Source of the DNA: a virus
Reading direction: 5' to 3' (one strand)
IMG/VR virus record: IMGVR_UViG_3300047301_000191
Length of the DNA stretch: 64,000 nt
Shown here in pieces: positions 1 through 64,000 of the stretch. Every line of letters starts with the position of its first letter. Positions within the stretch are counted from its first letter, which is position 1. Position numbers and translations under genes: made by a program. The notes below the pieces were generated by a model. The model ran no database searches. It was not told the origin of the DNA and worked only from the letters and a program-made list of their open reading frames with translations.

Positions 1-8
1 CCATTTTC

Positions 9-1406
9 ATGGCAGCAGGATCCGCATCTGCGCAGAGTGCGGAGTCTCCTCGACTTTTATATGATGAGACTGTAGAGTCTCAATGGGTTGGTAATGACCC
101 TGCATTCGTACTTAGTGCACCGCCTGTTCCATCTGGCTCCTCTACGGCGATGCTGGCGCAGAATTGCGATCAGGGCCGAAAGGCAGCGGGTCTAGCTGTG
201 CGATCATCTGGTCCAAATTCGTCAGTAGGGCTTAGTATTGATGCTTTTAGTTTGGCGAGTGCTGTCCCAACAGGCGGAAAGATTGTTACGTTTCGATTCA
301 GAATTTGTGCGGCAGTTGTAGGAGTGACTACATCAGATTCTGTAACCTCAAATCAACTACGGCCCTTTGTCAAAGACCTTGAAACAGGCGAGACATGGAG
401 CGCAATCGGCCCGGATTACGGCTTCAATAAGCCACGGACCATTGATACCTTTACTTCTACCGCCGTTCTTCGTCGAGTATCCAACGGCGTCGTCGGTAGT
501 ACAATTACCGTTTTAGATATTCCTGTCTCCACCTCGGCACGAAATACAGATGGCACTGTTAAAAAGTTTGAAGTGGGACTGATTGACATAAATTCCTTTA
601 ATCCAGTTCGCACGGAAGTGTATCGAATGGATGTATCCGTTGTCGTTACTGATCCAACTTCTATTTATTTCGGCACATCTAAACCAAATTTTAGAGTTAC
701 GATGCCGACAGAAGTGACTGTACCAGCACAATCCTCCGTTTGGATTCCAGTTACAACCGAAATGATTTCAGGTACTGGCATTGGTCGCGTTACCGTATTT
801 GGAGGAACAGGATTAGCTGACCTGGGCTCAGACGACACATTTTCGGGTCGCCCGGTTGTGGGCCTAGACTCCAATGTGATAAAAGATACGTTTTCTCCAG
901 GGCAAAGTTTCGCAATTAGAATCGACAAAATAAGCATTGCCCCAGCAAGGAATACTAAGCTCTTGGTGGTGTTTGAGACAACACGCACGAGCGGCTCTTA
1001 TAGGGAGGCTACATATCGCGTAATAGATGTCGTAGGCCTTGCTGCCCCCGGCAGCGGTGGTGGTGGCTGCACTCCGAATCTAACCCTTCCCCCTCCAAAT
1101 CCAGCTTTTCTTTCTGTTGAGCGAGTTCAGAACAACGGAACAAAATTGACATTCGATCACGTTTGTTCTGCGACAAGCTATTCGATTACGGGGACAACAT
1201 CGGCGGGAGTGCAGTTCACTGAAACTCTTATGAACACCACCAGCACCGCCAATCTGACATTTTTCGACAATCGGGCTTACGCTCAGACCAATCGCAATCC
1301 ACAGGTTGTCATTACATATCGGGTAGTTGCGCGAAATGGTTCAGGCAGTTCTATCGGCATTTCTGAGACTTGCAACGGCACCCCCATCCAAGGTGGCCCT
1401 TGCTGA
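9..1406 (+). CDS. Virion structural-like protein; Thr/Ser/Val-rich beta-type composition with a C-terminal Ig/FN3-like segment; may be 5'-partial (frame open to window edge)
   Basis: 465-aa ORF; tail-fibre/decoration-like composition; strong terminator immediately downstream. Confidence 0.55.
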   Translation: MAAGSASAQSAESPRLLYDETVESQWVGNDPAFVLSAPPVPSGSSTAMLAQNCDQGRKAAGLAVRSSGPNSSVGLSIDAFSLASAVPTGGKIVTFRFRICAAVVGVTTSDSVTSNQLRPFVKDLETGETWSAIGPDYGFNKPRTIDTFTSTAVLRRVSNGVVGSTITVLDIPVSTSARNTDGTVKKFEVGLIDINSFNPVRTEVYRMDVSVVVTDPTSIYFGTSKPNFRVTMPTEVTVPAQSSVWIPVTTEMISGTGIGRVTVFGGTGLADLGSDDTFSGRPVVGLDSNVIKDTFSPGQSFAIRIDKISIAPARNTKLLVVFETTRTSGSYREATYRVIDVVGLAAPGSGGGGCTPNLTLPPPNPAFLSVERVQNNGTKLTFDHVCSATSYSITGTTSAGVQFTETLMNTTSTANLTFFDNRAYAQTNRNPQVVITYRVVARNGSGSSIGISETCNGTPIQGGPC

Positions 1407-1441
1407 ATCTGGCCGGGTTGAATAAAACTTAACCAATGCAC

Positions 1442-1465
1442 AGCCGGGCTAGTCCCGGCTTTTTG
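1442..1465 (+). terminator. Rho-independent terminator (agccggg-ctagt-cccggct + TTTT)
   Basis: 7-bp GC stem, 5-nt loop, T-run, 36 nt after the stop at 1406. Confidence 0.65.
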
Positions 1466-1509
1466 CATTAAAGCGTGCTACGAACAAACAACCGCACCAA
1501 AGGAAAAAT

Positions 1510-1737
1510 ATGTCTAAGTCTAGCTATCGCAATATTGAAGTTGATGGTCGCAGTTATCGCTGGAAGGTTGGCAAATCTTTTGTGAAGATTTCTGGACTGC
1601 CCGCTGTACCACACAATAAAGAGCAGCCATTCCCTAGAACGATCTTTCAGCTAGATTCAGATCTCGAACTAATTACCTTTGCAAAGGGAACGCCTGGTCA
1701 CATCGCAGCCTACATCAAGACAAAGGTAGAGAAGTGA
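1510..1737 (+). CDS. Hypothetical protein
   Basis: ORF with AGGAAA RBS 6 nt upstream of the ATG. Confidence 0.5.
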   Translation: MSKSSYRNIEVDGRSYRWKVGKSFVKISGLPAVPHNKEQPFPRTIFQLDSDLELITFAKGTPGHIAAYIKTKVEK

Positions 1738-2066
1738 AGCTCGAAGACTTAAATAGAGTGGTAATATTCAGGTCGACTTCAGGAGCAGGTGCCAGTCTAA
1801 TTCTTGACGCTATGCTTTCTTTCAAAGCACAGGGACACTCTGGGTTGGAGGCGGAACTGCGCAACCACAGGCTGCTGGCCCGTCCAGACACTATCTACCT
1901 CGGAAGCCTATGGGAAACTGAAGATGAAAAATTGCTCCGGGCATACTTCAATTTAAACTTTGACAAAATAAACCAGATAGCCCAAAGACGAATGGGACTC
2001 ATGGGAATGGCTGGCTTTAGTTTAAACCTGCCAACCTTGGCGGAGCTGATAAGCTCTAAATCCTAA
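1734..2066 (+). CDS. Hypothetical protein (N-term MKLEDL)
   Basis: GTG start overlapping the upstream stop (GTGA); + strand operon context. Confidence 0.45.
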   Translation: MKLEDLNRVVIFRSTSGAGASLILDAMLSFKAQGHSGLEAELRNHRLLARPDTIYLGSLWETEDEKLLRAYFNLNFDKINQIAQRRMGLMGMAGFSLNLPTLAELISSKS

Positions 2067-2114
2067 ATGTAATCCAAAGTCTCTGGAAGATTTAACTAAC
2101 AAAAGGAAAACATT

Positions 2115-2669
2115 GTGAAGTTGGACTACGTCTCCTATCATAATGCCAAAGGCAATATTGATTTGCGAAAGCTATCTAATTCAGACATGAAGTTACTTGC
2201 AGATAGTAAAGAGAGCTTTAAATTTGAGTTTGAAGTTGGAACTGTTAAAGTATGGCAAAGATTTACGTATAGCTCAATCATTAGATATGGGGCAATGGCA
2301 GACGTGCTCTCAATAGTGACTTTGCTATCTCTTTTCGCTGGCTTGGCTGCCGTTGCTTTTGCTGCTGGCGGGACTATACTTATGCTGGCATCAGTCGTCG
2401 CGACATACCTTTTTATGATTCAAACATCAAGACATTATCCACAGGACACATGTTGCTCGGCACACAGTCTTAGCTTTCTCGTTGCTGAGAAAGCAAATGG
2501 TATAATAAGTATACTGGGTGCAGATCACGTACTCATCCAAACGGAATTTGGTTCTCGTGTTCGACCAGGAGAAAAGATTGAGTTTGTAAGCACGATCAGG
2601 ACGAATGGCTCAGGTATATTTATATTAGGTTTCCCATCCAAAAATCTAATCTCAAGAACAAAGGCATAG
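2115..2669 (+). CDS. Membrane protein (two predicted TM helices)
   Basis: GTG start after AAAGGAAAA RBS; hydrophobic stretch ADVLSIVTLLSLFAGLAAVAFAAGGTILMLASVVATYLF. Confidence 0.5.
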   Translation: MKLDYVSYHNAKGNIDLRKLSNSDMKLLADSKESFKFEFEVGTVKVWQRFTYSSIIRYGAMADVLSIVTLLSLFAGLAAVAFAAGGTILMLASVVATYLFMIQTSRHYPQDTCCSAHSLSFLVAEKANGIISILGADHVLIQTEFGSRVRPGEKIEFVSTIRTNGSGIFILGFPSKNLISRTKA

Positions 2670-2676
2670 TCAATTT

Positions 2677-2991
2677 ATGAAAAAGAAATTCATTCAGCGC
2701 GGAAGCATTCCAATATCATATCTGCATACGCAGTTGTCTCTTGGTGCACTCAAGGAATTGATCGTAAAGAAATCAAAAGGAAAGATCTCCCCTGAAGAAG
2801 ACGTACAGATCCAGATGAAAATCTGGAGTCACGTCCAGGCGCCCAGCCCAGAATACGAGCTTGTTTACTTTTCAATTGAGACAGACGCAGAGTTTGAAGA
2901 GCGAAAGTCAAATCTCAGTCCGCCTCGGTATCATGCAAGTACAGACGCGGCGCTAGCTACATCGATGATTGAAGCGGCAAACAAACACTAA
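2677..2991 (+). CDS. Hypothetical protein
   Basis: ORF, + strand, tight spacing. Confidence 0.45.
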   Translation: MKKKFIQRGSIPISYLHTQLSLGALKELIVKKSKGKISPEEDVQIQMKIWSHVQAPSPEYELVYFSIETDAEFEERKSNLSPPRYHASTDAALATSMIEAANKH

Positions 2992-3013
2992 TGTCGATCC
3001 AGAAAGACAGATT

Positions 3014-3547
3014 ATGAATCAAAGGAAACTCGCCCCTCTTGGCGATCTTGCAGAGGGATCCGATGGTGATCGGTTGTTCAGCGCACTAGCAAAGTGCGTA
3101 GATAGTTTTGCAAGAGAGCACGGGAAGAATCGAACGTCAGGTGGGTTTAGTGGTCCGCTTGCCCTTCGCATCATGGCGTCGCTACAAAAATATGTTGACG
3201 GGCAACCTCTTGAAGAAGTGTTTGATCGTCTACTCTCTGCAGAACAAAAAGAAAAGATTGCGAATCCCAATCTAAAAGAAATCGAAGACGACCGCATAGA
3301 AAACTTTGACGAAGACTCAGAGATAACAGATCATCCAGATTTTGAAAGCTTTAACCGCTCTCGATTAGAATTCCTTAAGCGAGCACATGATGCAGAGGAT
3401 AAGGTCAAAGAGCTAGAGTCTCAACTCAAATGCGCTAAAGAAACGGCAGATATGCTTGCTCCCATGAGAGACGAGGATTACTACAGCCAAGTAGTCGAAG
3501 AGCAATTGGACAGATACTATGAAATTGTTACAAAGCAAAGCAAGTAA
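3014..3547 (+). CDS. Hypothetical acidic coiled-coil protein
   Basis: ORF-track 2969 is a TTG; first ATG at 3014; charged helical composition. Confidence 0.45.
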   Translation: MNQRKLAPLGDLAEGSDGDRLFSALAKCVDSFAREHGKNRTSGGFSGPLALRIMASLQKYVDGQPLEEVFDRLLSAEQKEKIANPNLKEIEDDRIENFDEDSEITDHPDFESFNRSRLEFLKRAHDAEDKVKELESQLKCAKETADMLAPMRDEDYYSQVVEEQLDRYYEIVTKQSK

Positions 3548-3758
3548 GCAGGAGTATAGTTTCATTAGTTCTGCCCAAGTTCCGTGGGCTGATCCTACTT
3601 CTTTAGTCTTCTTCATTGAAGAGTGCATCTATGGAACGACTGAGCTGACAGAAGTCAAGTGGAAATATTGTTCCACCTACGGCCGTGTTCCTGCAAATCC
3701 CTGTGACACCTGCGGCTGCCCCGAAGAGATTTGCAACAACAGCCCACCAGGACATTAA
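3519..3758 (+). CDS. Small Cys-rich protein
   Basis: ORF overlaps upstream gene by 29 nt; C-terminal CxxCxCPxxxC cluster. Confidence 0.3.
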   Translation: MKLLQSKASKQEYSFISSAQVPWADPTSLVFFIEECIYGTTELTEVKWKYCSTYGRVPANPCDTCGCPEEICNNSPPGH

Positions 3759-3958
3759 TGACGAGTAACAATAAGAATAACGATCTCTCAGAAAAAGAAG
3801 TAATCATGGAAGCAAACTTACGTGGGCTTGCCGAATTTTCAGCTTTGCCACTGGCTGAGCGAATCGAAAGGCTAAAGCAAATTGGTATCCTTAATGAGCA
3901 GGGAGAGTTGGCCGAAGAGTATGGCGGCGCCCAGCAGGACGTCGGCCTAGAGGATTGA
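3758..3958 (+). CDS. Hypothetical small protein
   Basis: ATG in TAATG overlap with the upstream stop. Confidence 0.4.
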   Translation: MTSNNKNNDLSEKEVIMEANLRGLAEFSALPLAERIERLKQIGILNEQGELAEEYGGAQQDVGLED

Positions 3959-3962
3959 TTTT

Positions 3963-4787
3963 ATGAAAGAACCTGGCATAGCCTCTCCATCTTGGAGAAT
4001 CACTGGCAGCACAGCAGCCTATCATTGGTTCTCAGATTTCAGAATTCCAAAAGATATTGACCTTTTCACTCCTGCAAAAATAACTAGCAGCCAAACTTCT
4101 AGCTGTATGATTGATTCAACGTGGCATGAGGCTGCAGAATTAATTATCTCAAAGAATTTGGATCCAGTTTTTGTCGACCCGAATACATTGTATACCATCA
4201 AAGTCTCCCACGCCAATTGGGATATCAAATGGGAAAAGACAATGTCAGATATCGAGTTCTTCAAAAGCAAAGGCTGCCAAATTGATGAAGAGATATATGG
4301 CGCATTACTTCCTGTTTGGAAGCGAGTGCATGGAAGCAAGCACGTCAACCTCAATCAGCCAGTTGAAACATTCTTCAACGACTATGTCCAAAGAGAATTT
4401 GATCATGAGTGGTTGCATGAACAAGTGGCGGCACCCAACCGACCAATGCATGAAAAGATTAGACCCGACCTTAGTAGTGTTTGGTGTAGTCGTCAGATGT
4501 TTGAATCGCTAGCCTTTGAAGATCAGTACCTGACGGCGCTAGAAGAAATGATCGTGACTGCAATCGAGCGGTCAAAACTTAATGCAAGTTCAACCAGCGT
4601 AGACAAAAGCAAGGCGATGCATCGTGCTCATCGATTGCTATGCACATCTATGACGACAGGTTGGTTTGCAAGATTCCTAATAACAAATCAAAAAGAACTG
4701 TTAGCAACAAGAAAGAAACTATGGACTACGAAGATGGATTCAACCCTTTCAAAATTAATGACGAAGGATATCTCAAAGGATGGATAG
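3963..4787 (+). CDS. Hypothetical protein
   Basis: 274-aa ORF; no recognisable motif. Confidence 0.5.
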   Translation: MKEPGIASPSWRITGSTAAYHWFSDFRIPKDIDLFTPAKITSSQTSSCMIDSTWHEAAELIISKNLDPVFVDPNTLYTIKVSHANWDIKWEKTMSDIEFFKSKGCQIDEEIYGALLPVWKRVHGSKHVNLNQPVETFFNDYVQREFDHEWLHEQVAAPNRPMHEKIRPDLSSVWCSRQMFESLAFEDQYLTALEEMIVTAIERSKLNASSTSVDKSKAMHRAHRLLCTSMTTGWFARFLITNQKELLATRKKLWTTKMDSTLSKLMTKDISKDG

Positions 4788-5125
4788 AGTGGATCCTTAA
4801 AGATGACAGCATCAGTACCTTCTTAGACGAAGGTGAGTGCCTTGACGAAAGCACTCTCAATGTGGACCCGCTAGGTTTCGCTTTGCACCTGGTGGATTCA
4901 AAGGGCGGGCGGCAAGGCGGCGGCGAAGACGTATGGTATGTCTATGCAATTTGCCAAGGTCCGCCAGAAGAAGAGCAGCATTACAATTGCTCGGTGATTA
5001 AGAATGCATTTGTTTATATCCGGTTCAATGGATTCTACAGCTCCTATAATGGCACGGAATGGGATGATGACTTTGTCGTTGTGAAGCCGAAAGTTGTAGA
5101 GTCGGTTGTTTTTGTAAGTGTGTAG
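4721..5125 (+). CDS. Hypothetical protein
   Basis: Internal ATG of ORF 4640..5125 chosen (MDYEDGF...); overlaps upstream ORF by 66 nt. Confidence 0.4.
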   Translation: MDYEDGFNPFKINDEGYLKGWIEWILKDDSISTFLDEGECLDESTLNVDPLGFALHLVDSKGGRQGGGEDVWYVYAICQGPPEEEQHYNCSVIKNAFVYIRFNGFYSSYNGTEWDDDFVVVKPKVVESVVFVSV

Positions 5126-5141
5126 TAAGGCAAGAGCAAAA

Positions 5142-5168
5142 AAGCAAAACCACCGCGACCGGATCCAA
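5142..5168 (+). promoter_or_regulatory. Recurrent intergenic motif copy 1 (aaGCAAAACC-N10-GATCCA), degenerate
   Basis: AAAACC and GATCC half-sites with exact 10-nt GC-rich spacer, 31 nt upstream of ATG 5199. Confidence 0.35.
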
Positions 5169-5198
5169 CCGGCGCCGACAGCGCAGAGGGAATCGATT

Positions 5199-5504
5199 AT
5201 GAAATGGCACATTGTCAATAAAGACTCTGATGAAAATCGAGAGCTTAATCTAAGGGTCAATGGCAGAAATGTTGCCACAGTGTGGCGCACTGGCACTTGG
5301 CATACATGGGACCACGATGGCTGCGGAGGAGAAAACTCTCGCGAAACTTTTGACCAGTTCATTGAGTGGCCATTTGGTTCAGGAGTTCAAGAGAAGATTA
5401 GAGACAGTGATCCTGATGTGCCAAAGGCAATGGCTGAAGCTGAGGCATCAGTAATCAGGCAAGGCTTTGATCGGCCGCGAGTAAAGATTAAGAAAGAAAA
5501 ATAG
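5199..5504 (+). CDS. Hypothetical protein
   Basis: ATG downstream of motif copy 1, in frame within ORF 5118..5504. Confidence 0.45.
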   Translation: MKWHIVNKDSDENRELNLRVNGRNVATVWRTGTWHTWDHDGCGGENSRETFDQFIEWPFGSGVQEKIRDSDPDVPKAMAEAEASVIRQGFDRPRVKIKKEK

Positions 5505-5518
5505 TTGTAAGATATTTT

Positions 5519-5594
5519 GCGGGAGTAGCTCAGTTGATAGAGCGCTTTCTTTCCACGTAAGAGGTCGCGGGTTTGAATCCCGTCTTCCGCTCCA
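5519..5594 (+). tRNA. tRNA-Gly (anticodon UCC)
   Basis: 76-nt cloverleaf: acceptor GCGGGAG/CTTCCGC, D-arm GCTC-AGTTGATA-GAGC, anticodon loop TTTCCAC, T-arm GCGGG-TTTGAAT-CCCGT, encoded CCA. Confidence 0.75.
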
Positions 5595-5636
5595 CCTTAC
5601 AAAAAACAAAAAACAATTCTCTCCCAAGTGGGAAAC

Positions 5637-5855
5637 ATGGGAACGGTATTTATCGTCATCGGTTTTGTTGCTAGTGTTCCAATTGGAGTTGTTCTAGAAC
5701 ATCTATTCTTGAAAGCCAAGAACGGTTGCTCTGCAACCAACTTGGACGGAGACACCTGTCGAGGGTCGCGCAGCAAGGTATGTGTTGATAATCTTTGCGC
5801 AGAGCATTGCAAAACAATCCACGGTGGTAAATGCGTGGAAATTCTAAGGAGCTAA
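5637..5855 (+). CDS. Small membrane protein with Cys-rich C-terminus
   Basis: TM helix VFIVIGFVASVPIGVVL; six Cys in the last 40 aa; alternative GTG at 5628. Confidence 0.4.
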   Translation: MGTVFIVIGFVASVPIGVVLEHLFLKAKNGCSATNLDGDTCRGSRSKVCVDNLCAEHCKTIHGGKCVEILRS

Positions 5856-5857
5856 TT

Positions 5858-6682
5858 TTGAATAAGTTTTTGTCCGGTGTTCTTTTCGCTATGGTTGCCG
5901 CGGTGACATCCATGGCGACTGGCTGTGGTTATTCAATTGTCGACCCTGGCAATCGAGGTGTCGTAGTTGATTGGGGCAACGTAAAGGAGCCAGCACTTTC
6001 AGAAGGCTTTCACTTCTATTGCGTTTTTCCTGGATGCCATATGACTGAAGTATCTGTTCGACAGCAGCGGCAAGAGATTGAAGCCGCATGCTCAACCTCT
6101 GATATGCAAGAGGTGATCTTGAAGGTTGCGATTCTTTATCGCATCCCCGAAAGCTCTGTCACGAAGGTCTTTCGAGACTATCATGGTGAGCCATTTGAAA
6201 GCTTGATTCTTTCGCAAGCTCAAGAGTCAATCAAGGATGCCACCACCACTCGCTCGGCGGAACTTGTTGTCAAGCAACGTCTTGCTGTGAAGACCGAAGC
6301 TCTTGCGTCACTCCGCAAGAATGTTGGAGATATCATTGTCATTGAAGATCTGATTGTCACCGATGTTGTTCTTAGCAAGATGCTGACTGCGTCAATTGAA
6401 TCAAAGATGGTTCAGGAGCAAGAGGCCGAGAAGGCCAAGTTCACGAAGCAGAAAGCTGAAATTGATACGGAAATGGCGGTAGCTGTTGCACAGGGTGAGG
6501 CAACCGCGACCCTTGCCCGAGCAGGGGCAGAGGCAGAGAGTATCCGTATTCGTGGTAAGGCCCTTAGCGAAAACCCCAGCGTCATCCAGCTTCAGCTTGT
6601 TGAACGCTGGAATGGTGTCAGCCCTCAAGTTGTCACTGGCGGTGGTGGGTTGAATATTGTACTGCCTGCATTGAAGCAGTGA
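5858..6682 (+). CDS. SPFH/band-7 (prohibitin/HflC-like) lipoprotein
   Basis: TTG start 7 nt after AAGGAG; signal peptide + lipobox MATGC; SPFH core SIVDPGNRGVVVDWGNV; C-terminal coiled coil. Confidence 0.75.
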   Translation: MNKFLSGVLFAMVAAVTSMATGCGYSIVDPGNRGVVVDWGNVKEPALSEGFHFYCVFPGCHMTEVSVRQQRQEIEAACSTSDMQEVILKVAILYRIPESSVTKVFRDYHGEPFESLILSQAQESIKDATTTRSAELVVKQRLAVKTEALASLRKNVGDIIVIEDLIVTDVVLSKMLTASIESKMVQEQEAEKAKFTKQKAEIDTEMAVAVAQGEATATLARAGAEAESIRIRGKALSENPSVIQLQLVERWNGVSPQVVTGGGGLNIVLPALKQ

Positions 6683-6692
6683 CAGTTTAGCG

Positions 6693-6729
6693 AGCAGGCC
6701 GTTAGGAATACAATTCTTCGCGGCCTGCT
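6693..6729 (+). terminator. Stem-loop (agcaggccg / cggcctgct, 19-nt loop), possible terminator or RNA structure
   Basis: 9-bp perfect inverted repeat 11 nt after the SPFH stop; no T-run. Confidence 0.3.
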
Positions 6730-6758
6730 TCATTGAGAATGAATATTTTAATTCCAGT

Positions 6759-6842
6759 GCTGGAATCCCATAGTGGTCAATTGGACAATACTTGTAATAT
6801 TGCGCGCAAGCTTCGTGGGTTCGAATCCCACTTCCAGCTCCA
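6759..6842 (+). tRNA. tRNA-Thr (anticodon UGU), 84 nt with extended variable region
   Basis: Acceptor GCTGGAA/TTCCAGC; perfect anticodon stem CAATA/TATTG, loop CTTGTAA; T-arm GTGGG-TTCGAAT-CCCAC; encoded CCA. Confidence 0.6.
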
Positions 6843-6884
6843 TATTAAAAAATTTCTTCTTCTCAATTAACAACAAAGGCCAAC

Positions 6885-7178
6885 ATGATGGACCGCGGCT
6901 TCGTATTCGTTATTGTTTTGTTTGGGTTCCTTTTTGCTGGCGCGATGGTATTTGCTTCGCGAGCCGCTGATGATAGAAAGCATCTCGCCAAGCTTGCAGA
7001 ATTGGTCGAAGTAACTCGCACGCCAATCGACAAGCAGCTATCTGTCGAAAGAGCGGGAACATTTAAGTCGGGCTCTAGCCTCTGTGAAGTAGTTATGCTG
7101 GACAACGGGGACGTGGTCCGCACAATTTTGATCTGCAATACTTACAATGATGGGATCGCCGTTATCGATCTTCACTGA
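6885..7178 (+). CDS. Small membrane-anchored protein
   Basis: N-terminal TM helix FVFVIVLFGFLFAGAMVFA. Confidence 0.45.
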   Translation: MMDRGFVFVIVLFGFLFAGAMVFASRAADDRKHLAKLAELVEVTRTPIDKQLSVERAGTFKSGSSLCEVVMLDNGDVVRTILICNTYNDGIAVIDLH

Positions 7179-7196
7179 GCGGCACAGGAACAACCG

Positions 7197-7547
7197 ATGA
7201 TAGACATGTTTGGCAATGAAGTTCGGGCAGGAGATTGGATAAGATATCCGGCACCAGGCCCGTCTAATCGCGCGCATATAAGATATGCTAAGGTGCTGGA
7301 GGTGATAGAGTCAACCACACAAGGCGTCCGCATTAAGAAGTTAAAAGTGCGTGCAGCCCATGCCAAAGGATGGTATGAAGTACAGCGTCTCAAGCCACCA
7401 GAATGGGAACTATTGGAAAAAACATCCACCCTGCAAAATCTTGCCTACATGGAAAAAGTAGACGTTCTTCCTGAAAGAGTACAGGCTGCATTTGCAGATA
7501 TGATTTGCGATGAGTCAACTGACGTGAATGGAGAATCAGATGTCTAA
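7197..7547 (+). CDS. Hypothetical protein
   Basis: ORF, + strand. Confidence 0.45.
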   Translation: MIDMFGNEVRAGDWIRYPAPGPSNRAHIRYAKVLEVIESTTQGVRIKKLKVRAAHAKGWYEVQRLKPPEWELLEKTSTLQNLAYMEKVDVLPERVQAAFADMICDESTDVNGESDV

Positions 7548-7752
7548 GGAAAGCTATCCACTCGACGGTCCGCTCGAAGAAGATCCATCTGAGATTGAAG
7601 ACTACTCAGAGATTGAATACTTTGAAAAGAAGATCGCAAAGCTCAAGGCTCGATATGCAGATCGCCCGACCAACAAAGATCTCAACCAGATCCGGCATCT
7701 AGAAGAATCTCTTGCCCAAGTAAAAGAAAGTTTCAACGATGACCACCTTTGA
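7528..7752 (+). CDS. Hypothetical acidic protein
   Basis: ORF overlapping the upstream gene end by 20 nt. Confidence 0.4.
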   Translation: MENQMSKESYPLDGPLEEDPSEIEDYSEIEYFEKKIAKLKARYADRPTNKDLNQIRHLEESLAQVKESFNDDHL

Positions 7753-8080
7753 GGTAGAGTGGGCACTCCGTGTGCTATCAGAATTACCTGATGACTGGGA
7801 TAGTTGGGGCGCACCGCCACCAAGTAAAGAAGCAATTGCTTGTGCGAGCAGCTTTGTTTTGGATATGAAAAATAAGTTTGGCATTGAGCCAGACTTGATT
7901 GACCCAGATGCAATGGGCGGAGTCGCCGTTTACTTTACTGCAAACCAAAATCAGTATTGGGTTTGCGTGTCGAATTATCTGCGCATCGCTGCAGTCTCGC
8001 TTACTGAAGACAACGCAAAGGCAATGTCGATTGAGACTGCCGAGGATCTTGCAGTCCTTCTGAATAAAGATCTGATGTAA
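7739..8080 (+). CDS. Hypothetical protein
   Basis: ORF, + strand. Confidence 0.45.
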   Translation: MTTFEVEWALRVLSELPDDWDSWGAPPPSKEAIACASSFVLDMKNKFGIEPDLIDPDAMGGVAVYFTANQNQYWVCVSNYLRIAAVSLTEDNAKAMSIETAEDLAVLLNKDLM

Positions 8081-8095
8081 CGTTACCTTCTCGCT

Positions 8096-8806
8096 TCATT
8101 GAGCAATCGTGGCAATCTTCTGAAGCCTGCCATTAGACATGAAGCGAGCACTAATGCTGGCAGCCAAAGCCTCTCTGTGATTTGAAATGTCGGAATCCTT
8201 AGGCAGAGTAATTGCATTCGCATGAAGTTTACGATGACAGTTTGAGCATAGAATGATGCACTTTGTTACTTCTGCAAGCAATGCAGGCACTCCAATCTCA
8301 GCTGCCATTTTTGATATAGAGCCCTCCTTATCATCATCCGTATGATGGAAGTCGAGGCACGCCGAAAATGTCTCTTTACATAAAAAGCATCCAACATCAG
8401 ATTTTGCTAAATATATTTTTTCACGTAGTAGTTTTGCTCGTGCCCTGCTTTTGGCAAAATAATATTGCTTGTTGGCAAGGTAATGTTCTTTTGACCTATG
8501 GTTGCTGCACTCTCGACAGAAGACATGAAAACCTTTTCCTTTTTTGTTGAAAAGAGAAACATCTTTTGTCACTTCGCATTCTGCACATGTTCGCACATTT
8601 GTTTCATCTGACTTGCTCCGCTTTATCTTCAGACGGTCCATTTTGAAATGAGTAGTGTCAACCTTGAGTCGCATCCTATAGTTGTGAAATAAACGGTAGT
8701 AGCTTTTGTTGGCTGGTGAACCTAGTCCCAAGACGACATCTTTTATTGCTTCAGATTTTGCAACCATGTCGATATAACTCTTATCATCCCATTTCATAAG
8801 CTTCAT
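8096..8806 (-). CDS. HNH homing endonuclease with Zn-finger region (free-standing, opposite strand)
   Basis: CAECEV...CRECSNH Zn cluster and C-terminal HNH core CIILCSNCHRKLH; only - strand gene in this stretch. Confidence 0.7.
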   Translation of the reverse strand: MKLMKWDDKSYIDMVAKSEAIKDVVLGLGSPANKSYYRLFHNYRMRLKVDTTHFKMDRLKIKRSKSDETNVRTCAECEVTKDVSLFNKKGKGFHVFCRECSNHRSKEHYLANKQYYFAKSRARAKLLREKIYLAKSDVGCFLCKETFSACLDFHHTDDDKEGSISKMAAEIGVPALLAEVTKCIILCSNCHRKLHANAITLPKDSDISNHREALAASISARFMSNGRLQKIATIAQ

Positions 8807-8850
8807 AAGATCTCCTTGGATATATTTACCGCAACCAGAAAGAAGAAGCC

Positions 8851-9105
8851 ATGAATAAAGAACTAATTGAAATTGTTGCCCGTTATGTGAAGGCAGTGAC
8901 GATTGACCGAGCGTGCGATGCCAGCGACGTCAGTCCCACAAGGATGCTGGCAGACATTGCGGCATTAATGGTTGAGATTCAGCCAGACACTGCTGAAACT
9001 TTCAGAGAAGCAATCAAGGTCGGAATCAAACAATCTGCATACAATTTCAGAGAGAGTATAAAAGACTTCCAGCCATGCACTGAATTCAAAATTAAAGGTG
9101 TTTGA
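8851..9105 (+). CDS. Hypothetical protein
   Basis: ORF with AGAAG RBS. Confidence 0.45.
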   Translation: MNKELIEIVARYVKAVTIDRACDASDVSPTRMLADIAALMVEIQPDTAETFREAIKVGIKQSAYNFRESIKDFQPCTEFKIKGV

Positions 9106-9108
9106 GAT

Positions 9109-9519
9109 ATGACAACTGCAGCCACCGACTTCATAAATAAATTGGTCGGCATGCCTCAGGGCAATCGAAAAAATGATTGCAAGATCGCAAGAGAAATCCT
9201 TGAGTGGATTTCTAATCGACTCCAGACCGCTGGCGCTGATGCATTCACCACTATCTTTACCAAGCCTCTTGGTAGTAGCGGACAAGACGCGGGCATCTCA
9301 TCTACTGAAACGCCAGCAGTAGAAGAGATTTTTGATTTTCTACGAGAGAGCTCTTCTCGTGTAGATGAGTTGAGTGCACAAGCTATTGTCAGTATTCTTT
9401 GCAGCACACTTCCAGTGCGAAAACATGCTGAACGCGCAACCTTTGTTGTAGCCGCTGAAAGGCGCCTCGTTGAGACAAAGGAAGAGGATATTGAAAATTT
9501 GATGCGTGGATTGCGTTGA
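9109..9519 (+). CDS. Hypothetical protein
   Basis: ORF, + strand. Confidence 0.45.
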   Translation: MTTAATDFINKLVGMPQGNRKNDCKIAREILEWISNRLQTAGADAFTTIFTKPLGSSGQDAGISSTETPAVEEIFDFLRESSSRVDELSAQAIVSILCSTLPVRKHAERATFVVAAERRLVETKEEDIENLMRGLR

Positions 9520-9523
9520 GTAA

Positions 9524-9898
9524 ATGAATCTGCAAACATGGGAAGAAGTCCAGAGATTGACTTCAGAGTATGGTCCACCAAGATTCGTTTCAAAAAAATA
9601 CGTTAGGTTCCAAACGGGCGAGAGATACGCAGAGATCAGATTTTTCGATCATGGTGTGATTGGAAACATAATGCTCGGCTACATTAAATCCAATGGCAAA
9701 GAAATAACTCATTGTGATAGTGGTCCATCATTTACGGAGTTCTATCCAGATGGTGCGCTTTACTGCCGCCATTATCATCACAATGGTTTGACGCATCGCA
9801 CTGATGGACCAGCGATTGAGAAGTTTGAAAAAAATGGACATTGTCGCTATAAGGCGTATTACATAGATGGCGTCGAGAAGTCAGTCACCCGAGACTAA
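9524..9898 (+). CDS. MORN-variant repeat protein (family member 1)
   Basis: N-term MNLQTWEEVQRLTSEYGPP; repeats HRTDGPAIEKFEKNG...YKAYYIDG. Confidence 0.7.
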   Translation: MNLQTWEEVQRLTSEYGPPRFVSKKYVRFQTGERYAEIRFFDHGVIGNIMLGYIKSNGKEITHCDSGPSFTEFYPDGALYCRHYHHNGLTHRTDGPAIEKFEKNGHCRYKAYYIDGVEKSVTRD

Positions 9899-9910
9899 AG
9901 AAAGAAGATT

Positions 9911-10249
9911 ATGAACCGACTAGGACGATTGCCCCATTTCATTGAAATGGAGTCTGCCATCTTTGTTAAACCAAAAGCCTGCATGGAGTTGGGCCGTCTA
10001 GAGATTTCCTACAAAGTCCTACCCGGTGCAGCAGAAATGCTAAATACAATTGGAGCAGACACGCTGAGTTTGATCGGGACAACTCAGCGATACATGCGCA
10101 TCCTAAATCTAGAAGCGTACGATCAATTCAATTGCCAGGAGCACGACGATGATAGACTCGTTGTCGATCTTGCTGTAACGGCTTCCCATTTGCAAACCCA
10201 AAAAGACAAGATCAACGAAGAGCTTGCCAAAAAGAAAAAGAAAATCTAA
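9911..10249 (+). CDS. Hypothetical protein
   Basis: ORF, + strand. Confidence 0.45.
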   Translation: MNRLGRLPHFIEMESAIFVKPKACMELGRLEISYKVLPGAAEMLNTIGADTLSLIGTTQRYMRILNLEAYDQFNCQEHDDDRLVVDLAVTASHLQTQKDKINEELAKKKKKI

Positions 10250-10258
10250 GGAGCAAAT

Positions 10259-10975
10259 ATGACTAGCCAACTTGACGCAGCCCTCGATGCTGCTGGCACT
10301 GCCGCCGACTATAGTGCTCGGGCAACTTTCATGAGAGGTTATGAGGCAGGACAAGCCAGCGTGCCCTCCAGTGCAAAGAAAGCCCAGGCACAGATTGACT
10401 CCCTCACTGCAGAACTTGATGCAGCGAAAGCTGAGGCAATTGCTCAGAAAAAGTATATTCAGGATGCCCAAGAACTCGTCATCTACAATACAAATACAAT
10501 GAATGCTGCCGAAGCGAAACGTGATACTGCGGAAAAAATGGTAGCTGAAATGAAAGAAGCTATGATGCTTGTCGTCGGATTTCTTGAGCACCGGAAAGAT
10601 TCTTCGGCGCCAGCTATTCGCGCGGCAATCGACACAGCCAGTCCAATTGCTGATCGATGGCGTCCGGCCAGTGATTTTGATGATCTTAGCAATGCTAGAG
10701 ATGCTTGCAATGATCAGCTGAATGTCGCACTTGATGAACGCGATGACGCAGAGGCCCGTGCCAAAAAGCACATGCTGGAGCGTGATATGAATGTCACGGC
10801 GAGTGTAAAAGCTGAAGCAGAACGTGACACAGCTATTGCCCGCGCTGAGAGTGCGATGATCATTTTGCGCGAGTTGGTAGATGGGGCAAAAGGATTGAAT
10901 GATTTAGGGCTGGAGATGTACGACATCAGGCCCCTCATCGAACGCGCACGAGACATCGCCAAAGGCGACTCATGA
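10259..10975 (+). CDS. Coiled-coil protein (Ala/Glu/Asp-rich)
   Basis: 238-aa ORF; GGAGCAAAT RBS. Confidence 0.5.
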   Translation: MTSQLDAALDAAGTAADYSARATFMRGYEAGQASVPSSAKKAQAQIDSLTAELDAAKAEAIAQKKYIQDAQELVIYNTNTMNAAEAKRDTAEKMVAEMKEAMMLVVGFLEHRKDSSAPAIRAAIDTASPIADRWRPASDFDDLSNARDACNDQLNVALDERDDAEARAKKHMLERDMNVTASVKAEAERDTAIARAESAMIILRELVDGAKGLNDLGLEMYDIRPLIERARDIAKGDS

Positions 10976-11199
10976 ACGTAGCCTTGTATTGGCACTGTCT
11001 TCAGTGTGGCGACCACGAGCCCATCAAGCTAACAGGAGACATAGAAGAATATGGGATAGGTGATAGAGAGAAGTGTATCACATGCGGAGATGGAATAGCT
11101 CATGTGGTAACGCTCGACATTGCCGCAAGATATGAGCAAGGGCGAGCGTTAGGTATGAGTATTGTTGATGCCTGGGATTGGGCCCATGAAATTAAATGA
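10972..11199 (+). CDS. Zn-ribbon protein (CxxC...CxxC)
   Basis: HCLQCGDHE...CITCGDG motifs; ATGA overlap with the upstream stop. Confidence 0.5.
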   Translation: MNVALYWHCLQCGDHEPIKLTGDIEEYGIGDREKCITCGDGIAHVVTLDIAARYEQGRALGMSIVDAWDWAHEIK

Positions 11200-11647
11200 G
11201 TGGGAGGTAATGCAGACAGATATTCTGTTGTATGGCAAACCCGAAAACAGCGAAGGTATTTTTACATACGATACCTCTTCTGTCTTAGGGCCGGGCTCAA
11301 AAATGGAGATGCAGTTCTTCAAAAGCACTGGCACAATTAATTACCGCGAATACCGAAAAGATAGAAAGCAACATCGAATCGATGGACCATCCAGAGAATT
11401 CTTCTATTCGTGTGGAGCGAAAGAATTCGAATCGTGGTTTTTAAATGGGATAAAACATCGTGATGATGGTCCAGCAACGCGATCTTTCTATGAGAGCGGA
11501 AAGATTGAAAAAGAATTGTACATTGTCAATGGGAAGCTTCATCGCATTGGTGGCCCGGCCGATCTAACGTTTTCGGAATCTGGAAGAATAATATACAGTG
11601 AATACTGGTTTGAGGGAACATTTTACCCAAAGAGAGAAAAGAAATGA
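11186..11647 (+). CDS. MORN-variant repeat protein (family member 2)
   Basis: Internal ATG gives MKLNEWEV N-term; repeats HRIDGPSREF, HRDDGPATRSFYESG, HRIGGPADLTFSESG. Confidence 0.65.
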   Translation: MKLNEWEVMQTDILLYGKPENSEGIFTYDTSSVLGPGSKMEMQFFKSTGTINYREYRKDRKQHRIDGPSREFFYSCGAKEFESWFLNGIKHRDDGPATRSFYESGKIEKELYIVNGKLHRIGGPADLTFSESGRIIYSEYWFEGTFYPKREKK

Positions 11648-12069
11648 AATCAAACCGTTGGTGGATTCGCGGCTGCTCCTTGCGTGTGCTTAAACGATAT
11701 TTGCCAAAGAGTAAGTTTAGGCTCTCATATGCCGACATGAAGACCTCCTCGCTTGTTTTTTGGGATGGTTGCGCCTTTCGCATTTCTGATTGGGAGGACA
11801 TGCTCAATGAAGTGCGCGCGCTAAAACCAGGAGATCGAATCTTTAATCCCTATCGTAAGACATGGCAAACAATTACCGAGATTAAATTTGTATGGGATAC
11901 TGGTTCGCATCCGGCTTCTCGCAAAAAGCTTTCCCGCATTTTTGATTTGGTTAGTCGCTACCAATATATTGGTGGCTTCATCATTTGTGACGACACCCAT
12001 GCCTGTATCTACGATACGCCATCAGACATGGCGTACAGATACTCAGACTATCACCAGCCCATTCGCTAA
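11644..12069 (+). CDS. Hypothetical protein
   Basis: ORF, ATGA overlap. Confidence 0.4.
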   Translation: MKSNRWWIRGCSLRVLKRYLPKSKFRLSYADMKTSSLVFWDGCAFRISDWEDMLNEVRALKPGDRIFNPYRKTWQTITEIKFVWDTGSHPASRKKLSRIFDLVSRYQYIGGFIICDDTHACIYDTPSDMAYRYSDYHQPIR

Positions 12070-12079
12070 AGGAAAACAA

Positions 12080-13240
12080 ATGCGAAAACTTGCTTCAATC
12101 CAAAAGATCGTCAACATCTTCCCCATTCCAAATGCAGACCTGCTTGTTCTTGCGCAGGTAAACGATTGGCTTTCTATTGTGAAGAAGGGTGAGTTCCAGG
12201 TTGGCGAGCTTGTCGTCTACTGCGAAATTGATTCCGTTCTTCCAGAAATCCCTGCGTTTGAATTCATGAGGCAGCGAGATTATCGAGTCAATACAATTAA
12301 GCTGCGCGGCACACTGAGCCAAGGCCTCATTGTCGGTACATCGGTTCTGCCCGAAGGTACCGCGATTATTGAAGACTTTGATGTCAGCAGTATTCTTGGA
12401 GTCGTTAAGCCTATCCCTGGAAAGTCTCGCAAAGGAACACGGCAGCCTAATCGTCAAGGTCGACGGAGCAACTTCCCAAACTTCATTAAGAAAACTGACG
12501 AGACTCGTATTCAGTCCAAGTCATCTGTGCTTGATGAGCTGGAAGGTGTAGAGGTTTATGCTGCCGTCAAAATGGATGGTCAGTCATTGACGTTCGCAAA
12601 CTACGCAGCAAAAGAAGAAGATAATCCGTTTATTGTTTGCTCGCGCAACTTCAAGAAGGACCGAACGATTATCGTCAAGAGCCGAGACGAAAATGTTCCT
12701 GACCGGGAAGAGATCGACACTCATTGGCAAATCGCAGACCGACTAAAGATCTTTGAAAATCTTCCGTATGGTTTTGCAATGCAGGGAGAGTACCTTTCCG
12801 ACAAAATTCAAGGCAATCACCTAGGTGTAAAAGAGCCGGAATGGCACTGTTTTCAAGTGTTTGATATTGTGAGTCAAAAGTATCTGGACTACGCGAACTT
12901 CGTTCAGTTTTGTTTGACGATGAATATCAAGACAGTTCCAATTGAAAGAGTTTGGAAATTCTGTAAGCAAGAGTTCATAGATCTTCACGCAAAAACCTAT
13001 CCTGACTCCCTTTGTCAATCTGCAGTTGGCGGTCTGTTGCAGTTTGCAAGAGGCCGGTACAGCTCAGGCTTTCCGCGAGAAGGTCTAGTGATTCGCCCAA
13101 CTACAGAGCAATATAGCGAGTCTCTTAAAGGAAGGGCTTCATTCAAAGTCATTAATAATGACTTTCTACTGAAAGTAAAAGGCAAAGAAGATATTTATGA
13201 CGAGGATGGAGACGACGAACAGACTATAACTTCTGATTGA
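12080..13240 (+). CDS. ATP-dependent RNA ligase-family nucleotidyltransferase (KxDG motif I; Rnl2/DraRnl-like with N-terminal OB-like domain)
   Basis: ATG after AAAGGAAAA RBS; motif I AVKMDGQSL; ligase-like downstream motifs. Confidence 0.6.
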   Translation: MRKLASIQKIVNIFPIPNADLLVLAQVNDWLSIVKKGEFQVGELVVYCEIDSVLPEIPAFEFMRQRDYRVNTIKLRGTLSQGLIVGTSVLPEGTAIIEDFDVSSILGVVKPIPGKSRKGTRQPNRQGRRSNFPNFIKKTDETRIQSKSSVLDELEGVEVYAAVKMDGQSLTFANYAAKEEDNPFIVCSRNFKKDRTIIVKSRDENVPDREEIDTHWQIADRLKIFENLPYGFAMQGEYLSDKIQGNHLGVKEPEWHCFQVFDIVSQKYLDYANFVQFCLTMNIKTVPIERVWKFCKQEFIDLHAKTYPDSLCQSAVGGLLQFARGRYSSGFPREGLVIRPTTEQYSESLKGRASFKVINNDFLLKVKGKEDIYDEDGDDEQTITSD

Positions 13241-14070
13241 ACTACCTCCAATTTCCAGCCGATGACATTTAGCGATGCCTCTGTGGATTGATTGCCTTTT
13301 GAGTTTTTCAACAATGGTACCGTTATACCTGCATATCTTAATAATTTCGTGCGTGAAAGGTTTTTATCTTTGCAAAATTTGGCTAGCCCGTCATCTACAA
13401 AGAAGGTCTCTCCACTCGGCGAAGTCAGACAAAATCTTTTTGTGCCAGGATGATTTTTGCCAGAGCGCTTGTTAGGTGACTTCTTAATCGCATGCGACAA
13501 GGCCGCTCTTTTTTCTATCGTCCATTCGATTGGAGTTGCTTTCATCCTGGCGGTCATCCTTTGTCGGCACCCCTCTCTCTGTTCTGCTGAAAAAGTTTTG
13601 TTTTGATTGGCGGCACTAATTATGGCCTTTGCCTCTGGGGTATGCTTTCTGCCCCACATCCCATTGTCTTTTCCTTTCCTTGAGAGAAATGTTCGTGAGT
13701 TTTTACGAAAAAACTCTACATCTCTACTTTTCATAATAAAGCTATGCTGCATTTTGGTTCTACATTTGAACATGGCATAGTACGCCTGTATGATCTTTCT
13801 ATTTTGTGGAAGGATATAACAGAGAATTCTATGTGCGATTAAATGTTCGCGAGCAGTAAGTAAAACAATATTGAGTGTATCTTTAATTTGACAACTGTCG
13901 GTACACATTGATCTGGGTAAGATATGATGTTTTTCATAATAATCTCCATCTTGCTGGAGTGATTGTCGCAGAATTTGTTCATTCGCTCCTCGTTGAATGA
14001 TATTTTTATACCATGTGAAGTGTTTTTTGGACACAGCATTTTGTTGAATTATCAAGAGATAGTTGGTCAT
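13195..14070 (-). CDS. HNH homing endonuclease with NUMOD3-like DNA-binding motifs (free-standing)
   Basis: EKHHILPRS...NIVLLTAREHLIAH HNH core; GKDNGMWGRKHTPEAKAIIS NUMOD3-like; 3' end overlaps the RNA ligase 3' end convergently. Confidence 0.75.
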   Translation of the reverse strand: MTNYLLIIQQNAVSKKHFTWYKNIIQRGANEQILRQSLQQDGDYYEKHHILPRSMCTDSCQIKDTLNIVLLTAREHLIAHRILCYILPQNRKIIQAYYAMFKCRTKMQHSFIMKSRDVEFFRKNSRTFLSRKGKDNGMWGRKHTPEAKAIISAANQNKTFSAEQREGCRQRMTARMKATPIEWTIEKRAALSHAIKKSPNKRSGKNHPGTKRFCLTSPSGETFFVDDGLAKFCKDKNLSRTKLLRYAGITVPLLKNSKGNQSTEASLNVIGWKLEVVQSEVIVCSSSPSSS

Positions 14071-14110
14071 ATGTCTATGTTACAGCCAAGCCAACAGATA
14101 AAAAGCAATG

Positions 14111-14138
14111 CCAGCAAAACCGCGTCGGCCCGATCCAG
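14111..14138 (+). promoter_or_regulatory. Recurrent intergenic motif copy 2 (CCAGCAAAACC-N10-GATCCAG)
   Basis: Exact core, 13 nt upstream of ATG 14152. Confidence 0.45.
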
Positions 14139-14151
14139 AAGGTAGAGCCAG

Positions 14152-14544
14152 ATGAAGCTTGACGTATGGGAGCAGGTACGAGATCTTACCATCCAGTTTG
14201 GCAAGCCTGCATTTGTCTCCAATGTAATTCATTTTGTCAATTCTGATGAGGCTAGCGCAAGTATTTTTCTTCACGGCAATGGAAGCGTTTGGGTAATTCA
14301 ATACACGAAAGGCAGCCATCCTTTCCAGTTCCATCGTAAAGATGCTCCTGCCGTCATAGAGTACTACGAGGATGGCCAGATAGCTGGAGAGTTTTGGCAC
14401 ATAAATAATCGACGTCATCGAGCAGATGGCCCTGCTGCCATATACTTTAACAAAGACGGCAGCATATCGTACAAAGAATACTGGATTGACGGAAAAAGAA
14501 AAGGAGACTCAAATGATCAAAGATCACCTCATTGTAATGGCTAA
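14152..14544 (+). CDS. MORN-variant repeat protein (family member 3)
   Basis: N-term MKLDVWEQVRDLTIQFGKP; repeats HRKDAPAVIEYYEDG, HRADGPAAIYFNKDG. Confidence 0.7.
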   Translation: MKLDVWEQVRDLTIQFGKPAFVSNVIHFVNSDEASASIFLHGNGSVWVIQYTKGSHPFQFHRKDAPAVIEYYEDGQIAGEFWHINNRRHRADGPAAIYFNKDGSISYKEYWIDGKRKGDSNDQRSPHCNG

Positions 14545-14707
14545 GGCAATCGACATCTGTATCTTTGTTCCTCAGAGACTGATGAATCGCAAAGAAGTTT
14601 CCCCTGGAAAAATATCGATGTATTTCTTCTCGGATGTGCTTCACTACTTGTTGGCATGGCCTTGTCTTCATTCGGCGATACACTTGGCGCGCAGGCAACC
14701 GGACTAG
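14513..14707 (+). CDS. Small membrane protein (possibly the 5' part of a frameshifted gene)
   Basis: ATG after AAAGGAGA RBS; hydrophobic C-term; overlaps the next ORF in another frame. Confidence 0.3.
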   Translation: MIKDHLIVMAKAIDICIFVPQRLMNRKEVSPGKISMYFFSDVLHYLLAWPCLHSAIHLARRQPD

Positions 14708-14859
14708 CACTTTTGGTCTTTGGTGGCTGGTCTGCCATGCAACCATTGTTCGTCGTTGGTTGGAGTATTTTGGTTTGGATGTTTGGAGATCATGTAGACA
14801 ATCTGCGTTGCTGGTATCTTGAAGAGCTGGCATCACTCAAGGATGCTCGAAAGAACTAA
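14656..14859 (+). CDS. Small membrane protein (possibly the 3' part of a frameshifted gene)
   Basis: TM-like GAQATGLALLVFGGWSAMQPLFVVGWSILVWMF. Confidence 0.3.
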   Translation: MALSSFGDTLGAQATGLALLVFGGWSAMQPLFVVGWSILVWMFGDHVDNLRCWYLEELASLKDARKN

Positions 14860-14877
14860 ATAGAAAGTAGAGGTTGT

Positions 14878-16128
14878 ATGCGTAAGATCATTTCTTTTGC
14901 TATCTTCACTTCACAATATCTTTTGGGATGCGATCCTGTCGAGCCCCTGATTCCAGGGCAGCACTGCGGAGAAGTCTGCGCAATAGATGCGGAAGGTGAG
15001 ATTGCAATTGGCAATCTTGCGTTTAACTATACGTGCAATGTCGGGCAAGTCAACTGTGAAGTTGTGGATGAAGAAATGATTGTTACCTGCAAAGGCAGCA
15101 TTCCTTTTTCAGAAGAAATTTGCGATACAGATAATGTTGACGAAGACTGCAATGAAGAAAACAATGACATTGAGTATACCAGTTTTGATTATCGAAACAC
15201 ATGCGAGGGGGTAGGCGAGTGCGCTTATCAAAAACAAATCTGCTCCGCTGATGGAGACTTTATCTGTATTCCAACTTCTGTGTTTTTTGGGGCAGAGGTC
15301 TGCGACGAAGAGTTCAGAGATGAAGATTGTGACGGGCTTGTCAATGAACAAGATCCAGATCTTCAACGTGGGGAATTTAGCTATAGCGGTCCACCAAGCA
15401 CGGCAAACGTTGGAGTTTGCCGTGCAGGGGTAACTAGATGCCAAAGAGGCTCTACTCAATTTTTTGGAGAAGTTCTTCCTTCAGAAGAAATTTGTGGGAA
15501 CGGCCTTGATGACGATTGTGATGGGCTCACCGATGAAGATGAGCAAGATACGGAGCCAGACTCTTTTCTATTGAGCATCGATGTATCAGGTTCAATGGAA
15601 ACGTATATTCAAGAAGTAGCCATTGCCCTTTGCGAATGGTCAGACAATCCAGAATTTGCAAACTCACTCTTTGCTATTCAGGCAGTTGGCACATTCACAT
15701 TCGAAGAACCATACGTGGGAATTGTTACTCCTTTTGTAAGTGCGGCAGACGCCTGCATAGCTCTAGCAGACTATGTTGACTCAGACAATCTTAGTGGCGG
15801 ATTTGAGTTTGTTCCTCTCGCCATCAGAGCTAACAATGACCAAGAAACAGATGTTTATATTCCTTGGCCGAGAGAGTCTGAGCGCAAAGTGATTTTCTTT
15901 TCTGATGAGCCACCGCAGAGTATGACTGGCACGATTGAAGAAGACATTCAACTTACGGTCGAAGATTGCGCAGTCAACAACTATCAGGTAAGTGGCTTCG
16001 TCCTATATGACTTTAGTATGTGGGCGAATATGACCGACCCATGCGGTGGCTGGCTAGAGAGCTTGACTCCTAATGCAAATAGTTTGCGAGAGGCTCTTGA
16101 TCGTAGATTTACTTCTACTTGCCATTAG
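14878..16128 (+). CDS. Cys-rich lipoprotein: repeated C..G.D[DE]DC[DN] metal-binding-like motifs plus a von Willebrand A domain
   Basis: Signal peptide + lipobox LLGCD; repeats EICDTDNVDEDCNEEN, EVCDEEFRDEDCDG, EICGNGLDDDCDGLTDEDE; MIDAS motif DVSGSM. Confidence 0.7.
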   Translation: MRKIISFAIFTSQYLLGCDPVEPLIPGQHCGEVCAIDAEGEIAIGNLAFNYTCNVGQVNCEVVDEEMIVTCKGSIPFSEEICDTDNVDEDCNEENNDIEYTSFDYRNTCEGVGECAYQKQICSADGDFICIPTSVFFGAEVCDEEFRDEDCDGLVNEQDPDLQRGEFSYSGPPSTANVGVCRAGVTRCQRGSTQFFGEVLPSEEICGNGLDDDCDGLTDEDEQDTEPDSFLLSIDVSGSMETYIQEVAIALCEWSDNPEFANSLFAIQAVGTFTFEEPYVGIVTPFVSAADACIALADYVDSDNLSGGFEFVPLAIRANNDQETDVYIPWPRESERKVIFFSDEPPQSMTGTIEEDIQLTVEDCAVNNYQVSGFVLYDFSMWANMTDPCGGWLESLTPNANSLREALDRRFTSTCH

Positions 16129-16172
16129 AGCTTGCAGTCTCGGCACACACCTTTGGATAGACAGGCGAAGAC

Positions 16173-16466
16173 ATGAATCTAGAAGGATTTGAAGTAATAG
16201 AACACGCAGCAAAGAAGAGCGCTATATCACAGAGCAAGCGAGATTCTTATTGGAATGGCGCACAGGCATCTTTGGATGGCTTCACAGTAAAAACATATCA
16301 GACAGATAAATCTGTAGAAATAAGGATTGACTTCCTATCCCTTCACTCAAGGATAGAGCCTTTTATTGGTGCAATCCTCCTTCCAGCGTGCTACTTCTAT
16401 GCCGCTGGAGAAGAACATTTTGGATGTCAAAAACTAAGATGTCTTTGGAGAGATTCGGCAAATTGA
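16173..16466 (+). CDS. Hypothetical protein (N-term MNLEGFEVIE)
   Basis: ORF, + strand. Confidence 0.4.
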   Translation: MNLEGFEVIEHAAKKSAISQSKRDSYWNGAQASLDGFTVKTYQTDKSVEIRIDFLSLHSRIEPFIGAILLPACYFYAAGEEHFGCQKLRCLWRDSAN

Positions 16467-16630
16467 ACAGACAAGGCCAACGACAATAAGATAGCACACT
16501 TCATCAAAGTCATTGATGCGTATGTCTCTTATTCTCAAGGTCTATGCTGTTGCCAAACCTGCAGAAAAACAAATATCGACACGCTTATGCGTAATCACCA
16601 AGAAGAACTAAAATCAAACAAAGGAAAGCA

Positions 16631-16885
16631 ATGAGTAGCTTTGACAAAGAAACGCTCAAAAGAACTGGCGATTGGATTGAGAAGAATTACGACCCAGATA
16701 AGGAGTTGTTTTCGTATCGCATCCTTGGATTGCTCGCAGAGCAAGAGAAGTCTGTCGCCCCGGCACAAGCGGTACGAGCCTTCTTCCAAAGCATTGCAAA
16801 TATGATGGTTCCTACCATTGTGCTATCTTATTGTCGTTGGCCTATTAGGCGTGTTCATCAACTTAGTGCGCACAGAACACTATAA
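16631..16885 (+). CDS. Hypothetical protein
   Basis: ORF with AAAGGAAAG RBS; overlaps the next ORF in another frame. Confidence 0.35.
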   Translation: MSSFDKETLKRTGDWIEKNYDPDKELFSYRILGLLAEQEKSVAPAQAVRAFFQSIANMMVPTIVLSYCRWPIRRVHQLSAHRTL

Positions 16886-17129
16886 AGAAAATGCAATGGC
16901 GGAGGCAAAAATCGCAATAGACGCCTCAGTCCTTGATTTTAGAAACAAGGCAAACATCAGAATTGCAGCACTTGAAGCTGAAATGCAAACGAAGAAGCAA
17001 GAGCATAGCCAGTGTGAAGTAAATCTTCGAGAAGCAGAGTCTGCTCACAATAAAAAGATTGAAGCAGCACGACTCGTAATTGCAGAAACTGCAGCAATCT
17101 GTCGCCCGGCAAATCCAGCGATCCCTTAA
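16818..17129 (+). CDS. Hypothetical protein with N-terminal TM helix and coiled coil
   Basis: YLIVVGLLGVFINLV helix; possible frameshift partner of 16631..16885. Confidence 0.35.
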   Translation: MCYLIVVGLLGVFINLVRTEHYKENAMAEAKIAIDASVLDFRNKANIRIAALEAEMQTKKQEHSQCEVNLREAESAHNKKIEAARLVIAETAAICRPANPAIP

Positions 17130-17175
17130 GTATAATATAAAAGCAGAAGTCGAATGTCAACAAACCCAACCAAGG

Positions 17176-19440
17176 ATGGTAAGCGTGAAGTGTTTTAGTT
17201 TGTTTCTCCCTATTGTTTTTCTTTTTGCTGGATTTTCCCAAGCCAGCGAAGGCCATGATCGACGACATCGAGTCGATATCTGTCATAACAACCATGAGAT
17301 TAGGGTTGATGAGCACTCCGTCAAGGCTCATATGGCGCATGAAGATTGTCTTGGAGAATGCCCATGCGAAGCCCCAGAGCCAGAGTGCGAATGCGATGCA
17401 GATTGCACCGACAATCTTTTCTGCAGTGGTGATGATTTTTGCCGAGATGGAGTCTGTCATACTTTGCCACGAGAATGTCGCCCCACTGAAGTGTGTGATG
17501 AAGACAGGGATGCCTGTGTGGCTGTTCCGGAATGCAGTGAAGATTGCGATTGCGACAATGGTCTAGCTTGTGATGGTGCCGAATTTTGTGTTGGGGGCGT
17601 ATGCCTTGAAGGACAAAGCCCATGCCAAGATCAGCAAGTTTGCGATATTGAACATGATTTGTGCGTACCACCACCAGAATGCCTTGTCGACGAAGACTGC
17701 TCAGATAACATTTTCTGCAATGGTTACGAGCAATGTGTTGATGGAAGCTGTGCGGTAACTTTCCTTCCTTGTCTTGAAACCGAAGTGTGCTCAGAGGAGT
17801 TTGTTTATTGCACGCCTGTTTCTGGTGAAGGCGAGGGTGAGTCCAGTGAAGGAGAAGGGGAACCACCATGCCCTTCAGAGGGCGAGGGCGAAGTAGATCC
17901 CGCAGAGGGAGAAGGGGAAGGGGAGTCAAGCGAAGGCGAGGGCGAAGGTGAACCTTCCGAGGGCGAAGGCGAGCCAGAGCAACAAGAAAAATTGTTTATC
18001 TCTGGTAGCAGCGCATTCACTTGCCAGTCTTCTGATGGCACATCCTTTGCTATGTTCGCAATGCTCACTCCGTTTGCGAGTCTTTTTTCACGACGAAAGA
18101 AGGCAATTGCCAGCGCGGCTGTGATTGCAATGATTGCGATGGCGAACCCTGTCAAGGCAGAAGGACTTAACCGATCAGTTGGCGCAATCATCGAACATGA
18201 CACCGCCAATGTTCAATCTCCACTTCTGCTTGATGCTGGTACTATTCTGGTGGGCGGAAGTCTCGATTACTCTCATCAGCCTGTGGTTTTCCGCAATGAA
18301 GCTTTTGAAAATAAAATCACGGCAGTCGAACACCAGGGCACCGCTCGCCTTAACCTTGCATTTGGATTGACCGACAATCTTCAAATTGAAGGAAGTGTCC
18401 CGGCGTCATTGACTGTGGGAAAGGGTTTGGATCTAACAGGTCGTCCATCTGTTGGCATGGCTGACTCTTTGCTGGGGGCTCGACTGTCTCTGCTAGAAAA
18501 AGGTCAGCCACTGCAGGTTGCAATGTCTTTTCAGCTTGGTGTGCCGACGTCTTTTGCTTCATCTAATGGCCAACCAATCCTTGGAGAATCATTTTTAACT
18601 GGTCGCCCAGCCCTACTGGTTTCAGTTGGTGACGATATTGTTCGTGCGACTGGAAATGTAGGCTATACTTTTCGCAAAGAGAAATCGGTTGCTGATCTTA
18701 CTATTGGTGATGAGTTTGATGTGGGTGGAGCACTGAGTGTTCAATTAGTTCCAAAGGCTCTCTGGGTGACTGCTGATATTGCCAGCACTCTCAGCAGTCC
18801 ATCAATTCGTTCAAGCCGAATGATGTTTCCAACAGAAGCTAGTGTTGGCCTCCGTGGTGTATCTGGTCCACTGTTCGCGTCGGCGTCTGTTGGAACGGGA
18901 TTGGTTGCAGACGTAGGTACTCCTGATGTTCGAGCTACGCTAGCGGCAGGAATTACTTTTGATTTTGTTGAGCGACAAGTTCCTGCGAGCCATTGTCCTC
19001 CTGTAGTGGAACCAGCCGAACCAACTATTGCAAAGCCAACCGACAAGCCTGCCTTGGACTTAGTTGAAATCACTGATGATCGAATTGTCATTCTAAAGCC
19101 AGTGTTTTTCTATTACGATTCTTCCCGCATTCGCCCTGAAAGTATTGCGGTGCTAATGCAAGTTGCGGAAGCCATGGATCAACACCAGGAAATTCTAAGC
19201 CTTTCTGTTGAAGGTCATACAAGCTCTGAAGGGACAAGCCTATACAATCTTGACCTAAGTCAGCGTCGTGCAGCAGAAGTAAAGAGTTTTCTGGAGGCGT
19301 ATGGAATCAGTCCTTATCGTCTTCGCTCAATGGGATTTGGCGAGGTAGTGCCAATCGCTTCGAATGAAACGCAAGCAGGCCGCGAATCAAATCGTCGTGT
19401 AGAGTTTGTGATTCTAGAACGCAAGTTATTAAAGCAATAA
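17176..19440 (+). CDS. OmpA-family outer-membrane protein with N-terminal Cys-rich repeat domain and Gly-Glu low-complexity linker
   Basis: Signal peptide MVSVKCFSLFLPIVFLFAGFSQA; repeats of the C..G.C....C type; C-terminal OmpA/MotB domain (NLDLSQRRAAEVKSFL...GRESNRRVEFVILE). Confidence 0.7.
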   Translation: MVSVKCFSLFLPIVFLFAGFSQASEGHDRRHRVDICHNNHEIRVDEHSVKAHMAHEDCLGECPCEAPEPECECDADCTDNLFCSGDDFCRDGVCHTLPRECRPTEVCDEDRDACVAVPECSEDCDCDNGLACDGAEFCVGGVCLEGQSPCQDQQVCDIEHDLCVPPPECLVDEDCSDNIFCNGYEQCVDGSCAVTFLPCLETEVCSEEFVYCTPVSGEGEGESSEGEGEPPCPSEGEGEVDPAEGEGEGESSEGEGEGEPSEGEGEPEQQEKLFISGSSAFTCQSSDGTSFAMFAMLTPFASLFSRRKKAIASAAVIAMIAMANPVKAEGLNRSVGAIIEHDTANVQSPLLLDAGTILVGGSLDYSHQPVVFRNEAFENKITAVEHQGTARLNLAFGLTDNLQIEGSVPASLTVGKGLDLTGRPSVGMADSLLGARLSLLEKGQPLQVAMSFQLGVPTSFASSNGQPILGESFLTGRPALLVSVGDDIVRATGNVGYTFRKEKSVADLTIGDEFDVGGALSVQLVPKALWVTADIASTLSSPSIRSSRMMFPTEASVGLRGVSGPLFASASVGTGLVADVGTPDVRATLAAGITFDFVERQVPASHCPPVVEPAEPTIAKPTDKPALDLVEITDDRIVILKPVFFYYDSSRIRPESIAVLMQVAEAMDQHQEILSLSVEGHTSSEGTSLYNLDLSQRRAAEVKSFLEAYGISPYRLRSMGFGEVVPIASNETQAGRESNRRVEFVILERKLLKQ
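17824..17985 (+). repeat. In-frame low-complexity Gly-Glu repeat (GEGEGESSEGEGEP...)
   Basis: Reiterated ggcgagggcgaa units inside the OmpA-domain gene. Confidence 0.7.
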
Positions 19441-19442
19441 CA

Positions 19443-19475
19443 AGACAGGCCTTCAATGAGGGCCTGTCTTCATTT
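19443..19475 (+). terminator. Rho-independent terminator (agacaggcc-loop-ggcctgtct)
   Basis: 9-bp perfect stem 3 nt after stop 19440, followed by TCATTT. Confidence 0.5.
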
Positions 19476-19483
19476 AAGGCAAA

Positions 19484-19840
19484 ATGAAACTAATCGCATG
19501 GAAGGCTATCCAAGAAGGAAGCCTAGCACTGGATGAATTAACAAAGCAAGATCTCTCAGATTTGTCTGAAGAACTGATGACTCTTGTCGCCGCCATAGAA
19601 GACCTGCACTACACTCCCATCTTCTTATCCTGGCGAGCTTTTGCAAAAGACAAAGTGGAAGTAAAGATTAAGGCAAGAGTTAGATTTTTATTTCATGACG
19701 CTATCGTAAAAACAGGAAGGATAAGTCGGCAAATCATAGAGGCAGCGTCACTTAGTGGTGAACCAATCGCAATGCGCGGAGTTCTGTTTTTTGATTCAAA
19801 TGCAAACCAAGTGTCGTTTCATGTCCATGAAATTGTGTAG
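19484..19840 (+). CDS. Hypothetical protein (N-term MKLIAWKAIQEG)
   Basis: ORF after terminator. Confidence 0.45.
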   Translation: MKLIAWKAIQEGSLALDELTKQDLSDLSEELMTLVAAIEDLHYTPIFLSWRAFAKDKVEVKIKARVRFLFHDAIVKTGRISRQIIEAASLSGEPIAMRGVLFFDSNANQVSFHVHEIV

Positions 19841-19867
19841 ACTATAACAACCTAAGGGGATTCATAA

Positions 19868-20320
19868 TTGAAATTAGATGACTATGAGATTCTAAAAGTA
19901 GCAATTAACATTGCGCCAGAAGGCTCTACATTTTTAAGCCAATTTGATTTTGAGGATACGGACTATCAACACCCAAGCTGGCGCATTACCAAGGGAAAAG
20001 AAGTTAGATTCTCTGTCAAGCAAAAGATTAACATTTCAATAGGCATTGATGGCGTGAATCAATATGTAAGAAGAACTCAACTCCTACGTCGACATAAGAA
20101 TGGCAACAACATAGTACATAAAGCATACTATCAAAATTCTTTTGGCAAGTGTCTTGTTGTTGACAGCAATGGTTATAGCACTCCAATTAAACGATCAGAG
20201 TTCCAAGACGTTCTTGAAGGTAGATATATTTTTGTCAAGAACATACTTTGCCCCTTGCCATTGTCAGCAAAACCGCCGCCGCCGGATCCAAGCGGCGTTA
20301 CATTGCCTCGGCAACAATAA
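19868..20320 (+). CDS. Hypothetical protein (N-term MKLDDYEIL); C-terminus overlaps motif copy 3
   Basis: TTG start after AAGGGGA RBS. Confidence 0.45.
   Translation: MKLDDYEILKVAINIAPEGSTFLSQFDFEDTDYQHPSWRITKGKEVRFSVKQKINISIGIDGVNQYVRRTQLLRRHKNGNNIVHKAYYQNSFGKCLVVDSNGYSTPIKRSEFQDVLEGRYIFVKNILCPLPLSAKPPPPDPSGVTLPRQQ
20265..20290 (+). promoter_or_regulatory. Recurrent motif copy 3 (CAGCAAAACC-N10-GATCCA), inside the 3' end of the upstream CDS
   Basis: Exact half-sites and 10-nt spacer gccgccgccg. Confidence 0.4.
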
Positions 20321-20442
20321 AGGGAATACCATGTCTAGCCCTATCTCTAATCCCGCTTTGGTGACTTCGCGTTACCGGCGGTGGGTTCTACCTAGCTGAC
20401 CGCATCGCTAGGAAGAACTGCAATCATTATCAGCATCAGGTA

Positions 20443-20862
20443 GTGGCGTTGGCGGTCAGCTCTGGCTGCCCTGTCGACTATGGTGTCAATTCAATCAGGT
20501 ACTCTCGCCAGCAGGCTTACTGTGGAACATCTGTTCATGCAGAAGTTGACTTGGTTAAGAGCCTAGGTGCTCGCGCCAAGAACGCAAAGATTTTTGTATA
20601 CCGTTTCAATTCCAGAGACACTAATGAATGTCGCGAGCCTCACTCCAGCATTCCCTGCAACCTTTGTCAGCACGCATTGAAAGAAGCTGGCATCAGCAGA
20701 GTCTACAGTCTCAATGAAGAGGGGGCGCTGGTTACGATGAAAAAGTCTGATCTTAATTCTTTTTCAGTGGATCCATTTTTGCTTTCTGCAAACATAGCAA
20801 AGGACAATCGTATGCTAACAAGTCAACTCAATAGACATCTGGTATTTGCCAATGGAACTTGA
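20443..20862 (+). CDS. Cytidine/deoxycytidylate deaminase-fold protein (zinc-binding HAE...PCxxC)
   Basis: GTG start; SVHAEVDLV and PCNLCQHAL motifs with 29-residue spacing. Confidence 0.6.
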   Translation: MALAVSSGCPVDYGVNSIRYSRQQAYCGTSVHAEVDLVKSLGARAKNAKIFVYRFNSRDTNECREPHSSIPCNLCQHALKEAGISRVYSLNEEGALVTMKKSDLNSFSVDPFLLSANIAKDNRMLTSQLNRHLVFANGT

Positions 20863-21223
20863 TAAGTTTGAATTCTTTAAGTGGAAAGCAATCAGCGGGC
20901 TAATGAGTGCTAAGACAGCACCCGCCCTAGCCGAAGCAATTAAAATTCAAACAGGCCTTGTCTTGGAATATCCAAATAAGTTTCCAACTGCAGTGGAGCT
21001 TCTCACAAGGCAATATCTTTTTCTTTTTCAAGATGACTTCATCTGGACTGCTTCTTCTTTAGCTTGGGAAAATCCAAGCAAATCTCCACTCCATATAGGA
21101 GCATCAGCGTGGAAGTTGAATGCAGTCGACCCGAAGACATTCACAGAGAAAACAGGCATTTACTTATTCAAGCAAGATGGCTCGCTTGAAGCAATTTGTC
21201 AGGTCAGTACCTTTAACATCTAG
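20852..21223 (+). CDS. Hypothetical protein (N-term MELDKFEFFKW)
   Basis: ATG 6 nt inside TTG ORF 20846. Confidence 0.4.
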   Translation: MELDKFEFFKWKAISGLMSAKTAPALAEAIKIQTGLVLEYPNKFPTAVELLTRQYLFLFQDDFIWTASSLAWENPSKSPLHIGASAWKLNAVDPKTFTEKTGIYLFKQDGSLEAICQVSTFNI

Positions 21224-21246
21224 CGAAAGCTAGCGAAAGCCGAAAC

Positions 21247-22398
21247 ATGACCTCCATGTACGATGACCTTTCCAATCTCATTGCCAATAACCGTCATGTT
21301 GAAACCCTTGAAGCCGTAGGAGTGGCCTGCAAGCAGTCAGGATCATTCCTGATTTTTGACTATGAGATTACTGCCAACTGGGATTCTCCCTTTCCTTTTA
21401 TCTGCCGTGGTTTGGTCGCCGACCAATCAGGTAAGATTGTTTGCGCTCCAATGAGGAAGTTTTGGAACGCGGGGGAAAGCAAGGCTGATAAGATCGATTG
21501 GTCAAAGGCCTTGGCATTTGAGAAGATGGACGGTTCAATGGTGAACCGTTGGTTTGCAAACGGCGAGTGGCATGTCTCCACCAGGTATAATCTGGGAGAA
21601 GGTCTTAACTCAAGGATGTCGGATATCCATTCAATTGAATGGCGCCAGCTCATCGATAAGTGTTTGGAAACGGTTGACCTTACTCTGCAGCCCCCTGAAG
21701 AAACTTGGACCTATGAGATCTGCTCTCAGTACAACCGAGTTGTCGTCAAGTATCAAAAGCCATTTGCGGTATTGCTTAGCCGCCGAGTGACCGCCACAGG
21801 CCAAGAAATCCCAATCACTGGAATGGCTGACGCCTGCCGGACCCACGACCTTTCCAACCTTGAGGCTGCACAGTCTTATGTCGGTGGATTTGATGGCGGG
21901 GAATTTGAAGGAGTCGTCGTCTATGACGGCGAGAACCGAATCAAGATTAAGAATCCTTCTTATGTCTGGTGGCATCACATCCGTGGAGAGGTAGGCGCAA
22001 CTTGGAAGAATATGCTTTCTGTTTACTTCAAGGATGAAGACAGTGAGTTCGTATCCCAGTTCCCCGACTTTGGAAAGCACTTTCAGGTCATTGACTATTT
22101 CTTCAAAGAACAAATGTCTGGTGCAGAAACCCTGTGGGATTCAATCAAGATTGCTCCTACTCGCAAAGAGTTTGCTGCGCTGGTAGAAGCGACCGGCACT
22201 TCAATGAAGGGTTGGCTTTTCAAGCGGTATGGTGGTGGAACTGACTTGAGTGCCGAGCAGTTTGTTCGTTCGCTGGATGAACCAACGAGGAACCGTTGGG
22301 CAGAAAATGCTGGACTCAAGGGCCGACTTGAGAAGATTGGTTCACTTGCCAAGTGGGGAGAAGATGCCCCAGAGACCCCCACCATGGAGGAGGAATGA
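21247..22398 (+). CDS. ATP-dependent RNA ligase, Rnl1-like
   Basis: Motif I EKMDGSM (KxDGS), motif IV FEGVVVY, motif V IKIKN; 383 aa. Confidence 0.7.
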   Translation: MTSMYDDLSNLIANNRHVETLEAVGVACKQSGSFLIFDYEITANWDSPFPFICRGLVADQSGKIVCAPMRKFWNAGESKADKIDWSKALAFEKMDGSMVNRWFANGEWHVSTRYNLGEGLNSRMSDIHSIEWRQLIDKCLETVDLTLQPPEETWTYEICSQYNRVVVKYQKPFAVLLSRRVTATGQEIPITGMADACRTHDLSNLEAAQSYVGGFDGGEFEGVVVYDGENRIKIKNPSYVWWHHIRGEVGATWKNMLSVYFKDEDSEFVSQFPDFGKHFQVIDYFFKEQMSGAETLWDSIKIAPTRKEFAALVEATGTSMKGWLFKRYGGGTDLSAEQFVRSLDEPTRNRWAENAGLKGRLEKIGSLAKWGEDAPETPTMEEE

Positions 22399-22655
22399 CT
22401 GAAGTACTTTCGCTAAATCAGCAAGGAAAGATGGCTGGTTGGCGTGCCATGAAGAATATTATCTTCTTGCCAGTCAGCTTGCTGATGCTATTTGTTTGGG
22501 CAAAGTGCATCGATGCAATCGGAACAACCGACAGCTTCTTTCTAGCTTTGCTGGCGTTCTCGATTTCCTTGGCAGCAGTATATTTGCCTGTCTATAATTT
22601 TTTCTGCGCAGTTATTTCGTTCGTGGAATATAGCGCCAAAACAATGAGGGAGTAA
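22395..22655 (+). CDS. Small membrane protein
   Basis: ATGA overlap with the Rnl1 stop; two TM helices. Confidence 0.45.
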   Translation: MTEVLSLNQQGKMAGWRAMKNIIFLPVSLLMLFVWAKCIDAIGTTDSFFLALLAFSISLAAVYLPVYNFFCAVISFVEYSAKTMRE

Positions 22656-22657
22656 TT

Positions 22658-22852
22658 ATGCCAATCCGAGATTTTGTTTGCAAGAAGTGCAACTATATGT
22701 TTGAGAGGCTTGTTCGCAACGGAGAAGTTCCTGAGTGTGACAGGTGTCATTCCAAAGAATTGGAAGTACAAATCGCTCGCAGCGGTACCTTTGTACTTAA
22801 GGGCCAGGGGTGGTACAAGGATGGCTACTCTGGCGAAAGCAATAAGCGATGA
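22658..22852 (+). CDS. FmdB-family zinc-ribbon protein
   Basis: MPIRDFVCKKCNYMFE...CDRCHS...FVLKGQGWYKDGY matches the FmdB CxxC_CxxC_SSSS signature. Confidence 0.75.
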   Translation: MPIRDFVCKKCNYMFERLVRNGEVPECDRCHSKELEVQIARSGTFVLKGQGWYKDGYSGESNKR

Positions 22853-23226
22853 CGTTTGCGTCACTGTTACTGACGGGCTGCGTGATGGTGACATCCGCTT
22901 GGTTGTCTGTTGATTTCTCAACCAGCCAAATCATGAGTTGCCCGATCAGTTTGAAAGATAACGAGTTCGCTTTTCTTAAAGAAGAAAAGAACCATCAAGG
23001 CAAAGTCTTTGCTCAATCCAGCAGTGACGAAAACTTCTTTTCTTATGTTCTTGACGCAACAAGAAGCGAGGACTGTCGCTTGCTAATTACTTATGGTGGT
23101 ACCGTTCAAGTAGGAAGCCAGGCGTATGGCCTTCTTGGCACAGAATACTATTGCGAAGATAGCCGGTCCTATATTGTCATTGAGAGTGGCGGCCCGTATT
23201 TCTTCGCATCAATCAAGAATCAATGA
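22849..23226 (+). CDS. Lipoprotein
   Basis: Signal peptide + lipobox LLLTGC. Confidence 0.5.
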   Translation: MTFASLLLTGCVMVTSAWLSVDFSTSQIMSCPISLKDNEFAFLKEEKNHQGKVFAQSSSDENFFSYVLDATRSEDCRLLITYGGTVQVGSQAYGLLGTEYYCEDSRSYIVIESGGPYFFASIKNQ

Positions 23227-23232
23227 GCTGAA

Positions 23233-24027
23233 ATGAATCTACTTCAATGGCAGGAAATACAAAAATACACGCAAGAGTACGGACCTCCCAGTAAGATTGA
23301 AGGGCCTTCTCCGGGCGTTCCAAGTAACGCTTTGCGCTTTTCTCTTGAAGTGACGGACGGGCTGAAAGAAGTCATTTTAGTTTCCAACCCAAATGGGCAA
23401 ACTAAATTCATCACGCATTTTCTAAATAAAGAATTTCATCGTCCTATTGAGGAAGGCAGGGCCCTTATAGATTACCGAGAGGACGGCACTCTTAAGCGCT
23501 ATGAGTATTGGGAAAAAGGAAACAGGGTATTTATGCAAACAATGTATATCATGCGAGGCGTGCCTGGCTCAGGTAAAAGCTACATGGCAAAGCAAATCGC
23601 TACAGAGCAGTGCGGGACAATTTTCTCTACAGACGACTTCTTTATGAAGGGAGGAGAATATTTGTTTGACCCGGCTAAGCTCGGTTATTTTCATGAGCTT
23701 AACCGTCTCGCTGTCGAAAGGGCAACGGCGTCAAACGTCGAAACAATTGTTGTTGACAACACAATGACTACTCTTAAAGAAGCCAGGCAATACTGTCGAC
23801 TTGCCATGATAAATAACTACAAAGTCGTGTTTGTAGAACCAAAGACAGAGTGGGCTTTTAATGCAGAAGAGTGTGCCCGGCGAAATCAGCACGGAGTGCC
23901 TCTGGAGGCAATTGAAAGAATGCTTGCCAGATATGTTCCGGCAGAGAATTTCACCTTGGAAGCTTGCCTTGGCAAGAATTCCAATGGGGAAGATTGGACG
24001 GTCAAGGATGCCAAAGAAAGTACTTAG
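23233..24027 (+). CDS. Fusion protein: family N-terminal domain + one MORN-like repeat + P-loop kinase (polynucleotide-kinase/AAA_33-like)
   Basis: N-term MNLLQWQEIQKYTQEYGPP; Walker A GVPGSGKS; kinase-like remainder. Confidence 0.7.
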   Translation: MNLLQWQEIQKYTQEYGPPSKIEGPSPGVPSNALRFSLEVTDGLKEVILVSNPNGQTKFITHFLNKEFHRPIEEGRALIDYREDGTLKRYEYWEKGNRVFMQTMYIMRGVPGSGKSYMAKQIATEQCGTIFSTDDFFMKGGEYLFDPAKLGYFHELNRLAVERATASNVETIVVDNTMTTLKEARQYCRLAMINNYKVVFVEPKTEWAFNAEECARRNQHGVPLEAIERMLARYVPAENFTLEACLGKNSNGEDWTVKDAKEST

Positions 24028-24032
24028 AGGGC

Positions 24033-24311
24033 ATGATGTATCCACTTGACGTGTTATCTAATTTCTCAGCCGCAATGAGGAAGAATGGCTATACTCAAAA
24101 ACCAATCATTCATAACTTTTCTGAATCGGGGGTAGAGTGTATTTATTCCAATGCGAACTTTAAGTTGACCGCGCAATGTCAGGCTGACAAACTTTGTTTT
24201 GATGGAGTTAGTTTTCCAGAAGGAAATAATATCTCGTCCAATGGCATGGACCCTGATTTTGCTGCGAAGATCATTTGCCGATGGATTGAGCTTTGTGAAA
24301 AAGCTAAGTAG
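24033..24311 (+). CDS. Hypothetical protein
   Basis: Internal ATG just after upstream stop 24027. Confidence 0.35.
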   Translation: MMYPLDVLSNFSAAMRKNGYTQKPIIHNFSESGVECIYSNANFKLTAQCQADKLCFDGVSFPEGNNISSNGMDPDFAAKIICRWIELCEKAK

Positions 24312-24353
24312 TCTGTCGCAGGCTCGACACTCGGTCTCAGATACGGAGTAACT

Positions 24354-24674
24354 GTGCTTCTTGTTGAATACGAAGAGATAGCGAAATGGCTACCCAAATA
24401 TGACGCCTTTTCATCCAATAACGATTTGTATATCTTCACACGCTGTGAAGAAGAAGCCACCAATCATATTCTTGCTTTAAAGTTTGACAAAGAAGGCCGG
24501 TTATCTCATAGAATGTTTTGGCGCAACAACCAAAGACATAGACCAGTAGAAGAAGGACCAGCCTATGAGAGTTGGCATAAAGGAGAATCTCATTACTGGG
24601 AGTACTGGCAATTCGGGATTGAATACAATGTCGACGGCACATTGCCTCCATCTATAATAGATCCAATTGTTTAG
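24354..24674 (+). CDS. MORN-variant family member (short, one repeat)
   Basis: GTG start; N-term LLVEYEEIAKWLPKYDAF; repeat HRPVEEGPAYESWHKG. Confidence 0.5.
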   Translation: MLLVEYEEIAKWLPKYDAFSSNNDLYIFTRCEEEATNHILALKFDKEGRLSHRMFWRNNQRHRPVEEGPAYESWHKGESHYWEYWQFGIEYNVDGTLPPSIIDPIV

Positions 24675-24687
24675 CAAAGGATAATTT

Positions 24688-25026
24688 GTGCAACTTTATA
24701 TCTGGGAACACCTAAGCAAATTGATTGCCGACTACGGCAAATGTAGATACGATTACCTGGCTGGATATGGGAAGCATATATGGACATTTCATGTCAGCAG
24801 CATCTGTGTTTCCAGGTTAAAAATTCCAGCCTATGGCGATTACTATTTTGTAGATTATATCGAAGGAGGTGAAATTAGCAGAGATCCTGCAATGGGACCA
24901 GCCCATATCATCTTTGAAAAAAATAGTGGCAGGTATATAAATTGCGAATTCCGTAAGAATGGGCTTCTTGTCCCAGACCAAAGGGAAGCACAAATTCAAT
25001 TTCGTCGAAGTATTGTAAGGCCATAG
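24688..25026 (+). CDS. MORN-variant family member (divergent)
   Basis: GTG start; N-term LQLYIWEHLSKLIADYGK; one repeat GPAHIIFEKNSG. Confidence 0.45.
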   Translation: MQLYIWEHLSKLIADYGKCRYDYLAGYGKHIWTFHVSSICVSRLKIPAYGDYYFVDYIEGGEISRDPAMGPAHIIFEKNSGRYINCEFRKNGLLVPDQREAQIQFRRSIVRP

Positions 25027-25052
25027 CAGCAAAACCACCGCCGCCAGATCCC
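25027..25052 (+). promoter_or_regulatory. Recurrent motif copy 4 (CAGCAAAACC-N10-GATCCC)
   Basis: Starts the nucleotide after stop 25026; 27 nt upstream of ATG 25080. Confidence 0.45.
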
Positions 25053-25079
25053 AGTTTCGTCGCCAGAAAGAAGTTCATC

Positions 25080-25496
25080 ATGAACATTGAGGCATGGGCT
25101 ACGATTCAATCTTTAAGAGCAAAGTATGGCGAGCCTACCGTCATAAACAGTAGACATGGGCAATATCAAGGAATTGATGATTACCTGTACCTTCACATCG
25201 CCAGTCATGATCGAATACTTGAAGTAAGAATTTACCCACATGGAACCATGAAGAGCTTGACATTTTACATGGCGGAAAAGGGCGCACCTATCGCACTAGA
25301 TAGGGCATGGCAAGAAGGTCCCGCTTACGAATCCTACTATCCTAACGGAGTAGTTGCGGCAAGAGAATATCGCAAGGTCGGAAAGGCTCACCGGCCAATA
25401 GAAGACGGGCCTGCGTTTGAATATTTCGACAGCCGAGGAGAAAAAACCAACGTATGGTACTATGAGAATGGTCGAGAAGTGATTCTATACAGTTAA
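25080..25496 (+). CDS. MORN-variant repeat protein
   Basis: N-term MNIEAWATIQSLRAKYGEP; repeats GPAYESYYPNG, HRPIEDGPAFEYFDSRG. Confidence 0.7.
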   Translation: MNIEAWATIQSLRAKYGEPTVINSRHGQYQGIDDYLYLHIASHDRILEVRIYPHGTMKSLTFYMAEKGAPIALDRAWQEGPAYESYYPNGVVAAREYRKVGKAHRPIEDGPAFEYFDSRGEKTNVWYYENGREVILYS

Positions 25497-25538
25497 TTGT
25501 TTCAATGTAACATTCAGTCTAAACCTACGAGGTCAAAC

Positions 25539-27887
25539 GTGCTTACTCCTTCTGCTGAGATTTCCATTCGTGTTGCGATCAATGAAGCTCAGAGTCGAGG
25601 GCACGAGTTTGCCACTCCCGAGCACCTTGCTTTTTCCATGCTTCATGACGATGAGATCGAGGTTGTCATTCGTCATCTTGGCGCAGACATTAAGACTCTT
25701 CGGAAGAGTTTTGACGATTTCCTTGATCAGTCGATTGAAATGTCGATTGATTTGATTGGCGGCAACCCAGCCCCAAGCATTGGCTTTGAAAAGATTGTTA
25801 CGCTTGCAATTCAGCACGCTGCCAACTCTGGTACCAATAAGGTCAGTGTTGAGAACTTGCTTGTCGCGCTTCTCACTGACAACAGCAGCAATGCTGCACA
25901 GATTTTTGAAAATGCAGAAATCAATCGTCTCAAGGTCATTAGCTATCTGGCGCATGGCAAGACGGCGGTTGACCCAAAGACTGCCGATCCATTTGCCGGC
26001 ACTGATGGGGTTGGAAAAGGCGCATCAAAGGACAAGGGAGACAAGAGCGATCCTCTTGACACCTACTGTGTCAATCTTTGTGAGCAGGCTCGTAATGGCA
26101 AGCTTGATCCACTGATTGGCCGAGCCGCCGAATTGGAGCGAGCCGTTCATGTTCTTTGTCGCCGCCGCAAGAACAATCCTCTTTTCGTTGGCGAAAGCGG
26201 TGTTGGCAAGACTGCGCTTGCTGAAGGACTTGCTTTGCTTATTGTTGCGGGCAAGGTTCCGGCCGTGCTTAAGGATAGCGAAGTTTATTCGCTTGACCTT
26301 GGCTCTCTTGTCGCTGGTACAAAGTATCGCGGCGAGTTTGAAGAGCGACTCAACGCAGTGCTCAAGTCACTGACCGCTAAGCCAAAGTCAATTCTTTTCA
26401 TTGACGAAATCCACACGATTGTTGGCGCTGGTGCTTCTGGCGGCAGTTCAATGGATGCAAGCAATCTCCTGAAGCCCGCCCTTCAAGGTGGAGACATTCG
26501 CTTCATGGGCAGCACCACCTATAAGGAGTTTCGCACCAACTTTGAGAAGGACAAGGCCCTTGTTCGTCGCTTCCAAAAGATTGATGTTGACGAACCAACC
26601 GAAGCAGAAGCCATCCTTATCCTCCAAGGACTCAAGGCTCAGTACGAAGAGTTCCATGGCATCACCTACGCACCAGGAGCGATTGAGGCAGCCGTTCGCT
26701 TGTCTGCCCGGTACCTGCAGGACCGCCGTCTTCCCGATAAGGCATTCGATCTTATTGACGAAGCCGCGGCAGGATTGAAGCTGACTCCTGAGGTTACTGT
26801 CGTCACTGAGGCGCACATCGAGGCAACCGTTGCAAAGATTGCACAGATTCCTCCCAAGTCTGTTTCAATGGATGACCGCGATGCCCTGCGAGAACTTGAG
26901 AATGACCTTAAGGCTGCGGTCTTTGGGCAGGACCCAGCGGCAGAACAATTGTCAAATGTTATCAAGATGAGTCGAGCAGGTCTGCGTGAGCCTGAGAAGC
27001 CCATCGGGAGTTTCTTGTTCACTGGTCCAACTGGTGTCGGCAAGACCGAAATGGCCAAGCAGCTTGCCAAAACTCTTGGTATTAACTTCCTGCGCATCGA
27101 TATGTCTGAGTACATGGAGAAGCATAGTGTGAGCCGATTGATTGGCGCTCCTCCGGGTTACGTTGGTTTTGACAATGGCGGCATCCTTACGGAGGCAATC
27201 AACAAGGCGCCGCATACGGTCCTACTCCTTGACGAAATCGAGAAGGCCCATCCTGATATTTTCAACATCCTGTTGCAGGTGATGGACCACGGCAAGCTCA
27301 CCGACAACAACGGCAAGGCCGCGGACTTCCGTCAGGTTGTTTTGATTATGACCAGCAATGTCGGCGCCAAAGAAGTAGTTAAGCAGCGACCCACAATTGG
27401 GTTCGTTGATGTCAAGCCTGCTCAAACTGTTGATACGGCCGCTTATCAAGAGATGTTCAGTCCTGAATTCCGCAATCGTCTCGATGGTCGTGTGGCATTC
27501 GCTTCGCTTCAGCCAGCGTCAATGGACAAGATTGTTGCAAAGTTTATCAGGCAGTTGTCTGCGCAGCTTGCTGATCGCAAGATTACGTTGTCGATTACTG
27601 ACCGTGCTAAGACATGGTTGGGCGAAAAGGGTTACGACCGAGCGATGGGCGCTCGACCCTTGCAGCGAGTAATCAGTGACGAACTTAAGCGTCCGCTCTC
27701 GGATGAGATCTTGTTTGGCTCTCTACAGAATGGTGGAGATGTGTGCATCGATCTGGACGCAGAGAGTGCCCTTCGATACGAGTGGCAGGGCAGCGGGCCA
27801 AAAACTGGTCGCCTAACCTTTGCCTTTGTAAAGGAAGAGGCTTCTGCCGAACCTACTATTGCAGTGGAGCCTGTGCTTGAATCTTGA
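25539..27887 (+). CDS. clpA: ClpA-type ATP-dependent Clp protease ATP-binding subunit (double AAA+ unfoldase with Clp_N domain)
   Basis: GTG start aligns with ClpA N-term; Walker [10 protein letters not shown] (D1) and GPTGVGKTE (D2); D2 signature [22 protein letters not shown]. Confidence 0.85.
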
Positions 27888-27924
27888 CGCCCGACCGCTA
27901 CAAAATCAAACAAAGGACAAAATA

Positions 27925-28152
27925 ATGGAAAAGATGCATCGCTATTCTGTGTTCATGGTAAAGCTAACCGCACTCAACCTACTGATGTTTATCGGCTATA
28001 TGGTGGTTGCTTCAATTGTTCCAAGTTCTCAAGCTGTCGACAAATCAAATCAGCCTGTGCCGCCCACCCACACGTATTCTGACTATGCAAGCTTCATCGC
28101 ACCTATGACGGGACTCACCTTTCAAAGCCATGACTGCCATGTCCTCGAATAA
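27925..28152 (+). CDS. Small membrane protein
   Basis: ATG after AAAGGACAAAATA RBS; TM helix LNLLMFIGYMVVASIVP. Confidence 0.4.
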   Translation: MEKMHRYSVFMVKLTALNLLMFIGYMVVASIVPSSQAVDKSNQPVPPTHTYSDYASFIAPMTGLTFQSHDCHVLE

Positions 28153-28594
28153 AAAGAGCAAGTCAGCACCGTCAGTCGCAATGATTGGCCGGACAGATCA
28201 CTGTGAATATTTTGCAGATATCGCTTTGGCGGCAAACCAATTGGCTTTTCGCATAGACCGCGGAGAGTACGCAGCTAGTAGCGGAGTATGTCGTAGTGAT
28301 CAGACTTCTCTTGTGAGAGAATGTGAGCGTATGGCTGATATTGGAAGAATGCCATACCCAATCAAAAAAGCTATTGCAGAAGAGTATATCAGGGCAAGGC
28401 GATGGCTGGATGGCTACCCTGTCGTCAATGGTGGGCCGTCAGCCTTGTGTGAGCCGACGTTTAGGTTATATCACTTTGCTGCGATCATGCTTAAAATGCG
28501 ACACGCTGTGTGCCTTGATTGGTCAGCGTTTCGCATGACTACTGAGCAGCGGAAACAGTTTGCAATCATTTGCCGTAGAAAATATCAAGAGTAA
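28130..28594 (+). CDS. Hypothetical protein
   Basis: ORF overlapping the upstream gene by 23 nt. Confidence 0.4.
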   Translation: MTAMSSNKKSKSAPSVAMIGRTDHCEYFADIALAANQLAFRIDRGEYAASSGVCRSDQTSLVRECERMADIGRMPYPIKKAIAEEYIRARRWLDGYPVVNGGPSALCEPTFRLYHFAAIMLKMRHAVCLDWSAFRMTTEQRKQFAIICRRKYQE

Positions 28595-28605
28595 GGTGGG
28601 CGGTT

Positions 28606-28992
28606 ATGCATCTTGACCTCTGGGGAAAGATCCAGGAATGCGTTTTAGAGTATGGGCCTTTAAGGGTTCGTGACGATGGACCTGGGCAAATCTGTTTGAT
28701 TGCAGAACATATTTCGATATTCATTCCTATCTCAGGATTTGGCTCTGGGACTTATTCGATATATCACTACCAGAATGGCATGCGACATAGAGAGGCAGGC
28801 CCTGCGTTTGAGCGCTGGGAAAACAACATTCTGCGGCAAAGTCATTACTTTCACAAAGACCTACTCCATCGTCCAAAAGAAGAAGGCCCGGCTGCATCCA
28901 CATTTGATCGCAATGGTGTATGTATATCCAAACGCTACTACCAGTATGGAATAGAAATATCTCCCGACTACTTGGAAAAGGAATCTATATGA
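28606..28992 (+). CDS. MORN-variant repeat protein
   Basis: N-term MHLDLWGKIQECVLEYGP; repeats HREAGPAFERWENN, HRPKEEGPAASTFDRNG. Confidence 0.7.
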   Translation: MHLDLWGKIQECVLEYGPLRVRDDGPGQICLIAEHISIFIPISGFGSGTYSIYHYQNGMRHREAGPAFERWENNILRQSHYFHKDLLHRPKEEGPAASTFDRNGVCISKRYYQYGIEISPDYLEKESI

Positions 28993-29372
28993 AGCTAAGT
29001 GTTTGGGAAAAGATAAACGTTTTGTCTAGGGAGTTTGGACCTCCGCTTGAAAACAGAAGCCAACCTAAGAAATTTGTTTTTGGCCGAATTGGCAACTCAG
29101 CAATTATATGGCTACATAGCAATGGCGAGGTCAGGAGCATCGTCTTTTATCAAAATAGTGTTATCCACAGAAACTCTGGGCCAGCCATCGAAAGCTATTT
29201 AGATAATGGCCGAATTCAGCAGCAAGAGCATCTCCAAAAAGGTAATCTCCACCGTTCTAGGATTGAAGGTCCGGCGGTCACAACGTACGATGATTGCGGC
29301 AAAGTTAGACTGTTTGAATTCTGGGAGCGCGGGCGCCACATAAGTTCCCATCTAAACAAAGGAATTGTATGA
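28989..29372 (+). CDS. MORN-variant repeat protein
   Basis: ATGA overlap; N-term MKLSVWEKINVLSREFGPP; repeats HRNSGPAIESYLDNG, HRSRIEGPAVTTYDDCG. Confidence 0.7.
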   Translation: MKLSVWEKINVLSREFGPPLENRSQPKKFVFGRIGNSAIIWLHSNGEVRSIVFYQNSVIHRNSGPAIESYLDNGRIQQQEHLQKGNLHRSRIEGPAVTTYDDCGKVRLFEFWERGRHISSHLNKGIV

Positions 29373-29623
29373 TCTCCGCTACCGTAGTAAGCAAACAAGA
29401 TTACTTTCGTTCTCTTTGCAGTGCGTCAGTCAGTGGCGACAAGCGAGTCGCCAGTCAGGCCGCGAAGGAGATCATTGCAGTCTGTCTATTGTCAGAAGGC
29501 AATGATTGGATTGTTTTGGTTCGCAAAGAGGAAAATGGTCGCTATGTCACAGGTCGTTATCTTTGCGCAAGCGAAGTCGTAGCAGAAGAACTAAAAGAAA
29601 GTCTCCTTGGTAAAGAGGGATGA
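29369..29623 (+). CDS. Hypothetical protein
   Basis: ATGA overlap. Confidence 0.4.
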   Translation: MISATVVSKQDYFRSLCSASVSGDKRVASQAAKEIIAVCLLSEGNDWIVLVRKEENGRYVTGRYLCASEVVAEELKESLLGKEG

Positions 29624-29940
29624 AACTTGAGACTTGGGATCTCCAAAAGAAAGTCAGCGCTAACTTCCGCATCGTGGAGAATGACCCAATTGGATACAAT
29701 ATAAGACTTGCATCAAATCTAAAACTAGGTATGGCGAACTATCTTCTTACTGAGAATGGATATGAGTGTTTTAGTTTTTGGATAGACCGGCCCAGAGTAG
29801 AGGCGTGTTTTTGCTGTGTCTTTTATGACAACCGCTGGACACAGAGATGGACATTCACATCATCAACTAACAATATCACTCTTGAGGGAGTCACCAGCTA
29901 TATAAAAGAGCTAGGCCTTAGCTTGAATTATCCAGCATAG
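29620..29940 (+). CDS. Tandem paralog family D, member 1 (C-terminal ELGLSLNYP motif)
   Basis: N-term MKLETWDLQKKV; shared C-terminal LGL.L.Y motif. Confidence 0.5.
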   Translation: MKLETWDLQKKVSANFRIVENDPIGYNIRLASNLKLGMANYLLTENGYECFSFWIDRPRVEACFCCVFYDNRWTQRWTFTSSTNNITLEGVTSYIKELGLSLNYPA

Positions 29941-29952
29941 AAAAGGAAGCGA

Positions 29953-30309
29953 ATGACTCTTGACGAATGGAACGTACAAGAAAAAGTAGGACCTTGCTTT
30001 AGAGTGCAATCAAATCCTGAACCTTCAGAAGGATTCATGATATCCAGAGTTAATGAATCAGATTTTATTGTTGCAGAATATCTCTGCACAGAGTACCAAA
30101 TTCTTTGTATTCGCTTCTGGGCTCCTGAGGACGGCCGGGAACCAGACATAAAAGCCGACACTAGATTCGAATGCCTCGGCACAGGCACCTGGACTGCGAC
30201 CGATTCAGGTAATTATTCAACGAGCATTTGTGAAAAGGAAGATGTTGCTTTGAAAATTAAAACTATTGGGCTTGAGTTGTCTTATCTGATTGGCAAAAAT
30301 GAACCTTGA
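29953..30309 (+). CDS. Tandem paralog family D, member 2
   Basis: N-term MTLDEWNVQEKV; C-term KTIGLELSYLIG. Confidence 0.5.
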   Translation: MTLDEWNVQEKVGPCFRVQSNPEPSEGFMISRVNESDFIVAEYLCTEYQILCIRFWAPEDGREPDIKADTRFECLGTGTWTATDSGNYSTSICEKEDVALKIKTIGLELSYLIGKNEP

Positions 30310-30352
30310 TGCATGGGCGCTTCAATAAAAGATAGGCCCTGGCTTTTCGATA

Positions 30353-30613
30353 TTGGATTACAGTAATGCGTTTGATTACGCCGTTAGTTATGTCGGAATC
30401 GACAACACGATTGCAGAGTACCAATATAAAGATGGGCTATATCATTGTCATGCATTTTGGATTCCAAAAAATGACGACTCAAATGCAGAAATATTTTACT
30501 ATTATGATGTTGATATTGGTTGGGTAATTGCTTCCGGTCTAGGCAAAAACAAAATTACAATCGAAGATGCATCGAATGAAATCTCTAAACTTGGGCTGGA
30601 GCTGCTCTATTAG
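30353..30613 (+). CDS. Tandem paralog family D, member 3 (N-terminally truncated)
   Basis: C-term EISKLGLELLY; lacks the family N-term. Confidence 0.4.
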   Translation: MDYSNAFDYAVSYVGIDNTIAEYQYKDGLYHCHAFWIPKNDDSNAEIFYYYDVDIGWVIASGLGKNKITIEDASNEISKLGLELLY

Positions 30614-30643
30614 GACGAAAAGTATTTTCCTGAAAGGAACTCA

Positions 30644-31114
30644 ATGTACCTGGAAGATTGGTCAATAAGAAAAGAAATGCCTGAGACTCCGCTGACAAAA
30701 ATCGTGCGGCGGCCTATACTTACTCCAACAGTGGGATCTGCCCATACTCATACGGTCTGGGAAAGCTTTACTCTGCAGGGAGAAAAAGATATGATGGGAC
30801 CGATAGCCATCTATTTAGCTTGTGGCAACACATACCAAATCTTTTCTGTGTTTCATGCCTACACCATGAGTATGTTTTTTTGCGATTTCATCTTGTCAAA
30901 CACAAGTATCACACTATCGGAAAATACTCCGATTTGGGAATGCGCAAAAGACGAGTCAAAAAACTTCATAAACATGAAATCCACAAGTCAAATTTGGACT
31001 TACGAATCGTACGATAATCGAGTCTCATCGATTGTCACAGGCGACTCCCAAAAATTGCAAGCTTACTTGGCAGACTTAAAGCTTCTACCAGAGTATCCTA
31101 GGACTATGCCTTGA
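30644..31114 (+). CDS. Tandem paralog family D, member 4 (longer)
   Basis: N-term MYLEDWSIRKE; C-term LQAYLADLKLLPEYP. Confidence 0.45.
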   Translation: MYLEDWSIRKEMPETPLTKIVRRPILTPTVGSAHTHTVWESFTLQGEKDMMGPIAIYLACGNTYQIFSVFHAYTMSMFFCDFILSNTSITLSENTPIWECAKDESKNFINMKSTSQIWTYESYDNRVSSIVTGDSQKLQAYLADLKLLPEYPRTMP

Positions 31115-31140
31115 CAGCAAAACCGATCTGAGCAGATCCC
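31115..31140 (+). promoter_or_regulatory. Recurrent motif copy 5 (TTGACAGCAAAACC-N10-GATCCC)
   Basis: Immediately follows the stop of the upstream gene; includes a perfect TTGACA. Confidence 0.45.
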
Positions 31141-31150
31141 ACTTAAGTAA

Positions 31151-31348
31151 ATGAGGTTGACCGTGAAACTTGAAACCTACGAAGTACTTGCCAAGTACGT
31201 AGATACATGGGGTCTGCCTCGCTTCTATAGTCCAAACTATTGGTATTTCTTCAGACTCGACCGGGAGCTTACTATCTATTTTTATGACGAAGGACCTATT
31301 TTGTACATTGAGCACTGGGTAGATGGAGTTAAACATGATTTGCGATAA
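31151..31348 (+). CDS. Short family member (N-terminal domain + one degenerate repeat)
   Basis: VKLETYEVLAKYVDTWGLPRF resembles the family N-term; GTG alternative at 31163. Confidence 0.4.
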   Translation: MRLTVKLETYEVLAKYVDTWGLPRFYSPNYWYFFRLDRELTIYFYDEGPILYIEHWVDGVKHDLR

Positions 31349-31582
31349 GAGCATTCCTCCTGAGTATGGTCCAACCTGGTGTCCGGAGATTGGTGTAACA
31401 GGTAGCGTCTGGCGGTGGATCTTTTGGTGGTGTCGCAATGGAGTTTCTTATGTAGCAGGCCAGTCTTGTCTAAAACATAAGAAGCATTGTGAGCGGCGGC
31501 GCCACACAATCAAAGAAGAACTTGAAGCAGAAATAGATTTACTTGGGGTGCAGGCGGCAGTTGTCTGTAAAAACAATTACTT

Positions 31583-31656
31583 GGGCTGTTAGTTAAGTGA
31601 TATAACAAGAGCTTTGCAAGCTTTGATCGGGAGTTTGATTCTCCCACGGTCCACCA
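31583..31656 (+). tRNA. tRNA-Ala (anticodon UGC)
   Basis: 74 nt: acceptor GGGCTGT/ACGGTCC (2 G-U), D-arm GTTA-AGTGATA-TAAC, anticodon arm AGAGC-TTTGCAA-GCTTT, T-arm GGGAG-TTTGATT-CTCCC, encoded CCA. Confidence 0.75.
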
Positions 31657-31711
31657 GTTAAACAAGTTTGTCAAGACACTTCGCCTTGGCATTTAAAAAG
31701 AAAGAAACATT

Positions 31712-31984
31712 ATGAACGACAATAAGCTTTTTGTAGGTCTTTTGGTTGGTGCTGTCGCCTTGGTTGGCGCCCTAATGGTCAAGAGTTTTGTGCTTGACGA
31801 GCGTGTCAGCACTGTAGCTTCGCCTGTTGAAGCCCCTGCAACGGACACTGCTGACGCGGTTTCGGTCGATACGGTTGTTGGTACCGATACCGACAGCGGT
31901 GCCGTTGATGGCGTGATCCCTGCTGTTGAGACGGTCACCCCCGTTGTTGACACTGGTACCTCCACTGAGAGTTCCGCTCAGTGA
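31712..31984 (+). CDS. Membrane-anchored Val/Thr/Asp-rich protein
   Basis: ATG after AAAGAAAGAAA RBS; TM helix LFVGLLVGAVALVGALMV. Confidence 0.5.
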   Translation: MNDNKLFVGLLVGAVALVGALMVKSFVLDERVSTVASPVEAPATDTADAVSVDTVVGTDTDSGAVDGVIPAVETVTPVVDTGTSTESSAQ

Positions 31985-32337
31985 AGCGACACTACCGAAC
32001 AGTGCTGTGGATAGCAATCGTATTGGGGCTGCCTGCAGCACTGTTCTCTGTAGGTGTCCTATTGCCGAAGTTTTTCGCTGTAGAAAGTAAGATAGCGGAT
32101 CCAGTAGAAGAGACTCAATCGGCAAGACGAGATGCCTGTCGAGAGGTCATTCTAAAGTATTGCGTTGCTTCACAATCTTGCAGCGGTGTGCCGTATGAAG
32201 ATTGCTTTCGTCTATCTATGGAGAACGACGTGTGCAACTTTGAAATCCAGTCAACACTTGCTGATATTGCTGTCTGCAGTACCGATATTGACGGCGCTCC
32301 ATGTGGCAGTGCATCTAGTTGCATTGGGCTTCATTAA
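31981..32337 (+). CDS. Secreted Cys-rich small protein
   Basis: GTGA overlap; N-terminal signal/TM; 10 Cys. Confidence 0.45.
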   Translation: MKRHYRTVLWIAIVLGLPAALFSVGVLLPKFFAVESKIADPVEETQSARRDACREVILKYCVASQSCSGVPYEDCFRLSMENDVCNFEIQSTLADIAVCSTDIDGAPCGSASSCIGLH

Positions 32338-32352
32338 AGATAAAGAGGTAAA

Positions 32353-32760
32353 ATGAAGATAGATGATTTCGATCTATTTCAAAAGCTAATAGAAGAGTGT
32401 GGACAAATTAGAAAGCTAGGGTTTTGCGAACTAGCTTTCTCTGGTAAAACTGCCAATGCAAATTGCATTGTTGGCTGCAATCCTAATGGAACAGTCATTA
32501 CGGTTAGACATTATTTGGACATTGCCGGACTAACTCATTTTAGCCGCCGCCCAACTAATGGTCCAGCTTACGAGGTATTCCGTCCAGACGGAAGTCTTTA
32601 CGTAAGAGAGTACATTTACCTTGGTAAACGTTATCGCAATTGTTATGACGGGCCAGCCTATGAAATTTTTAATCGCAATGGCGAAGCTACCACAAAGAAA
32701 TTCTATTACAAAAACGACAAAGAAAGGCTGCGCCATATTGCGAGTGGCGCTGCAGAATAG
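32353..32760 (+). CDS. MORN-variant repeat protein
   Basis: N-term MKIDDFDLFQKLIEECGQ; repeats RRPTNGPAYEVFRPDG, YDGPAYEIFNRNG. Confidence 0.65.
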   Translation: MKIDDFDLFQKLIEECGQIRKLGFCELAFSGKTANANCIVGCNPNGTVITVRHYLDIAGLTHFSRRPTNGPAYEVFRPDGSLYVREYIYLGKRYRNCYDGPAYEIFNRNGEATTKKFYYKNDKERLRHIASGAAE

Positions 32761-32768
32761 GAAGCATT

Positions 32769-33233
32769 ATGCTACATCTAGATATTAAAGAAGCCTGGAA
32801 GTCAGCTATGAAAGCCGGCTCCTCCGAGAAAACAATTCTTTCTACAATGACTGCAGAAATTAAGAATCGAGCAATCTCCCAAGGAGAAGATCGAGATTCT
32901 CCCTCGGACGCTCTCGCTGTTGACACTCTTTCTAAGATGAGCAAGCAGCGCACAGACAACGCAGAGACTTATCGGCAGGCAGGACGTGAAGATCTAGCCG
33001 CCGTCGAAGACACTGAGCGTTCAGTAATTGCTCGCTATTTACCAGTTCAACTTTCGGAAGAAGACGTCCGCCAGATGATTGGCGAAATTATCGCAGCGCA
33101 GCAACTAAAGACTGTATCAGACTCTGGCAAAGTGATGAAGGAAATATCTCCCAGAATCAAAGGTAAGTTTGACGGAAAGGTTGCCGCACAGCTAGCAAAG
33201 TCTATGCTGGAAGCCATTAAAGATGAGGCGTGA
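32769..33233 (+). CDS. GatB/YqeY domain protein
   Basis: ETYRQAGREDLAAVEDTERSVIARYLPVQLSEEDV and GKVMKEISPRIKGKFDGK align with YqeY. Confidence 0.8.
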   Translation: MLHLDIKEAWKSAMKAGSSEKTILSTMTAEIKNRAISQGEDRDSPSDALAVDTLSKMSKQRTDNAETYRQAGREDLAAVEDTERSVIARYLPVQLSEEDVRQMIGEIIAAQQLKTVSDSGKVMKEISPRIKGKFDGKVAAQLAKSMLEAIKDEA

Positions 33234-33420
33234 CGGCAAAGTCGTTGTTGCGACCATACCAGCCTGCGAGCTAGACGGACCTATCGCATCATTTTCTCAA
33301 CGACATCTGTCTCAGATGCCAGAGATGACCCAAGAGAATCTAGCAGACTTGGAGATCAAATTCGACCATTTCGACAGGGTCTATTTGATTTTTGGAATCT
33401 GAAAAAAATAAGGAACTAGA

Positions 33421-33864
33421 ATGAGTTGTTGTGATTGTGGTTATGACAGAAACGGCGTTAGCGAAAGCACGCTTCAGGACTTCAAAAAAAGACTACTTAC
33501 CCCTCTCTGCAGAGAGATCGCAAGAACAGAATTGTCTGATGTAGATCTACCAGATATGATGAGTACATTTACAGAGTGCCTTGGCACTAGCGAAATCTAC
33601 GGAGCTGCACGCACAATTTGCGAACCATGGGGAGATGTGCCCAAATTGTATCCTAGGCCGGCGCTGGCAGGCAAGCAAGTTAATCTCAATCTTCAGGTCT
33701 ATTATCTACGCAAAGAAATCACTCATCAGGATAGAATGGACTTTGCAGACAAACTAAAGAAATATGTTGAAGAACTTAGTTCGACGTATGGCAGGTACGG
33801 AATTTCATTTATGCTAACCGATACCAACAAAGAACTGCATACACCCAAGCGACAAGAGAGTTAA
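33421..33864 (+). CDS. Hypothetical protein
   Basis: ORF after 187-nt non-coding gap; AAGGAACTAGA RBS. Confidence 0.45.
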   Translation: MSCCDCGYDRNGVSESTLQDFKKRLLTPLCREIARTELSDVDLPDMMSTFTECLGTSEIYGAARTICEPWGDVPKLYPRPALAGKQVNLNLQVYYLRKEITHQDRMDFADKLKKYVEELSSTYGRYGISFMLTDTNKELHTPKRQES

Positions 33865-33866
33865 GA

Positions 33867-34361
33867 ATGGATTTAGCAAAGTCAGAGATACAATTCTTTT
33901 TTGCTAGTCCAGCCGGCAAAAAGATTGAGCATATTATTCCTGAGCCAGAGGGCGTGCTGCTGCCTCCTTTGTTTTGGGAGGGCGTTAATCTGTTTTTCCA
34001 AAAGGTTCTTGAGGAAAAGCCGAATGCTGAAATCAAACAGATATCGTTGACGTATAGTAAGCTTTGTCGACAATGCACGGGATCAATTAAAGTTTACGCG
34101 AAACCCCACCTTGACGTAAAACATACGTTTCGAACAGGAGGCGGTTTTTGTAATTGTACGATTGGGCACAATACAGGACAACCTGCGAAGCTCAGTATCG
34201 GTATTGACTTCTCAGTGGCGCTTGTTCCCTATCAGCATTTTAAAGCGACAGGCAATAGGCACTCAATGATGAAGATAGTAGACGGAGCAATTGAGTTCAA
34301 AGGATACGAAAGCCTTCCTGAAGAAACATATAACCTGAATATAAGTTCTCCATGGCCTTAA
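33867..34361 (+). CDS. Hypothetical protein
   Basis: ORF, + strand. Confidence 0.45.
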   Translation: MDLAKSEIQFFFASPAGKKIEHIIPEPEGVLLPPLFWEGVNLFFQKVLEEKPNAEIKQISLTYSKLCRQCTGSIKVYAKPHLDVKHTFRTGGGFCNCTIGHNTGQPAKLSIGIDFSVALVPYQHFKATGNRHSMMKIVDGAIEFKGYESLPEETYNLNISSPWP

Positions 34362-34585
34362 ATAATGCTGTCGCAAGGCAAGATATGTTTAGCACAGATG
34401 GCTATTGGCGCAGGAAGCAATTGAGAACCGAACGATTCTGGAAAGAAGTGCATGGCAAAAAGTTTGAATTTTGCTGGGCGTGCAGTGGGACTGGATACTA
34501 TGACAATGACGGTGCTCCGTTTTGTGGTTCTTGCTCTGGCAAAGGAAAGACGCCACCACGTCGAGAAGCGAGTTTAGATCGATGA
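34352..34585 (+). CDS. Zn-ribbon protein
   Basis: CWACSGTGYYDNDGAPFCGSCSGKG. Confidence 0.45.
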   Translation: MALNNAVARQDMFSTDGYWRRKQLRTERFWKEVHGKKFEFCWACSGTGYYDNDGAPFCGSCSGKGKTPPRREASLDR

Positions 34586-34923
34586 TTTTAAGTCAGTGGA
34601 AAATAATTAGTGATGCTTATAAGAAGTATGGCTCTCCTGCTATATATAAGCGTAACGAGATAGTCGAGGCATTTGAATTTGGCAAGGGCTCATTCTCCGA
34701 ATTTTCGTTATTTTTTCGAAGTGACGGCAGTCTACAAGCCCGCGAATATTATGAGCGAAACTCTTTGCGTAATCACCGGCCAATCGAGGAGGGTCCAGCC
34801 GTTGAAGTTTTTAAGCCCAATGGCGATTTGCATTATGTGAAATATTATTTGAATGGAGTATTCCTGGGATGGTCAAAACACGAAGCAGAACAAATTATCA
34901 AAAGAACCTCCAACCTACATTGA
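34582..34923 (+). CDS. MORN-variant repeat protein
   Basis: ATGA overlap; N-term MILSQWKIISDAYKKYGSP; repeat NHRPIEEGPAVEVFKPNG. Confidence 0.6.
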   Translation: MILSQWKIISDAYKKYGSPAIYKRNEIVEAFEFGKGSFSEFSLFFRSDGSLQAREYYERNSLRNHRPIEEGPAVEVFKPNGDLHYVKYYLNGVFLGWSKHEAEQIIKRTSNLH

Positions 34924-34928
34924 AATCT

Positions 34929-35126
34929 ATGTTTCTTTCACTTCTCAAAGTTTGGAAAAAGCAAATAGAATCAAGTAAAGCAAGCCCAGTTGTTACTGTC
35001 GAGTCGACGCCAATTACTTCAGCTTTCAAACCTCCACCCACTCTTTCGCCCGAAGAGAGGGCCGATGCGATCAAAAGAATTAAGGCAGCCGCCGCCCAGG
35101 TTGGGAAGCTAAAATGTTATGAGTGA
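34929..35126 (+). CDS. Hypothetical small protein
   Basis: Internal ATG of ORF 34869. Confidence 0.3.
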   Translation: MFLSLLKVWKKQIESSKASPVVTVESTPITSAFKPPPTLSPEERADAIKRIKAAAAQVGKLKCYE

Positions 35127-35394
35127 ATTCAACGCAACCATGGCCAAGGAATTCCACTCACAAGTCAGGCTTGTCCTAGCTGGACAATGGACAGTAGCTA
35201 TAACTATTTACGGCTGTACGTCAAACAATGAAACGATTGACGCCGACGACTTGAATGTTCCTAATTGGATTCCACAAGATTTTTCCAGACTGCCATCCGC
35301 CTATCAACAAGTAATGGAGTTGCGTCCTGAGCTGTTCGCGCTTTCTGGAGAAGTTCTTCCAGTAAAGAAGCCACGAGCCAGGAAAAGGTCGTAG
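35119..35394 (+). CDS. Hypothetical protein
   Basis: ORF, + strand. Confidence 0.4.
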   Translation: MSEFNATMAKEFHSQVRLVLAGQWTVAITIYGCTSNNETIDADDLNVPNWIPQDFSRLPSAYQQVMELRPELFALSGEVLPVKKPRARKRS

Positions 35395-35395
35395 C

Positions 35396-35743
35396 ATGAA
35401 GCTAGATCTTATGGCTGTGGTTATGGAGACTGCAATGCCAAAAGTTTTTAACCGATATCATCGTACTGCAGGTGCAGATGCAATTTATGTAGGTCGTCCA
35501 ACTAAATGGGGAAACCCATATACGCATCAAGCAGATAAGGCGACGCTCGCCGACTATGTTGTAGCTTCAAGAGAAGAGGCAGTCGATATGTACAGAGAGT
35601 ACATAATGGCAAACCCAATCCTCCTAAAGGCATGTCAAGAAGAGCTAAAAGGAAAAGATCTAGTTTGTTTCTGCGCGCCCAAAGCATGCCATGCCGATAT
35701 TCTAATTGAAATAGCCAATCAAACTCCAAAGGAGACATCGTGA
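35396..35743 (+). CDS. DUF4326-domain protein
   Basis: YVGRPTKWGNPY ... LKGKDLVCFCAPKACHADIL matches the DUF4326 signature. Confidence 0.65.
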   Translation: MKLDLMAVVMETAMPKVFNRYHRTAGADAIYVGRPTKWGNPYTHQADKATLADYVVASREEAVDMYREYIMANPILLKACQEELKGKDLVCFCAPKACHADILIEIANQTPKETS

Positions 35744-35855
35744 ATAAAAAGACCATGGAGGCAATAGCAACAGTCGTATTGTCATCTGTACTGATCTCCT
35801 TGCCAATTGCGGCTCTAGCATTGATTGAGCACTTGATAATCTCGGGGCAATAAAT

Positions 35856-36893
35856 ATGAGCAAGCTACTAACAAGAGATGAATTCAGGCGCGCAGTATTT
35901 GCGCGCGACAATAATCTTTGCGTTGTTTGCAAAGAGCCGGCTGACGCTGCCCATCACATCATTGAGCGAAGACTCTTTGTTGATGGAGGTTATTACCTTG
36001 ACAACGGAGCTTCGCTTTGTCCAGCTTGCCATATTCGTGCAGAAGAAACAACTCTTTCAGTAGAGGATGTCAGGTCGGCTGCCGAGATAAGAAACAAAGT
36101 AATTCCACCTCATCTATATGATGACACAGAGTACACGAAGTGGGGAGACGTAATCCTTAGCAATGGCGACAGGCTCCGCGGTGAATTGTTTGATGACGCC
36201 TCTGTGCAAAAGATATTGGCGCAAGGCAAAGTATTAAATCTCTATCGCCATTACGTAAAATATCCGCGCACGAATCATTTTCATTTTTCTCCTGGAATGA
36301 ACTCAGATGATCGCGCACTGCCGGATGAGTCTTGCTTTGAAGGCAAAGATGTCGTTGTAACAGAGAAACTCGACGGAGAGTCCTGTACTCAATATTCTGA
36401 CCACATCCATGCGCGATCAGTTGAATCAAAAAATCACTTATCTAGAAACGCAGTAAAGGTAATCCATGGCGCGATTGCCCATGACATCCCAAATGGTTGG
36501 AGAATTTGCGGTGAGAATCTCTGGGCAAAGCACTCAATCTATTACGACAATTTGAAATCGTACTTTATGGTATTTTCGATTTGGAATGAAAAGAACATTT
36601 GCCTGTCATGGAAGGAGACTTTGGAATGGTGCGAGTTGCTCGGCCTAACTCCAGTGCCAGTACTATATGAAGGCAAGTTTGACATCAATGAGCTTAAAAA
36701 GATTGAGAAGAGTCTTGACTTAACAAAGTCAGAAAGCTACGTTTGCCGAGACAGTGGTAGCTTTCATTTCTCTAAGTTTCCTGTGAGTGTTGCTAAATTC
36801 GTTCGAGCCGGCCACGTTCAAACAAGTCAGCACTGGATAAACCAAAAGCTGACTCCTAATTTACTAGCAGACAGAAACATTAAAGTAGGCTAA
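35856..36893 (+). CDS. HNH nuclease domain fused to an RNA-ligase-like nucleotidyltransferase domain
   Basis: HNH: CVVCKEPADAAHHIIERRL...NGASLCPACH; ligase motif I VVTEKLDGESC; later ICGENLWAKHS and KFVRAGH. Confidence 0.6.
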   Translation: MSKLLTRDEFRRAVFARDNNLCVVCKEPADAAHHIIERRLFVDGGYYLDNGASLCPACHIRAEETTLSVEDVRSAAEIRNKVIPPHLYDDTEYTKWGDVILSNGDRLRGELFDDASVQKILAQGKVLNLYRHYVKYPRTNHFHFSPGMNSDDRALPDESCFEGKDVVVTEKLDGESCTQYSDHIHARSVESKNHLSRNAVKVIHGAIAHDIPNGWRICGENLWAKHSIYYDNLKSYFMVFSIWNEKNICLSWKETLEWCELLGLTPVPVLYEGKFDINELKKIEKSLDLTKSESYVCRDSGSFHFSKFPVSVAKFVRAGHVQTSQHWINQKLTPNLLADRNIKVG

Positions 36894-36904
36894 AGGCCTA
36901 AAGA

Positions 36905-37255
36905 TTGGATCGACAAATGGCAAAGTGGAATCGGTTAATTCCTTATGTAAAAGATCAAATAGTAGAGTATGCAGGCACAAGCACTCGCGGATTCTCCAAC
37001 CCTAATCCAGATATCGTATGGAGACCGCTATTTGAATTTGAAGCGTCAATGACATTTTCATCTATTCAAAAGGGAAGAAGTAGCGTCACCGTTTACTTCA
37101 CAGACACAAAGGGTAAAACGCACCCATTCTTTCTGTCTGAATTCCAGAGGGCAATTCCTTTTATGTCAAGAGGAAAAATCAAAGGGAAATTCACTCAAGC
37201 CAAAAGAGGTTCTAACTTCGGGACGTGCGTTGTTGATCTTGAGCAGCTACCATAA
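36905..37255 (+). CDS. Hypothetical protein
   Basis: ORF; alternative ATG at 36917. Confidence 0.4.
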   Translation: MDRQMAKWNRLIPYVKDQIVEYAGTSTRGFSNPNPDIVWRPLFEFEASMTFSSIQKGRSSVTVYFTDTKGKTHPFFLSEFQRAIPFMSRGKIKGKFTQAKRGSNFGTCVVDLEQLP

Positions 37256-37293
37256 GGGGCAATAATACAGTAAGTTCTTAGGACTGTTGTTGC

Positions 37294-37319
37294 CAGCAAA
37301 ACCTCGGCCAGCAGATCCT
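37294..37319 (+). promoter_or_regulatory. Recurrent motif copy 6 (TTGCCAGCAAAACC-N10-GATCCT)
   Basis: 26 nt upstream of ATG 37346. Confidence 0.45.
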
Positions 37320-37345
37320 CGTCGACGTCATCAAAGAAGGCAAGC

Positions 37346-37636
37346 ATGAGCGAAGAAAACAAAGAAGCAATTTGTACAACAAGGACAGATGACAAACCTT
37401 GCCTTAAGCCAATCGCTGACTGGATTGCTTCTCCTGAGGCAAATGTCGCGCCGCAAGGCTACTGTACAGATGCATTCTATTTTAAATTTAACTGTGAAGA
37501 GATTGCTGATCGTTTTAATAACCTTCACATCGATCTAGTTGGAATTATGGGAGAAGACCTTGTGAAACTCTCAGGCGTTACGGATGTCTTGGCTTTGCTA
37601 ACGGCAATAAGTAAAATGCCAACCGCTGACGAATAA
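37346..37636 (+). CDS. Hypothetical protein
   Basis: ORF downstream of motif copy 6. Confidence 0.45.
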   Translation: MSEENKEAICTTRTDDKPCLKPIADWIASPEANVAPQGYCTDAFYFKFNCEEIADRFNNLHIDLVGIMGEDLVKLSGVTDVLALLTAISKMPTADE

Positions 37637-37653
37637 AGCATATAGGAGCGCCC

Positions 37654-37866
37654 ATGATCATCATAGACATTTCTTCAGGTGAAAGTATTGACCTACCTGC
37701 CACTACAGCCAACACTCCGCCAGTTGAACTTGAAGGCTATGACAGTCTCCCGCTTGGCCAGCTTGAGGTGGTTCCTGCCGAAAACAAAACAGAGGAGTTC
37801 GATCCAAGCTGGGCAGATAGCGAAGCATACCCAGTGATTGATTTTAACAAGATTGCACCGCAATGA
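37654..37866 (+). CDS. Hypothetical acidic small protein
   Basis: ORF with GGAGCG RBS. Confidence 0.4.
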   Translation: MIIIDISSGESIDLPATTANTPPVELEGYDSLPLGQLEVVPAENKTEEFDPSWADSEAYPVIDFNKIAPQ

Positions 37867-38237
37867 ATTTAAGCCTTTGGAGTATTGTATCAAATCCAGG
37901 ACATATGCTGCACAAAAATGCGCATGTATTAAAAATGGAAAACTCAAAACATATTCCAGCCATCTGGATTCCAAACGTCATCCCGGTCTATGAAAGAGAT
38001 ATCTGGATTCTGGATGATGCGTTGCACGTCGCAACCCTAAATGAAGAACAGGTTTTGCCTTCTGTGATTTGGCGAGACGCACTGTTTTGGTATTTTGAAA
38101 AGAAGCTTCACCGTATCAGCGGACCTGCCATAATTTGTTTGCGAAGAAAGGTTGCCACCTACGTTACCAATGGTAGTAACAGGGAAGAAAGGCAACTAAC
38201 AGAAAGTGAAATCAATGAGTTTCTACACGGGTTTTAG
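37863..38237 (+). CDS. Hypothetical protein (N-term MNLSLWSIV)
   Basis: ATGA overlap. Confidence 0.4.
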   Translation: MNLSLWSIVSNPGHMLHKNAHVLKMENSKHIPAIWIPNVIPVYERDIWILDDALHVATLNEEQVLPSVIWRDALFWYFEKKLHRISGPAIICLRRKVATYVTNGSNREERQLTESEINEFLHGF

Positions 38238-38332
38238 CACAGCAGTCGGAGCAAGCAGTGGCTTGCTCTTTTTTGTTCTTCTTGCGCCATTCTTCCTACT
38301 GGGTTTGGTCTTGTTATTCTTTGGAGGTTGAG

Positions 38333-39472
38333 ATGATGGACTTCGATCTATATAGTCATACCAGCCTACTTTGCCGTTCGGGCAGCAGGCTGTACGGAAT
38401 CAATAACGCTGATTCCGACATCGATGTGCAGGGCTGCGCAGTACCGCCGGTTAAGTACTGGCTTTCAAACCTAGAGTTTGAACAGTCAAACGATGCGGCA
38501 AAGCTACAAGACGCACGATTCATGGCATTGTTTACTGACGATGAACGAAAGATCATCGCAGCGACTAAGCTTGAAGGAACAATCTACGGCGTAAAGAAGT
38601 ACATTCATCTGGCGGGAGAAAGCAATCCCAATGTGCTTGATGGTGTTTGGGCTCCAGATAGCGCAGTCCTTCGTTGCGACCGAATCGGAGAATTGATTCG
38701 AGAGAATCAAAAATTGTTCCTTACCCTGTCGGCACTTCCTCGGTTTGTTGGTTACTCAGTTGGCCAGCTTAAAAAGATGAACTTGCACAGGCAGTATTTT
38801 GCCAATCCTAGGCTTGTCAAACCAGAGCGAGCCAACTACAATCTCAACGCCCCAGACGATTATACACCTAATGAATTGGACGCGCTGCGAGCCGCAATCA
38901 AAAAGCAGGTAGATTCTTGGCAGCCATCTTTCACCGACAAAATGAGTCAGGTGGATATCATTGCAATCAAAGATCACTTTAGCCGAACTCTTGAAGAGAT
39001 GTCAATCGCCCAGGAAGATCGATACCTACTGGCGGAACGTCGACTCGGGGTGCCCGGCTCACTAAAGGAATACTTTGAGAAGGAGCGCCGCTTCCAATTG
39101 GATATGGATGCATTCAAAGATTACCAGAAGTGGCTTAAGGATCGCAACCCAGCGCGTGCGGCCTTGGAAGCAAAGGTTGGATACGACACTAAGTTTGCCG
39201 TGCATCTGATTCGTTTGCTTCGTGCTTGCTGTGATATCTTGCGCACTGGAACCTATATGGTTGATCGTACAAATATTGACGCAGAGCTGCTACGAGAAAT
39301 CCGAGCTGGCAACTTTAAGTATGAAGATATTCTTGCCATGAGTGATGCACTAAAGGTAGAGGCTTTTGAGCTTGGAAAGTTAAATCCTAAAGGCTTGCCA
39401 CAGCAGCCACAGCATGACAAAATCAATGATCTTCTGGTCAATATTGCAAAGAGTAGCTTTGGATGGAACTAG
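38333..39472 (+). CDS. Pol-beta-superfamily nucleotidyltransferase (predicted; PF10127-like)
   Basis: ATG after GGAGG RBS; NTase motif GSRLYGINNADSDIDVQG. Confidence 0.6.
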   Translation: MMDFDLYSHTSLLCRSGSRLYGINNADSDIDVQGCAVPPVKYWLSNLEFEQSNDAAKLQDARFMALFTDDERKIIAATKLEGTIYGVKKYIHLAGESNPNVLDGVWAPDSAVLRCDRIGELIRENQKLFLTLSALPRFVGYSVGQLKKMNLHRQYFANPRLVKPERANYNLNAPDDYTPNELDALRAAIKKQVDSWQPSFTDKMSQVDIIAIKDHFSRTLEEMSIAQEDRYLLAERRLGVPGSLKEYFEKERRFQLDMDAFKDYQKWLKDRNPARAALEAKVGYDTKFAVHLIRLLRACCDILRTGTYMVDRTNIDAELLREIRAGNFKYEDILAMSDALKVEAFELGKLNPKGLPQQPQHDKINDLLVNIAKSSFGWN

Positions 39473-39711
39473 CGGTATATAAAATCCTCAAGCCATACAT
39501 TGAGATGTATGGCCTCTCTCCGCCAGTAAAGAATATGTGGCATACAGATACTGAAAGCTTAACGTTTAATTTCCCAAGCGAAGATGGACGTTGCCTATGT
39601 AGTGTTTGGATTTCTGGAGATAGAAGTATCGCTCAAGTCACAATTCAAAACGGACCTACCCGATGGGTCAAGACCCCTGCAACAGTAGTAGGTCAAAGGA
39701 ATCTGCGATAG
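39463..39711 (+). CDS. Hypothetical small protein
   Basis: ORF overlapping the upstream stop. Confidence 0.3.
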   Translation: MELAVYKILKPYIEMYGLSPPVKNMWHTDTESLTFNFPSEDGRCLCSVWISGDRSIAQVTIQNGPTRWVKTPATVVGQRNLR

Positions 39712-40165
39712 ACTCAAAGCCAAGTTCATCAGCCAGATTTGCAGACTTGACGAGCTCAATCGCCAAGCTAGATTTAATGCCAATTGAGTGAGTCGTTGCT
39801 CCAAAAAAAGAACTTTGTTCCTTTTCTTTGGAGAGTTCTTTTAGTCTAGCCGCACCACCCCAGTCAGCGAAAACGCGGTCGAGAACTTTGGCTAGCTTAG
39901 TGGCAGAACGACCAAACTCTTTGTCAAGATCAGCTTGCTCTTCTGCACTCAGATACTTGAACTCAATCAAGTCTTTGCTAGCGGCGTTAAGTTCATCATG
40001 AAGCAACATAGTCGCGTAAATGTACGAATGCCAACTTCTGAACGTGCTCACGTAATATTTGACAGAGTCAATAAGATTGTTAGCCTCCAAAGTTTTAGGA
40101 TTGGCGGCCAGCTCAACATAATGGCGAAGTCTTTCTATTGCAAACGTAACACCTAGGCTTCTCAT
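39668..40165 (-). CDS. Hypothetical protein (opposite strand)
   Basis: 165-aa ORF with no competing + strand ORF over most of its length. Confidence 0.35.
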   Translation of the reverse strand: MRSLGVTFAIERLRHYVELAANPKTLEANNLIDSVKYYVSTFRSWHSYIYATMLLHDELNAASKDLIEFKYLSAEEQADLDKEFGRSATKLAKVLDRVFADWGGAARLKELSKEKEQSSFFGATTHSIGIKSSLAIELVKSANLADELGFESIADSFDLLLLQGS

Positions 40166-40198
40166 ATGTAGATTCGCAACGATTAAAAGAAAGCAACT

Positions 40199-40414
40199 AT
40201 GCCATTTAGACCAAAGCCAAAAAAGAAAACGAAGGTCGACAAAGCTATCTCTAAGGCGATGATAGTGATTGGCTATGCTTTGGGTTTAGCTGTTGTTGCG
40301 TTACATGGCATAGGAATAAAAGGACCGGCGGAAAAACTTCTCGCCCGCACGCCGCCGACTAAGTATAGACGAAATTCACAGAAACAAAAAGACGGAAACC
40401 CAAGTGACTCTTGA
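40199..40414 (+). CDS. Small membrane protein
   Basis: TM helix AMIVIGYALGLAVVALHGIGI. Confidence 0.4.
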   Translation: MPFRPKPKKKTKVDKAISKAMIVIGYALGLAVVALHGIGIKGPAEKLLARTPPTKYRRNSQKQKDGNPSDS

Positions 40415-40763
40415 TGAATTTGAGGCGCTCAAAACAGGTCTTCTCTTTACTCGTGTCGAAGACATCGACATGGCCCCAGAAACAAATCCCTGGAGCGGAG
40501 CAGAGAACGATTGTTGCAGAATTTTTACTTGCATATTTGCAGACTTTGAAGTCATTGGAGAAGTCTACCGATCAGACCCTGATGACGTCATATGGTGCGA
40601 ATCATGGGAAATAAAGGATGGTGTTGCAGCGGGGCCATATGAAGTCTGGCCTGACGCTGGCCTTAGAATTGTCCTTGATCTCCTAATAAAAAAATACAAC
40701 CAATCCTATCCGATAGGCAATAGCAAAAACTTGGCATTGCCAAGTGCCTATAAAATAATGTGA
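40404..40763 (+). CDS. Hypothetical protein (N-term MTLDEFEAL)
   Basis: GTG start; stop immediately precedes motif copy 7. Confidence 0.4.
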   Translation: MTLDEFEALKTGLLFTRVEDIDMAPETNPWSGAENDCCRIFTCIFADFEVIGEVYRSDPDDVIWCESWEIKDGVAAGPYEVWPDAGLRIVLDLLIKKYNQSYPIGNSKNLALPSAYKIM

Positions 40764-40778
40764 ATCTATTGGGACTGC

Positions 40779-40804
40779 CAGCAAAACCGCGCCGCCACGA
40801 TCCA
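40779..40804 (+). promoter_or_regulatory. Recurrent motif copy 7 (CTGCCAGCAAAACC-N10-GATCCA)
   Basis: 20 nt upstream of ATG 40825. Confidence 0.45.
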
Positions 40805-40824
40805 GACTTCGTAGAAGGAAACCA

Positions 40825-41142
40825 ATGCAAAATCTTACAGAGGAAATGCTAGCTTATTATGGAAGCGAAGAGAATTTGCAATTCATAATGTCTACTAGGG
40901 AATGGGATTTTGAACGGGCAAAGCTTGAGGGCGAAACTTACGAAATCATTTGCAACTATCATTGGGATGAGTCTTTCTCTGGGATTGATAAAGTTCGCAA
41001 GTACATTGAGAAATACTCACTTGATTCTGCAAAAGCCAGTCTCACTCCTCTTGTTCCTGTCGAACTTCCTCGAAAGCAAAAGGTTGCTAATCTTACTGCA
41101 GTCGACACTTTGCAAAAAATACGAGCGCTGCTAAACAAATAA
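40825..41142 (+). CDS. Hypothetical protein
   Basis: ORF with AGGAAACCA RBS. Confidence 0.45.
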   Translation: MQNLTEEMLAYYGSEENLQFIMSTREWDFERAKLEGETYEIICNYHWDESFSGIDKVRKYIEKYSLDSAKASLTPLVPVELPRKQKVANLTAVDTLQKIRALLNK

Positions 41143-41172
41143 ATATATCTAGGGAGCGCCTCGGTGAAGCCA

Positions 41173-42117
41173 TTAACAAAAACGGCCTGAATCATCCCTT
41201 TTTATTTTCTTCGGTGGCTTTGTTAATACCAAATTTGAAACTTGGGTTATCAATTCTAGATTCTTTGGTACCTTTGTCCATGTGACATGAACTCTGGGAC
41301 TCTTTGTGCATGCAAGCCAATCCTTCTTTTTAAGGATATAGAATGTCCCGTTTAGAGGGGTGTCTATCCTCCACATAGTATCTTTGTTGATGGCTTTGCC
41401 CATTCGTCGCAATGATATCTTTGCCTGCATTTCCATAGCTCTTTCTTCACCGTATATTTCTTTAAACGTCTTCCCCTTTAATGCTAAAGGTTTGGCTCGA
41501 ATCCACTCTGGAAAAACATATGTATCTGAACACAGTGGTGATAGTTTTGCGTAGGCGCTTACTCTATCGGTCATCCATTCATTTTCCCAAATCGTGATTA
41601 TGTGGTAACCGAGATTTCGCAACAGAAACTTTCTTCGCATATCTTTGCTCCATTTCTCTTTCGCCGTCATTTTCAATATAGGGTGAAAATAATCGGGAGC
41701 GTAAAGCTTTGGGTTGCAATGCCAGAAGTCCCCATTGTATTCTACGATAATTTTCTTGTCAATGTTTAAGATGTCCGCTGTAAGGCCTGAGCCTGGGATG
41801 AGTATTTCTAATTCGTATCCGTATATTTTCAACATTTCGTAAATCGCAGTTTGCGCTTTTGATATATACCCTACGTGGGAGTTTTTAAAGTATTTGCGAA
41901 AATGCAGTTCCTTTGCAATTGGGTCTTTTAACTTTTCACGCAGAGCAGAGTTGGCCCGCTTAACCTGTGTCTGTTGGGCCTCAGGACTCATCGCCTGGTA
42001 ACGTTCGCTTGTGAAGCGACCTCTGTTTGGCTTTAATTCACCCATTTCATTATAGGTAGCTAGCAACCCGGCCGCTCTACTGTTGAGAGGTCGGGAGCAT
42101 TTGCCGCAATACTCCAT
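41173..42117 (-). CDS. Putative homing endonuclease, Vsr/DUF559-like PD-(D/E)XK fold with NUMOD3-like motif (free-standing, opposite strand)
   Basis: IVEYNGDFWH core; GEERAMEMQAKISLRRMGK resembles NUMOD3; AT-rich divergent promoter region at 42118-42262. Confidence 0.5.
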   Translation of the reverse strand: MEYCGKCSRPLNSRAAGLLATYNEMGELKPNRGRFTSERYQAMSPEAQQTQVKRANSALREKLKDPIAKELHFRKYFKNSHVGYISKAQTAIYEMLKIYGYELEILIPGSGLTADILNIDKKIIVEYNGDFWHCNPKLYAPDYFHPILKMTAKEKWSKDMRRKFLLRNLGYHIITIWENEWMTDRVSAYAKLSPLCSDTYVFPEWIRAKPLALKGKTFKEIYGEERAMEMQAKISLRRMGKAINKDTMWRIDTPLNGTFYILKKKDWLACTKSPRVHVTWTKVPKNLELITQVSNLVLTKPPKKIKRDDSGRFC

Positions 42118-42262
42118 ACCATGAAACGATAATCGTTTTACAAAAACCCTTTCCTTTTCGTAAAAAAACCTTATGGCAACTGTCGCATTTTATCTCCATG
42201 TATGGCACGCATGTTTTTTTATTTATTTTCGCCTTTGTGCCATTGTCATGAACTAATATAAT

Positions 42263-42706
42263 ATGCGGCCACTTAAGTATCATATATCTTCCTCAGTTAA
42301 TTGTGAGGACAATTACAGCAAGGCAAGGGAACAAGTGAACCTATCGGCATACTACATCAGACACTTAAATCTTGCCGAGCAATTTGCTGAGTATGCTATT
42401 GATTCGGCTGAATCGGAGCTGACCACTCTCTCAGATAAAGATTACATATCTATATACCGACATGAAACACAAGTCTCATTCTTTCAAGTTGGAGCAACTG
42501 CTTTCGGTACTCGTGATAATGAAACTCTTAGAGACGTATTTGTAATAAATGGCGGTGATCGCATCACGATGAGAGTCTTTAAAGATCAAGATTTAGTTTG
42601 CATGTATATTCAAAGCAAAAGAGTTTTCGATATCTTGGCAGTTAAATCTCATCCTATGTGGAGTAGGGTTGACAGGCGAATCGCTAAAATTGTAGACCAC
42701 CTCTGA
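42263..42706 (+). CDS. Hypothetical protein
   Basis: ORF after AT-rich intergenic region. Confidence 0.45.
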   Translation: MRPLKYHISSSVNCEDNYSKAREQVNLSAYYIRHLNLAEQFAEYAIDSAESELTTLSDKDYISIYRHETQVSFFQVGATAFGTRDNETLRDVFVINGGDRITMRVFKDQDLVCMYIQSKRVFDILAVKSHPMWSRVDRRIAKIVDHL

Positions 42707-42722
42707 AACCCAGAAAGAAAAA

Positions 42723-43163
42723 ATGACTACTGCAAATTCACCGACAACCACAGAACAATTTGTGTCTGACCTAAAAGTCTATCTTCAGGCATTTCATAAA
42801 AATGCTGTACTTGACTCAAAGAGATCAAAGCGACTCAAGAAATATTGTGATAACCTACTAACTGCAAGGCCAGAATTCCGCTTCTATCAAGCCGAGTTAG
42901 TATTTTCTTGCACGATTCCTTTGATGGCCAAGGATAAAAAGACTCCATTCTACCTTGAAAAGAAGGTGACAACAAGGGATGGCTGGGAATACTTTGTCAC
43001 TGTAGCAAACTCAATTCCAGAAGAGTTCGCTCAAACGATTGAGGAATCCTCGCACCTTAGAGCAAAAATTTATGCAGCAGAAGATCCGGCTGGCCAGAGG
43101 TCTTGGAACAGCCGTCAATTGCTAAGCTTTAGCTTTGATCTAACTTCAAAAGAAGGCAAGTAA
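42723..43163 (+). CDS. Hypothetical protein
   Basis: ORF with AGAAAGAAAAA RBS. Confidence 0.45.
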   Translation: MTTANSPTTTEQFVSDLKVYLQAFHKNAVLDSKRSKRLKKYCDNLLTARPEFRFYQAELVFSCTIPLMAKDKKTPFYLEKKVTTRDGWEYFVTVANSIPEEFAQTIEESSHLRAKIYAAEDPAGQRSWNSRQLLSFSFDLTSKEGK

Positions 43164-43165
43164 AA

Positions 43166-43498
43166 ATGCTACCAGATATTAGAATACTTCAAGCTGCGAT
43201 TGACAAAAACAAAGAGGACCAAGCAGCCGCGAATACGCTTGCCAATAAAGCGGCCGTAATTTCATCAATAGACTCGGTATTAATTCCAAGTCTTAAGAAT
43301 GCCGTAGCAGAAATCATCGCAGGAAAATCATCCAGAAGTTACTGGAAGGATCGAGTAACGGTCGCTGGTACAATCATTGACTCATTGACATTACTAGACA
43401 TTCAACAGCATTACGCAGATCTGATGCCAGGTTACGTAGTTACCGTGTCAAGCAAACTCGATCAGTACACTATGCATGTGCAATTTAGCGAAAGATGA
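43166..43498 (+). CDS. Hypothetical protein
   Basis: ORF, + strand. Confidence 0.4.
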   Translation: MLPDIRILQAAIDKNKEDQAAANTLANKAAVISSIDSVLIPSLKNAVAEIIAGKSSRSYWKDRVTVAGTIIDSLTLLDIQQHYADLMPGYVVTVSSKLDQYTMHVQFSER

Positions 43499-43504
43499 AC
43501 GGCA

Positions 43505-43873
43505 GTGAACATTGAGGACTACCAATTCATCAAGCCATTCTCTGATCGATATGAGCTTGTTAAAATACCAAATGACCTACCTAGATTTCGCCCACCACTT
43601 GCTGTGGCTCAGGTGTTTGACAAATTCTTTATAAAAATTCGATCAACAAGTTTGACTGAAGACAAGTACAAGGGATGGTATTTTCTAGAGATGTCAGAGC
43701 AGCCGACCCATGATTTATTCGAATTAAGTCTTAATTGGATCAGGTGTTCTCTTGATGGTAGTTCTTTAGAGTGTGGAGGCGATTGGGACAAGCTGTTTCC
43801 ACTGCAAAAATGGTGGCCATTTGTTTATACAAAAGTAGTCTTTTTAGACAGGACAAATGACGATGCAGCTTAA
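43505..43873 (+). CDS. Tandem paralog family C, member 1
   Basis: N-term MNIEDYQFIKPFSDRYELVKIP; C-term LFPLQKWWPF. Confidence 0.5.
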   Translation: MNIEDYQFIKPFSDRYELVKIPNDLPRFRPPLAVAQVFDKFFIKIRSTSLTEDKYKGWYFLEMSEQPTHDLFELSLNWIRCSLDGSSLECGGDWDKLFPLQKWWPFVYTKVVFLDRTNDDAA

Positions 43874-44216
43874 TGATTATGAGTTTCTCAGCGCCTTTGC
43901 AAATCGCTTCACGCTGATTAAAATGCCTGCTCGCGGACCTTATGATCCGCCAGGAGGAATTGCTGTGTTTATGGTTGCAGACTCGCTCTTCTTGAAGATA
44001 TCGTATTGTAGCGGTGACAACGACTGCTACTTTGTGGACTTCTCCAGGTACACATCCCCCTTTGCTTTTGAAGAGAGCACGGCCTGGCTAATATCCGACG
44101 GTAATGGAAAGATCATAAAATGTGCGCCCTACAGCATAGAAGACACATCCAATCATTGGTTTGAAAATATTCCTCTGTCAACCTATTGGCCATTTGATGT
44201 GGAGCAGAAGAAATGA
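43857..44216 (+). CDS. Tandem paralog family C, member 2
   Basis: N-term MQLNDYEFLSAFANRFTLIKMP; C-term IPLSTYWPF. Confidence 0.5.
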   Translation: MTMQLNDYEFLSAFANRFTLIKMPARGPYDPPGGIAVFMVADSLFLKISYCSGDNDCYFVDFSRYTSPFAFEESTAWLISDGNGKIIKCAPYSIEDTSNHWFENIPLSTYWPFDVEQKK

Positions 44217-44587
44217 ATTTAGACCATTATGCGTTCCTTCAGCCTTTCATTGAGCGTTACGAATGTCGCACGGTTGATGTTGATGGCAGTCATTACCTAA
44301 TCGTCAAAGTGCATGATCATCTTTTCTTTTGCATTGAAAGAATGCGGGCAATGCCCGAAGAGTATTGGTGGATAGATATTTCGCAGTCTGACATCATGAA
44401 TAAATTCGTGGTTTCGTCTGTCTACATTCATGCGTCCAAAGATGGGATGCGATTGACGATGGAACGCGGCGTTATTGATCGTGAGTGGAATGCAGCTCAA
44501 GTAGGCGCATTTTGGTTTTACCAGACAGATCTATTGAGTCTCTGGCCATTTGCTGGAGCTACTCTTTCTCCTTTCAAAGAAGAATAA
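44213..44587 (+). CDS. Tandem paralog family C, member 3
   Basis: N-term MNLDHYAFLQPFIERYECRTVD; C-term LLSLWPF. Confidence 0.5.
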   Translation: MNLDHYAFLQPFIERYECRTVDVDGSHYLIVKVHDHLFFCIERMRAMPEEYWWIDISQSDIMNKFVVSSVYIHASKDGMRLTMERGVIDREWNAAQVGAFWFYQTDLLSLWPFAGATLSPFKEE

Positions 44588-44588
44588 C

Positions 44589-44933
44589 GTGAACTTAGAA
44601 TGTTATGCCTTTATCAAGCCGTTCATGGATCAATATAAATTCAAAATAGCCCCCATCGACGATGGCAGTGGTGAAGTCATGATGACTGTAGAAATAGAAG
44701 AAGATTTCTATTTACGCTTCGCATCTAGATTGAATTTATCAGACCCATATTTCTTTATTGCATTTGCGTCTACCGATAGCGATAAGGCATTCGGAAATTC
44801 TATGATCTACATGTCTGCCTCGTTGCTGTCTTCTAGGATTAGAGTCTACTCGACTAACGAAATCGTGGCTAAGAAGATCGCAGCGATTTGGCCACACTAT
44901 CCCAGAGACATAGTTCTGGTAAATGACTTATGA
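44589..44933 (+). CDS. Tandem paralog family C, member 4
   Basis: GTG start; N-term VNLECYAFIKPFMDQYKFKIAP; C-term IAAIWPHYP. Confidence 0.45.
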   Translation: MNLECYAFIKPFMDQYKFKIAPIDDGSGEVMMTVEIEEDFYLRFASRLNLSDPYFFIAFASTDSDKAFGNSMIYMSASLLSSRIRVYSTNEIVAKKIAAIWPHYPRDIVLVNDL

Positions 44934-45199
44934 GGTTTGTTTCATGGCTCATTGAAAAGATCACAGCTGGACGTGAAGACATTTGGTCCGCGCTTGAGGG
45001 GCTTGAGGAGCCTGAGCCAGAGTGGACGGTTCTTTACACAAATAATGGTAGCCGCACCATGTACCAAGTTCTACACAAAGAACAATCCAAATGGAAAGTC
45101 TGGGGCTTGCCACAATATTCTTTGCTTTGGGCTAACCAACTCATTGAACGCTCAAAAGGACCACAATGTATTTCGACTGCAAAAACTGCAAAAAAGTAA
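44930..45199 (+). CDS. Hypothetical protein
   Basis: ATGA overlap. Confidence 0.4.
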   Translation: MRFVSWLIEKITAGREDIWSALEGLEEPEPEWTVLYTNNGSRTMYQVLHKEQSKWKVWGLPQYSLLWANQLIERSKGPQCISTAKTAKK

Positions 45200-45597
45200 C
45201 CCATTTGAAAACAGAGCCTGGTACAGCACCACCAGATTATTGTTTTGATTGCTGGAAGAAAGAAGTACCGACTACTGACGATGAGGCGGTAGCTTCTCTT
45301 GCGCTGTTCTCCGGCAGTATTGCATCAGAGTCGCTATCACATGATGAGGCCATGGCGTTAGCCGCAGACAGCAATGGAAACGTGACGACCACAAGTATGA
45401 CGTTGTTGGTAGAACTCGTTGTATTTCTTCTGGAATCATATTCCTCCAAAGGAGTTCGTCAGTGGTTCAATCGCAACAGGACCGAGCTTGGCGGACTCAC
45501 CCCAGCCGAGTTTGTTCGTGCAAGTAATGGCGGCGGCAGCAACGGTTTGCTAAGACTTCAGGTTCTAGCCGAGGGTATTGACAACATGAACTCGTAA
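45166..45597 (+). CDS. Zn-ribbon + DUF2384 (Xre/MbcA/ParS-type antitoxin toxin-binding domain) protein, no adjacent toxin
   Basis: N-term CKNCKK...CFDCW; C-term RQWFNRNRTELGGLTPAEFVRASNGGGSNGLLRLQVLAEGI. Confidence 0.5.
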   Translation: MYFDCKNCKKVTHLKTEPGTAPPDYCFDCWKKEVPTTDDEAVASLALFSGSIASESLSHDEAMALAADSNGNVTTTSMTLLVELVVFLLESYSSKGVRQWFNRNRTELGGLTPAEFVRASNGGGSNGLLRLQVLAEGIDNMNS

Positions 45598-45668
45598 TTG
45601 ACTTACGCCAGAGCATACGAAATTGTTCGTATAGCAAATAAGAGTTAGAGTTAGATTGAGGAACGACA

Positions 45669-46046
45669 TTGAAGTTAAGTAACTTTTTATTGGTGAAGAT
45701 GGGCGACGAAGGCTGGAGCCGCCGCGAGCAAACATTGATCGCATCCTCCCTTGATGCAGAACAGTTGGATCGCGCCTACCGCCTTGGAGTAGAGCAGCTT
45801 GGGTTTGATGTTCTTGAGGTAACCCTATCAAGCTCAAATCTGGAAGCAAAGTACATCGATGCGCTGGGAGACTCTGGTTTTCCAATCACAGAAGAATTCA
45901 TGAAAGAAGATGTGCTATCAAGCGACGACTTATTTCAGATCTTTATGCACACCGTAAGTATGGGGAATCATGGCTTCGCATGGGCCGGTCTTGATTATGG
46001 TTCGGTAGATATAGGCCCGACTTCTACACTTGACGTAATTCACTGA
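45669..46046 (+). CDS. Hypothetical acidic protein
   Basis: TTG start; internal ATG at 45699 possible. Confidence 0.4.
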   Translation: MKLSNFLLVKMGDEGWSRREQTLIASSLDAEQLDRAYRLGVEQLGFDVLEVTLSSSNLEAKYIDALGDSGFPITEEFMKEDVLSSDDLFQIFMHTVSMGNHGFAWAGLDYGSVDIGPTSTLDVIH

Positions 46047-46056
46047 GAGGTGATGC

Positions 46057-46254
46057 TTGCAAACAATAGTGCTACACCCCGATGATGCAGAGATGGTATT
46101 GCTTGCTTTTGGTTTTAGACCCTCCGCGCTATCTGTTGGCCTAACGTTGAAAGACTGCCAACTCCAGAGAATTGGAGATTATGTCTATGCGACTGGAGAC
46201 AATCTTAAATTAAAGCAATTATTGGGAGACATCTCGAAGCATGGATGCGGCTGA
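46057..46254 (+). CDS. Hypothetical small protein
   Basis: ORF. Confidence 0.3.
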   Translation: MQTIVLHPDDAEMVLLAFGFRPSALSVGLTLKDCQLQRIGDYVYATGDNLKLKQLLGDISKHGCG

Positions 46255-46391
46255 AAAGTAGTATGGATTGTTGCCGCACAAAGTGTGATGCTTTACCTTT
46301 CGATAGGAATTCTCCTTACGTTACCAGCAGGAATTGTACTTGCCTCTCTATTTGTAGAAAGCTGGCAAGAAATAAAAAAGTGGAAAGCAAA

Positions 46392-46847
46392 ATGAATTGG
46401 TTAGAGTACATACGACAAATATCACTGCACCGCCAACGAGTCTATAGGGTCGCCTGTCGTATTTATGGCAATGAGCACCTTGTCGCAAAAATGATGAAGC
46501 TTCATGACATTGAAAAATGGCTTTTTCTACCAGCATTGCTTCTCGTTAAAAACAGGAAGGGTGACTGGATTGCCCGAACTGTGTATGATGCAATGAATGA
46601 CATTGGCTATCTTTTGCAAGACTGCTGGTTTTATCAAGCAGCTAGGGACAACCTTGCTGCATTCGACAATGCAAAAGACATCGAAAGAGTGATCGACGTT
46701 CTTGACAGGAATCAGGATCCCGCCGCAAGAAAAGAATTCGGCAGGCCAAACGAGCCATGGCAAAAGTTCCTAACGCCTCCCCAAACAAAGATTGCTGAAA
46801 GCATTCTGATTGGCAACCATTGGCACGGAGAATTCGATAACGTTTGA
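46392..46847 (+). CDS. Putative HD-domain phosphohydrolase (weak)
   Basis: Internal ATG (MNWLEY...); H..R...then MKLHDIEKW resembles an HD motif. Confidence 0.35.
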   Translation: MNWLEYIRQISLHRQRVYRVACRIYGNEHLVAKMMKLHDIEKWLFLPALLLVKNRKGDWIARTVYDAMNDIGYLLQDCWFYQAARDNLAAFDNAKDIERVIDVLDRNQDPAARKEFGRPNEPWQKFLTPPQTKIAESILIGNHWHGEFDNV

Positions 46848-47122
46848 CAGTGGAGGGTACCTTGACTAAGCTGATAGATAATGCCATTGAGCCTGCTAAG
46901 CTATTTGTTGGTCAGAAAATCAAGTTAGTTTGTCCATATTTATCTACAGTATTTCGTCACAATGACGGCACAATGGTTGCCACTGTGACCGACATATTTT
47001 GTGTCGACGATGTTGCCTGGCAAATTTCCTTAAAGAGCAACACATCGTACTTCCGTTGGGATTCCCGCCGTGACGGTGGGGTCTTTTTTCTATTGAATGA
47101 AAGAAAATATGAAGGCATCTAA
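46844..47122 (+). CDS. Hypothetical protein
   Basis: GTGA overlap. Confidence 0.35.
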   Translation: MTVEGTLTKLIDNAIEPAKLFVGQKIKLVCPYLSTVFRHNDGTMVATVTDIFCVDDVAWQISLKSNTSYFRWDSRRDGGVFFLLNERKYEGI

Positions 47123-47324
47123 ACCAAGAAACACCGCTCACGCCGTAGCAATCCTTACCAAAAAAGGCGGGCCTATGCGCAGTGAGGACGATCAATATCG
47201 TGCGGCCAAACTGGAATTTCTTTCGGAAGAAGACGAAGAAGAACTTCCGCCGGTGTGTAAAGTCAATCTTGTCTGCGATTCGAACTGCCGCAAGCTTTGT
47301 AAGAAAGCTCCCAATGAATCTTGA
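47097..47324 (+). CDS. Hypothetical small protein
   Basis: ORF. Confidence 0.3.
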   Translation: MKENMKASKPRNTAHAVAILTKKGGPMRSEDDQYRAAKLEFLSEEDEEELPPVCKVNLVCDSNCRKLCKKAPNES

Positions 47325-47892
47325 TACTTATCCGATCTTGGCCTGGATTGAGAAAGCTAGGAATTCTCCAGACAGCATCAGGCACACCGCCCATAAAAAA
47401 TACTCTTTGCACTGGGAAGAGTTTGAAGTTGTGGACAAAGACGTAGTTGTTGATTATTACGCAGACAAAAACATATACATAAAGACTGGTAACATCGACA
47501 AGCCAGCAAATCTCCAAATAGAACTTCCGTCGCTAATTCTTTCATTCACATATCAATGTAGCATCGAAGGAATAACAGAAATAACGGAGTGGATAGTTTC
47601 AGGAGATGTTAGTCGTTACTATTTCTCTGCCGGCTTTTTTCCAAAGCTAAACGTAGCTATAGCAGACATCCTACGAAAGTCTAAATCAAGCCAAGACGAC
47701 TATGTTGATGTGTTGCAAGACGGCACAGTTAAGGTCAACCATTTACTTGTTGATGGCGAGGCAAAAGAAGCCGTGATGGATTTTGTAAGGCGGTCGCTAC
47801 CTGATGAGCCGCAAATTTGTGAATGCCTAGCAGACATGGGCGTACTGCATTTGGCTTCAAGAATTCTCAAAGGGGCAAGCTGTGAAGATTGA
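47314..47892 (+). CDS. Hypothetical protein (N-term MNLDTYPILAWIEK)
   Basis: Internal ATG carrying the family-type N-term. Confidence 0.45.
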   Translation: MNLDTYPILAWIEKARNSPDSIRHTAHKKYSLHWEEFEVVDKDVVVDYYADKNIYIKTGNIDKPANLQIELPSLILSFTYQCSIEGITEITEWIVSGDVSRYYFSAGFFPKLNVAIADILRKSKSSQDDYVDVLQDGTVKVNHLLVDGEAKEAVMDFVRRSLPDEPQICECLADMGVLHLASRILKGASCED

Positions 47893-48415
47893 AGAATGGG
47901 AGTGCTTGCGCAGAGAGATGGATTATCAATCGGTGATTGATCAATGCGCTGCAGCAATGCATATCCAGCAGATCAGAAACTACAAGATTGTTCGATTTGA
48001 AATTGTTAGATCATTTTTGATCAACTTACCTTATCGTCCAACTTACGCTATATCCAGCCTAAAAAACCGAGACATAGGTTATTCAATCGCTGTACGAGGG
48101 CTTAACGAAACTCAGGAAAGCTGGGATGATAGTCCGGTAGAAATCTTCAAAGACAACAACATTGTTGTATGGCGTTGGGGGAGCTTAACTTCTCCAGCAA
48201 AGTCGAAAGAATTGTTCGACGTTGACCTAGGCACACCTGCAGTTATGAAGTACTTCATGAGTAAAGAGTTGTATGACATTGTATCCATTGAGGAATACGA
48301 AGAACTTATGCTGCAATACTGGAATAAAAAGTTTGGCCAAAAGCACAACAAGTCATTACTAGGGTTGCTTGCGACGCACCGCCGTCGGCTTGGCACCCAT
48401 CCAAAGATAGACTGA
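47882..48415 (+). CDS. Hypothetical protein (N-term VKIEEWECL)
   Basis: GTG start; stop precedes motif copy 8. Confidence 0.45.
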   Translation: MKIEEWECLRREMDYQSVIDQCAAAMHIQQIRNYKIVRFEIVRSFLINLPYRPTYAISSLKNRDIGYSIAVRGLNETQESWDDSPVEIFKDNNIVVWRWGSLTSPAKSKELFDVDLGTPAVMKYFMSKELYDIVSIEEYEELMLQYWNKKFGQKHNKSLLGLLATHRRRLGTHPKID

Positions 48416-48422
48416 GCCTTAC

Positions 48423-48448
48423 CAGCAAAACCGCTGGCGCAAGATCCA
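48423..48448 (+). promoter_or_regulatory. Recurrent motif copy 8 (TTACCAGCAAAACC-N10-GATCCA)
   Basis: 8 nt after stop 48415; 38 nt upstream of ATG 48487. Confidence 0.45.
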
Positions 48449-48486
48449 GCCGCCAGCAACACTCACCAGCAGCAACAAGGAATACA

Positions 48487-48735
48487 ATGCCAAGTTTTGA
48501 TGACGAGACAATTGAGAAGTGGCGTCATGAGCGAGTTACCTGCACAGCCACAAAGAAAAACACACACCCTGTGCAGGCAGGAATGGCAATCCGAACAGTA
48601 GAGGAAGACATAGCAGAAGAGCAGAGGCGACTTGGCCGAGCAATTCAACAAGTAAAAGACAGTACTGAAATCCTCAAAAATCTTGCCAGGCGCCGCGCCA
48701 GTATTTTGCAAGATATTGCAGACCTTAACAAATAA
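48487..48735 (+). CDS. Hypothetical protein
   Basis: ORF downstream of motif. Confidence 0.45.
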   Translation: MPSFDDETIEKWRHERVTCTATKKNTHPVQAGMAIRTVEEDIAEEQRRLGRAIQQVKDSTEILKNLARRRASILQDIADLNK

Positions 48736-48748
48736 GACGAGGAATACA

Positions 48749-49288
48749 ATGAACATCTTTGCGAGAATTCTTTTCATTCCACTCAACTTATTGTTGCTGC
48801 TTGTTGACAAGATTGTCTTTCCATTCCTGCAATCCAAACCACACTTTTGGCAAGTGACCGCTAAGAAGAATCAAATCTACCTAGAGATAGAGAGAAACCA
48901 TTTCCTGTTTTCTCGTCTTTTTGATGAAGATGTATTTTCTCCTGTTGCCCGGCAGGAACTACTGTCTGCCTCTAAGGCCGCAAACCAAACGGCGGCAGTA
49001 CTCCATCTTTACTCTGCGTATGCGGCTCTCTCGGAATTTGCAAGGAATTGCGAAGCTGCAGGATTTGAGCTTAACGCACAGTGGATTGAAAGACTTAACT
49101 CCGCCAATCAACACCTCTTTGAGCGAGTATTGGCCAAGTTTTCAAAGTATGATCAAACTCTAATTTACCATAATTTGCCCAGACTTTATTCTGCCACTTC
49201 ACGAGCGATTCATCGCACAGAATTCAGTGGCGTAGTTACCGTAGGGAATACCGATGAGCTTGACACATTCCAACTCACTGCAGAATAA
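48749..49288 (+). CDS. Hypothetical protein with N-terminal TM helix
   Basis: ATG after GAGGAATACA RBS. Confidence 0.45.
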   Translation: MNIFARILFIPLNLLLLLVDKIVFPFLQSKPHFWQVTAKKNQIYLEIERNHFLFSRLFDEDVFSPVARQELLSASKAANQTAAVLHLYSAYAALSEFARNCEAAGFELNAQWIERLNSANQHLFERVLAKFSKYDQTLIYHNLPRLYSATSRAIHRTEFSGVVTVGNTDELDTFQLTAE

Positions 49289-49808
49289 GCAGGACAACAG
49301 GCCAATCATTGTTCTTGATTTTGATGGAACAATGAACCCTGTCCCATTTTATGGACAAGAAGACCACGACTTTGTTTTTGATATTAGCACATGGGTAAAT
49401 ACAACAAATGAAGATGGATCGGCTTGGCGATACAAGGTGAATCTTTCCACAGAGATGGCCGCTGAAATAATTCAGCTTGGCACAGTCATGTGGCTTACGT
49501 CATGGGTCCGTTGGGCCGATGATGCAAATACAGTTATTGCGCCATTGCTTGGGTGGGGCCGCTTGCCTATTGTTCCCTTTGAAAAGGATCGGCCAGATTG
49601 GAAGCATCATGCAATGCAGCAATTGCTAGCGGATGACGGCCCACCAGTTGTTTGGATCGATGACGAAGCAGAACAAATTATTGAAGAGGGAAGAAATCGA
49701 ATTCCATTGGATCCTTATGATAGGCTGATTGTGTGCGCCCCTTGGACCGACTATGGAATGCGCAGGTCAGACTTTAATCAAATAACCTCTGGCCTCAAGG
49801 AAAAGTAA
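49254..49808 (+). CDS. HAD-superfamily phosphatase (DxDGT motif; candidate polynucleotide 3'-phosphatase)
   Basis: Motif I IIVLDFDGTM near the N-term; WIDDEAE later. Confidence 0.55.
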   Translation: MSLTHSNSLQNKQDNRPIIVLDFDGTMNPVPFYGQEDHDFVFDISTWVNTTNEDGSAWRYKVNLSTEMAAEIIQLGTVMWLTSWVRWADDANTVIAPLLGWGRLPIVPFEKDRPDWKHHAMQQLLADDGPPVVWIDDEAEQIIEEGRNRIPLDPYDRLIVCAPWTDYGMRRSDFNQITSGLKEK

Positions 49809-50450
49809 ATGACTTCATTTCCACCACACCTGCCTTTCAGGAGCACCTATCTCCTTAATAGGGCCACCGCCCAAGCTGCACTGGCGAAGCTGAATAAGAA
49901 ATCGCCGGTTAGTGACCTATTGGTTCAGCACTTTCCAAAAGTTGTCAGTGAAGTTGGCTATTATCATCCTCTTTATCTGGCTAACGCATACGCAGAATTC
50001 TGCGAAGACAGCCGGCCCAATAAACACCTAGGATTTACCAGCCGATACAATATGTCAGTATTTACTGAGCGTCATTTTAAGAATGAAGCAGAGTTCAAGA
50101 GAACAGAAGAACTATTTAAAGCTTGTCTAGCTGGTCACATCACAACTACTAGAATTCTGCAATTACAAAGACTAAGAAATGAACTAAACACAGAAAGTAA
50201 CTATTGGAACTTTCAAGCTATTTGGCCGAATAAGAGGCACAAGAAGTCTCCTCGGCATGCTTCTGCCGCTACAATGCTAAATGTCTTGTTGGCTCATTTT
50301 GCCAATAAGCCGCATGCAGCACTTGCAGGATATACCTTGCTTGAGCAAGACGAGCTTATCGCCTGGGTTCAGCAGCATGCCCCTCGTATCAGCGGCTGCT
50401 TCCTTTCCAAAATTATCCCCATCGAACAAGACGACTACGAAGAAGACTAA
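49809..50450 (+). CDS. Hypothetical protein
   Basis: ORF; TAAATG junction. Confidence 0.45.
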   Translation: MTSFPPHLPFRSTYLLNRATAQAALAKLNKKSPVSDLLVQHFPKVVSEVGYYHPLYLANAYAEFCEDSRPNKHLGFTSRYNMSVFTERHFKNEAEFKRTEELFKACLAGHITTTRILQLQRLRNELNTESNYWNFQAIWPNKRHKKSPRHASAATMLNVLLAHFANKPHAALAGYTLLEQDELIAWVQQHAPRISGCFLSKIIPIEQDDYEED

Positions 50451-50462
50451 AGAAGGAAAGCA

Positions 50463-51197
50463 ATGTCATACATTAAGCATCAAATGATTGAGCGCAGAGA
50501 GATCAATCTAAAGATCAGCAAAGACGAACTACTACGCAAGATTCTTGCGTCCTATGAGATTAACGAACCAAGCGAGTCTTTGCTCAAGGCGCTTCGCGTG
50601 TCATTGACGGGTGACAGTTTGCTTATTGTTGGAACAGAGGAATCTCTTGTCGCCGATATGAGTCCAGAGTTCAATGATTTGCTTTCGACAGAGAACTCTG
50701 CCATCAAGAAGACGATTAATGCTGTTCTACCAGCTGGTGAAAAGTGGTACAAGATCTCAAGCCCTGAATGGCACTCAAAATGTACTTCAATCTCCCGAGA
50801 CAAAAAGCTCCAGTTTCATGCCATTCCTGGATGGATAAGCCTGACAGAAAAAGAGTCGCAGCAATACGGATTGTTTAACGAGCTAGCCCTACAGGATACT
50901 AAGCATCGATATTTCATTAACAGCGCTATTACAACAACCTCGGATGTAGATCGCTTCTTCTTGTTTGGAGAGGGCGGACTTGTTCGACGTTTTGATAACA
51001 CATATCTTGTTAATTCAGACGACCACCTTGATGACATTCCCCCTCACGTCAACTATTGTCGCAAAAGCGGCAACATTTGGCAGATGTGCAAGATGACTGG
51101 GGAAACTGATACTCGCGGGAGGAAACAGGTGGAAGTAATTAAAAATGGCATTACACTATTTGATGCTTTGACCCAAATGGGTTATGAGCAGCTATGA
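50463..51197 (+). CDS. Hypothetical protein
   Basis: ORF with GGAAAGCA RBS. Confidence 0.45.
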   Translation: MSYIKHQMIERREINLKISKDELLRKILASYEINEPSESLLKALRVSLTGDSLLIVGTEESLVADMSPEFNDLLSTENSAIKKTINAVLPAGEKWYKISSPEWHSKCTSISRDKKLQFHAIPGWISLTEKESQQYGLFNELALQDTKHRYFINSAITTTSDVDRFFLFGEGGLVRRFDNTYLVNSDDHLDDIPPHVNYCRKSGNIWQMCKMTGETDTRGRKQVEVIKNGITLFDALTQMGYEQL

Positions 51198-51961
51198 AGG
51201 CCAATTTTGGCGAAACCCTAAAGGCCTTAACTAGAACGGGCGTGGCTTTTTCATTTAGCAACAAGCTATTGAAAAAAAGAACTACTTATGTTCATACTGG
51301 TGACTACGCGGGACTTTGGGTCTATAGACTTGATGTCAAAAGAGTTACGTGGCGACCGATTCATATAGTGGCCAGGAAAGAACTCGTCACTTACGTTGCA
51401 GGTGGCAAAACAAAGAAATACACATTGCCGATTCCAGCCTTATTGTTTGGCAACCTAACTGGTCAGACAAGTCGGCATCGTCAAGCCTATCGTACGATGA
51501 GAGTAGAGATCTTGTCTACGACTAAGTACTGGAATAAGTATTGCGATGGGATTGGCATCGATGGCACAGACAGCATTGCTTTTAAAGAGTCGCTAGAGGC
51601 GTGCTACTCTGTAGAGCCAAACTCTAGTATCCTACCATTAAAGCTGTTGGTTGGCGGTTGGCTTAATACCAAAAGCCCGAAGTACAGAAATAAGTTTGTT
51701 CAAAGCTATTGCAAAGTTGGCTTGGTTGAGGCCTGTCGAAATAATACTAGGTTGCCACCAAAGGCATTAGTCGCCCTTGCTACTGCAGAAGACGCAGTTC
51801 AAAAAAGCATTGGCACAGGAGGATGGAACCCCAGTACGAAACCAGACACAATTATCACAACCAGAGGCTACTGGGATCGAGTAGATATGAAATCGGCAAT
51901 AGCTAAGACCAGAACAGTAATTATATTGGGTGCAGTACGAACAGGAGACTATAATGAATAA
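51194..51961 (+). CDS. Hypothetical protein
   Basis: ATGA overlap. Confidence 0.45.
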   Translation: MKANFGETLKALTRTGVAFSFSNKLLKKRTTYVHTGDYAGLWVYRLDVKRVTWRPIHIVARKELVTYVAGGKTKKYTLPIPALLFGNLTGQTSRHRQAYRTMRVEILSTTKYWNKYCDGIGIDGTDSIAFKESLEACYSVEPNSSILPLKLLVGGWLNTKSPKYRNKFVQSYCKVGLVEACRNNTRLPPKALVALATAEDAVQKSIGTGGWNPSTKPDTIITTRGYWDRVDMKSAIAKTRTVIILGAVRTGDYNE

Positions 51962-52334
51962 AGACGACATGTGGACAAGCGGTTATGATCAAATGAAGAC
52001 TACTTATAGCCCCTATACATCTGGTACTGACGATTATGGAACAGTCTCCAGAGGTGGCCAGCGCGATGGCGGGTACGCAAAGCGAAAGGCAGAGTACGAA
52101 ATAAAGCAACAGATGGATCAACAAGAACAAGAAGCTCAGTTGATTTTGCAAGAAATTGTGGCATTGGCTAAGGCTTCTCTTAAGGCTGAAGGCCATGGCG
52201 ACACAAAAGATGGCGTGGCAGGCAAGCTTGATTTGCTTGCTGATTTGCGGGCAATGATTTGCTCAGGTGACGACATCAACAAAATGCTAGAAAAAATCGA
52301 CACACTGGAGCGGGCGATTCAGGGAACTAAGTGA
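51954..52334 (+). CDS. Hypothetical protein
   Basis: Internal ATG overlapping the upstream stop. Confidence 0.4.
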   Translation: MNKDDMWTSGYDQMKTTYSPYTSGTDDYGTVSRGGQRDGGYAKRKAEYEIKQQMDQQEQEAQLILQEIVALAKASLKAEGHGDTKDGVAGKLDLLADLRAMICSGDDINKMLEKIDTLERAIQGTK

Positions 52335-52684
52335 AGCTTGATTTCGCTATTGCCGCGCAGGTATTAAGTGCGACCGACTTACGTCAATACATTAATGCAA
52401 GCTATGGAGTTCTGCTACCAGGATCTGCGATAACAAAGATTCAAAAGCTACAATCCTATGATCTTTGTATTTATGCCAAGCGCAAAGAATTAAACTACAT
52501 GGTTCATTTGCACAAACGATTTAGTCTGAATGGTAAGACTTCCGCCGTTTGCCGAGTGAGAATCTGCCCAAACCAATATATGCCTATCTCTGATGGCGCT
52601 GAGTTTACCGTGTGTGCAGAAATCTACTGTGTCAATTCTAAGAAAACCTGGGCATATCTAGGGAAAGATGAAAGGCAACTATGA
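52331..52684 (+). CDS. Hypothetical protein (N-term MKLDFAIAAQ)
   Basis: GTGA overlap. Confidence 0.4.
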   Translation: MKLDFAIAAQVLSATDLRQYINASYGVLLPGSAITKIQKLQSYDLCIYAKRKELNYMVHLHKRFSLNGKTSAVCRVRICPNQYMPISDGAEFTVCAEIYCVNSKKTWAYLGKDERQL

Positions 52685-53097
52685 ACAACATTCTCTATAA
52701 GCGTGCGCCGCCAGAACGAGTACCAAGGAATAAGGGTGGAGATGCGCCGCTACCAGGTACTTTTAGTGGAACTATTTTTGCCGACGATGGTCACATTGCC
52801 GGGCAGCATTACCCACGTCCTGCTCCGGCCGCAGTCCCCACTATTACTCCAAAACCAAGCGAGACTGTGAAGAATTCGCTATTAGAATTCACAAAAATGG
52901 CGCAGGACTTGCGTGTCCAAATTATATCTGAAGCCAGTGCAGCAGATCTTCTGGCGGCGCTAGCTATGATGGAAGATTTCGCTGCCAAAAATCTTAAGAA
53001 TAGTGAGATTGTTTTGCAGCATTCTTCGGCCTCAACACATCCGAGCTCCACTAGAGTTGTAGGCTATAATGCTATGACTGGTCATTGGCAATATTAA
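52681..53097 (+). CDS. Hypothetical protein
   Basis: ATGA overlap. Confidence 0.4.
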   Translation: MNNILYKRAPPERVPRNKGGDAPLPGTFSGTIFADDGHIAGQHYPRPAPAAVPTITPKPSETVKNSLLEFTKMAQDLRVQIISEASAADLLAALAMMEDFAAKNLKNSEIVLQHSSASTHPSSTRVVGYNAMTGHWQY

Positions 53098-53717
53098 TGG
53101 CGCAAAATTTTACTGGTCTTAGTGCAAGTCAAATCAACGCAATGATGAATCGCTCAACTATGAGCCCGGAGGATTGCGCGGCAGCAGCAGTGCAGGCAAT
53201 GATGGACGCGGGCCAATACATGCCTGCAGAAAAACCAGACCCGAATAAAGAGATGCTGGACGCCTTATCTGACATGCGAGTGGCAATCATTAGCTCGAAT
53301 GCAGAAGTAGCGCTGGTTGACTCTTTGCTAGCAGGTTTGCTTAAGATTGAATCGTTGATTGAAAAATCAATGATTCAACCGACCGTATACTTAAAGGCAA
53401 ATACTAACCAAACGCGGCTCGCTGACAGTTCAGAGCGAGAGTCAACCCTCTACCTTGAAAAAATCCTGAAAATCTTTCAGCAAGAGGGAAATGATTTTAT
53501 TAAAATGGATCTGTTGAATCAGGTCATTAGTGACATTCATTGCTATAATTATGAAACATGCCAGCATATCGCCGATTATATGTCAGGTGTACTTAAGCAG
53601 CACAATGACCCAAATCTAGATCAAATTTCTGAAGGAGTTTTGCTCACTAGAAATTCAAAAGAAATAGACACATTAAGTAAGCTGTACTGGCGCGGAGCTC
53701 TTAAACACTTACTTTAG
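53085..53717 (+). CDS. Hypothetical protein
   Basis: ORF; stop precedes motif copy 9. Confidence 0.45.
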   Translation: MAILMAQNFTGLSASQINAMMNRSTMSPEDCAAAAVQAMMDAGQYMPAEKPDPNKEMLDALSDMRVAIISSNAEVALVDSLLAGLLKIESLIEKSMIQPTVYLKANTNQTRLADSSERESTLYLEKILKIFQQEGNDFIKMDLLNQVISDIHCYNYETCQHIADYMSGVLKQHNDPNLDQISEGVLLTRNSKEIDTLSKLYWRGALKHLL

Positions 53718-53730
53718 GAATTGCTCCTGC

Positions 53731-53757
53731 CAGCAAAACCGCCGGCGGCGGATCCAG
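53731..53757 (+). promoter_or_regulatory. Recurrent motif copy 9 (CTGCCAGCAAAACC-GCCGGCGGCG-GATCCAG; palindromic spacer)
   Basis: 14 nt after stop 53717; 35 nt upstream of ATG 53793. Confidence 0.45.
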
Positions 53758-53792
53758 TTAGCAGCCCGGCTCCATAACTATTTGGGAGAGAG

Positions 53793-54170
53793 ATGAATCT
53801 GAATCAATGGGAAGTGATCGCTGAATTAGCTGAACAATACTCTTCCCCTAAGATTACTCATGGATCCTTCGTCTTTCTTAAAGAAGAAAAATCAGCGATT
53901 GTCTGTTTTTATGAGTGTGGTCAAATCAAATCTTGTACCTACTCCAACAGAGTAGGTTATCATCGCCCCCATCAGGAAGGCCCTGCAAATCAGATTTTCT
54001 ATAGGGATGGAAATATCAGCTGCACCCAGTACTTCTTAGATGGACTACTTTATCGGCCACCTCATTTGGGGCCTGCCTATAAGAGTCTATATCAGGATGG
54101 ACGAGTTTTGCTCGCAGAGTACTGGCAGTATGGGAAGAAGTTCGCGCCTCTACAATCGGCGCCACTCTAA
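53793..54170 (+). CDS. MORN-variant repeat protein
   Basis: N-term MNLNQWEVIAELAEQYSSP; repeats YHRPHQEGPANQIFYRDG, YRPPHLGPAYKSLYQDG. Confidence 0.7.
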   Translation: MNLNQWEVIAELAEQYSSPKITHGSFVFLKEEKSAIVCFYECGQIKSCTYSNRVGYHRPHQEGPANQIFYRDGNISCTQYFLDGLLYRPPHLGPAYKSLYQDGRVLLAEYWQYGKKFAPLQSAPL

Positions 54171-54183
54171 GTGGGGGGTGACT

Positions 54184-54594
54184 GTGAATATCGATAGTTG
54201 GCAAAAGATACGAGAGCTTACTGAAAAGTACGGACCTCCCAAAAGTGACGGGCGAAAGGGAAACGGATTAACATTCGAGAAATCAAACACTAGCGTTTGG
54301 GTGGGCCTTCGTCCATCTGGTTCGATTTCATATATCGAGTACAGTGAATCAAGTAGCGAACACTCTATTTTAATGCTTTCCAGACCACATCTAGATGGAC
54401 CTGCTGTAGAATCATTCCATGACAATGGCAAAGTCCATTGCAGATACCATTACAAAAGTTCGTTGCTGCACAGGCCTACTGATCTAGGACCAGCCTACGT
54501 AAACTACGGTTATGATGGGGCGCTCATGGGATGTTCATACTATCATATGGGAATTTCGCAGCAAAAAGTGGATGCAATTAGCCTAAGGAGTTGA
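54184..54594 (+). CDS. MORN-variant repeat protein
   Basis: GTG start; N-term VNIDSWQKIRELTEKYGPP; repeats SRPHLDGPAVESFHDNG, HRPTDLGPAYVNYGYDG. Confidence 0.65.
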   Translation: MNIDSWQKIRELTEKYGPPKSDGRKGNGLTFEKSNTSVWVGLRPSGSISYIEYSESSSEHSILMLSRPHLDGPAVESFHDNGKVHCRYHYKSSLLHRPTDLGPAYVNYGYDGALMGCSYYHMGISQQKVDAISLRS

Positions 54595-55355
54595 GCTTGC
54601 TAGTCTATAATACAGATCAGCTTAATGAAGTACGTGCAGTAATCACTGCGCACGCCAATATGCATCGCGGTCTAATCAGTGAGCTGCCAGAGGCAAGTCC
54701 TTACGCTACAGCAGAGGGGCTTCGCTGCTGGCTGAATTCTCGTCGCGATCTTAAAAGCAGAATCCTTGAGATGATTAAAGACTTGAAAGAAGAAGAGTCT
54801 GCAATTGCCACACTAGAGAATTTTGTCTGTATCTATAAGCCACGCCCGGTTAGCAATAAGAAACAAAAAACTCCAGCAAAGCCAACGCCCAAAGTCACAG
54901 AACCAAGTTGCTTTCATTGGCGGCGAAGAGTCCGCCCTACAGTCATTGTGGATTTGATCCAGATATGGAATGCCGCGCCTAGCTTTGATATATATGGTGC
55001 AATTCTAGACGGAAGAGCAGCTACCCCAAGCGACCTTTTCGCGCCAGTTGAAGGGTGGACGCCTGACTCTATGCCAGATTCAGTTCTTGCGCTAAGAGAG
55101 GCAGAGTCCACTTTCGTCAAAGAAGATAACGAATACATCCCATATCGCACTGGCTTTTACCAATCTCTCATGATGACAAAGTCATCCAATGTTCTTTGGT
55201 TTCTTCAGGCTTTTATGATTGGGTTCCTTTTTGTATTTTTGTTCTCCAGAGATGGCCAAATACAAATGTTTAGTCAGGTAATGCTGATTCTTAGTGGGAT
55301 AGCTATTGCGATAACAGCAAGTACATCATGCCATTCTCCAAAGGCAAAAGTATGA
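54591..55355 (+). CDS. Hypothetical protein with C-terminal TM helices
   Basis: TTG start; VLWFLQAFMIGFLFVFLF hydrophobic segment. Confidence 0.45.
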   Translation: MSLLVYNTDQLNEVRAVITAHANMHRGLISELPEASPYATAEGLRCWLNSRRDLKSRILEMIKDLKEEESAIATLENFVCIYKPRPVSNKKQKTPAKPTPKVTEPSCFHWRRRVRPTVIVDLIQIWNAAPSFDIYGAILDGRAATPSDLFAPVEGWTPDSMPDSVLALREAESTFVKEDNEYIPYRTGFYQSLMMTKSSNVLWFLQAFMIGFLFVFLFSRDGQIQMFSQVMLILSGIAIAITASTSCHSPKAKV

Positions 55356-55672
55356 AGCTTAACACATTTGCTGCCATTTGCACGTCTGATAAAGTAAAGG
55401 TCCTTGCCGGAGTAGATGCTGAGTTACGAAAATTTACGACCACAGAAAAATATAACGGTCATCGACTGAACTTCACAGCACACAATCGTAGCGCTATATC
55501 AGGCAAGTGGTATACAGAGATACATCTCTACAGGTATTTTACAAACGCACATTATGCAAGATGTATGCAGTGGGAAGGCTCCACCGTGAACTGGGTATTC
55601 TCTCATAGAGATTACCATGAGCTGATTTCTGCCTGCAAAATCTTTGTCGATGAAATCGCCATCTTTGAATGA
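55352..55672 (+). CDS. Hypothetical protein (N-term MKLNTFAAI)
   Basis: Internal ATG overlapping the upstream stop. Confidence 0.4.
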   Translation: MKLNTFAAICTSDKVKVLAGVDAELRKFTTTEKYNGHRLNFTAHNRSAISGKWYTEIHLYRYFTNAHYARCMQWEGSTVNWVFSHRDYHELISACKIFVDEIAIFE

Positions 55673-55715
55673 GTAGACACTAATCTAAATATCCAGAATC
55701 CACCGGAGACAAAAA

Positions 55716-56462
55716 ATGAGACAAATAGTACTTACTGATCTCCATGGCTGCTACGATGAAATGCGCCGCCTGCTGGATCAAATCAAATTCGACAGCACCG
55801 ATACGATTATTGGTGCGTCTGACGCCGTAGACAAAGGCCCTCATTCTGCTGAAGTTGTGCGTTTTCTTGCGGATCTAGGTTGCCAAGTCAGGCAAGTCCG
55901 AGGCAATCATGAGATGAAGTTCTTGCGCTTTGTAAAGGCTTATCGAAAAGATTCGTCTAAAGCTATGGAGCGCCGTGGCTCTCGCGACATGGAGCGCACA
56001 ATGAATGGACTCAGGGAATCTGATCTTGAATGGCTTGCGAGTGGAGCGACGTGGGCGGATGTCAAGGGACACAACGCAATCGTAGTTCATGCTGGTATTG
56101 AGCCCGCCATGAAGCGACTGCCGGAACAATTTCCTGAAGACAAAAAGAAGCTCGAATCTTGCTCGGCGCTGTGGTACACTCGTTTCGTCAAGAACGGGCG
56201 GATGGTCAAGCTTGGTGAAGAAGACCCAGAATGTCAATTCTGGGCGGATGTTTATGACGGCAGGTACGGCACCGTCTACTATGGTCACCAGCCATTTATG
56301 CAGGCTGACCCTCGCATCTCAGAGCACGCCGTAGGGCTCGATCTTGGTGGAGTTATGGGTGGGCAACTTGCTGCCGCTATCTTCTACGAAGACAGGGTTG
56401 AGTTTGATAAAGTGGCTTGTCAAGAATATGTTTCGCCAAAAGCCGCGTATGGTGACGAATGA
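55716..56462 (+). CDS. Calcineurin-like metallophosphoesterase (PPP-family phosphatase, lambda-PPase/ApaH-like)
   Basis: Motifs TDLHGC (GDxHG), SDAVDKGP (GDxxDRG), RGNHE (GNHE). Confidence 0.8.
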   Translation: MRQIVLTDLHGCYDEMRRLLDQIKFDSTDTIIGASDAVDKGPHSAEVVRFLADLGCQVRQVRGNHEMKFLRFVKAYRKDSSKAMERRGSRDMERTMNGLRESDLEWLASGATWADVKGHNAIVVHAGIEPAMKRLPEQFPEDKKKLESCSALWYTRFVKNGRMVKLGEEDPECQFWADVYDGRYGTVYYGHQPFMQADPRISEHAVGLDLGGVMGGQLAAAIFYEDRVEFDKVACQEYVSPKAAYGDE

Positions 56463-56851
56463 ACTTGGATGCGACCGCAAGAATCCTGTCAACAGGCCTT
56501 TGGGTTAAGTCAAAAGAAAAGCCACCAAGCCCAGTGTCACAGTGGTGGGATGATATTGCTGAGCGTCGATACCGGCTAAATATCGTGAATTTCCAAACAG
56601 TTTACATTGTCTCTGTGTCGGATATGAGGGCTGAAGATTTTTGGCGGGGCGAAGGCAGACTGTTTTACGTCGCATTTGATAATGAAGCCCAGAGTGCCGA
56701 GGATGCTCTATTTGTAAACCTAAAGGAGGATGCTCTACTTGTAAACCTAAAGAGTTCCTTCGATGAAGCCACTGTTCTAGCCGCCTACAATCGTTTCATT
56801 CCCAGTGACTTGCGTGAATACGCACCATTTTGTGACAAGAGGAAAGTATGA
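56459..56851 (+). CDS. Hypothetical protein containing a 27-nt tandem duplication
   Basis: ATGA overlap on both sides (operon with phosphoesterase and Thg1-like gene). Confidence 0.45.
   Translation: MNLDATARILSTGLWVKSKEKPPSPVSQWWDDIAERRYRLNIVNFQTVYIVSVSDMRAEDFWRGEGRLFYVAFDNEAQSAEDALFVNLKEDALLVNLKSSFDEATVLAAYNRFIPSDLREYAPFCDKRKV
56699..56752 (+). repeat. 27-bp direct tandem duplication (gaggatgctctaYttgtaaacctaaag x2), in-frame (EDALFVNLK EDALLVNLK)
   Basis: Two adjacent copies differing at one position. Confidence 0.8.
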
Positions 56852-57708
56852 CGACAACCACCACAGAAGCAACTGCGCGCCTGCCTTCTCTTGAAGAACA
56901 ATTCCAAGAATTGGAGCGACTTGAAGACCAGCGCATTCCGTCCTCTCAAGGTTTCATCACCAGGCTTGATGGTCGAGGTTTCTCAAAGCTAACGCAGAAA
57001 CTTGATAAGCCATTCGATTCCGACTTCAATCGAGCAATGAGGGCTGCGGCAGTATCTTTGTTTGTAGACTTTAACCCGCTGCTCATCCACACAGGCAGTG
57101 ACGAAATTTCTGCATACTTTCCTGCTCAAAAAGGAGAAACAGGGGAACACCCATTTAATGGAAGGATTCAAAAGATTCTTTCGGTTGTAGCTGGCGTCGT
57201 TTCCACTGCCTTTAATCAAGTCACATCGAGCCAAGAGTTTAAGGCAAAGCTGACTGATCGTGCAGTATTTGATGCACGAATCGTAAAGGTTACTCCCGAG
57301 TTGGCTGCTGCGTATTTTGTTTGGCGAGAGCAAAACACAAAGAGAAATTCTGTTCAAATGGCTTGTCGCACCGTTATGTCGCACAAGGCAATGAATGGGC
57401 TGAATCAAACGCAGCAGTTTCTTGCGCTTCAAGAATACGGCATTGATTGGAACAATTATGACCGCATGAATAAGCGCGGAATCTTGCTACAAAAGCAATC
57501 CAATCAGCTTCGGCTCACAGCACAAGATATCTCACAATTGCCCGAGAGGCATGATCTGCGCGTGGCGGCAAGTTCATCAGAGGGTGGCGACGTTGTCATT
57601 GTTCGCAACGAAGTTGTGGAGCTTGACTTGCCCCCATTGGCTTCAGTTGCAAATCTGTATGAATGCCTTTTTGAGAAGGCAATCCCGGAGCTAAAAGATG
57701 ACAAATGA
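56848..57708 (+). CDS. Thg1-like protein (tRNA-His guanylyltransferase family, 3'-5' nucleotide-addition/tRNA 5'-end repair enzyme)
   Basis: FITRLDGRGFSKLT, TGSDEISAYFP, FNGRIQKILSVVAGVVSTAFN, VFDARIV, YFVWREQNTKRNSVQMACRTV, EYGIDWNNYDRMNKRGILL align with conserved Thg1 blocks. Confidence 0.8.
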   Translation: MTTTTTEATARLPSLEEQFQELERLEDQRIPSSQGFITRLDGRGFSKLTQKLDKPFDSDFNRAMRAAAVSLFVDFNPLLIHTGSDEISAYFPAQKGETGEHPFNGRIQKILSVVAGVVSTAFNQVTSSQEFKAKLTDRAVFDARIVKVTPELAAAYFVWREQNTKRNSVQMACRTVMSHKAMNGLNQTQQFLALQEYGIDWNNYDRMNKRGILLQKQSNQLRLTAQDISQLPERHDLRVAASSSEGGDVVIVRNEVVELDLPPLASVANLYECLFEKAIPELKDDK

Positions 57709-57889
57709 TAATGAAGTTTCGGTTTACTGTGAGCTATTGAAGTATCTCTCTACTCATTCGATTGGCGATGCGGCAGAGGCACTTGGTGTAACTAGCGACA
57801 CAATTGCTCTTTGGCTCAGGCGAGATGCAAGGACCCCTGCATGTATTGCTAGCGCAGTAATTCAGGTTCTTGCGCTCAGGAATTCCTAA
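57698..57889 (+). CDS. Small HTH DNA-binding protein (putative regulator)
   Basis: IGDAAEALGVTSDTIALWLRRD helix-turn-helix; overlaps the Thg1-like stop. Confidence 0.45.
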   Translation: MTNDNEVSVYCELLKYLSTHSIGDAAEALGVTSDTIALWLRRDARTPACIASAVIQVLALRNS

Positions 57890-57890
57890 T

Positions 57891-58286
57891 ATGCAAATTG
57901 ATGAATGGGAATGGATTTCAGCGGTTGCGATAGCAAATAAAAATCTATGCAGAGAGTCCATTCTTGACATGGGAGAGACGCTTGGAATTCGATTTGTTAT
58001 GCCAAGATTTACCAATAGTATTCTGAAGTCAAGCACTCCATATATCTTTATAGAATACGATTATGAATCGGGAAAACATATCCCAAACAAACACATACTT
58101 AATTCCCGCATTCACGCGGGTACGAATGGCCTGCGCGCACTTGAATTACAAACAGTCATTCATCTGGGCAAAACACTTCATATGTGCATTCACGATATAC
58201 ATTTCCATGAGACTATCGTTGGATATCAGGAAGAAAAATATTGGAAGATATCGGGAAGCTGGAATGTGTTTGCGCCAGAACACTGA
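57891..58286 (+). CDS. Hypothetical protein (N-term MQIDEWEWISAV)
   Basis: Internal ATG of ORF 57870. Confidence 0.4.
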   Translation: MQIDEWEWISAVAIANKNLCRESILDMGETLGIRFVMPRFTNSILKSSTPYIFIEYDYESGKHIPNKHILNSRIHAGTNGLRALELQTVIHLGKTLHMCIHDIHFHETIVGYQEEKYWKISGSWNVFAPEH

Positions 58287-58294
58287 GGGATTAA

Positions 58295-58741
58295 ATGCAA
58301 CTAGACTCGTTCACAGAAATCATTCTTTCTCTAAACAAACCAGTCCAGATTTCATCTGATACTTTTTGGGATAAAGATCGTCTCTATCGGTTTGATAGTG
58401 ACCTTCACAACCTTGCCGACAAGCCAACCGCAGAATCATTCTGCAAGTATATGTCCGTAGAAAATAGATTAAGTCAAAAAAATGAAGAAATCGCCATATC
58501 GGAAGAAAGTCTAAACGGCATCAAGTGGCGATGCTTCTACTGGCGAAGAAATCAAATCTATCGCCGAGATGATTGGACAAGCGTTAAATCAGTGTTCTTA
58601 AGGTTGGCTGGAGATTCTTATGGATTCCTCGGTGAGGAAAAATCACATGTTGACTATTCGTTGCCGAAGCTTCAGCTTGAAGACTTGGGCATCTTTTCAG
58701 AAGAAGTGGTGCTGAAGTTTTTTGGAGATAATATTGAATAA
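58295..58741 (+). CDS. Tandem paralog family E, member 1
   Basis: N-term MQLDSFTEIILSLNKPVQIS; shared YW..NQIYR and GIFSE motifs. Confidence 0.5.
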   Translation: MQLDSFTEIILSLNKPVQISSDTFWDKDRLYRFDSDLHNLADKPTAESFCKYMSVENRLSQKNEEIAISEESLNGIKWRCFYWRRNQIYRRDDWTSVKSVFLRLAGDSYGFLGEEKSHVDYSLPKLQLEDLGIFSEEVVLKFFGDNIE

Positions 58742-58792
58742 TAACCTCATGGTTGAGGCAAGCGGGTTGAAGGTCGTACGCCGGAGGATTGA

Positions 58793-59209
58793 TTGGAATT
58801 AGATATATTTACGGAAGTTATTCTTTCGCTAAACGATCCTCGCGAAATCAGCCGCGAGCAATTCTGGAGCGTTCGTCGTCAAGAATTCGATGGAGATCTT
58901 CGCATGTTACTTGGTGAACCAGACTGCACCGTGAAGTACTTAACGGTGGACAATTTGATTACAGGACAAAAAGAAGATATCGCAATCGCACATGAGGGAA
59001 ATAACGGGGACTGCCTTTACTGGCAACAAAATCAAATCTATAGGTCGGCCGAAAGAGTGCCGGTAACTTACTTCAAGGCTTCTGGTGTCCGTTATGGGCG
59101 GCTAATGCTTGGCGGATTCAGGAATGAAAAAGCACTCTCTGTAGAAAGCCCTGGTATATTTTCCGAATACATCGCGCAGAAATACATTAGGATCAGCCGT
59201 GAAACTTGA
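58793..59209 (+). CDS. Tandem paralog family E, member 2
   Basis: TTG start; N-term MELDIFTEVILSLNDPREIS; YWQQNQIYR; GIFSEYI. Confidence 0.5.
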   Translation: MELDIFTEVILSLNDPREISREQFWSVRRQEFDGDLRMLLGEPDCTVKYLTVDNLITGQKEDIAIAHEGNNGDCLYWQQNQIYRSAERVPVTYFKASGVRYGRLMLGGFRNEKALSVESPGIFSEYIAQKYIRISRET

Positions 59210-59663
59210 TTTTATGAGCGAGTTGCTCGCAGCAATAAACGATCCTATTATCGTCGGAGAAGAGGATTTTCATCGAGACTCTCCTGCCTGTATGTATTTT
59301 CACACAAGTTACTACGACGCGGTCGATTATCGCTGTCCAATCACATACTACTCTGTATGGAATGCCTTTAAGTCCTGCAGAGAGATTTGCGCACAAGCCA
59401 TTGAGATGTCGTCGAGGGTTACAGCCATGTCGAGAACTGTGTCGGGGAAAGAAACCACGTTTTATTGGCAGAACGAAAAGATATACTATAACTTCATAAT
59501 AGACGAATTTTGCATCAGCTGTGATTCTCATGATTTTGGCAACGAGCCGAAATTCTTTAATCCGCGAGACACAAATGACACTAAGTATGAACTTACAAAA
59601 GATCAAGCGGGAATCTTTTCAGAAAACTTCTATCTGAAACACTTTTTAATCTTAAGCAATTAG
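59199..59663 (+). CDS. Tandem paralog family E, member 3
   Basis: GTG start; N-term VKLDFMSELLAAINDPIIV; YWQNEKIYY; GIFSENF. Confidence 0.45.
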   Translation: MKLDFMSELLAAINDPIIVGEEDFHRDSPACMYFHTSYYDAVDYRCPITYYSVWNAFKSCREICAQAIEMSSRVTAMSRTVSGKETTFYWQNEKIYYNFIIDEFCISCDSHDFGNEPKFFNPRDTNDTKYELTKDQAGIFSENFYLKHFLILSN

Positions 59664-59686
59664 CCCTGACTGGCCCTTGGCCTTGC

Positions 59687-59713
59687 CAGCAAAACCGCCG
59701 CCGACGGATCCAG
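59687..59713 (+). promoter_or_regulatory. Recurrent motif copy 10 (TTGCCAGCAAAACC-N10-GATCCAG followed by an inverted repeat of the spacer)
   Basis: 24 nt after stop 59663; spacer GCCGCCGACG is complemented by downstream CCGTCGGCGGC. Confidence 0.45.
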
Positions 59714-59753
59714 AAGCCGTCGGCGGCGACGAAACGAGAAAGCAGTAGCAAAG

Positions 59754-60122
59754 ATGAGTTTCGATATTCCGACTGCATATTCAGAAATGCCGCCAGCGCC
59801 GCAGAGTATGGCTTCCGCCCACAGAAGGCCGAGGACATCGCGTAAATCATCCAATTATCTTAGGACCTTGATTGGGCCACCACATGGATGGAAGCCTCAG
59901 ACCTACTACATAGGTGACTGCTCAGTTGGAGTAGGAAATCCCACATGGCGGTGCATTGTTTTTTCTGGCTTCCTTAATGGACCGAACGGCGATCCTGGAG
60001 GTTACTCTTGCATCTGGAGTGCGACTGGAGATCAAATGCCAATAGACGAATCCTATTATCTTGCTATTGTCATGGAGATTGGCAACATCAACGGCCCTCC
60101 TCAACTCCCAGAGCAACCATGA
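59754..60122 (+). CDS. Hypothetical Gly/Pro-rich protein
   Basis: ORF downstream of motif copy 10. Confidence 0.45.
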   Translation: MSFDIPTAYSEMPPAPQSMASAHRRPRTSRKSSNYLRTLIGPPHGWKPQTYYIGDCSVGVGNPTWRCIVFSGFLNGPNGDPGGYSCIWSATGDQMPIDESYYLAIVMEIGNINGPPQLPEQP

Positions 60123-60448
60123 ATCTAAAACAATGGGAAGAAATCAGCAAGCATCTCGAAGAGTACAGCGAGCTATCTGTTGTTGGTGACCATCGTGACT
60201 GCTTTTCGCTTTGTACTCCAACCAATCCCAAACACAGAGTTTTTCTTTCGTTTTTCAGCAATGGGCAGGTGCATTCACGTCGCTACATGGATGGCCTTGT
60301 AACCCATCGCCCTATCTCCGAAGGGCCTGCTTTTGAAAGCTTTGGCATGGACGGCAGTATTTTTACCCGCGCCTTTTGCGTAAATGGTCACTATGTGGCG
60401 ACAGATAAAAATTATCCTAAATCATACAGTCGGAAGGATGACAAATGA
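60119..60448 (+). CDS. MORN-variant repeat protein
   Basis: ATGA overlap; N-term MNLKQWEEISKHLEEYSEL; repeat HRPISEGPAFESFGMDG. Confidence 0.6.
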   Translation: MNLKQWEEISKHLEEYSELSVVGDHRDCFSLCTPTNPKHRVFLSFFSNGQVHSRRYMDGLVTHRPISEGPAFESFGMDGSIFTRAFCVNGHYVATDKNYPKSYSRKDDK

Positions 60449-60744
60449 GCCACTATTGCCTGCAAGATAAACATAAAAAGGTAGGCGCAAGAATTAGGAC
60501 GTGGAGTAGCGATAATGCCGCCCTAATGAAGCTTATCGAGGACCACCCCTTGACTCAAGACATTAAGCCGATGCACCCTGATCTTCCTCGGCGGCCTATT
60601 GTCGTCAAGGTAGAGAGTTGGGACAAAAAGAGAGACACGATAGTCGTACGGGCAATCTACATGCTAAACAACGAAGGTTCAAAAGAAACCAGCGTCTACA
60701 TTGAAGTCCCATATGATCGCGAACTTGTATGCGAAGGAAACTAG
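60445..60744 (+). CDS. Hypothetical protein
   Basis: ATGA overlap. Confidence 0.4.
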   Translation: MSHYCLQDKHKKVGARIRTWSSDNAALMKLIEDHPLTQDIKPMHPDLPRRPIVVKVESWDKKRDTIVVRAIYMLNNEGSKETSVYIEVPYDRELVCEGN

Positions 60745-60752
60745 ACAAGCCA

Positions 60753-61139
60753 ATGAAGCTAAATATAAATGAATGTCTTCACTTCGCATTGAACTCTGAT
60801 TTTGTCAAAACAGACGCAAATGTTTTTAGTTCTGATCGAGAAGAGATGAATAATGCGAAATGGTTGCTTAGTGGATACAGACTATGCAAAGACTACACAT
60901 TTCGATGCTATGAGAAGCAGCCGGGATTCTCGTCGTCAGATTCGCTGGTTGGTAACTTTGCCGACAGCAAGCTAATCCTACGGTTTAGGATTATGCAAAG
61001 AAGAACATCAGGCAACAGATGGAACTGGATTGTCTTTGACGAACAAACGTCGACAATACATGACATCGACTACATGTTGAAGTTCCCAGAGATTTTCGAC
61101 ACAGGCAGACTGAGTGCCTTGCTCGAAATCAGCATTTAA
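60753..61139 (+). CDS. Hypothetical protein (N-term MKLNINECL)
   Basis: Internal ATG of ORF 60729. Confidence 0.4.
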   Translation: MKLNINECLHFALNSDFVKTDANVFSSDREEMNNAKWLLSGYRLCKDYTFRCYEKQPGFSSSDSLVGNFADSKLILRFRIMQRRTSGNRWNWIVFDEQTSTIHDIDYMLKFPEIFDTGRLSALLEISI

Positions 61140-61172
61140 AGAATACAATTTCTTTTACCCTTTTTCGTTCTC

Positions 61173-61205
61173 CCATTGCGCCGGCTGACAAACGCAATGG
61201 TTTTA
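61173..61205 (+). terminator. Stem-loop ccattgcg-N12-cgcaatgg followed by TTTTA (terminator candidate)
   Basis: 8-bp perfect stem 34 nt after stop 61139. Confidence 0.4.
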
Positions 61206-61257
61206 CCCGTCAGGCTTCGTAAGAAGTTAGCTTTAACCCCCAGCCAAGGATAGTAAG

Positions 61258-62367
61258 ATGGACATTAAGCAGCTGATTGATTTTGACTCTGGCCTTCACC
61301 CCCACATGCCCCGCTTCTTGGGCGGGCCTGCTGGTCTTGGTAAGTCAAGTGTCGTGAAGATGATTGCCAAACTGCGCGGTATGCGAGTTGTTGATCTTCG
61401 CCTTTCCGAGCTTGAGCCTGCCGACCTTGTCGGTATGCCTTATGTTGACAAGACCGTAGATGGTCAGGTTGTGACCCGCTACGCTGCCCCGACCTGGTGG
61501 TACAATCTTGAGAACGCCATCCTGCTGCTGGACGAGCTGGACCGTGCTCGTGAAGATATGCAGCCTCTGGCGATGCAGTTGACCTTGGACCGCCGTGCCG
61601 GTGGTCGTGATCTGCCAGCCAGCACGATTGTGTTCGCTGCAGGTAACGGTCTCAAGTACCAGACCGCTACGATTGACCAGGCTCTCTGCAACCGTATGGC
61701 CATGATTGAGTTCACGCCTACCGCTGCAGAGTGGACCGCTTGGGCTCAGGAAGAAAGCAGCAACGTTCACCCTGCCGTCGCCCAGTTCATTCAGCAGAAC
61801 AAGCAACTGCTTGATATCTCTGATGCTGACGTTGGCAAGCCCAACCTTCCTGTTCCTAGCCGTCGTAGCTGGGCCAACTTTGGTGGGATGCTGCTTGACC
61901 GCGAAGACTCCAAGAAGGCGATTCAGGATATCGCCAAGGCAAGCAACAACCTGCTTGTTTGGGGTGAGCCGTTCGTTGGTCAGGTGGCCGCTCATGCTTT
62001 CGCAAGCTGGGTGAAGGATAAGTTCAACCCGCTCGATATCATGGATATCTTCAACGGCAAGATCAAGGATGCTGAAGGTTTCCCCATCACCCAGGTCATT
62101 CAGTCTCTGAGCGACGTGATGGAAATCTTTATCTCCGACAAGGTCGATGACAAGCAGCGTACCAACGCCGGCCTGTTCTACGCCGCCATCGGTCGTGAAA
62201 CCTTTGCCGCCTTCTTCAACCGTCTGCCCAACGAATACGCTGGTATTGTTGTCGGTAACAAGACCCTGCAGGAAGCCACCAACGCCCTGCTTGAAGCCAA
62301 GCGTTCGGCGAATGCCAAGCCCAAGAAGGAAGGCGAGGCTGACGGCGAAGCCGCTGCCAGCAAGTGA
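61258..62367 (+). CDS. MoxR-like AAA+ ATPase (CbbQ/NorQ/CobS-type)
   Basis: Walker A GGPAGLGKS, Walker B LLLDELDRA; GC-rich codon usage versus window background. Confidence 0.8.
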   Translation: MDIKQLIDFDSGLHPHMPRFLGGPAGLGKSSVVKMIAKLRGMRVVDLRLSELEPADLVGMPYVDKTVDGQVVTRYAAPTWWYNLENAILLLDELDRAREDMQPLAMQLTLDRRAGGRDLPASTIVFAAGNGLKYQTATIDQALCNRMAMIEFTPTAAEWTAWAQEESSNVHPAVAQFIQQNKQLLDISDADVGKPNLPVPSRRSWANFGGMLLDREDSKKAIQDIAKASNNLLVWGEPFVGQVAAHAFASWVKDKFNPLDIMDIFNGKIKDAEGFPITQVIQSLSDVMEIFISDKVDDKQRTNAGLFYAAIGRETFAAFFNRLPNEYAGIVVGNKTLQEATNALLEAKRSANAKPKKEGEADGEAAASK

Positions 62368-62375
62368 GCTAAAAG

Positions 62376-62420
62376 CTAGGCGGGGAAGCCTACAGGTAAT
62401 CCCCGCCTAGTTTCTCACTT
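62376..62420 (+). terminator. Rho-independent terminator (ctaggcgggg-N15-ccccgcctag + T-rich tail)
   Basis: 10-bp perfect GC stem 9 nt after stop 62367. Confidence 0.55.
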
Positions 62421-62455
62421 GTTTCTGTTTTTAACCCGAGCCAAAAGGAAAGAAG

Positions 62456-63625
62456 ATGGCACAATCGTATAACCTACGATCCCTGACCGTAGAAGAGATT
62501 GTTGAGCTGACCGACACAGAGCCAATGATTTCGTATTTTTTGCATCTCTCCCACATCCATGAAGATGACGAGATGAAGTTTGCCGCAGGCGTGTATGTAA
62601 AGGCGGGGCAGCCCCACCTACTGATGAACCCAACCATGATGAACACCTTTTCTGTACGAGAAAAGATTGGTGTTATTGTGCACGAGTTTATGCACGCGAT
62701 GTTGGCTCACTGCACGACACGCACGACCAATGAAGAGAATCGGCGTAAGACTGAGAACATCGCGAAAGACATGGCGATCAATCAGCTTATCGTTGACCCG
62801 CGCTATGGGAACTGGGATTTGCCAAACGGTTGCGTTTCGCATACCGATCCTCGTTTCAACTATCCAGCGGGACTCTCGGCGGAAGAGTATTACGCCAAGA
62901 TTAAGGAGGAGCATTCCGAAGACGACATCAGCAAGAACTTCGGTGACCTTGGTTTTGACGACCACTCGAACTGGAGTGAGGATGACGACATGGCTGGTAC
63001 GCAGGTAATCAAGCAAATGGCCCGGCGCTATTTGACTGGTACCAACGCCCAGCGTGGTCGCACTCTTGCTGCTGGTACACTGGCGAACTCAATGATTGAA
63101 GAAATTCTCAGCGTGGAGAATAACGACATTGATTGGCGAGCCAAGACCCGTCAGTGGCTTTGTCGTGTAGCCGATCCCAAGGCTAAGTTTACTTGGAAGC
63201 GAATGAGCAAGCGCTATGGGGCTCCATTCCAAGGCACGAAGATGAAGACCAAGAATAAGGTCTGTGCGATTGTCGATACATCTGGCTCCATGAGTCAGTC
63301 ATTCTTGGCTCACATCGGTGGCCAGTTGAACCAGATGTCTCGCATCATGCAGGTTGATGTTGTGTTCGTAGACGCTGAAGTGCATGGAGCGATTAAGAAG
63401 TTTCGTCCATCCGCTCAGCTAGCATTCCCAGGGCGTGGCGGCACCGACATGCAGCCAGGTTTTGACTATGCGATGGAAGAAGGATATCGTGGAGTTATTT
63501 GCTTTACGGACGGCGGCCTCTGGCGCCAACCAGAATGCAATCTCAAGACGCTTTGGGTAGTAATGAACAACCGTGGCTTTACTTCGCCTATTGGCGAGGT
63601 GGTTCACGTTGATTGGCGGGAGTGA
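62456..63625 (+). CDS. VWA-domain protein with N-terminal HExxH putative metallopeptidase domain (DUF2201-like MoxR partner)
   Basis: VIVHEFMHAMLAH zinc-binding motif; C-terminal MIDAS motif VDTSGSM; directly follows the MoxR ATPase with a conserved leader. Confidence 0.75.
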   Translation: MAQSYNLRSLTVEEIVELTDTEPMISYFLHLSHIHEDDEMKFAAGVYVKAGQPHLLMNPTMMNTFSVREKIGVIVHEFMHAMLAHCTTRTTNEENRRKTENIAKDMAINQLIVDPRYGNWDLPNGCVSHTDPRFNYPAGLSAEEYYAKIKEEHSEDDISKNFGDLGFDDHSNWSEDDDMAGTQVIKQMARRYLTGTNAQRGRTLAAGTLANSMIEEILSVENNDIDWRAKTRQWLCRVADPKAKFTWKRMSKRYGAPFQGTKMKTKNKVCAIVDTSGSMSQSFLAHIGGQLNQMSRIMQVDVVFVDAEVHGAIKKFRPSAQLAFPGRGGTDMQPGFDYAMEEGYRGVICFTDGGLWRQPECNLKTLWVVMNNRGFTSPIGEVVHVDWRE

Positions 63626-63627
63626 AT

Positions 63628-63855
63628 ATGACGTTATTTGGAATTATTCGAGAGATGCTTGCTCGTGGCGAACTTGGTACGGTACGTACCTTTCATCCTC
63701 AAATGGGAGAAGGAGAACGGCTGACCTATCTGGGTGAGCCGGTTACGATTCTGACGGGCACGCATCAGGCGGCTGGTGTTGTGTTTCGTGACCCACATGA
63801 TGTGATGCTCACCGCGTCAGGTCAGTTGATTACGGCTGCCTACTCGGTAGCTTGA
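63628..63855 (+). CDS. Hypothetical small protein, third gene of the MoxR-VWA unit
   Basis: ATG 3 nt after the VWA stop; strong terminator follows. Confidence 0.4.
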   Translation: MTLFGIIREMLARGELGTVRTFHPQMGEGERLTYLGEPVTILTGTHQAAGVVFRDPHDVMLTASGQLITAAYSVA

Positions 63856-63860
63856 ATGAA

Positions 63861-63898
63861 GGGGCCTGTGTCCGTAGGGATACAGGCCCCTTCTTTTT
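63861..63898 (+). terminator. Rho-independent terminator (ggggcctgt-N12-acaggcccc + TTCTTTTT)
   Basis: 9-bp GC stem and T-run 6 nt after stop 63855. Confidence 0.7.
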
Positions 63899-63910
63899 AA
63901 TGGAGGACTT

Positions 63911-64000
63911 ATGAATCTTCAGCACTGGGAGTATCTACGTTCAGGCCGGTACACTTGGCAAGAAACGCACGAGATGTGGGTCTCTAGGCTTGATGGACTT
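63911..64000 (+). CDS. MORN-family N-terminal domain protein, 3'-truncated by the window edge
   Basis: GGAGG RBS then MNLQHWEYLRSGRYTWQETHEMW. Confidence 0.45.
   Translation, partial: MNLQHWEYLRSGRYTWQETHEMWVSRLDGL

Follow-up and report, generated by a model that had tools for sequence, protein, structure and literature searches.

Putative RNA end-healing and end-sealing genes dispersed along the genome of an uncultured large phage

Genes and their arrangement

The window analyzed here is a 64,000-nucleotide stretch of viral DNA (IMG/VR record IMGVR_UViG_3300047301_000191) from an uncultured large phage, of a lineage without a close sequenced relative. An earlier note, made from the sequence alone, had listed eight genes for the repair of RNA ends. 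All eight are real ORFs, open on the + strand at the coordinates given below and located within 45 kb, and searches of Pfam and PHROGs profiles placed each of them in the family that had been suggested. Motif searches and alignments found the catalytic motifs intact in the eight proteins, including the ligase Lys, the Walker A Lys, the DxDGT Asp and the Thg1 carboxylates named in the note. The eight genes and two associated ORFs are:

12080-13240, + strand: Rnl5-type (NgrRnl/DraRnl-like) ATP-dependent RNA ligase; N-terminal OB domain and nucleotidyltransferase domain
21247-22398, + strand: Rnl1-type RNA ligase (T4 gp63 family), from PF09511, phrog_562 and T4 Rnl1 structures
23233-24027, + strand: AAA_33 P-loop kinase, candidate 5'-OH polynucleotide kinase; phage-specific MORN-like domain at residues 1-100, kinase at 101-264
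35396-35743, + strand: DUF4326 protein (PF14216), possible accessory phosphatase, directly upstream of the HNH-fused ligase gene
35856-36893, + strand: HNH-fused PF09414 ligase; HNH at residues ~1-70, RNA-ligase nucleotidyltransferase domain at ~135-340
38333-39472, + strand: RlaP (RNA-ligase-associated Pol-beta) nucleotidyltransferase, from PF10127 and phrog_388
49254-49808, + strand: standalone capless HAD phosphatase, HAD_SAK_2 ("Swiss Army Knife"), from the HAD_SAK_2 match, homologs and HAD fold
55716-56462, + strand: PPP-family binuclear metallophosphoesterase of the ApaH/PrpE/lambda-PP/Pnkp clade, from Metallophos and PDB matches
56459-56851, + strand: ORF130 (130 aa), between the PPP and TLP genes with an ATGA overlap at each end
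56848-57708, + strand: Thg1-like protein (TLP), bacterial 5'-end-repair-type 3'-5' RNA polymerase, from PF04446, phrog_4717 and BtTLP

The set is a loosely clustered same-strand repertoire and not one operon, comprising three loose groups and two solitary genes, with approximately 100 unrelated small ORFs interspersed along the 45 kb. The first group runs from the Rnl1-type ligase to the kinase (0.8 kb apart), the second from DUF4326 and the HNH-fused ligase to RlaP (1.4 kb from ligase to RlaP), while in the third the ATGA start/stop overlaps translationally couple PPP, ORF130 and TLP. Homing-endonuclease genes are also present near the repair genes. No genes for 2H, cRec, RtcB, CCA-adding or PTH proteins were found in the window.

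Family assignments and active sites

The note had counted four ligase-family proteins and listed three; no fourth was recovered by Pfam scans of all ORFs of 70 aa or longer or by PHROG scans of the larger or neighboring ORFs. The three were identified as RNA and not DNA ligases, as had been proposed: each scores above the curated cut-offs of RNA-ligase profiles, and for two there are matches to RNA ligases of solved structure. The Rnl5-type enzyme matches PHA02142 OB (8e-27), RNA_ligase PF09414 (1e-17), phrog_968 (2e-61) and, under its equivalog cut-off, TIGR02306 RNA_lig_DRB0094 (3e-40); its best solved relative is NgrRnl of Naegleria (5cot, E 7e-29, residues 1-271), and its motifs comprise K164 in KMDG, EGLVIR (334-339) and FKV (355-357). 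The Rnl1-type ligase exceeds the curated cut-off of RNA_lig_T4_1 (PF09511, 5e-12), matches phrog_562 across residues 1-344 (4e-41) and the T4 Rnl1 structures at E 5e-6, and its KMDG (K93), CRG (R54), FEG (220-222) and KIK (233-235) align to the T4 motifs. With the HNH-fused ligase (RNA_ligase 1e-27; HNH 3e-5; phrog_24030 8e-123), sequence comparison gave no solved relative. Full-length orthologs of 42-56% identity occur in Salicola SCTP-2, Ralstonia RsoM2USA, Acinetobacter ME3, LR745208 and the Caulobacter CcrBL9-group phages, with invariant residues in both the ligase (K171 of KxDG, E220, E293, K314) and HNH (C22, C25, H33, H34, N50, C55, H59) domains. To our knowledge, no member of this clade has ever been characterized. 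The adjoining DUF4326 protein (PF14216 8e-21; phrog_464) belongs to a family for which Aravind and co-workers predict a rhodanese-phosphatase-like domain directed at ribose-linked terminal phosphates (PMC9503650). It was absent from beside the HNH-fused ligase in five other phages checked, and its membership in the repair set is uncertain.

RlaP exceeds the cut-off of PF10127 (7e-16), matches phrog_388 over residues 8-374 (9e-43), carries the motif GS...DSDID at residues 17-31, and is 35% identical over 98% coverage to an ORF of the huge phage LR745208. Bacterial RlaPs add one or two NMPs to the 3'-OH ends of RNA, prefer mimics of cleaved tRNA, restore the aminoacylation of over-damaged tRNA, and do not use DNA (PMC12776372).

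The TLP (Thg1 PF04446 6e-26; phrog_4717 1e-49) has as its best solved relative the TLP of B. thuringiensis (BtTLP; 4kgk, 2e-22), whereas eukaryotic-type Thg1 matches at 1e-6 or weaker. Its D41, D85 and E86 align to D30, D75 and E76 of BtTLP, and R39 and E23 to R28 and E12, all five being invariant across 22 homologs. Enzymes of the BtTLP type repair 5'-truncated tRNAs (PMC3061083, PMC3701042, PMC4820378). A 93% relative of the TLP was found, while ORF130 has no Pfam, PHROG or NCBIfam match and its homologs are limited to one identical copy and one 78% relative. The order of PPP upstream of TLP is kept in a relative, L015 (66% and 48% identity, respectively). Elsewhere, an AAA_33 kinase gene overlaps or nearly adjoins the TLP gene (L016, L018); the distance to TLP is 2.3 kb for an Rnl5-type ligase in L018, and 2.6 kb for RtcB and RlaP in L019. 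The Pfam families that recur most often in the 149 ORFs lying closest to 68 viral TLP genes include RlaP, RNA_ligase and Metallophos_2. In a wider sample of 80 viral TLP loci, a RlaP, ligase, kinase or CCA gene could be detected within 5 kb at only 12.

The kinase is a generic AAA_33 P-loop kinase (1e-13, residues 101-240), and a candidate for the role of polynucleotide kinase. It matches phrog_2071 and phrog_505, "polynucleotide kinase" (2e-13), and has weak similarity to Pnkp1 (E 0.004-0.013; 4xrp 0.004). GxPGSGKS (109-116), S132-T133-D134 and D175-N176-T177 are invariant in the family; for the PNK motif DxxR, there is no evident Arg. Its proposed fusion to a MORN-family N-terminal domain was borne out by a match (8e-15) to an HMM of 11 standalone MORN-like paralogs from the window, a fusion seen only here and in one 91%-identical relative. 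Homologs adjoin Rnl1 genes in LR756511, the Pseudomonas phages Bitten and Pyxpy, and Aeromonas phage phiA009.

Of the two phosphatases, the HAD protein itself matches HAD_SAK_2 under the cut-off (E 5e-4), and 46 of 51 aligned homologs match this family and no other. HAD_SAK_2, like RlaP, was originally defined through association with RNA-repair genes. No RNA-repair context was seen among the homologs, which instead neighbor a dCMP deaminase or are fused to YAcAr and thioesterase domains, and no phage homolog was found in INPHARED. The PPP enzyme (Metallophos 4e-13) matches the T. brucei ApaH-like protein (2qjc, 8e-20), ApaH (4e-12), the C. thermocellum Pnkp phosphatase (4j6o, 1e-9) and lambda phosphatase (3e-7). 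The NCBIfam models of ApaH, PrpE and bacterial Pnkp were each matched under cut-off (NF001204 1e-23; TIGR04075 2e-14), and its motifs are DLH (8-10), DAVDKG (36-41), GNHE (63-66), HAG (125-127) and GH (190-191). The healing domain of bacterial Pnkp is itself a PPP-type phosphatase, and the two align end to end. By these matches, the enzyme is at least as near to the Ap4A hydrolases (ApaH, PrpE) and protein phosphatases as to Pnkp.

At the level of sequence, then, the window is shown to encode three ATP-dependent RNA ligases of differing families, a RlaP 3'-end nucleotidyltransferase and a bacterial-type TLP, all with intact active sites.

Proposed pathway and competing explanations

Given the RNA-ligase families, RlaP, the BtTLP-like TLP and the conserved residues, the healing and sealing of RNA ends, as the earlier note proposed, is the best reading. 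The role is well supported by family identity, and in part by gene neighborhoods in other phages; we only infer that RNA is the substrate of the kinase, of the two phosphatases and of the HNH-fused ligase. The functions foreseen in the note for the nucleotidyltransferase (3'-end rebuilding) and the Thg1-like enzyme (5'-end repair) agree with the activities of bacterial RlaPs and BtTLP. We consider it probable (roughly 0.65) that the genes together span every step of the repair of RNA, mainly tRNA, ends. When an anticodon nuclease or another tRNase of the host cuts, one resulting end would bear a 2',3'-cyclic phosphate or a 3'-phosphate and the other a 5'-OH. Removal of the 3'-terminal phosphate would fall to the PPP metallophosphoesterase, the HAD_SAK phosphatase or both; the AAA_33 kinase would phosphorylate the 5'-OH, and any lost nucleotide would be replaced by RlaP, adding one or two NMPs at the 3'-OH. 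A trimmed acceptor-stem 5' end would be refilled by TLP, with the 3' strand as template and the required 5'-phosphate supplied by the kinase or the PPP enzyme. Rnl1 would then seal breaks in tRNA loops and Rnl5 nicks in duplex RNA, and the HNH-fused ligase may serve a third class of break, or combine ligation with the cutting of DNA or RNA. The presence of several ligases and healing enzymes suggests resistance to several host RNases. That three tRNAs are encoded in the window also fits a repair role.

A possible, though unlikely, alternative is that only a core (Rnl1 and the kinase, RlaP and perhaps Rnl5) repairs RNA, the apparent toolkit being a by-product of how many genes so large a phage carries. 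The PPP protein would then be an ApaH-like Np4N hydrolase/decapping enzyme or a protein Ser/Thr phosphatase, the HAD protein a nucleotidase or protein phosphatase, the HNH-fused ligase a DNA-directed or selfish nuclease-ligase, and TLP would have another role at RNA 5' ends. Consistent with this, the best PPP matches are ApaH-like and its PHROG label is "NinI-like serine-threonine phosphatase"; the closest folds to the HAD protein are protein phosphatases and its homologs occur in nucleotide-related contexts; the nearest standalone kinase homologs (50-54% identity) have no ligase neighbors; 68 of the 80 viral TLP loci lack a repair neighbor; and the genes are scattered, with homing-endonuclease genes close by. 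However, HAD_SAK_2 and RlaP owe their definition to an association with RNA-repair genes, and the PPP enzyme aligns throughout with the Pnkp healing domain and is coupled to TLP in an order retained in L015. Moreover, when 50,697 phage records were searched family by family, every family occurred in at most 1% (TLP 162 records, HNH-fused ligase 33, Rnl5 335, Rnl1 464, kinase 514, RlaP 385, PPP 16 and HAD 0). A concatenated query matched 893 places across 798 records, with no more than four places per record among the best 60 of the 798. Without common selection, it is difficult to account for eight families, each of them rare, occurring together.

It is more doubtful still that the enzymes mature or maintain tRNAs and other RNAs belonging to the phage itself instead of serving counter-defense, for example with TLP completing 5' ends or adding G-1, RlaP touching up 3' ends, and processed fragments being joined. 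The window does contain three tRNA genes, including a tRNA-Thr whose variable arm is atypically long and a tRNA-Ala followed by a gene for a YqeY/GatB-like protein; L015 has an MnmA-like tRNA-modification gene at the position of HAD, and maturation of tRNA-His is the function on which the Thg1 family was founded (PMC3061083). Nevertheless, all three tRNA genes appear complete, each having a full acceptor stem and an encoded CCA, and the window showed no tRNA-His and no split or intron-containing tRNA. TLP is nearest to the BtTLP repair type and not to G-1-adding Thg1, and breaks of the nuclease type call for healing by a kinase and phosphatases, whereas RNase P/Z processing does not. A reading of the ORFs as DNA ligases or DNA-repair enzymes, or as motifs matched by chance, is highly improbable: in some systems DNA ends can be substrates of PF09414-type ligases and AAA_33 kinases, and DNA is the usual target of HNH domains, but no ORF matches a DNA-ligase family, all three ligases surpass RNA-ligase cut-offs, RlaP does not use DNA (PMC12776372), and E-values down to 1e-123 exclude chance.

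Comparison with known phage systems

The note had contrasted the set with T4, as needing only Pnk and Rnl1; this was overstated, T4 also carrying Rnl2 and the RlaP homolog NrdC.11 (PMC12776372). The novelty of the set was likewise overstated. Iyer et al. (2021) had already catalogued Rnl1, Rnl2-like and HNH-fused ligases, PNK, SAK-HAD and calcineurin-like phosphatases, RlaP and Thg1 in jumbo phages (PMC7824862, section 3.4.9), with the multiple ligases read as specialized to RNA cleaved by different RNase effectors (PMC7824862). The RNA-repair reading reached here is the same as that reached independently for jumbo phages (PMC7824862). A similar 12-kb cluster in Vibrio phage D69 encodes a phosphoesterase, HNH, Pnk, Rnl1, Thg1, RlaP and a CCA enzyme. 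Given this catalogued repertoire and the D69 cluster, the window represents a rich new example of a known kit and not a new system. It is an unusually complete instance of the phage kit for mending cut tRNAs.

The candidate repair genes and their genomic setting

Eight ORFs that an earlier note had read as an RNA and tRNA end-repair toolkit were all present in the window, and the residues whose loss was to count against that reading (the KxDG lysines of the ligases, the Walker A motif of the kinase, DFDGT of the HAD phosphatase and the carboxylates of the Thg1-like protein) were all conserved, in the family alignments as well. Sequence comparison thereby established family membership and intact active sites for the set. 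As a statement about enzyme families, the RNA-repair interpretation stood; as a statement about a system, it was borne out in part.

Candidate RNA-repair genes of the window, with their domain and PHROG matches
12080-13240, +, Rnl5-type ligase (Rnl5): PHA02142 OB and RNA_ligase (Pfam); phrog_968, 2e-61
21247-22398, +, Rnl1-type ligase (Rnl1): RNA_lig_T4_1 (Pfam); phrog_562, 4e-41
23233-24027, +, candidate kinase with MORN-like N-terminus: AAA_33 at residues 101-240 (Pfam); phrog_2071, phrog_505 'polynucleotide kinase'
35856-36893, +, HNH domain fused to a PF09414 ligase (HNH-ligase): HNH and RNA_ligase (Pfam); phrog_24030, 8e-123
38333-39472, +, nucleotidyltransferase (RlaP): RlaP PF10127 (Pfam); phrog_388, 9e-43
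49254-49808, +, putative HAD phosphatase (HAD): HAD_SAK_2, E 5e-4 (Pfam), under the cut-off
55716-56462, +, metallophosphoesterase (PPP): Metallophos (Pfam); phrog_246
56848-57708, +, Thg1-like protein (TLP): Thg1 (Pfam); phrog_4717, 1e-49

The window is coded almost wholly on the plus strand, with approximately 130 mostly small ORFs, and its GC content is 42-50%. Its best protein matches are jumbo or huge phages. In a 19-kb megablast search, none of 50,697 phage records proved to be a nucleotide-level relative, no close relatives of HAD and TLP were found in IMG/VR scans, and an exact-protein look-up of TLP gave no match. The same phage was recovered as a 100%-identical 8.7-kb contig in SRR29999181 and also on a 72-kb JGI contig; only short contigs of it, or of an approximately 90%-identical strain, were found. 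A true syntenic relative is L015 (contig SRR407182_6510, 155.7 kb), a viral contig with a TLP gene, in which PPP is 66%, TLP 48%, a MoxR-type AAA protein 76% and a DUF2201 protein 83% identical to the window's. The latter two form a cellular-type pair (MoxR-type AAA with DUF2201 VWA/metallopeptidase; 76-83% identical in L015); cellular-type genes, unusual for a phage, lie at 25497-27887, 17080-19440, 5831-6682 and 61258-63625, and also include those for a double-AAA chaperone that is ClpB/ClpA-like over its full length, a protein of 786 aa whose C-terminus carries an OmpA domain, and an SPFH/Band-7 protein. Tandem paralog sets of four, three and two ORFs of approximately 85-150 aa, located at 43505-44933, 29620-30613 and 58295-59209, respectively, had no database match. 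Three tRNA genes were identified in the window (Gly-UCC, Thr-UGU and Ala-UGC), all of which encode the 3' CCA; tRNA-Thr(UGU), at 6759-6842, is 84 nt long with a variable arm unusually long for a Thr tRNA. A tRNA-related gene missing from the earlier list, encoding a YqeY/GatB-like protein (32769-33233; PF09424, 3e-31; phrog_1460, 'tRNA amidotransferase'), follows the tRNA-Ala gene at a distance of 1.1 kb downstream.

Instead of making up a single operon, the repair genes fall into three loose groups, each co-directional, plus two genes that are solitary. The first group consists of Rnl1 (21247) and the kinase (23233), 0.8 kb apart. In the second, a gene for a DUF4326 protein (35396) directly precedes HNH-ligase (35856), and RlaP (38333) follows on the same strand 1.4 kb downstream. 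The third is a coupled unit of PPP, a 130-aa ORF (ORF130) and TLP; Rnl5 (12080) and HAD (49254) stand alone. Among the 50,697 phage records, the respective families were found in 162 (TLP), 33 (HNH-ligase), 335 (Rnl5), 464 (Rnl1), 514 (kinase), 385 (RlaP), 16 (PPP) and 0 (HAD) records. A concatenated query of the eight proteins matched 893 places in 798 records, with at most four matching places per record in the best 60 of the 798, compared to seven detectable in the window. Eight rare families occur within 45 kb, and their joint presence therefore reflects selection for a common theme rather than background.

Ligases, RlaP and phosphatases

Four ligase-family proteins had been announced for the window but three exist, with their catalytic KxDG lysines at K164 (Rnl5), K93 (Rnl1) and K171 (HNH-ligase). 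A Pfam scan of all ORFs of at least 70 aa, run as concatenated queries, together with PHROG searches of the larger or neighbouring ORFs, yielded no fourth ligase, and no 2H, cRec, RtcB, CCA-adding or PTH gene was found in the window by the same searches. Assignment of the ORFs to DNA ligases or DNA repair was rejected.

Rnl5 comprises a PHA02142 OB domain (residues 4-85) and an RNA_ligase domain (residues 158-358) by Pfam. It aligned from its first residue with the solved Naegleria enzyme NgrRnl (7e-29), K164 of its motif I (KMDG) lying opposite VKLDG of NgrRnl, and motifs IV and V were present as EGLVIR (334-339) and FKV (355-357); its score against the NCBIfam equivalog was 138 bits, below the cut-off of 151 bits. 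The order of OB and nucleotidyltransferase domains and the KxDG lysine are common to it and the Rnl5 enzymes of Naegleria gruberi and Deinococcus radiodurans, from which it differs by its sub-cut-off score, an acidic C-terminal tail and the overlap of its gene with a homing-endonuclease gene. Because this minus-strand gene (13195-14070; phrog_655, 8e-31), which has the look of a homing/HNH-type endonuclease, overlaps the 3' end of the ligase gene, insertion of a mobile element beside the ligase is suggested. Minus-strand genes are few in the window; a second one that is endonuclease-like was observed at 41173-42117 (phrog_22677 and a weak REase_MTES_1575 match).

Rnl1 scored 46.7 bits against PF09511 (cut-off 28.3), covering positions 2-227 of the 227 of the profile, and its alignment with solved T4 Rnl1 (5e-6) paired KMDG with KEDG, CRG with CRG, FEG with IEG, and KIK with KIK. 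It fell far under the equivalog cut-off of TIGR02308. Toward the C-terminus, the place of the tRNA-specificity domain in the T4 RnlA type of ligase, the phrog_562 match covers residues 1-344, and the PDB and Pfam alignments end near residue 250. The view of this gene as a mere 'tail-fibre attachment' gene was rejected, the PHROG label being inherited from T4 gp63. Two genes upstream of Rnl1, a small protein (20443-20862) carries a weak zinc motif of the cytidine/deoxycytidylate deaminase type, HAE...PCxxC (Pfam 7e-4; phrog_18355, 7e-7).

The phrog_24030 match spans the full length of HNH-ligase. Across six orthologs, C22, C25, H33, H34, N50, C55 and H59 are invariant, as are K171, D173, G174, E220, E293 and K314 of the ligase domain. 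The protein is 50-56% identical to those of the phages Salicola SCTP-2, Ralstonia RsoM2USA and the Caulobacter CcrBL9 group, and of the 485-kb huge phage LR745208; the clade, of HNH-fused Rnl2-like ligases, has no characterised member, and a PDB sequence search found no solved relative. Directly upstream of HNH-ligase (35396-35743), the DUF4326 protein belongs to a family predicted by Aravind and co-workers (PMC9503650) to be rhodanese-phosphatase-like, with the terminal, ribose-linked phosphates of ADP-ribose derivatives as substrates. The protein may be one more component for end healing, or one linked to NAD; its adjacency to HNH-ligase was not conserved in five other phages carrying the ligase.

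With 59.2 bits against PF10127 (cut-off 23), RlaP carries the Pol-beta signature (G[GS]...DxD) at residues 17-31 as GSRLYGINNADSDID, i.e., GS...DSDID, and it is 35% identical to its homolog in LR745208. It occurs with repair genes elsewhere: RtcB is followed by RlaP in the viral contig L019, and a RlaP lies within a repair cluster of Vibrio phage D69. Pseudomonas RlaPs restore one or two lost 3' nucleotides, preferring mimics of cleaved tRNA and not using DNA (PMC12776372). No solved relative of the window's protein was found by PDB sequence search.

Removal of the 3' phosphate is performed by a PPP domain in bacterial Pnkp and by a HAD domain in T4 Pnkp. The window's HAD scored 20.8 bits against HAD_SAK_2 (PF18143), under the cut-off of 27.5, and it was filed as a probable divergent member of this family because 46 of its 51 homologs match HAD_SAK_2 and no other family (best E 5e-12). 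The catalytic motifs (DxD, Thr/Ser, Lys and DD), the first as DFDGT, and a Rossmann-like HAD fold were present; for the fold, an alignment-based model was used, a single-sequence AlphaFold model (pLDDT 34) being unusable. Homologs are found fused to YAcAr and to thioesterase, and their contexts are of nucleotide type. A PDB sequence search found no solved relative and INPHARED phages no homolog, and no repair gene adjoins HAD in the window or its homolog P0002. At the corresponding position of L015 (2367-3978) there are genes for an MnmA-like tRNA 2-thiouridylase (tRNA_Me_trans) and an HD_4-domain protein; genes related to tRNA or nucleotides seem to be interchangeable in this slot.

PPP displays the five metal-binding motifs of the ApaH/PrpE/lambda-PP/Pnkp phosphatase clade as DLH (8-10), DAVDKG (36-41), GNHE (63-66), HAG (125-127) and GH (190-191), of which DAVDKG deviates from GDxxDRG by Ser for the preceding Gly and Lys for Arg. 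Among solved proteins, it matched an ApaH-like enzyme (8e-20), ApaH (4e-12), the phosphatase of Clostridium thermocellum Pnkp (1e-9) and lambda phosphatase (3e-7), and all of its NCBIfam matches were far under the cut-offs. By these comparisons, PPP appears as close to the Ap4A hydrolases as to Pnkp.

The Thg1-like protein, its coupled genes and the kinase

The best solved relative of TLP is BtTLP of Bacillus thuringiensis: the metal carboxylates D41, D85 and E86 correspond to D30, D75 and E76 of BtTLP, and the NTP-binding R39 and E23 to its R28 and E12. These five residues and N167 are invariant in 22 homologs. In contrast to BtTLP, the protein is phage-encoded and, at 286 aa, has approximately 60 additional C-terminal residues beyond the match. 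Its scores against solved relatives (BtTLP 2e-22; archaeal TLP 7e-11; Candida Thg1 1e-6; Thg1 entry 5xox 3e-4) suggest an enzyme of the repair type and not a eukaryotic G-1-adding Thg1; it is 35% identical to the LR745208 homolog. Bacterial and archaeal TLPs refill 5'-truncated tRNA ends using a template (PMC3061083, PMC3701042, PMC4820378), and by analogy a templated 3'-5' fill-in of 5'-truncated tRNA would be expected of the phage protein. Literature searches found no characterised phage TLP.

PPP, the orphan ORF130 (56459-56851) and TLP are translationally coupled via ATGA overlaps, and L015 keeps the PPP...TLP gene order (Metallophos–x–x–Thg1) at identities of 48-66%. Attempts to assign ORF130 to a known domain led to rejection. 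The unit is paralleled by pairs of AAA_33 kinase and TLP in other contigs that encode near-relatives of the TLP: in L016 the kinase gene overlaps that of Thg1, and in L018 one gene separates the AAA_33 kinase from Thg1, an Rnl5-type ligase being encoded at a distance of 2.3 kb. In L019, RtcB–RlaP lies 2.6 kb from Thg1. A DUF7277/DUF7275 protein of the window (3963-4787) has a 35%-identical homolog in L018, an unrelated phage, at 9670-10452, 0.9 kb downstream of TLP and between TLP and the Rnl5-type ligase; it may be a further recurrent neighbour of repair genes.

TLP genes were counted in at least 572 viral stretches of IMG/VR. In a first small sample, five of six loci had repair neighbours; in a wider sample of 80 IMG/VR loci with 5-kb flanks, in which neighbours were sought by local iterative HMMs, a RlaP, ligase, kinase or CCA gene was detectable in 12. 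When the ORFs closest to TLP genes (149 ORFs, each 170 aa or longer) were scanned with Pfam, RlaP (5), RNA_ligase (4) and Metallophos_2 (3) ranked among the families matched most often, and UDG (5), PRPP synthetase (5) and DNA ligase (3) recurred to the same extent. The association of TLP with repair genes is real, but confined to a minority of loci. It is rather improbable that the PPP–ORF130–TLP unit represents a phage pathway devoted to the reconstruction of tRNA 5' ends; in such a pathway, control of the 5'-phosphate state would fall to the phosphoesterase or kinase and refilling of the acceptor stem to TLP, and its existence would imply that hosts possess a class of defence, as yet unrecognised, in which the 5' ends of tRNAs are trimmed or modified.

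The kinase possesses a Walker A motif, GVPGSGKS (residues 109-116), and downstream of it S132-T133-D134, with the putative general-base Asp, are invariant in 25 homologs. Its matches to characterised polynucleotide kinases are weak (phrog_505, 2e-13; Pnkp1, E 0.004-0.013), the arginine of the DxxR motif of these enzymes is not evident (no Arg stands three residues after D134 or D135), and NCBIfam gave only a weak gluconokinase match. By sequence it is a generic AAA_33 enzyme and a candidate for the role of polynucleotide 5'-kinase. Homologs directly flank Rnl1 in the huge phage LR756511, Pseudomonas phages Bitten and Pyxpy, and Aeromonas phage phiA009; no ligase gene neighbours the closest standalone homologs, which lie on contigs of 371 kb and 46 kb.

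The proposed MORN-family nature of the kinase N-terminus was confirmed by paralogy, its first 100 residues belonging to a 13-member MORN-like family in the window.

MORN-like paralogs of the window
9524-9898
11162-11647
14152-14544
23233-23532
24354-24674
24688-25026
25080-25496
28606-28992
28920-29372
32353-32760
34522-34923
54040-54594
60008-60448

The fusion to the kinase was found only in the window and in a 91%-identical relative; the remaining kinase homologs are standalone proteins of approximately 150 aa. The paralogs, of approximately 110-180 aa, share a conserved N-terminus, 'M.L..W..I..L..EYGPP', followed by 'HR..GPA.E...nG' repeats, a weak MORN_2 match being the only hint in Pfam, and the family is also expanded in L015 (17-20.4 kb). 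The MORN-like part of the kinase could be a targeting module, by which repair enzymes might be directed to damaged tRNA or a host factor.

Bacteria commonly cleave tRNA as a last line of defence, and how large phages survive this is only partly understood. The substrates, order of action and counter-defence role inferred for the set would be the following. Cuts by host tRNases would produce 5'-OH ends together with 2',3'-cyclic phosphates or 3'-phosphates; PPP and/or HAD would take off the 3' phosphate, the kinase would phosphorylate the 5'-OH, RlaP would restore one or two lost 3' nucleotides, and TLP would refill 5'-truncated acceptor stems in a templated manner. Sealing would then fall to three ligases with different break preferences, Rnl1 presumably acting on tRNA loops and Rnl5 on nicked duplex RNA. 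The window offers an unusually complete and naturally co-occurring collection of candidate repair enzymes from a lineage without a cultured relative, and TLP, the HNH-fused ligase and the SAK-type HAD represent enzyme classes never studied from a phage. If their activities are confirmed, they could show how many kinds of tRNA damage one phage reverses, whether 5'-end repair by a 3'-5' polymerase serves counter-defence, and which ligase takes which break.

Relation to known repair systems

Work of Burroughs and Aravind from 2016 is said to be the base for a description of the jumbo-phage repertoire published in 2021. In the latter, Iyer, Anantharaman, Krishnan, Burroughs and Aravind (2021; PMC7824862, section 3.4.9) catalogued Rnl1 and Rnl2 ligases, some Rnl2 with an N-terminal HNH fusion; several ligases per phage, 'probably not redundant' and read as answering different RNase effectors; polynucleotide kinases, congruent with these ligases; 'Swiss-army-knife' HADs as standalone proteins and, occasionally, phosphatases of the calcineurin-like type; RlaP, which mirrors the ligases; Thg1, found sporadically; and phage tRNAs (PMC7824862). 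The window's set has the same families and the same logic. It differs in that neither INPHARED nor IMG/VR yielded a near relative of its phage, the kinase bears a MORN-like domain specific to the lineage, PPP and TLP are translationally coupled, and RtcB, 2H, cRec, a CCA enzyme and PTH2 were not seen in the window.

The cluster of Vibrio phages D69, D148 and D181 (OZ195729.1, 69.7-81.8 kb) is, like that of the window, a loose same-strand group with small unknown ORFs between its genes, which encode a phosphoesterase, an HNH endonuclease, a polynucleotide kinase, Rnl1, a Thg1-like protein and a RlaP-like nucleotidyltransferase. The D69 Rnl1, TLP and RlaP are 26-30% identical to the window's, whereas its kinase and phosphoesterase have no detectable similarity. 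D69 packs its set into 12 kb and has a CCA-adding enzyme besides; in the stretch compared, one ligase (Rnl1) was detected, and no Rnl5, HNH-ligase fusion or HAD_SAK homolog.

Phage T4 reverses PrrC damage by means of Pnkp and Rnl1. It also has Rnl2 and the RlaP homolog NrdC.11 (PMC12776372). The heal-and-seal chemistry (5'-kinase, 3'-phosphatase and Rnl1-family ligase) would be shared with the window, and the active-site motifs of Rnl1 are the same in both. T4 has its kinase and HAD phosphatase in one polypeptide, whereas in the window they are separate genes at a distance of 25 kb, of different subfamilies from those of T4 (AAA_33 N4BP2-like and HAD_SAK_2); beyond T4, the window adds the Rnl5-type ligase, HNH-ligase, the PPP phosphatase and TLP. 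In bacterial Pnkp (C. thermocellum Pnkp/Hen1 and Capnocytophaga Pnkp1), kinase, PPP phosphatase and ligase are combined in one protein. The alignment of the window's PPP with the phosphatase domain of Pnkp runs from end to end (4j6o, 1e-9; TIGR04075, 2e-14), although ApaH-like enzymes score as closer to PPP than Pnkp does; the window's kinase matches Pnkp1 (4xrp) weakly, and phrog_8238, labelled 'RNA ligase', matches both PPP and the kinase; in the window, the domains reside on separate genes 32 kb apart, without a Hen1 methyltransferase.

Given the 2021 jumbo-phage list and the T4 enzymes, the window's set is thus a very complete case of a known repertoire. Its novelty is modest, the concept and the gene families having been published in 2016-2021, and it introduces no new principle. 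What seem to be new specifics are the fusion of the kinase to a MORN-like domain, the coupled PPP–ORF130–TLP unit with its order kept in L015, and, in a lineage for which relatives have not been sequenced, the combination of three ligase families, RlaP and TLP within a single short region.

Follow-up and report, generated by a model that had tools for sequence, protein, structure and literature searches.

The locus at positions 55716 to 57889 of the window, the whole 64,000-nucleotide stretch of viral DNA that was analysed, pairs a Thg1-like protein (TLP) with a PPP-family phosphoesterase, and has roughly an even chance of being one module of a phage toolkit for RNA and tRNA end repair rather than a self-contained new system. 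The domain identities, the conservation of active-site residues and the gene-neighbourhood patterns on which this view is based are matters of observation. The cluster and its upstream neighbour comprise the following features.

54591..55355, + strand: 254-aa protein, syntenic neighbour upstream of ORF1, with a hydrophobic C-terminal stretch (by-eye reading)
55716..56462, + strand: ORF1, PPP-family (ApaH-like / Pnkp-phosphatase-like) metallophosphoesterase, 248 aa (Pfam, PHROG, PDB profile)
56459..56851, + strand: ORF2, ORFan protein, 130 aa
56699..56752, + strand: in-frame 27-bp tandem duplication within ORF2 (EDALFVNLK / EDALLVNLK; TRF)
56848..57708, + strand: ORF3, TLP, predicted templated 3'-5' RNA polymerase, 286 aa
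57698..57889, + strand: ORF4, probably a helix-turn-helix (HTH) protein, 63 aa (sub-threshold HTH matches)

Four co-directional ORFs had been placed in this interval by an earlier note, and they are present exactly there. ATGA junctions connect ORF1 to ORF2 (56459-56462) and ORF2 to ORF3 (56848-56851), and ORF3 and ORF4 overlap by 11 nt (57698-57708), as read from the sequence. The description of the set as a translationally coupled operon is correct for the junctions, but not for the limits. Overlaps are found at 50 of the 101 adjacent same-strand (+) gene pairs of the 64-kb window (17 of the ATGA type), so that coupling is the default in this genome, the overlaps from ORF1 to ORF4 are weakly informative, and the four-gene boundary is arbitrary. 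The flanking genes are equally tight (55328-55672 upstream, 57870-58286 downstream), and a promoter and terminator scan detected no signal bounding the four genes and no convincing operon limits. ORF1 and ORF3 are best described as co-transcribed within a long, densely packed gene array. The minus-strand ORFs at 55875-56288, 56989-57432 and 57734-58036 were dismissed, because they are nested in well-supported plus-strand genes. The DNA from 54500 to 59500 has no nucleotide-level match among GenBank phages, and composition analysis gave nothing pointing to a recent foreign origin. A Pfam search assigned no family to the 254-aa protein, homologues of which lie directly upstream of the phosphoesterase in two related loci, L004 (7723-8346) and L087 (5240-6004).

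ORF2 and ORF4 are lineage-specific. ORF2 has no family in Pfam, PHROG or NCBIfam, and its AF2 model (pLDDT 35) provides no usable structure. An exhaustive HMMER search of 1.84 billion representatives identified a sole homologue, P0067 (84% identity, 124 aa), which occupies the ORF2 position in a sibling contig; no other locus has an ORF2 homologue after the phosphoesterase. The tandem duplication pointed out in the earlier note is real (TRF: period 27, 2.0 copies, 96% match), and it is recent and lineage-specific, since P0067 has one copy of the repeat. ORF4 has no homologues except identical copies, and a gene of the same length is found at its position in the sibling contig. It is small and HTH-like, as had been suggested, but its matches to HTH_28 (19.8 bits, cut-off 25), MerR, Sigma70_r4_2 and HTH_23, all on residues 13-42, remain below the Pfam thresholds. 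AF2 predicts a bundle of four helices (pLDDT 72 overall, 85-91 across residues 11-40), for which the Foldseek list contains almost exclusively HTH regulators, none of them significant (best E-value 1.6).

The identification of ORF3 as Thg1-like was confirmed, with the protein being of the TLP type. It matches the Pfam Thg1 family (PF04446) with E=5.9e-26 (91.4 bits, cut-off 29.2), phrog_4717 'tRNA-His guanylyltransferase' with E=1.3e-49, and the BtTLP structure 4kgk with E=1.7e-22. The three carboxylates D41, D85 and E86 align with D30, D75 and E76 of BtTLP, and with D29, D76 and E77 of hTHG1. Similarly, E23, R39, R144 and M171 align with BtTLP E12, R28, R131 and M158, so that all BtTLP catalytic residues, whose roles and NTP contacts have been described (PMC3701042), are kept. 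D41, D85, E86, E23, R39 and R144 are invariant in an alignment of 15 sequences (A1). Judged by these residues, ORF3 is a catalytically intact TLP. M171 is a non-Asn residue at the position of ScThg1 N161 and BtTLP M158, as in the TLP subgroup. The HINNLYN segment, which we take to be typical of eukaryotic Thg1, is absent, and RNSVQMA is found at the position of HINNLYN in CaThg1 (3wbz). The Thg1 C-terminal domain PF14413 is not reported for ORF3 by Pfam at E<=0.1, and the PHROG and PDB alignments reach residues 217-236. The C-terminal tail (residues 220-286), with its LPPLA motif, is common to a phage/Myxococcota subfamily. An exact-sequence look-up of the protein returned no record, and two metagenome scans yielded no closer relatives. 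TLPs had been considered rare in phages. This does not hold, as 162 of 50,697 GenBank phage records and at least 570 IMG/VR contigs contain them, and they have a PHROG of their own (phrog_4717). They have already been discussed as phage RNA-repair enzymes in surveys from the Aravind laboratory (PMC2904730, PMC7824862); a literature search found no experimental study on a phage-encoded Thg1-like protein.

ORF1 is a PPP-family metallophosphoesterase, as previously proposed, with an E-value of 3.6e-13 for Pfam Metallophos. The start at 55716 is preferred over that of a shorter 233-aa gene call (P0021), because the latter would lose the DxH motif. The PPP signature is present as TDLHG, SDAVDKG, GNHE and HAG, together with GH191 and D209, with conservative changes (G to T, G to S, R to K) relative to GDxHG/GDxxDRG/GNHE/HGG. 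The metal and phosphate ligands D8, H10, D36, K40, N64, H65, H125, H191 and D209 are family-invariant. The more specific label 'lambda-PPase-like' has to be revised. In a comparison of the ORF1 family profile with the PDB, the best full-length match is the T. brucei ApaH-like phosphatase (ALPH, 2qjc, 1.2e-28), followed by the CthPnkp phosphatase (4j6o, 4.2e-20), ApaH (1e-17) and lambda PPase (4.5e-11). Among PHROGs, phrog_246 'NinI-like serine-threonine phosphatase' fits best (E=1e-26).

ORF1 scores under every NCBIfam equivalog cut-off. It reaches 52.6 bits against TIGR04075 (Pnkp; cut-off 750), without the Pnkp architecture, and 84 bits (against 176) and 58.8 bits (against 222.85) for the ApaH equivalogs TIGR00668 and NF001204, with an alignment that covers the N-terminal 131 residues only; the PrpA/PrpB scores are far under their cut-offs. 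Nor is ORF1 a strict ALPH by the six-motif definition (PMC8220851), but ALPH-like only: motif 1 (TDLHG for GDxHG) has T for G, and motif 2 starts with SDA instead of GD plus a hydrophobic residue, with S for G and A at position 3, both outside the narrow and the extended matrices, while motif 6 (LDLG) fits the extended matrix only. All nine essential CthPnkp residues (D187, H189, D233, R237, N263, H264, H323, H376, D392) have counterparts in ORF1 by a mapping based on motifs rather than on structural superposition; eight are identical, and R237 is replaced by Lys (K40). The ORF1-family HMM gives a true Pnkp (in L183) 148 bits. ORF1 is thus an active-looking, presumably catalytically intact phosphoesterase of the ApaH-like / Pnkp-phosphatase clade. 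As the Arg-to-Lys exchange is an ALPH hallmark, the sequence would fit pyrophosphatase or decapping chemistry just as well.

Further RNA-repair genes are present elsewhere in the window.

11888..13240, + strand: RNA ligase (PHA02142 OB-fold + PF09414; phrog_968 3.2e-62, PF21189 + PF09414)
21247..22398, + strand: T4 Rnl1-like RNA ligase (phrog_562 3.6e-41, PF09511 4.7e-12)
23233..24027, + strand: P-loop kinase, polynucleotide kinase-like (AAA_33; PF13671 1.2e-13, phrog_505 'polynucleotide kinase' 1.7e-13)
35856..36893, + strand: HNH + PF09414 RNA ligase (phrog_24030 8.2e-123; PF09414 1.4e-27 + HNH)
38258..39472, + strand: RlaP-family (RNA repair pathway pol-beta) nucleotidyltransferase (PF10127 7.6e-16, phrog_388 8.4e-43)

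Taken together, the three RNA ligases, the kinase, RlaP, the TLP and the phosphoesterase look like a tRNA-repair kit, a known type of phage counter-defence. The kinase has the Walker A motif GVPGSGKS and could supply the 5'-phosphate that the TLP needs on 5'-OH ends. The window also contains three tRNAs, and an Rfam scan yielded nothing else. Their acceptor stems are fully paired and their CCA ends encoded, and 5'-editing of mismatched acceptor stems was rejected as a role on this ground.

For the end-repair module, we infer substrates, an order of action and a counter-defence role. Beginning at an end with a 5'-phosphate or 5'-triphosphate, ORF3 would use templated 3'-5' addition to replace 5' nucleotides lost from tRNA acceptor stems, in keeping with the restoration of 5'-truncated tRNA by bacterial TLPs (PMC3061083). 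ORF1 would heal RNA ends, most likely by ring-opening of 2',3'-cyclic phosphates and perhaps also by removing 3'-phosphates, as the homologous bacterial Pnkp domain does; CthPnkp and lambda PPase both possess 2',3'-cyclic phosphodiesterase activity (PMC2190708). Ends left by host tRNA-targeting nucleases would in this way become usable by 3'-OH-dependent enzymes, and 5'-OH ends would be taken care of by the kinase encoded at 23233-24027. Thg1 has been connected before with PNK, RNA-ligase and Macro genes, and with RNA repair in phages (PMC2904730, PMC7824862). The two-step scheme of the earlier note, read as dephosphorylation followed by extension of the same 5' end, is not directly supported. 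TLPs require a 5'-phosphate or triphosphate (PMC3061083), and removal of the 5'-phosphate would therefore oppose the polymerase. The partners of the ORF1 family mostly need a 3'-OH, which indicates 3'-end healing instead. A coupling between TLP and phosphoesterase is not mechanistically forced, because the phosphatase would treat 3' ends and the polymerase 5' ends. It also counts against a repair module that we know of no host nuclease that yields 5'-truncated tRNAs requiring a TLP.

The pair is uncommon, and its conservation is loose. Gene order is the same in a 93%-identical sibling contig (P0001), and in L004 the phosphoesterase (66% identity) is followed by two small ORFs and then a TLP (47% identity). 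Conservation of the pair is confined to this immediate clade, with the two closest relatives P0001 and L004. An RNA ligase replaces the TLP after the phosphoesterase in L087, and in L173 and L175 an RNase T-like exonuclease follows, overlapping the phosphoesterase stop codon. The phosphoesterase is thus the constant element, and the downstream gene is interchangeable. TLP and phosphoesterase are found near each other in other arrangements in the divergent loci L092, L119 and L241, and Pnkp or Pnkp-like fusions adjoin TLPs in L060, L183 and L249 (in L183, a true Pnkp by the family HMM). Linkage occurs in about six mutually divergent lineages with low pairwise identities, in three of them as Pnkp-type fusions. 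The rates are low, with linkage in 5 of 166 TLP-centred loci (L004, L060, L183, L241, L249) and in 1 of 80 phosphoesterase-centred viral loci (L119). A rough background estimate, based on assumed gene densities and not on a computed control, suggests an excess of such linkage in cellular genomes (3 cases, with about 0.4 expected), and none that could be shown for phages.

Among cultured phages, the TLP neighbourhoods of DSS3_MAL1, BcepSauron and Gurke lack an ORF1-family homologue, and Ralstonia phage RsoM2USA has both genes at a distance of about 36 kb. A Metallophos-containing family of 519-531 aa just downstream of TLPs (11 loci) resembled a general TLP-phosphoesterase association at first sight, but was excluded because it represents the T5 A1-like 'DNA transfer protein' (phrog_1745). 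The other partners of the phosphoesterase family are likewise enzymes of RNA ends: it has an RNA ligase as direct neighbour in L087/L088 and L157, and one at some distance in L103, L109, L137, L140 and Aeromonas phage AhSzq-1; RlaP is found in L114, L140, L154 and L167, and Pnkp-like fusions in L126 and L128. AAA_33 kinases adjoin TLPs in L202 and L246. In agreement with the earlier note, a literature search found no paper that describes a pair of Thg1 and a metallophosphoesterase.

It is possible, if somewhat unlikely, that the two genes are uncoupled neighbours in a hypervariable accessory island, with a TLP that acts alone and a phosphoesterase directed at Ap4A-type alarmones or signals, or at phosphoproteins in the manner of NinI and lambda PPase. 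The variable slot after the phosphoesterase in close relatives, the low co-occurrence rates and the name of the best PHROG for ORF1 would all agree with such an arrangement. In L093, the closest relative in IMG/VR (51% identity), neither a TLP nor an RNA-ligase homologue lies within 6 kb, relatives of the phosphoesterase are also found among MazG, NMNAT-Nudix, NadV and HD_4 genes, and the commonest neighbours of phage TLPs are NUDIX, PRPP-synthetase-like, T5 A1-like, UDG and HD_4 genes. However, linkage in about six divergent lineages, Pnkp fusions included, speaks against this, as does the fact that the slot is otherwise filled by enzymes acting on nucleic-acid ends rather than by random genes. 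Moreover, the window ligase at 11888..13240 is closely homologous, and probably orthologous, to the one that adjoins the phosphoesterase in L087 (phmmer 2e-87), which suggests shuffling inside one functional set.

A role of ORF1 as an ApaH-like enzyme at the very tRNA 5' end that the TLP extends is unlikely. It might trim the 5'-triphosphate that remains once the last templated nucleotide has been added, or clear dead-end App-/Gpp-tRNA or Np4N caps, leaving a 5'-monophosphate for function or a new round of activation. The T. brucei ALPH as best full-length match, the ALPH-defining Lys in motif 2 (SDAVDKG) and the presence of ALPH motifs 3-5 argue in this direction. ALPHs and ApaH remove caps from RNA and accept a broad variety of substrates (PMC8220851, PMC13069679), and TLPs form App-/Gpp-tRNA as intermediates and either use 5'-triphosphates or leave them behind (PMC3061083). 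RNA ligase, the alternative partner, likewise uses a 5'-adenylylated intermediate and requires a 5'-phosphate. In contrast, the RNase T-like exonuclease, RlaP and the Pnkp fusions as recurrent partners indicate 3'-end chemistry, and ORF1 deviates from strict ALPH motifs 1 and 2 and stays under the ApaH cut-offs. In its boldest form, which we regard as distinctly unlikely, ORF1 would be a dedicated 5'-end (pyro)phosphohydrolase that clears 5'-triphosphate, App/Gpp or Np4N before or after extension by the TLP, in an undescribed two-enzyme phage 5'-end repair pathway against host attack on tRNA 5' ends.

It is very improbable that the TLP acts in tRNA-His maturation instead of repair, placing G-1 opposite C73 of a phage or host tRNA-His, with the phosphoesterase being irrelevant. 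Most phage records annotate the TLP as tRNA-His guanylyltransferase, BtTLP is capable of templated G-1 addition to C73-tRNA-His (PMC3061083), and phage TLPs lie in or beside tRNA gene arrays at about 9 of 86 loci. Yet the 64-kb window has no tRNA-His gene, such a gene is found within 6 kb of the TLP at only 2 of the 86 loci, and ORF3 is of the TLP type, lacking HINNLYN and having Met where BtTLP has M158. In bacteria, G-1 of tRNA-His is usually encoded in the genome. Finally, the characterised TLPs favour 5'-truncated tRNAs, whatever their identity (PMC3061083).

The locus, its relatives and the repair set of the window offer compact, testable genes for the question of how large phages restore tRNA ends. 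They also raise the question whether phosphoesterases of the ApaH/Pnkp-like kind generally serve as end-healing partners of nucleotidyltransferases that can replace one another. Joint action at the 5' end, if true, would point to a way of attacking tRNA 5' ends that has not been known from hosts; otherwise, the pair would be one more sporadic combination in a recognised repertoire.

Compared with known enzymes, ORF3 shares the catalytic domain, the carboxylates, the NTP-binding residues and the absence of HINNLYN with BtTLP (4KGK) and Myxococcus-type TLPs, and the C-terminal LPPLA tail with Myxococcota TLPs. It differs from cellular TLPs in being phage-encoded, only about 30-35% identical, and extended by about 15-35 N-terminal residues. 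ORF1 is homologous to the PPP domain of bacterial Pnkp from the Pnkp/Hen1 RNA repair system (TIGR04075 positions 184-421 aligned). However, Pnkp is a kinase-phosphatase-ligase, whereas ORF1 is a stand-alone phosphatase domain without fused kinase or ligase. With ALPH (T. brucei 2QJC; ALPH1 is a decapping enzyme), ORF1 has in common the motif 2 Lys and motifs 3, 4 and 5. Lambda PPase and the NinI-like phosphatases belong to the same PPP superfamily, but lambda PPase matches much more weakly and over the N-terminal 65 residues only.

At the level of systems, the locus resembles the bacterial Thg1-PNK neighbourhoods, with Macro and RNA ligase genes, described by Anantharaman, Iyer & Aravind 2010 (PMC2904730), in which a TLP is also linked to an RNA end-healing enzyme and tRNA or RNA repair has been inferred. 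There, the healing partner is a kinase, whereas in the window it is a phosphoesterase, with a kinase about 33 kb away. T4 Pnk and Rnl1 and the RNA-repair sets of jumbo phages (PMC7824862) similarly pair a healing enzyme with one that seals or restores, as an answer to host tRNA nucleases, and Iyer et al. 2021 (PMC7824862) mention Thg1 and calcineurin-like phosphatases as sporadic components of jumbo-phage repair. In T4, a ligase restores the tRNA and the phosphatase is of the HAD type. The window would instead use a 3'-5' polymerase and a PPP-type phosphatase.

The four plus-strand ORFs with overlapping stop-start junctions that were described in the earlier note are present both in the ORF listing and in the raw sequence:

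55716-56462, plus strand, ORF1, phosphoesterase
56459-56851, plus strand, ORF2, ORFan
56848-57708, plus strand, ORF3, Thg1-like protein (TLP)
57698-57889, plus strand, ORF4, small HTH-like protein

In the raw sequence, ORF1/ORF2 and ORF2/ORF3 are joined by ATGA, and ORF3 and ORF4 overlap by 11 nt. However, the window is a dense plus-strand gene array of a large phage, in which overlaps occur in 50 of the 101 adjacent same-strand gene pairs (ATGA form in 17/101). The genes flanking the cluster on both sides are packed equally tightly, and a promoter and terminator scan found nothing that brackets ORF1-ORF4. The overlaps thus reflect the general genome architecture and do not argue for a special functional unit, and the proposed coupled operon is not a delimited unit.

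The Thg1-like identity of 56848-57708 is confirmed. The 286-aa ORF3 product scores 91.4 bits against Pfam Thg1 (cut-off 29.2), and matches phrog_4717 (E=1.3e-49) and the B. thuringiensis TLP (BtTLP) structure 4kgk (E=1.7e-22). In the 4kgk alignment, D41, D85 and E86 correspond to BtTLP D30, D75 and E76 (human D29, D76 and E77), and E23, R39 and R144 correspond to BtTLP E12, R28 and R131, the residues that contact the incoming NTP (PMC3701042). The catalytic Asp/Glu triad and the NTP-binding residues, which were to be checked, are thus all kept, and the six residues are invariant in a 15-sequence alignment. M171 aligns with BtTLP M158, a position that is Asn in eukaryotic Thg1 (PMC3701042), and RNSVQMA is found at the HINNLYN position of C. 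albicans Thg1. Taken together, these features show ORF3 to be of the TLP (templated-repair) type, with an intact catalytic site.

The 248-aa ORF1 product matches Pfam Metallophos (E=3.6e-13) and phrog_246 (E=1e-26), and is a PPP-family metallophosphoesterase. It was earlier described as lambda phosphatase-like, but is closer to ApaH-like and Pnkp-phosphatase enzymes. Among solved structures, the ORF1-family profile ranks the T. brucei ApaH-like phosphatase (ALPH) 2qjc first (1.2e-28, full length), followed by the phosphatase domain of C. thermocellum Pnkp (CthPnkp) 4j6o (4.2e-20), ApaH (1e-17, N-terminal half only), and the lambda phosphatase as the weakest of the four (4.5e-11). ORF1 stays under every NCBIfam equivalog cut-off (ApaH, PrpE, Pnkp, PrpA/B). 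Nine residues are essential in the CthPnkp phosphatase (PMC2190708). Their ORF1 counterparts (D8, H10, D36, K40, N64, H65, H125, H191 and D209) are invariant across close homologues, and the sole change is from CthPnkp Arg237 to Lys. Lys at this position is a hallmark of ALPHs (PMC8220851), and the R237K mutant of CthPnkp has a higher kcat of 2',3'-cyclic phosphodiesterase (PMC2190708). With respect to the published six-motif ALPH definition, ORF1 has motifs 3-5 and the Lys, but lies outside at motifs 1 and 2 (TDLHG, SDAVDKG). In view of the mixed affinities, the sub-cut-off scores and the motif deviations, we label ORF1 by its sequence as ApaH/Pnkp-like only, and place it in neither family. 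The 248-aa form (P0068) is preferred to a public gene call (P0021, 233 aa), which starts 15 codons after 55716 and would lack the metal-binding DxH motif.

The TLP-phosphoesterase pair is conserved in some related phages, but not in others. A 2.9-kb sibling contig has the same gene order (phosphoesterase, 124 aa, TLP, 63 aa), with a 93% identical TLP. Locus L004, on a 155-kb contig that is syntenic with the window including the downstream AAA and DUF2201 genes, has the order phosphoesterase (66% identity), 141-aa ORF, 145-aa ORF and TLP (47% identity). In L087 and L088, in contrast, a 58% identical phosphoesterase with the same upstream gene is followed by a 152-aa ORF and by an RNA ligase in place of the TLP; the closest window homologue of this ligase is 11888-13240 (phmmer 2e-87). 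In L175 (52%) and L173 (49%), an RNase T-like exonuclease gene overlaps the phosphoesterase stop codon instead. Short ORFs without known function come next in L177 (59%), and no TLP or RNA-ligase homologue lies within 6 kb in L093 (51%). The window's pair of AAA/MoxR-like ATPase and DUF2201 (VWA-like metallopeptidase) genes at 61258-63625 shares 76-83% identity with its L004 counterparts.

More distant linkage was defined as a phosphoesterase detected by the subfamily HMM at most 6 kb from a TLP. It is found in the viral locus L060 (822-aa kinase-Metallophos-Rnl1 fusion) and in the cellular loci L183 (bona fide Pnkp), L249 (kinase-Metallophos-Rnl1) and L241 (stand-alone phosphoesterase, 230 nt downstream of the TLP). 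In L092 and L119, from phosphoesterase-centred searches, the TLP is 1.6-2.6 kb away and gene orders differ. At L119 8167-10162, an ATP-dependent ligase (PF01068 and OB_2, 414 aa) overlaps the TLP start by 8 nt, and the phosphoesterase relative is 2.6 kb upstream of this compact pair. The linked lineages are mutually divergent (TLP identities 27-49%, phosphoesterase 21-38% in almost all pairs), the closer pairs being window/L004 and L060/L249, so that the linkage is either ancient or has arisen repeatedly. The co-occurrence analysis thus finds a pair that is kept in close relatives and recurs in divergent lineages, but is rare (5/166 TLP-centred loci, 1/80 phosphoesterase-centred viral loci). 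Compared with a rough background based on assumed gene densities, the data suggest enrichment in cellular genomes, and not demonstrably in phages. That ORF1 and ORF3 are mere co-residents of a variable accessory island appears unlikely.

Within 6 kb, other relatives of the phosphoesterase have RNA ligases (L103, L109, L137, L140, L157, and Aeromonas phage AhSzq-1, with a 3'-5' exonuclease also upstream), RlaP nucleotidyltransferases (L114, L140, L154, L167), Pnkp-like fusions (L126, L128) or HD_4 hydrolases. Ochrobactrum phage vB_OspM_OC has its phosphoesterase relative among nucleotidyltransferase, MazG, NMNAT-Nudix and NadV genes. The commonest neighbours of phage TLPs are NUDIX, a PRPP-synthetase-like protein, UDG, HD_4, SIR2, and a 519-531-aa family. 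The latter, considered as a Metallophos partner, is the T5 A1-like 'DNA transfer protein' family (phrog_1745), and was therefore left out of the counts. Small phosphoesterases of other families also adjoin TLPs (phrog_547 in DSS3_MAL1, L070 and L075; phrog_1649 in L029, L052 and L083). In one IMG/VR phage clade, the TLP lies between PRPP-synthetase-like and A1-like genes, with NUDIX and SIR2 nearby (L007, L008, L011, L016, L017, L020, L023, L033, L056 and L063, ~4900-8500 each; L053, 944-2530, A1-like gene only); the region looks like an NAD/nucleotide counter-defence island.

Outside ORF1-ORF4, the window contains three tRNA genes and, as judged from profile matches, an unusually rich set of putative RNA-repair genes:

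11888-13240, plus strand, RNA ligase (PHA02142 OB-fold, PF09414)
21247-22398, plus strand, T4 Rnl1-like RNA ligase
23233-24027, plus strand, PNK-like P-loop kinase (AAA_33)
35856-36893, plus strand, HNH and PF09414 RNA ligase
38258-39472, plus strand, RlaP nucleotidyltransferase
49254-49808, HAD domain of 'Swiss army knife' RNA repair proteins (HAD_SAK_2), weak match

In the best-supported reading, to which we give about an even chance, ORF1 and ORF3 both belong to a phage RNA-repair kit. ORF1 would heal RNA 3' ends. This role is favoured because the recurrent partners (ligases, RlaP, RNase T-like exonuclease) mostly need a clean 3'-OH, and because the homologous Pnkp phosphatase domain opens 2',3'-cyclic phosphates (PMC2190708). 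ORF3 would restore acceptor stems truncated at the 5' end, starting, as TLPs do, from a 5'-phosphate or 5'-triphosphate (PMC3061083). The kinase at 23233-24027 could prepare 5'-OH ends for the TLP. Every step of the mechanism that goes beyond domain identity and gene context is inferred. The two-step scheme of the earlier note, removal of a 5' phosphate followed by 5' extension, is rejected, since it would destroy the TLP substrate. A role of ORF1 as a 5'-end pyrophosphatase or decapping enzyme would fit its resemblance to ALPHs and the App/Gpp intermediates that TLPs and ligases form, but is improbable in view of the points that favour 3'-end healing. Addition of G-1 to tRNA-His by the TLP finds little support and is very improbable: the 64-kb window has no tRNA-His gene, just 2 of 86 phage TLPs have a tRNA-His nearby, and the acceptor stems of all three window tRNAs are intact. 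One of these, tRNA-Thr(UGU) at 6759-6842 (84 nt), is called by ARAGORN and Rfam (51 bits); its MFE fold is non-canonical in the D-arm and anticodon region, and the gene may carry an insertion.

ORF2 (130 aa) matches no family in the Pfam, PHROG and NCBIfam libraries, and its AF2 model is unusable. It is an ORFan with a single homologue among 1.84 billion representatives searched (P0067, sibling contig, 84% identity). The in-frame 27-bp tandem duplication reported for it is recovered by Tandem Repeats Finder (56699-56752, 2.0 copies, 96% match), and is absent from P0067. For the 63-aa ORF4, the proposed HTH fold is in line with a four-helix AF2 model (pLDDT 72) and with a Foldseek list dominated by HTH regulators, but no Foldseek match is significant, and all HTH matches (residues 13-42) are sub-threshold. 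ORF4 has no homologues apart from identical copies. Just downstream, 58295-58741 and 58793-59209 are tandem paralogues (39% identity, E=1e-25) for which no family was found; 59199-59663 is probably a third, with a common N-terminal 'LD.F.E..L..N.P' pattern by eye. Small repeat proteins of one paralogous family are encoded at no fewer than 12 places across the window (9524-9898, 11162-11647, 14152-14544, 24354-24674, 25080-25496, 28606-28992, 28920-29372, 32353-32760, 34522-34923, 53793-54170, 54040-54594 and 60008-60448). The PNK-like kinase also carries their domain at its N-terminus (~100 aa), and L004 has related copies at 17046-20431; a weak MORN_2 match is the sole family hint. A Lon-like ATP-dependent protease is encoded at 25497-27887 (phrog_4871, E=1e-259).

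Contrary to the earlier note, TLPs are not rare in phages. By tblastn, homologues are found in 162 GenBank phage records, mostly of large phages (hosts Bacillus, Prevotella, Caulobacter, Mycobacterium, Brevundimonas and others) and usually annotated as tRNA-His guanylyltransferase. A pattern scan of IMG/VR gives at least 570 confirmed TLP contigs, and the phage family has a dedicated PHROG. Our literature search turned up neither an experimental study of a phage TLP nor a paper on the Thg1-metallophosphoesterase pair, in agreement with the earlier view that it is not a described system. A TLP combined with a stand-alone phosphoesterase of the ApaH/Pnkp-like kind was not found described in the papers searched, and this combination recurs sporadically. 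Its main value lies in a compact experimental entry to phage TLPs and to the role of the ORF1 phosphoesterase family. Phage RNA-repair sets, and Thg1 linked to end-healing enzymes, are already known. Phage Thg1 is regarded as a sporadic RNA-repair component (PMC2904730, PMC7824862), with a copy in phage 201phi2-1, and bacterial Thg1 is linked to PNK, Macro and RNA ligase genes (PMC2904730). Jumbo phages have a multi-enzyme RNA-repair repertoire of the same kind as the window's, in which Thg1 is included and calcineurin-like phosphatases are named as well (PMC7824862).
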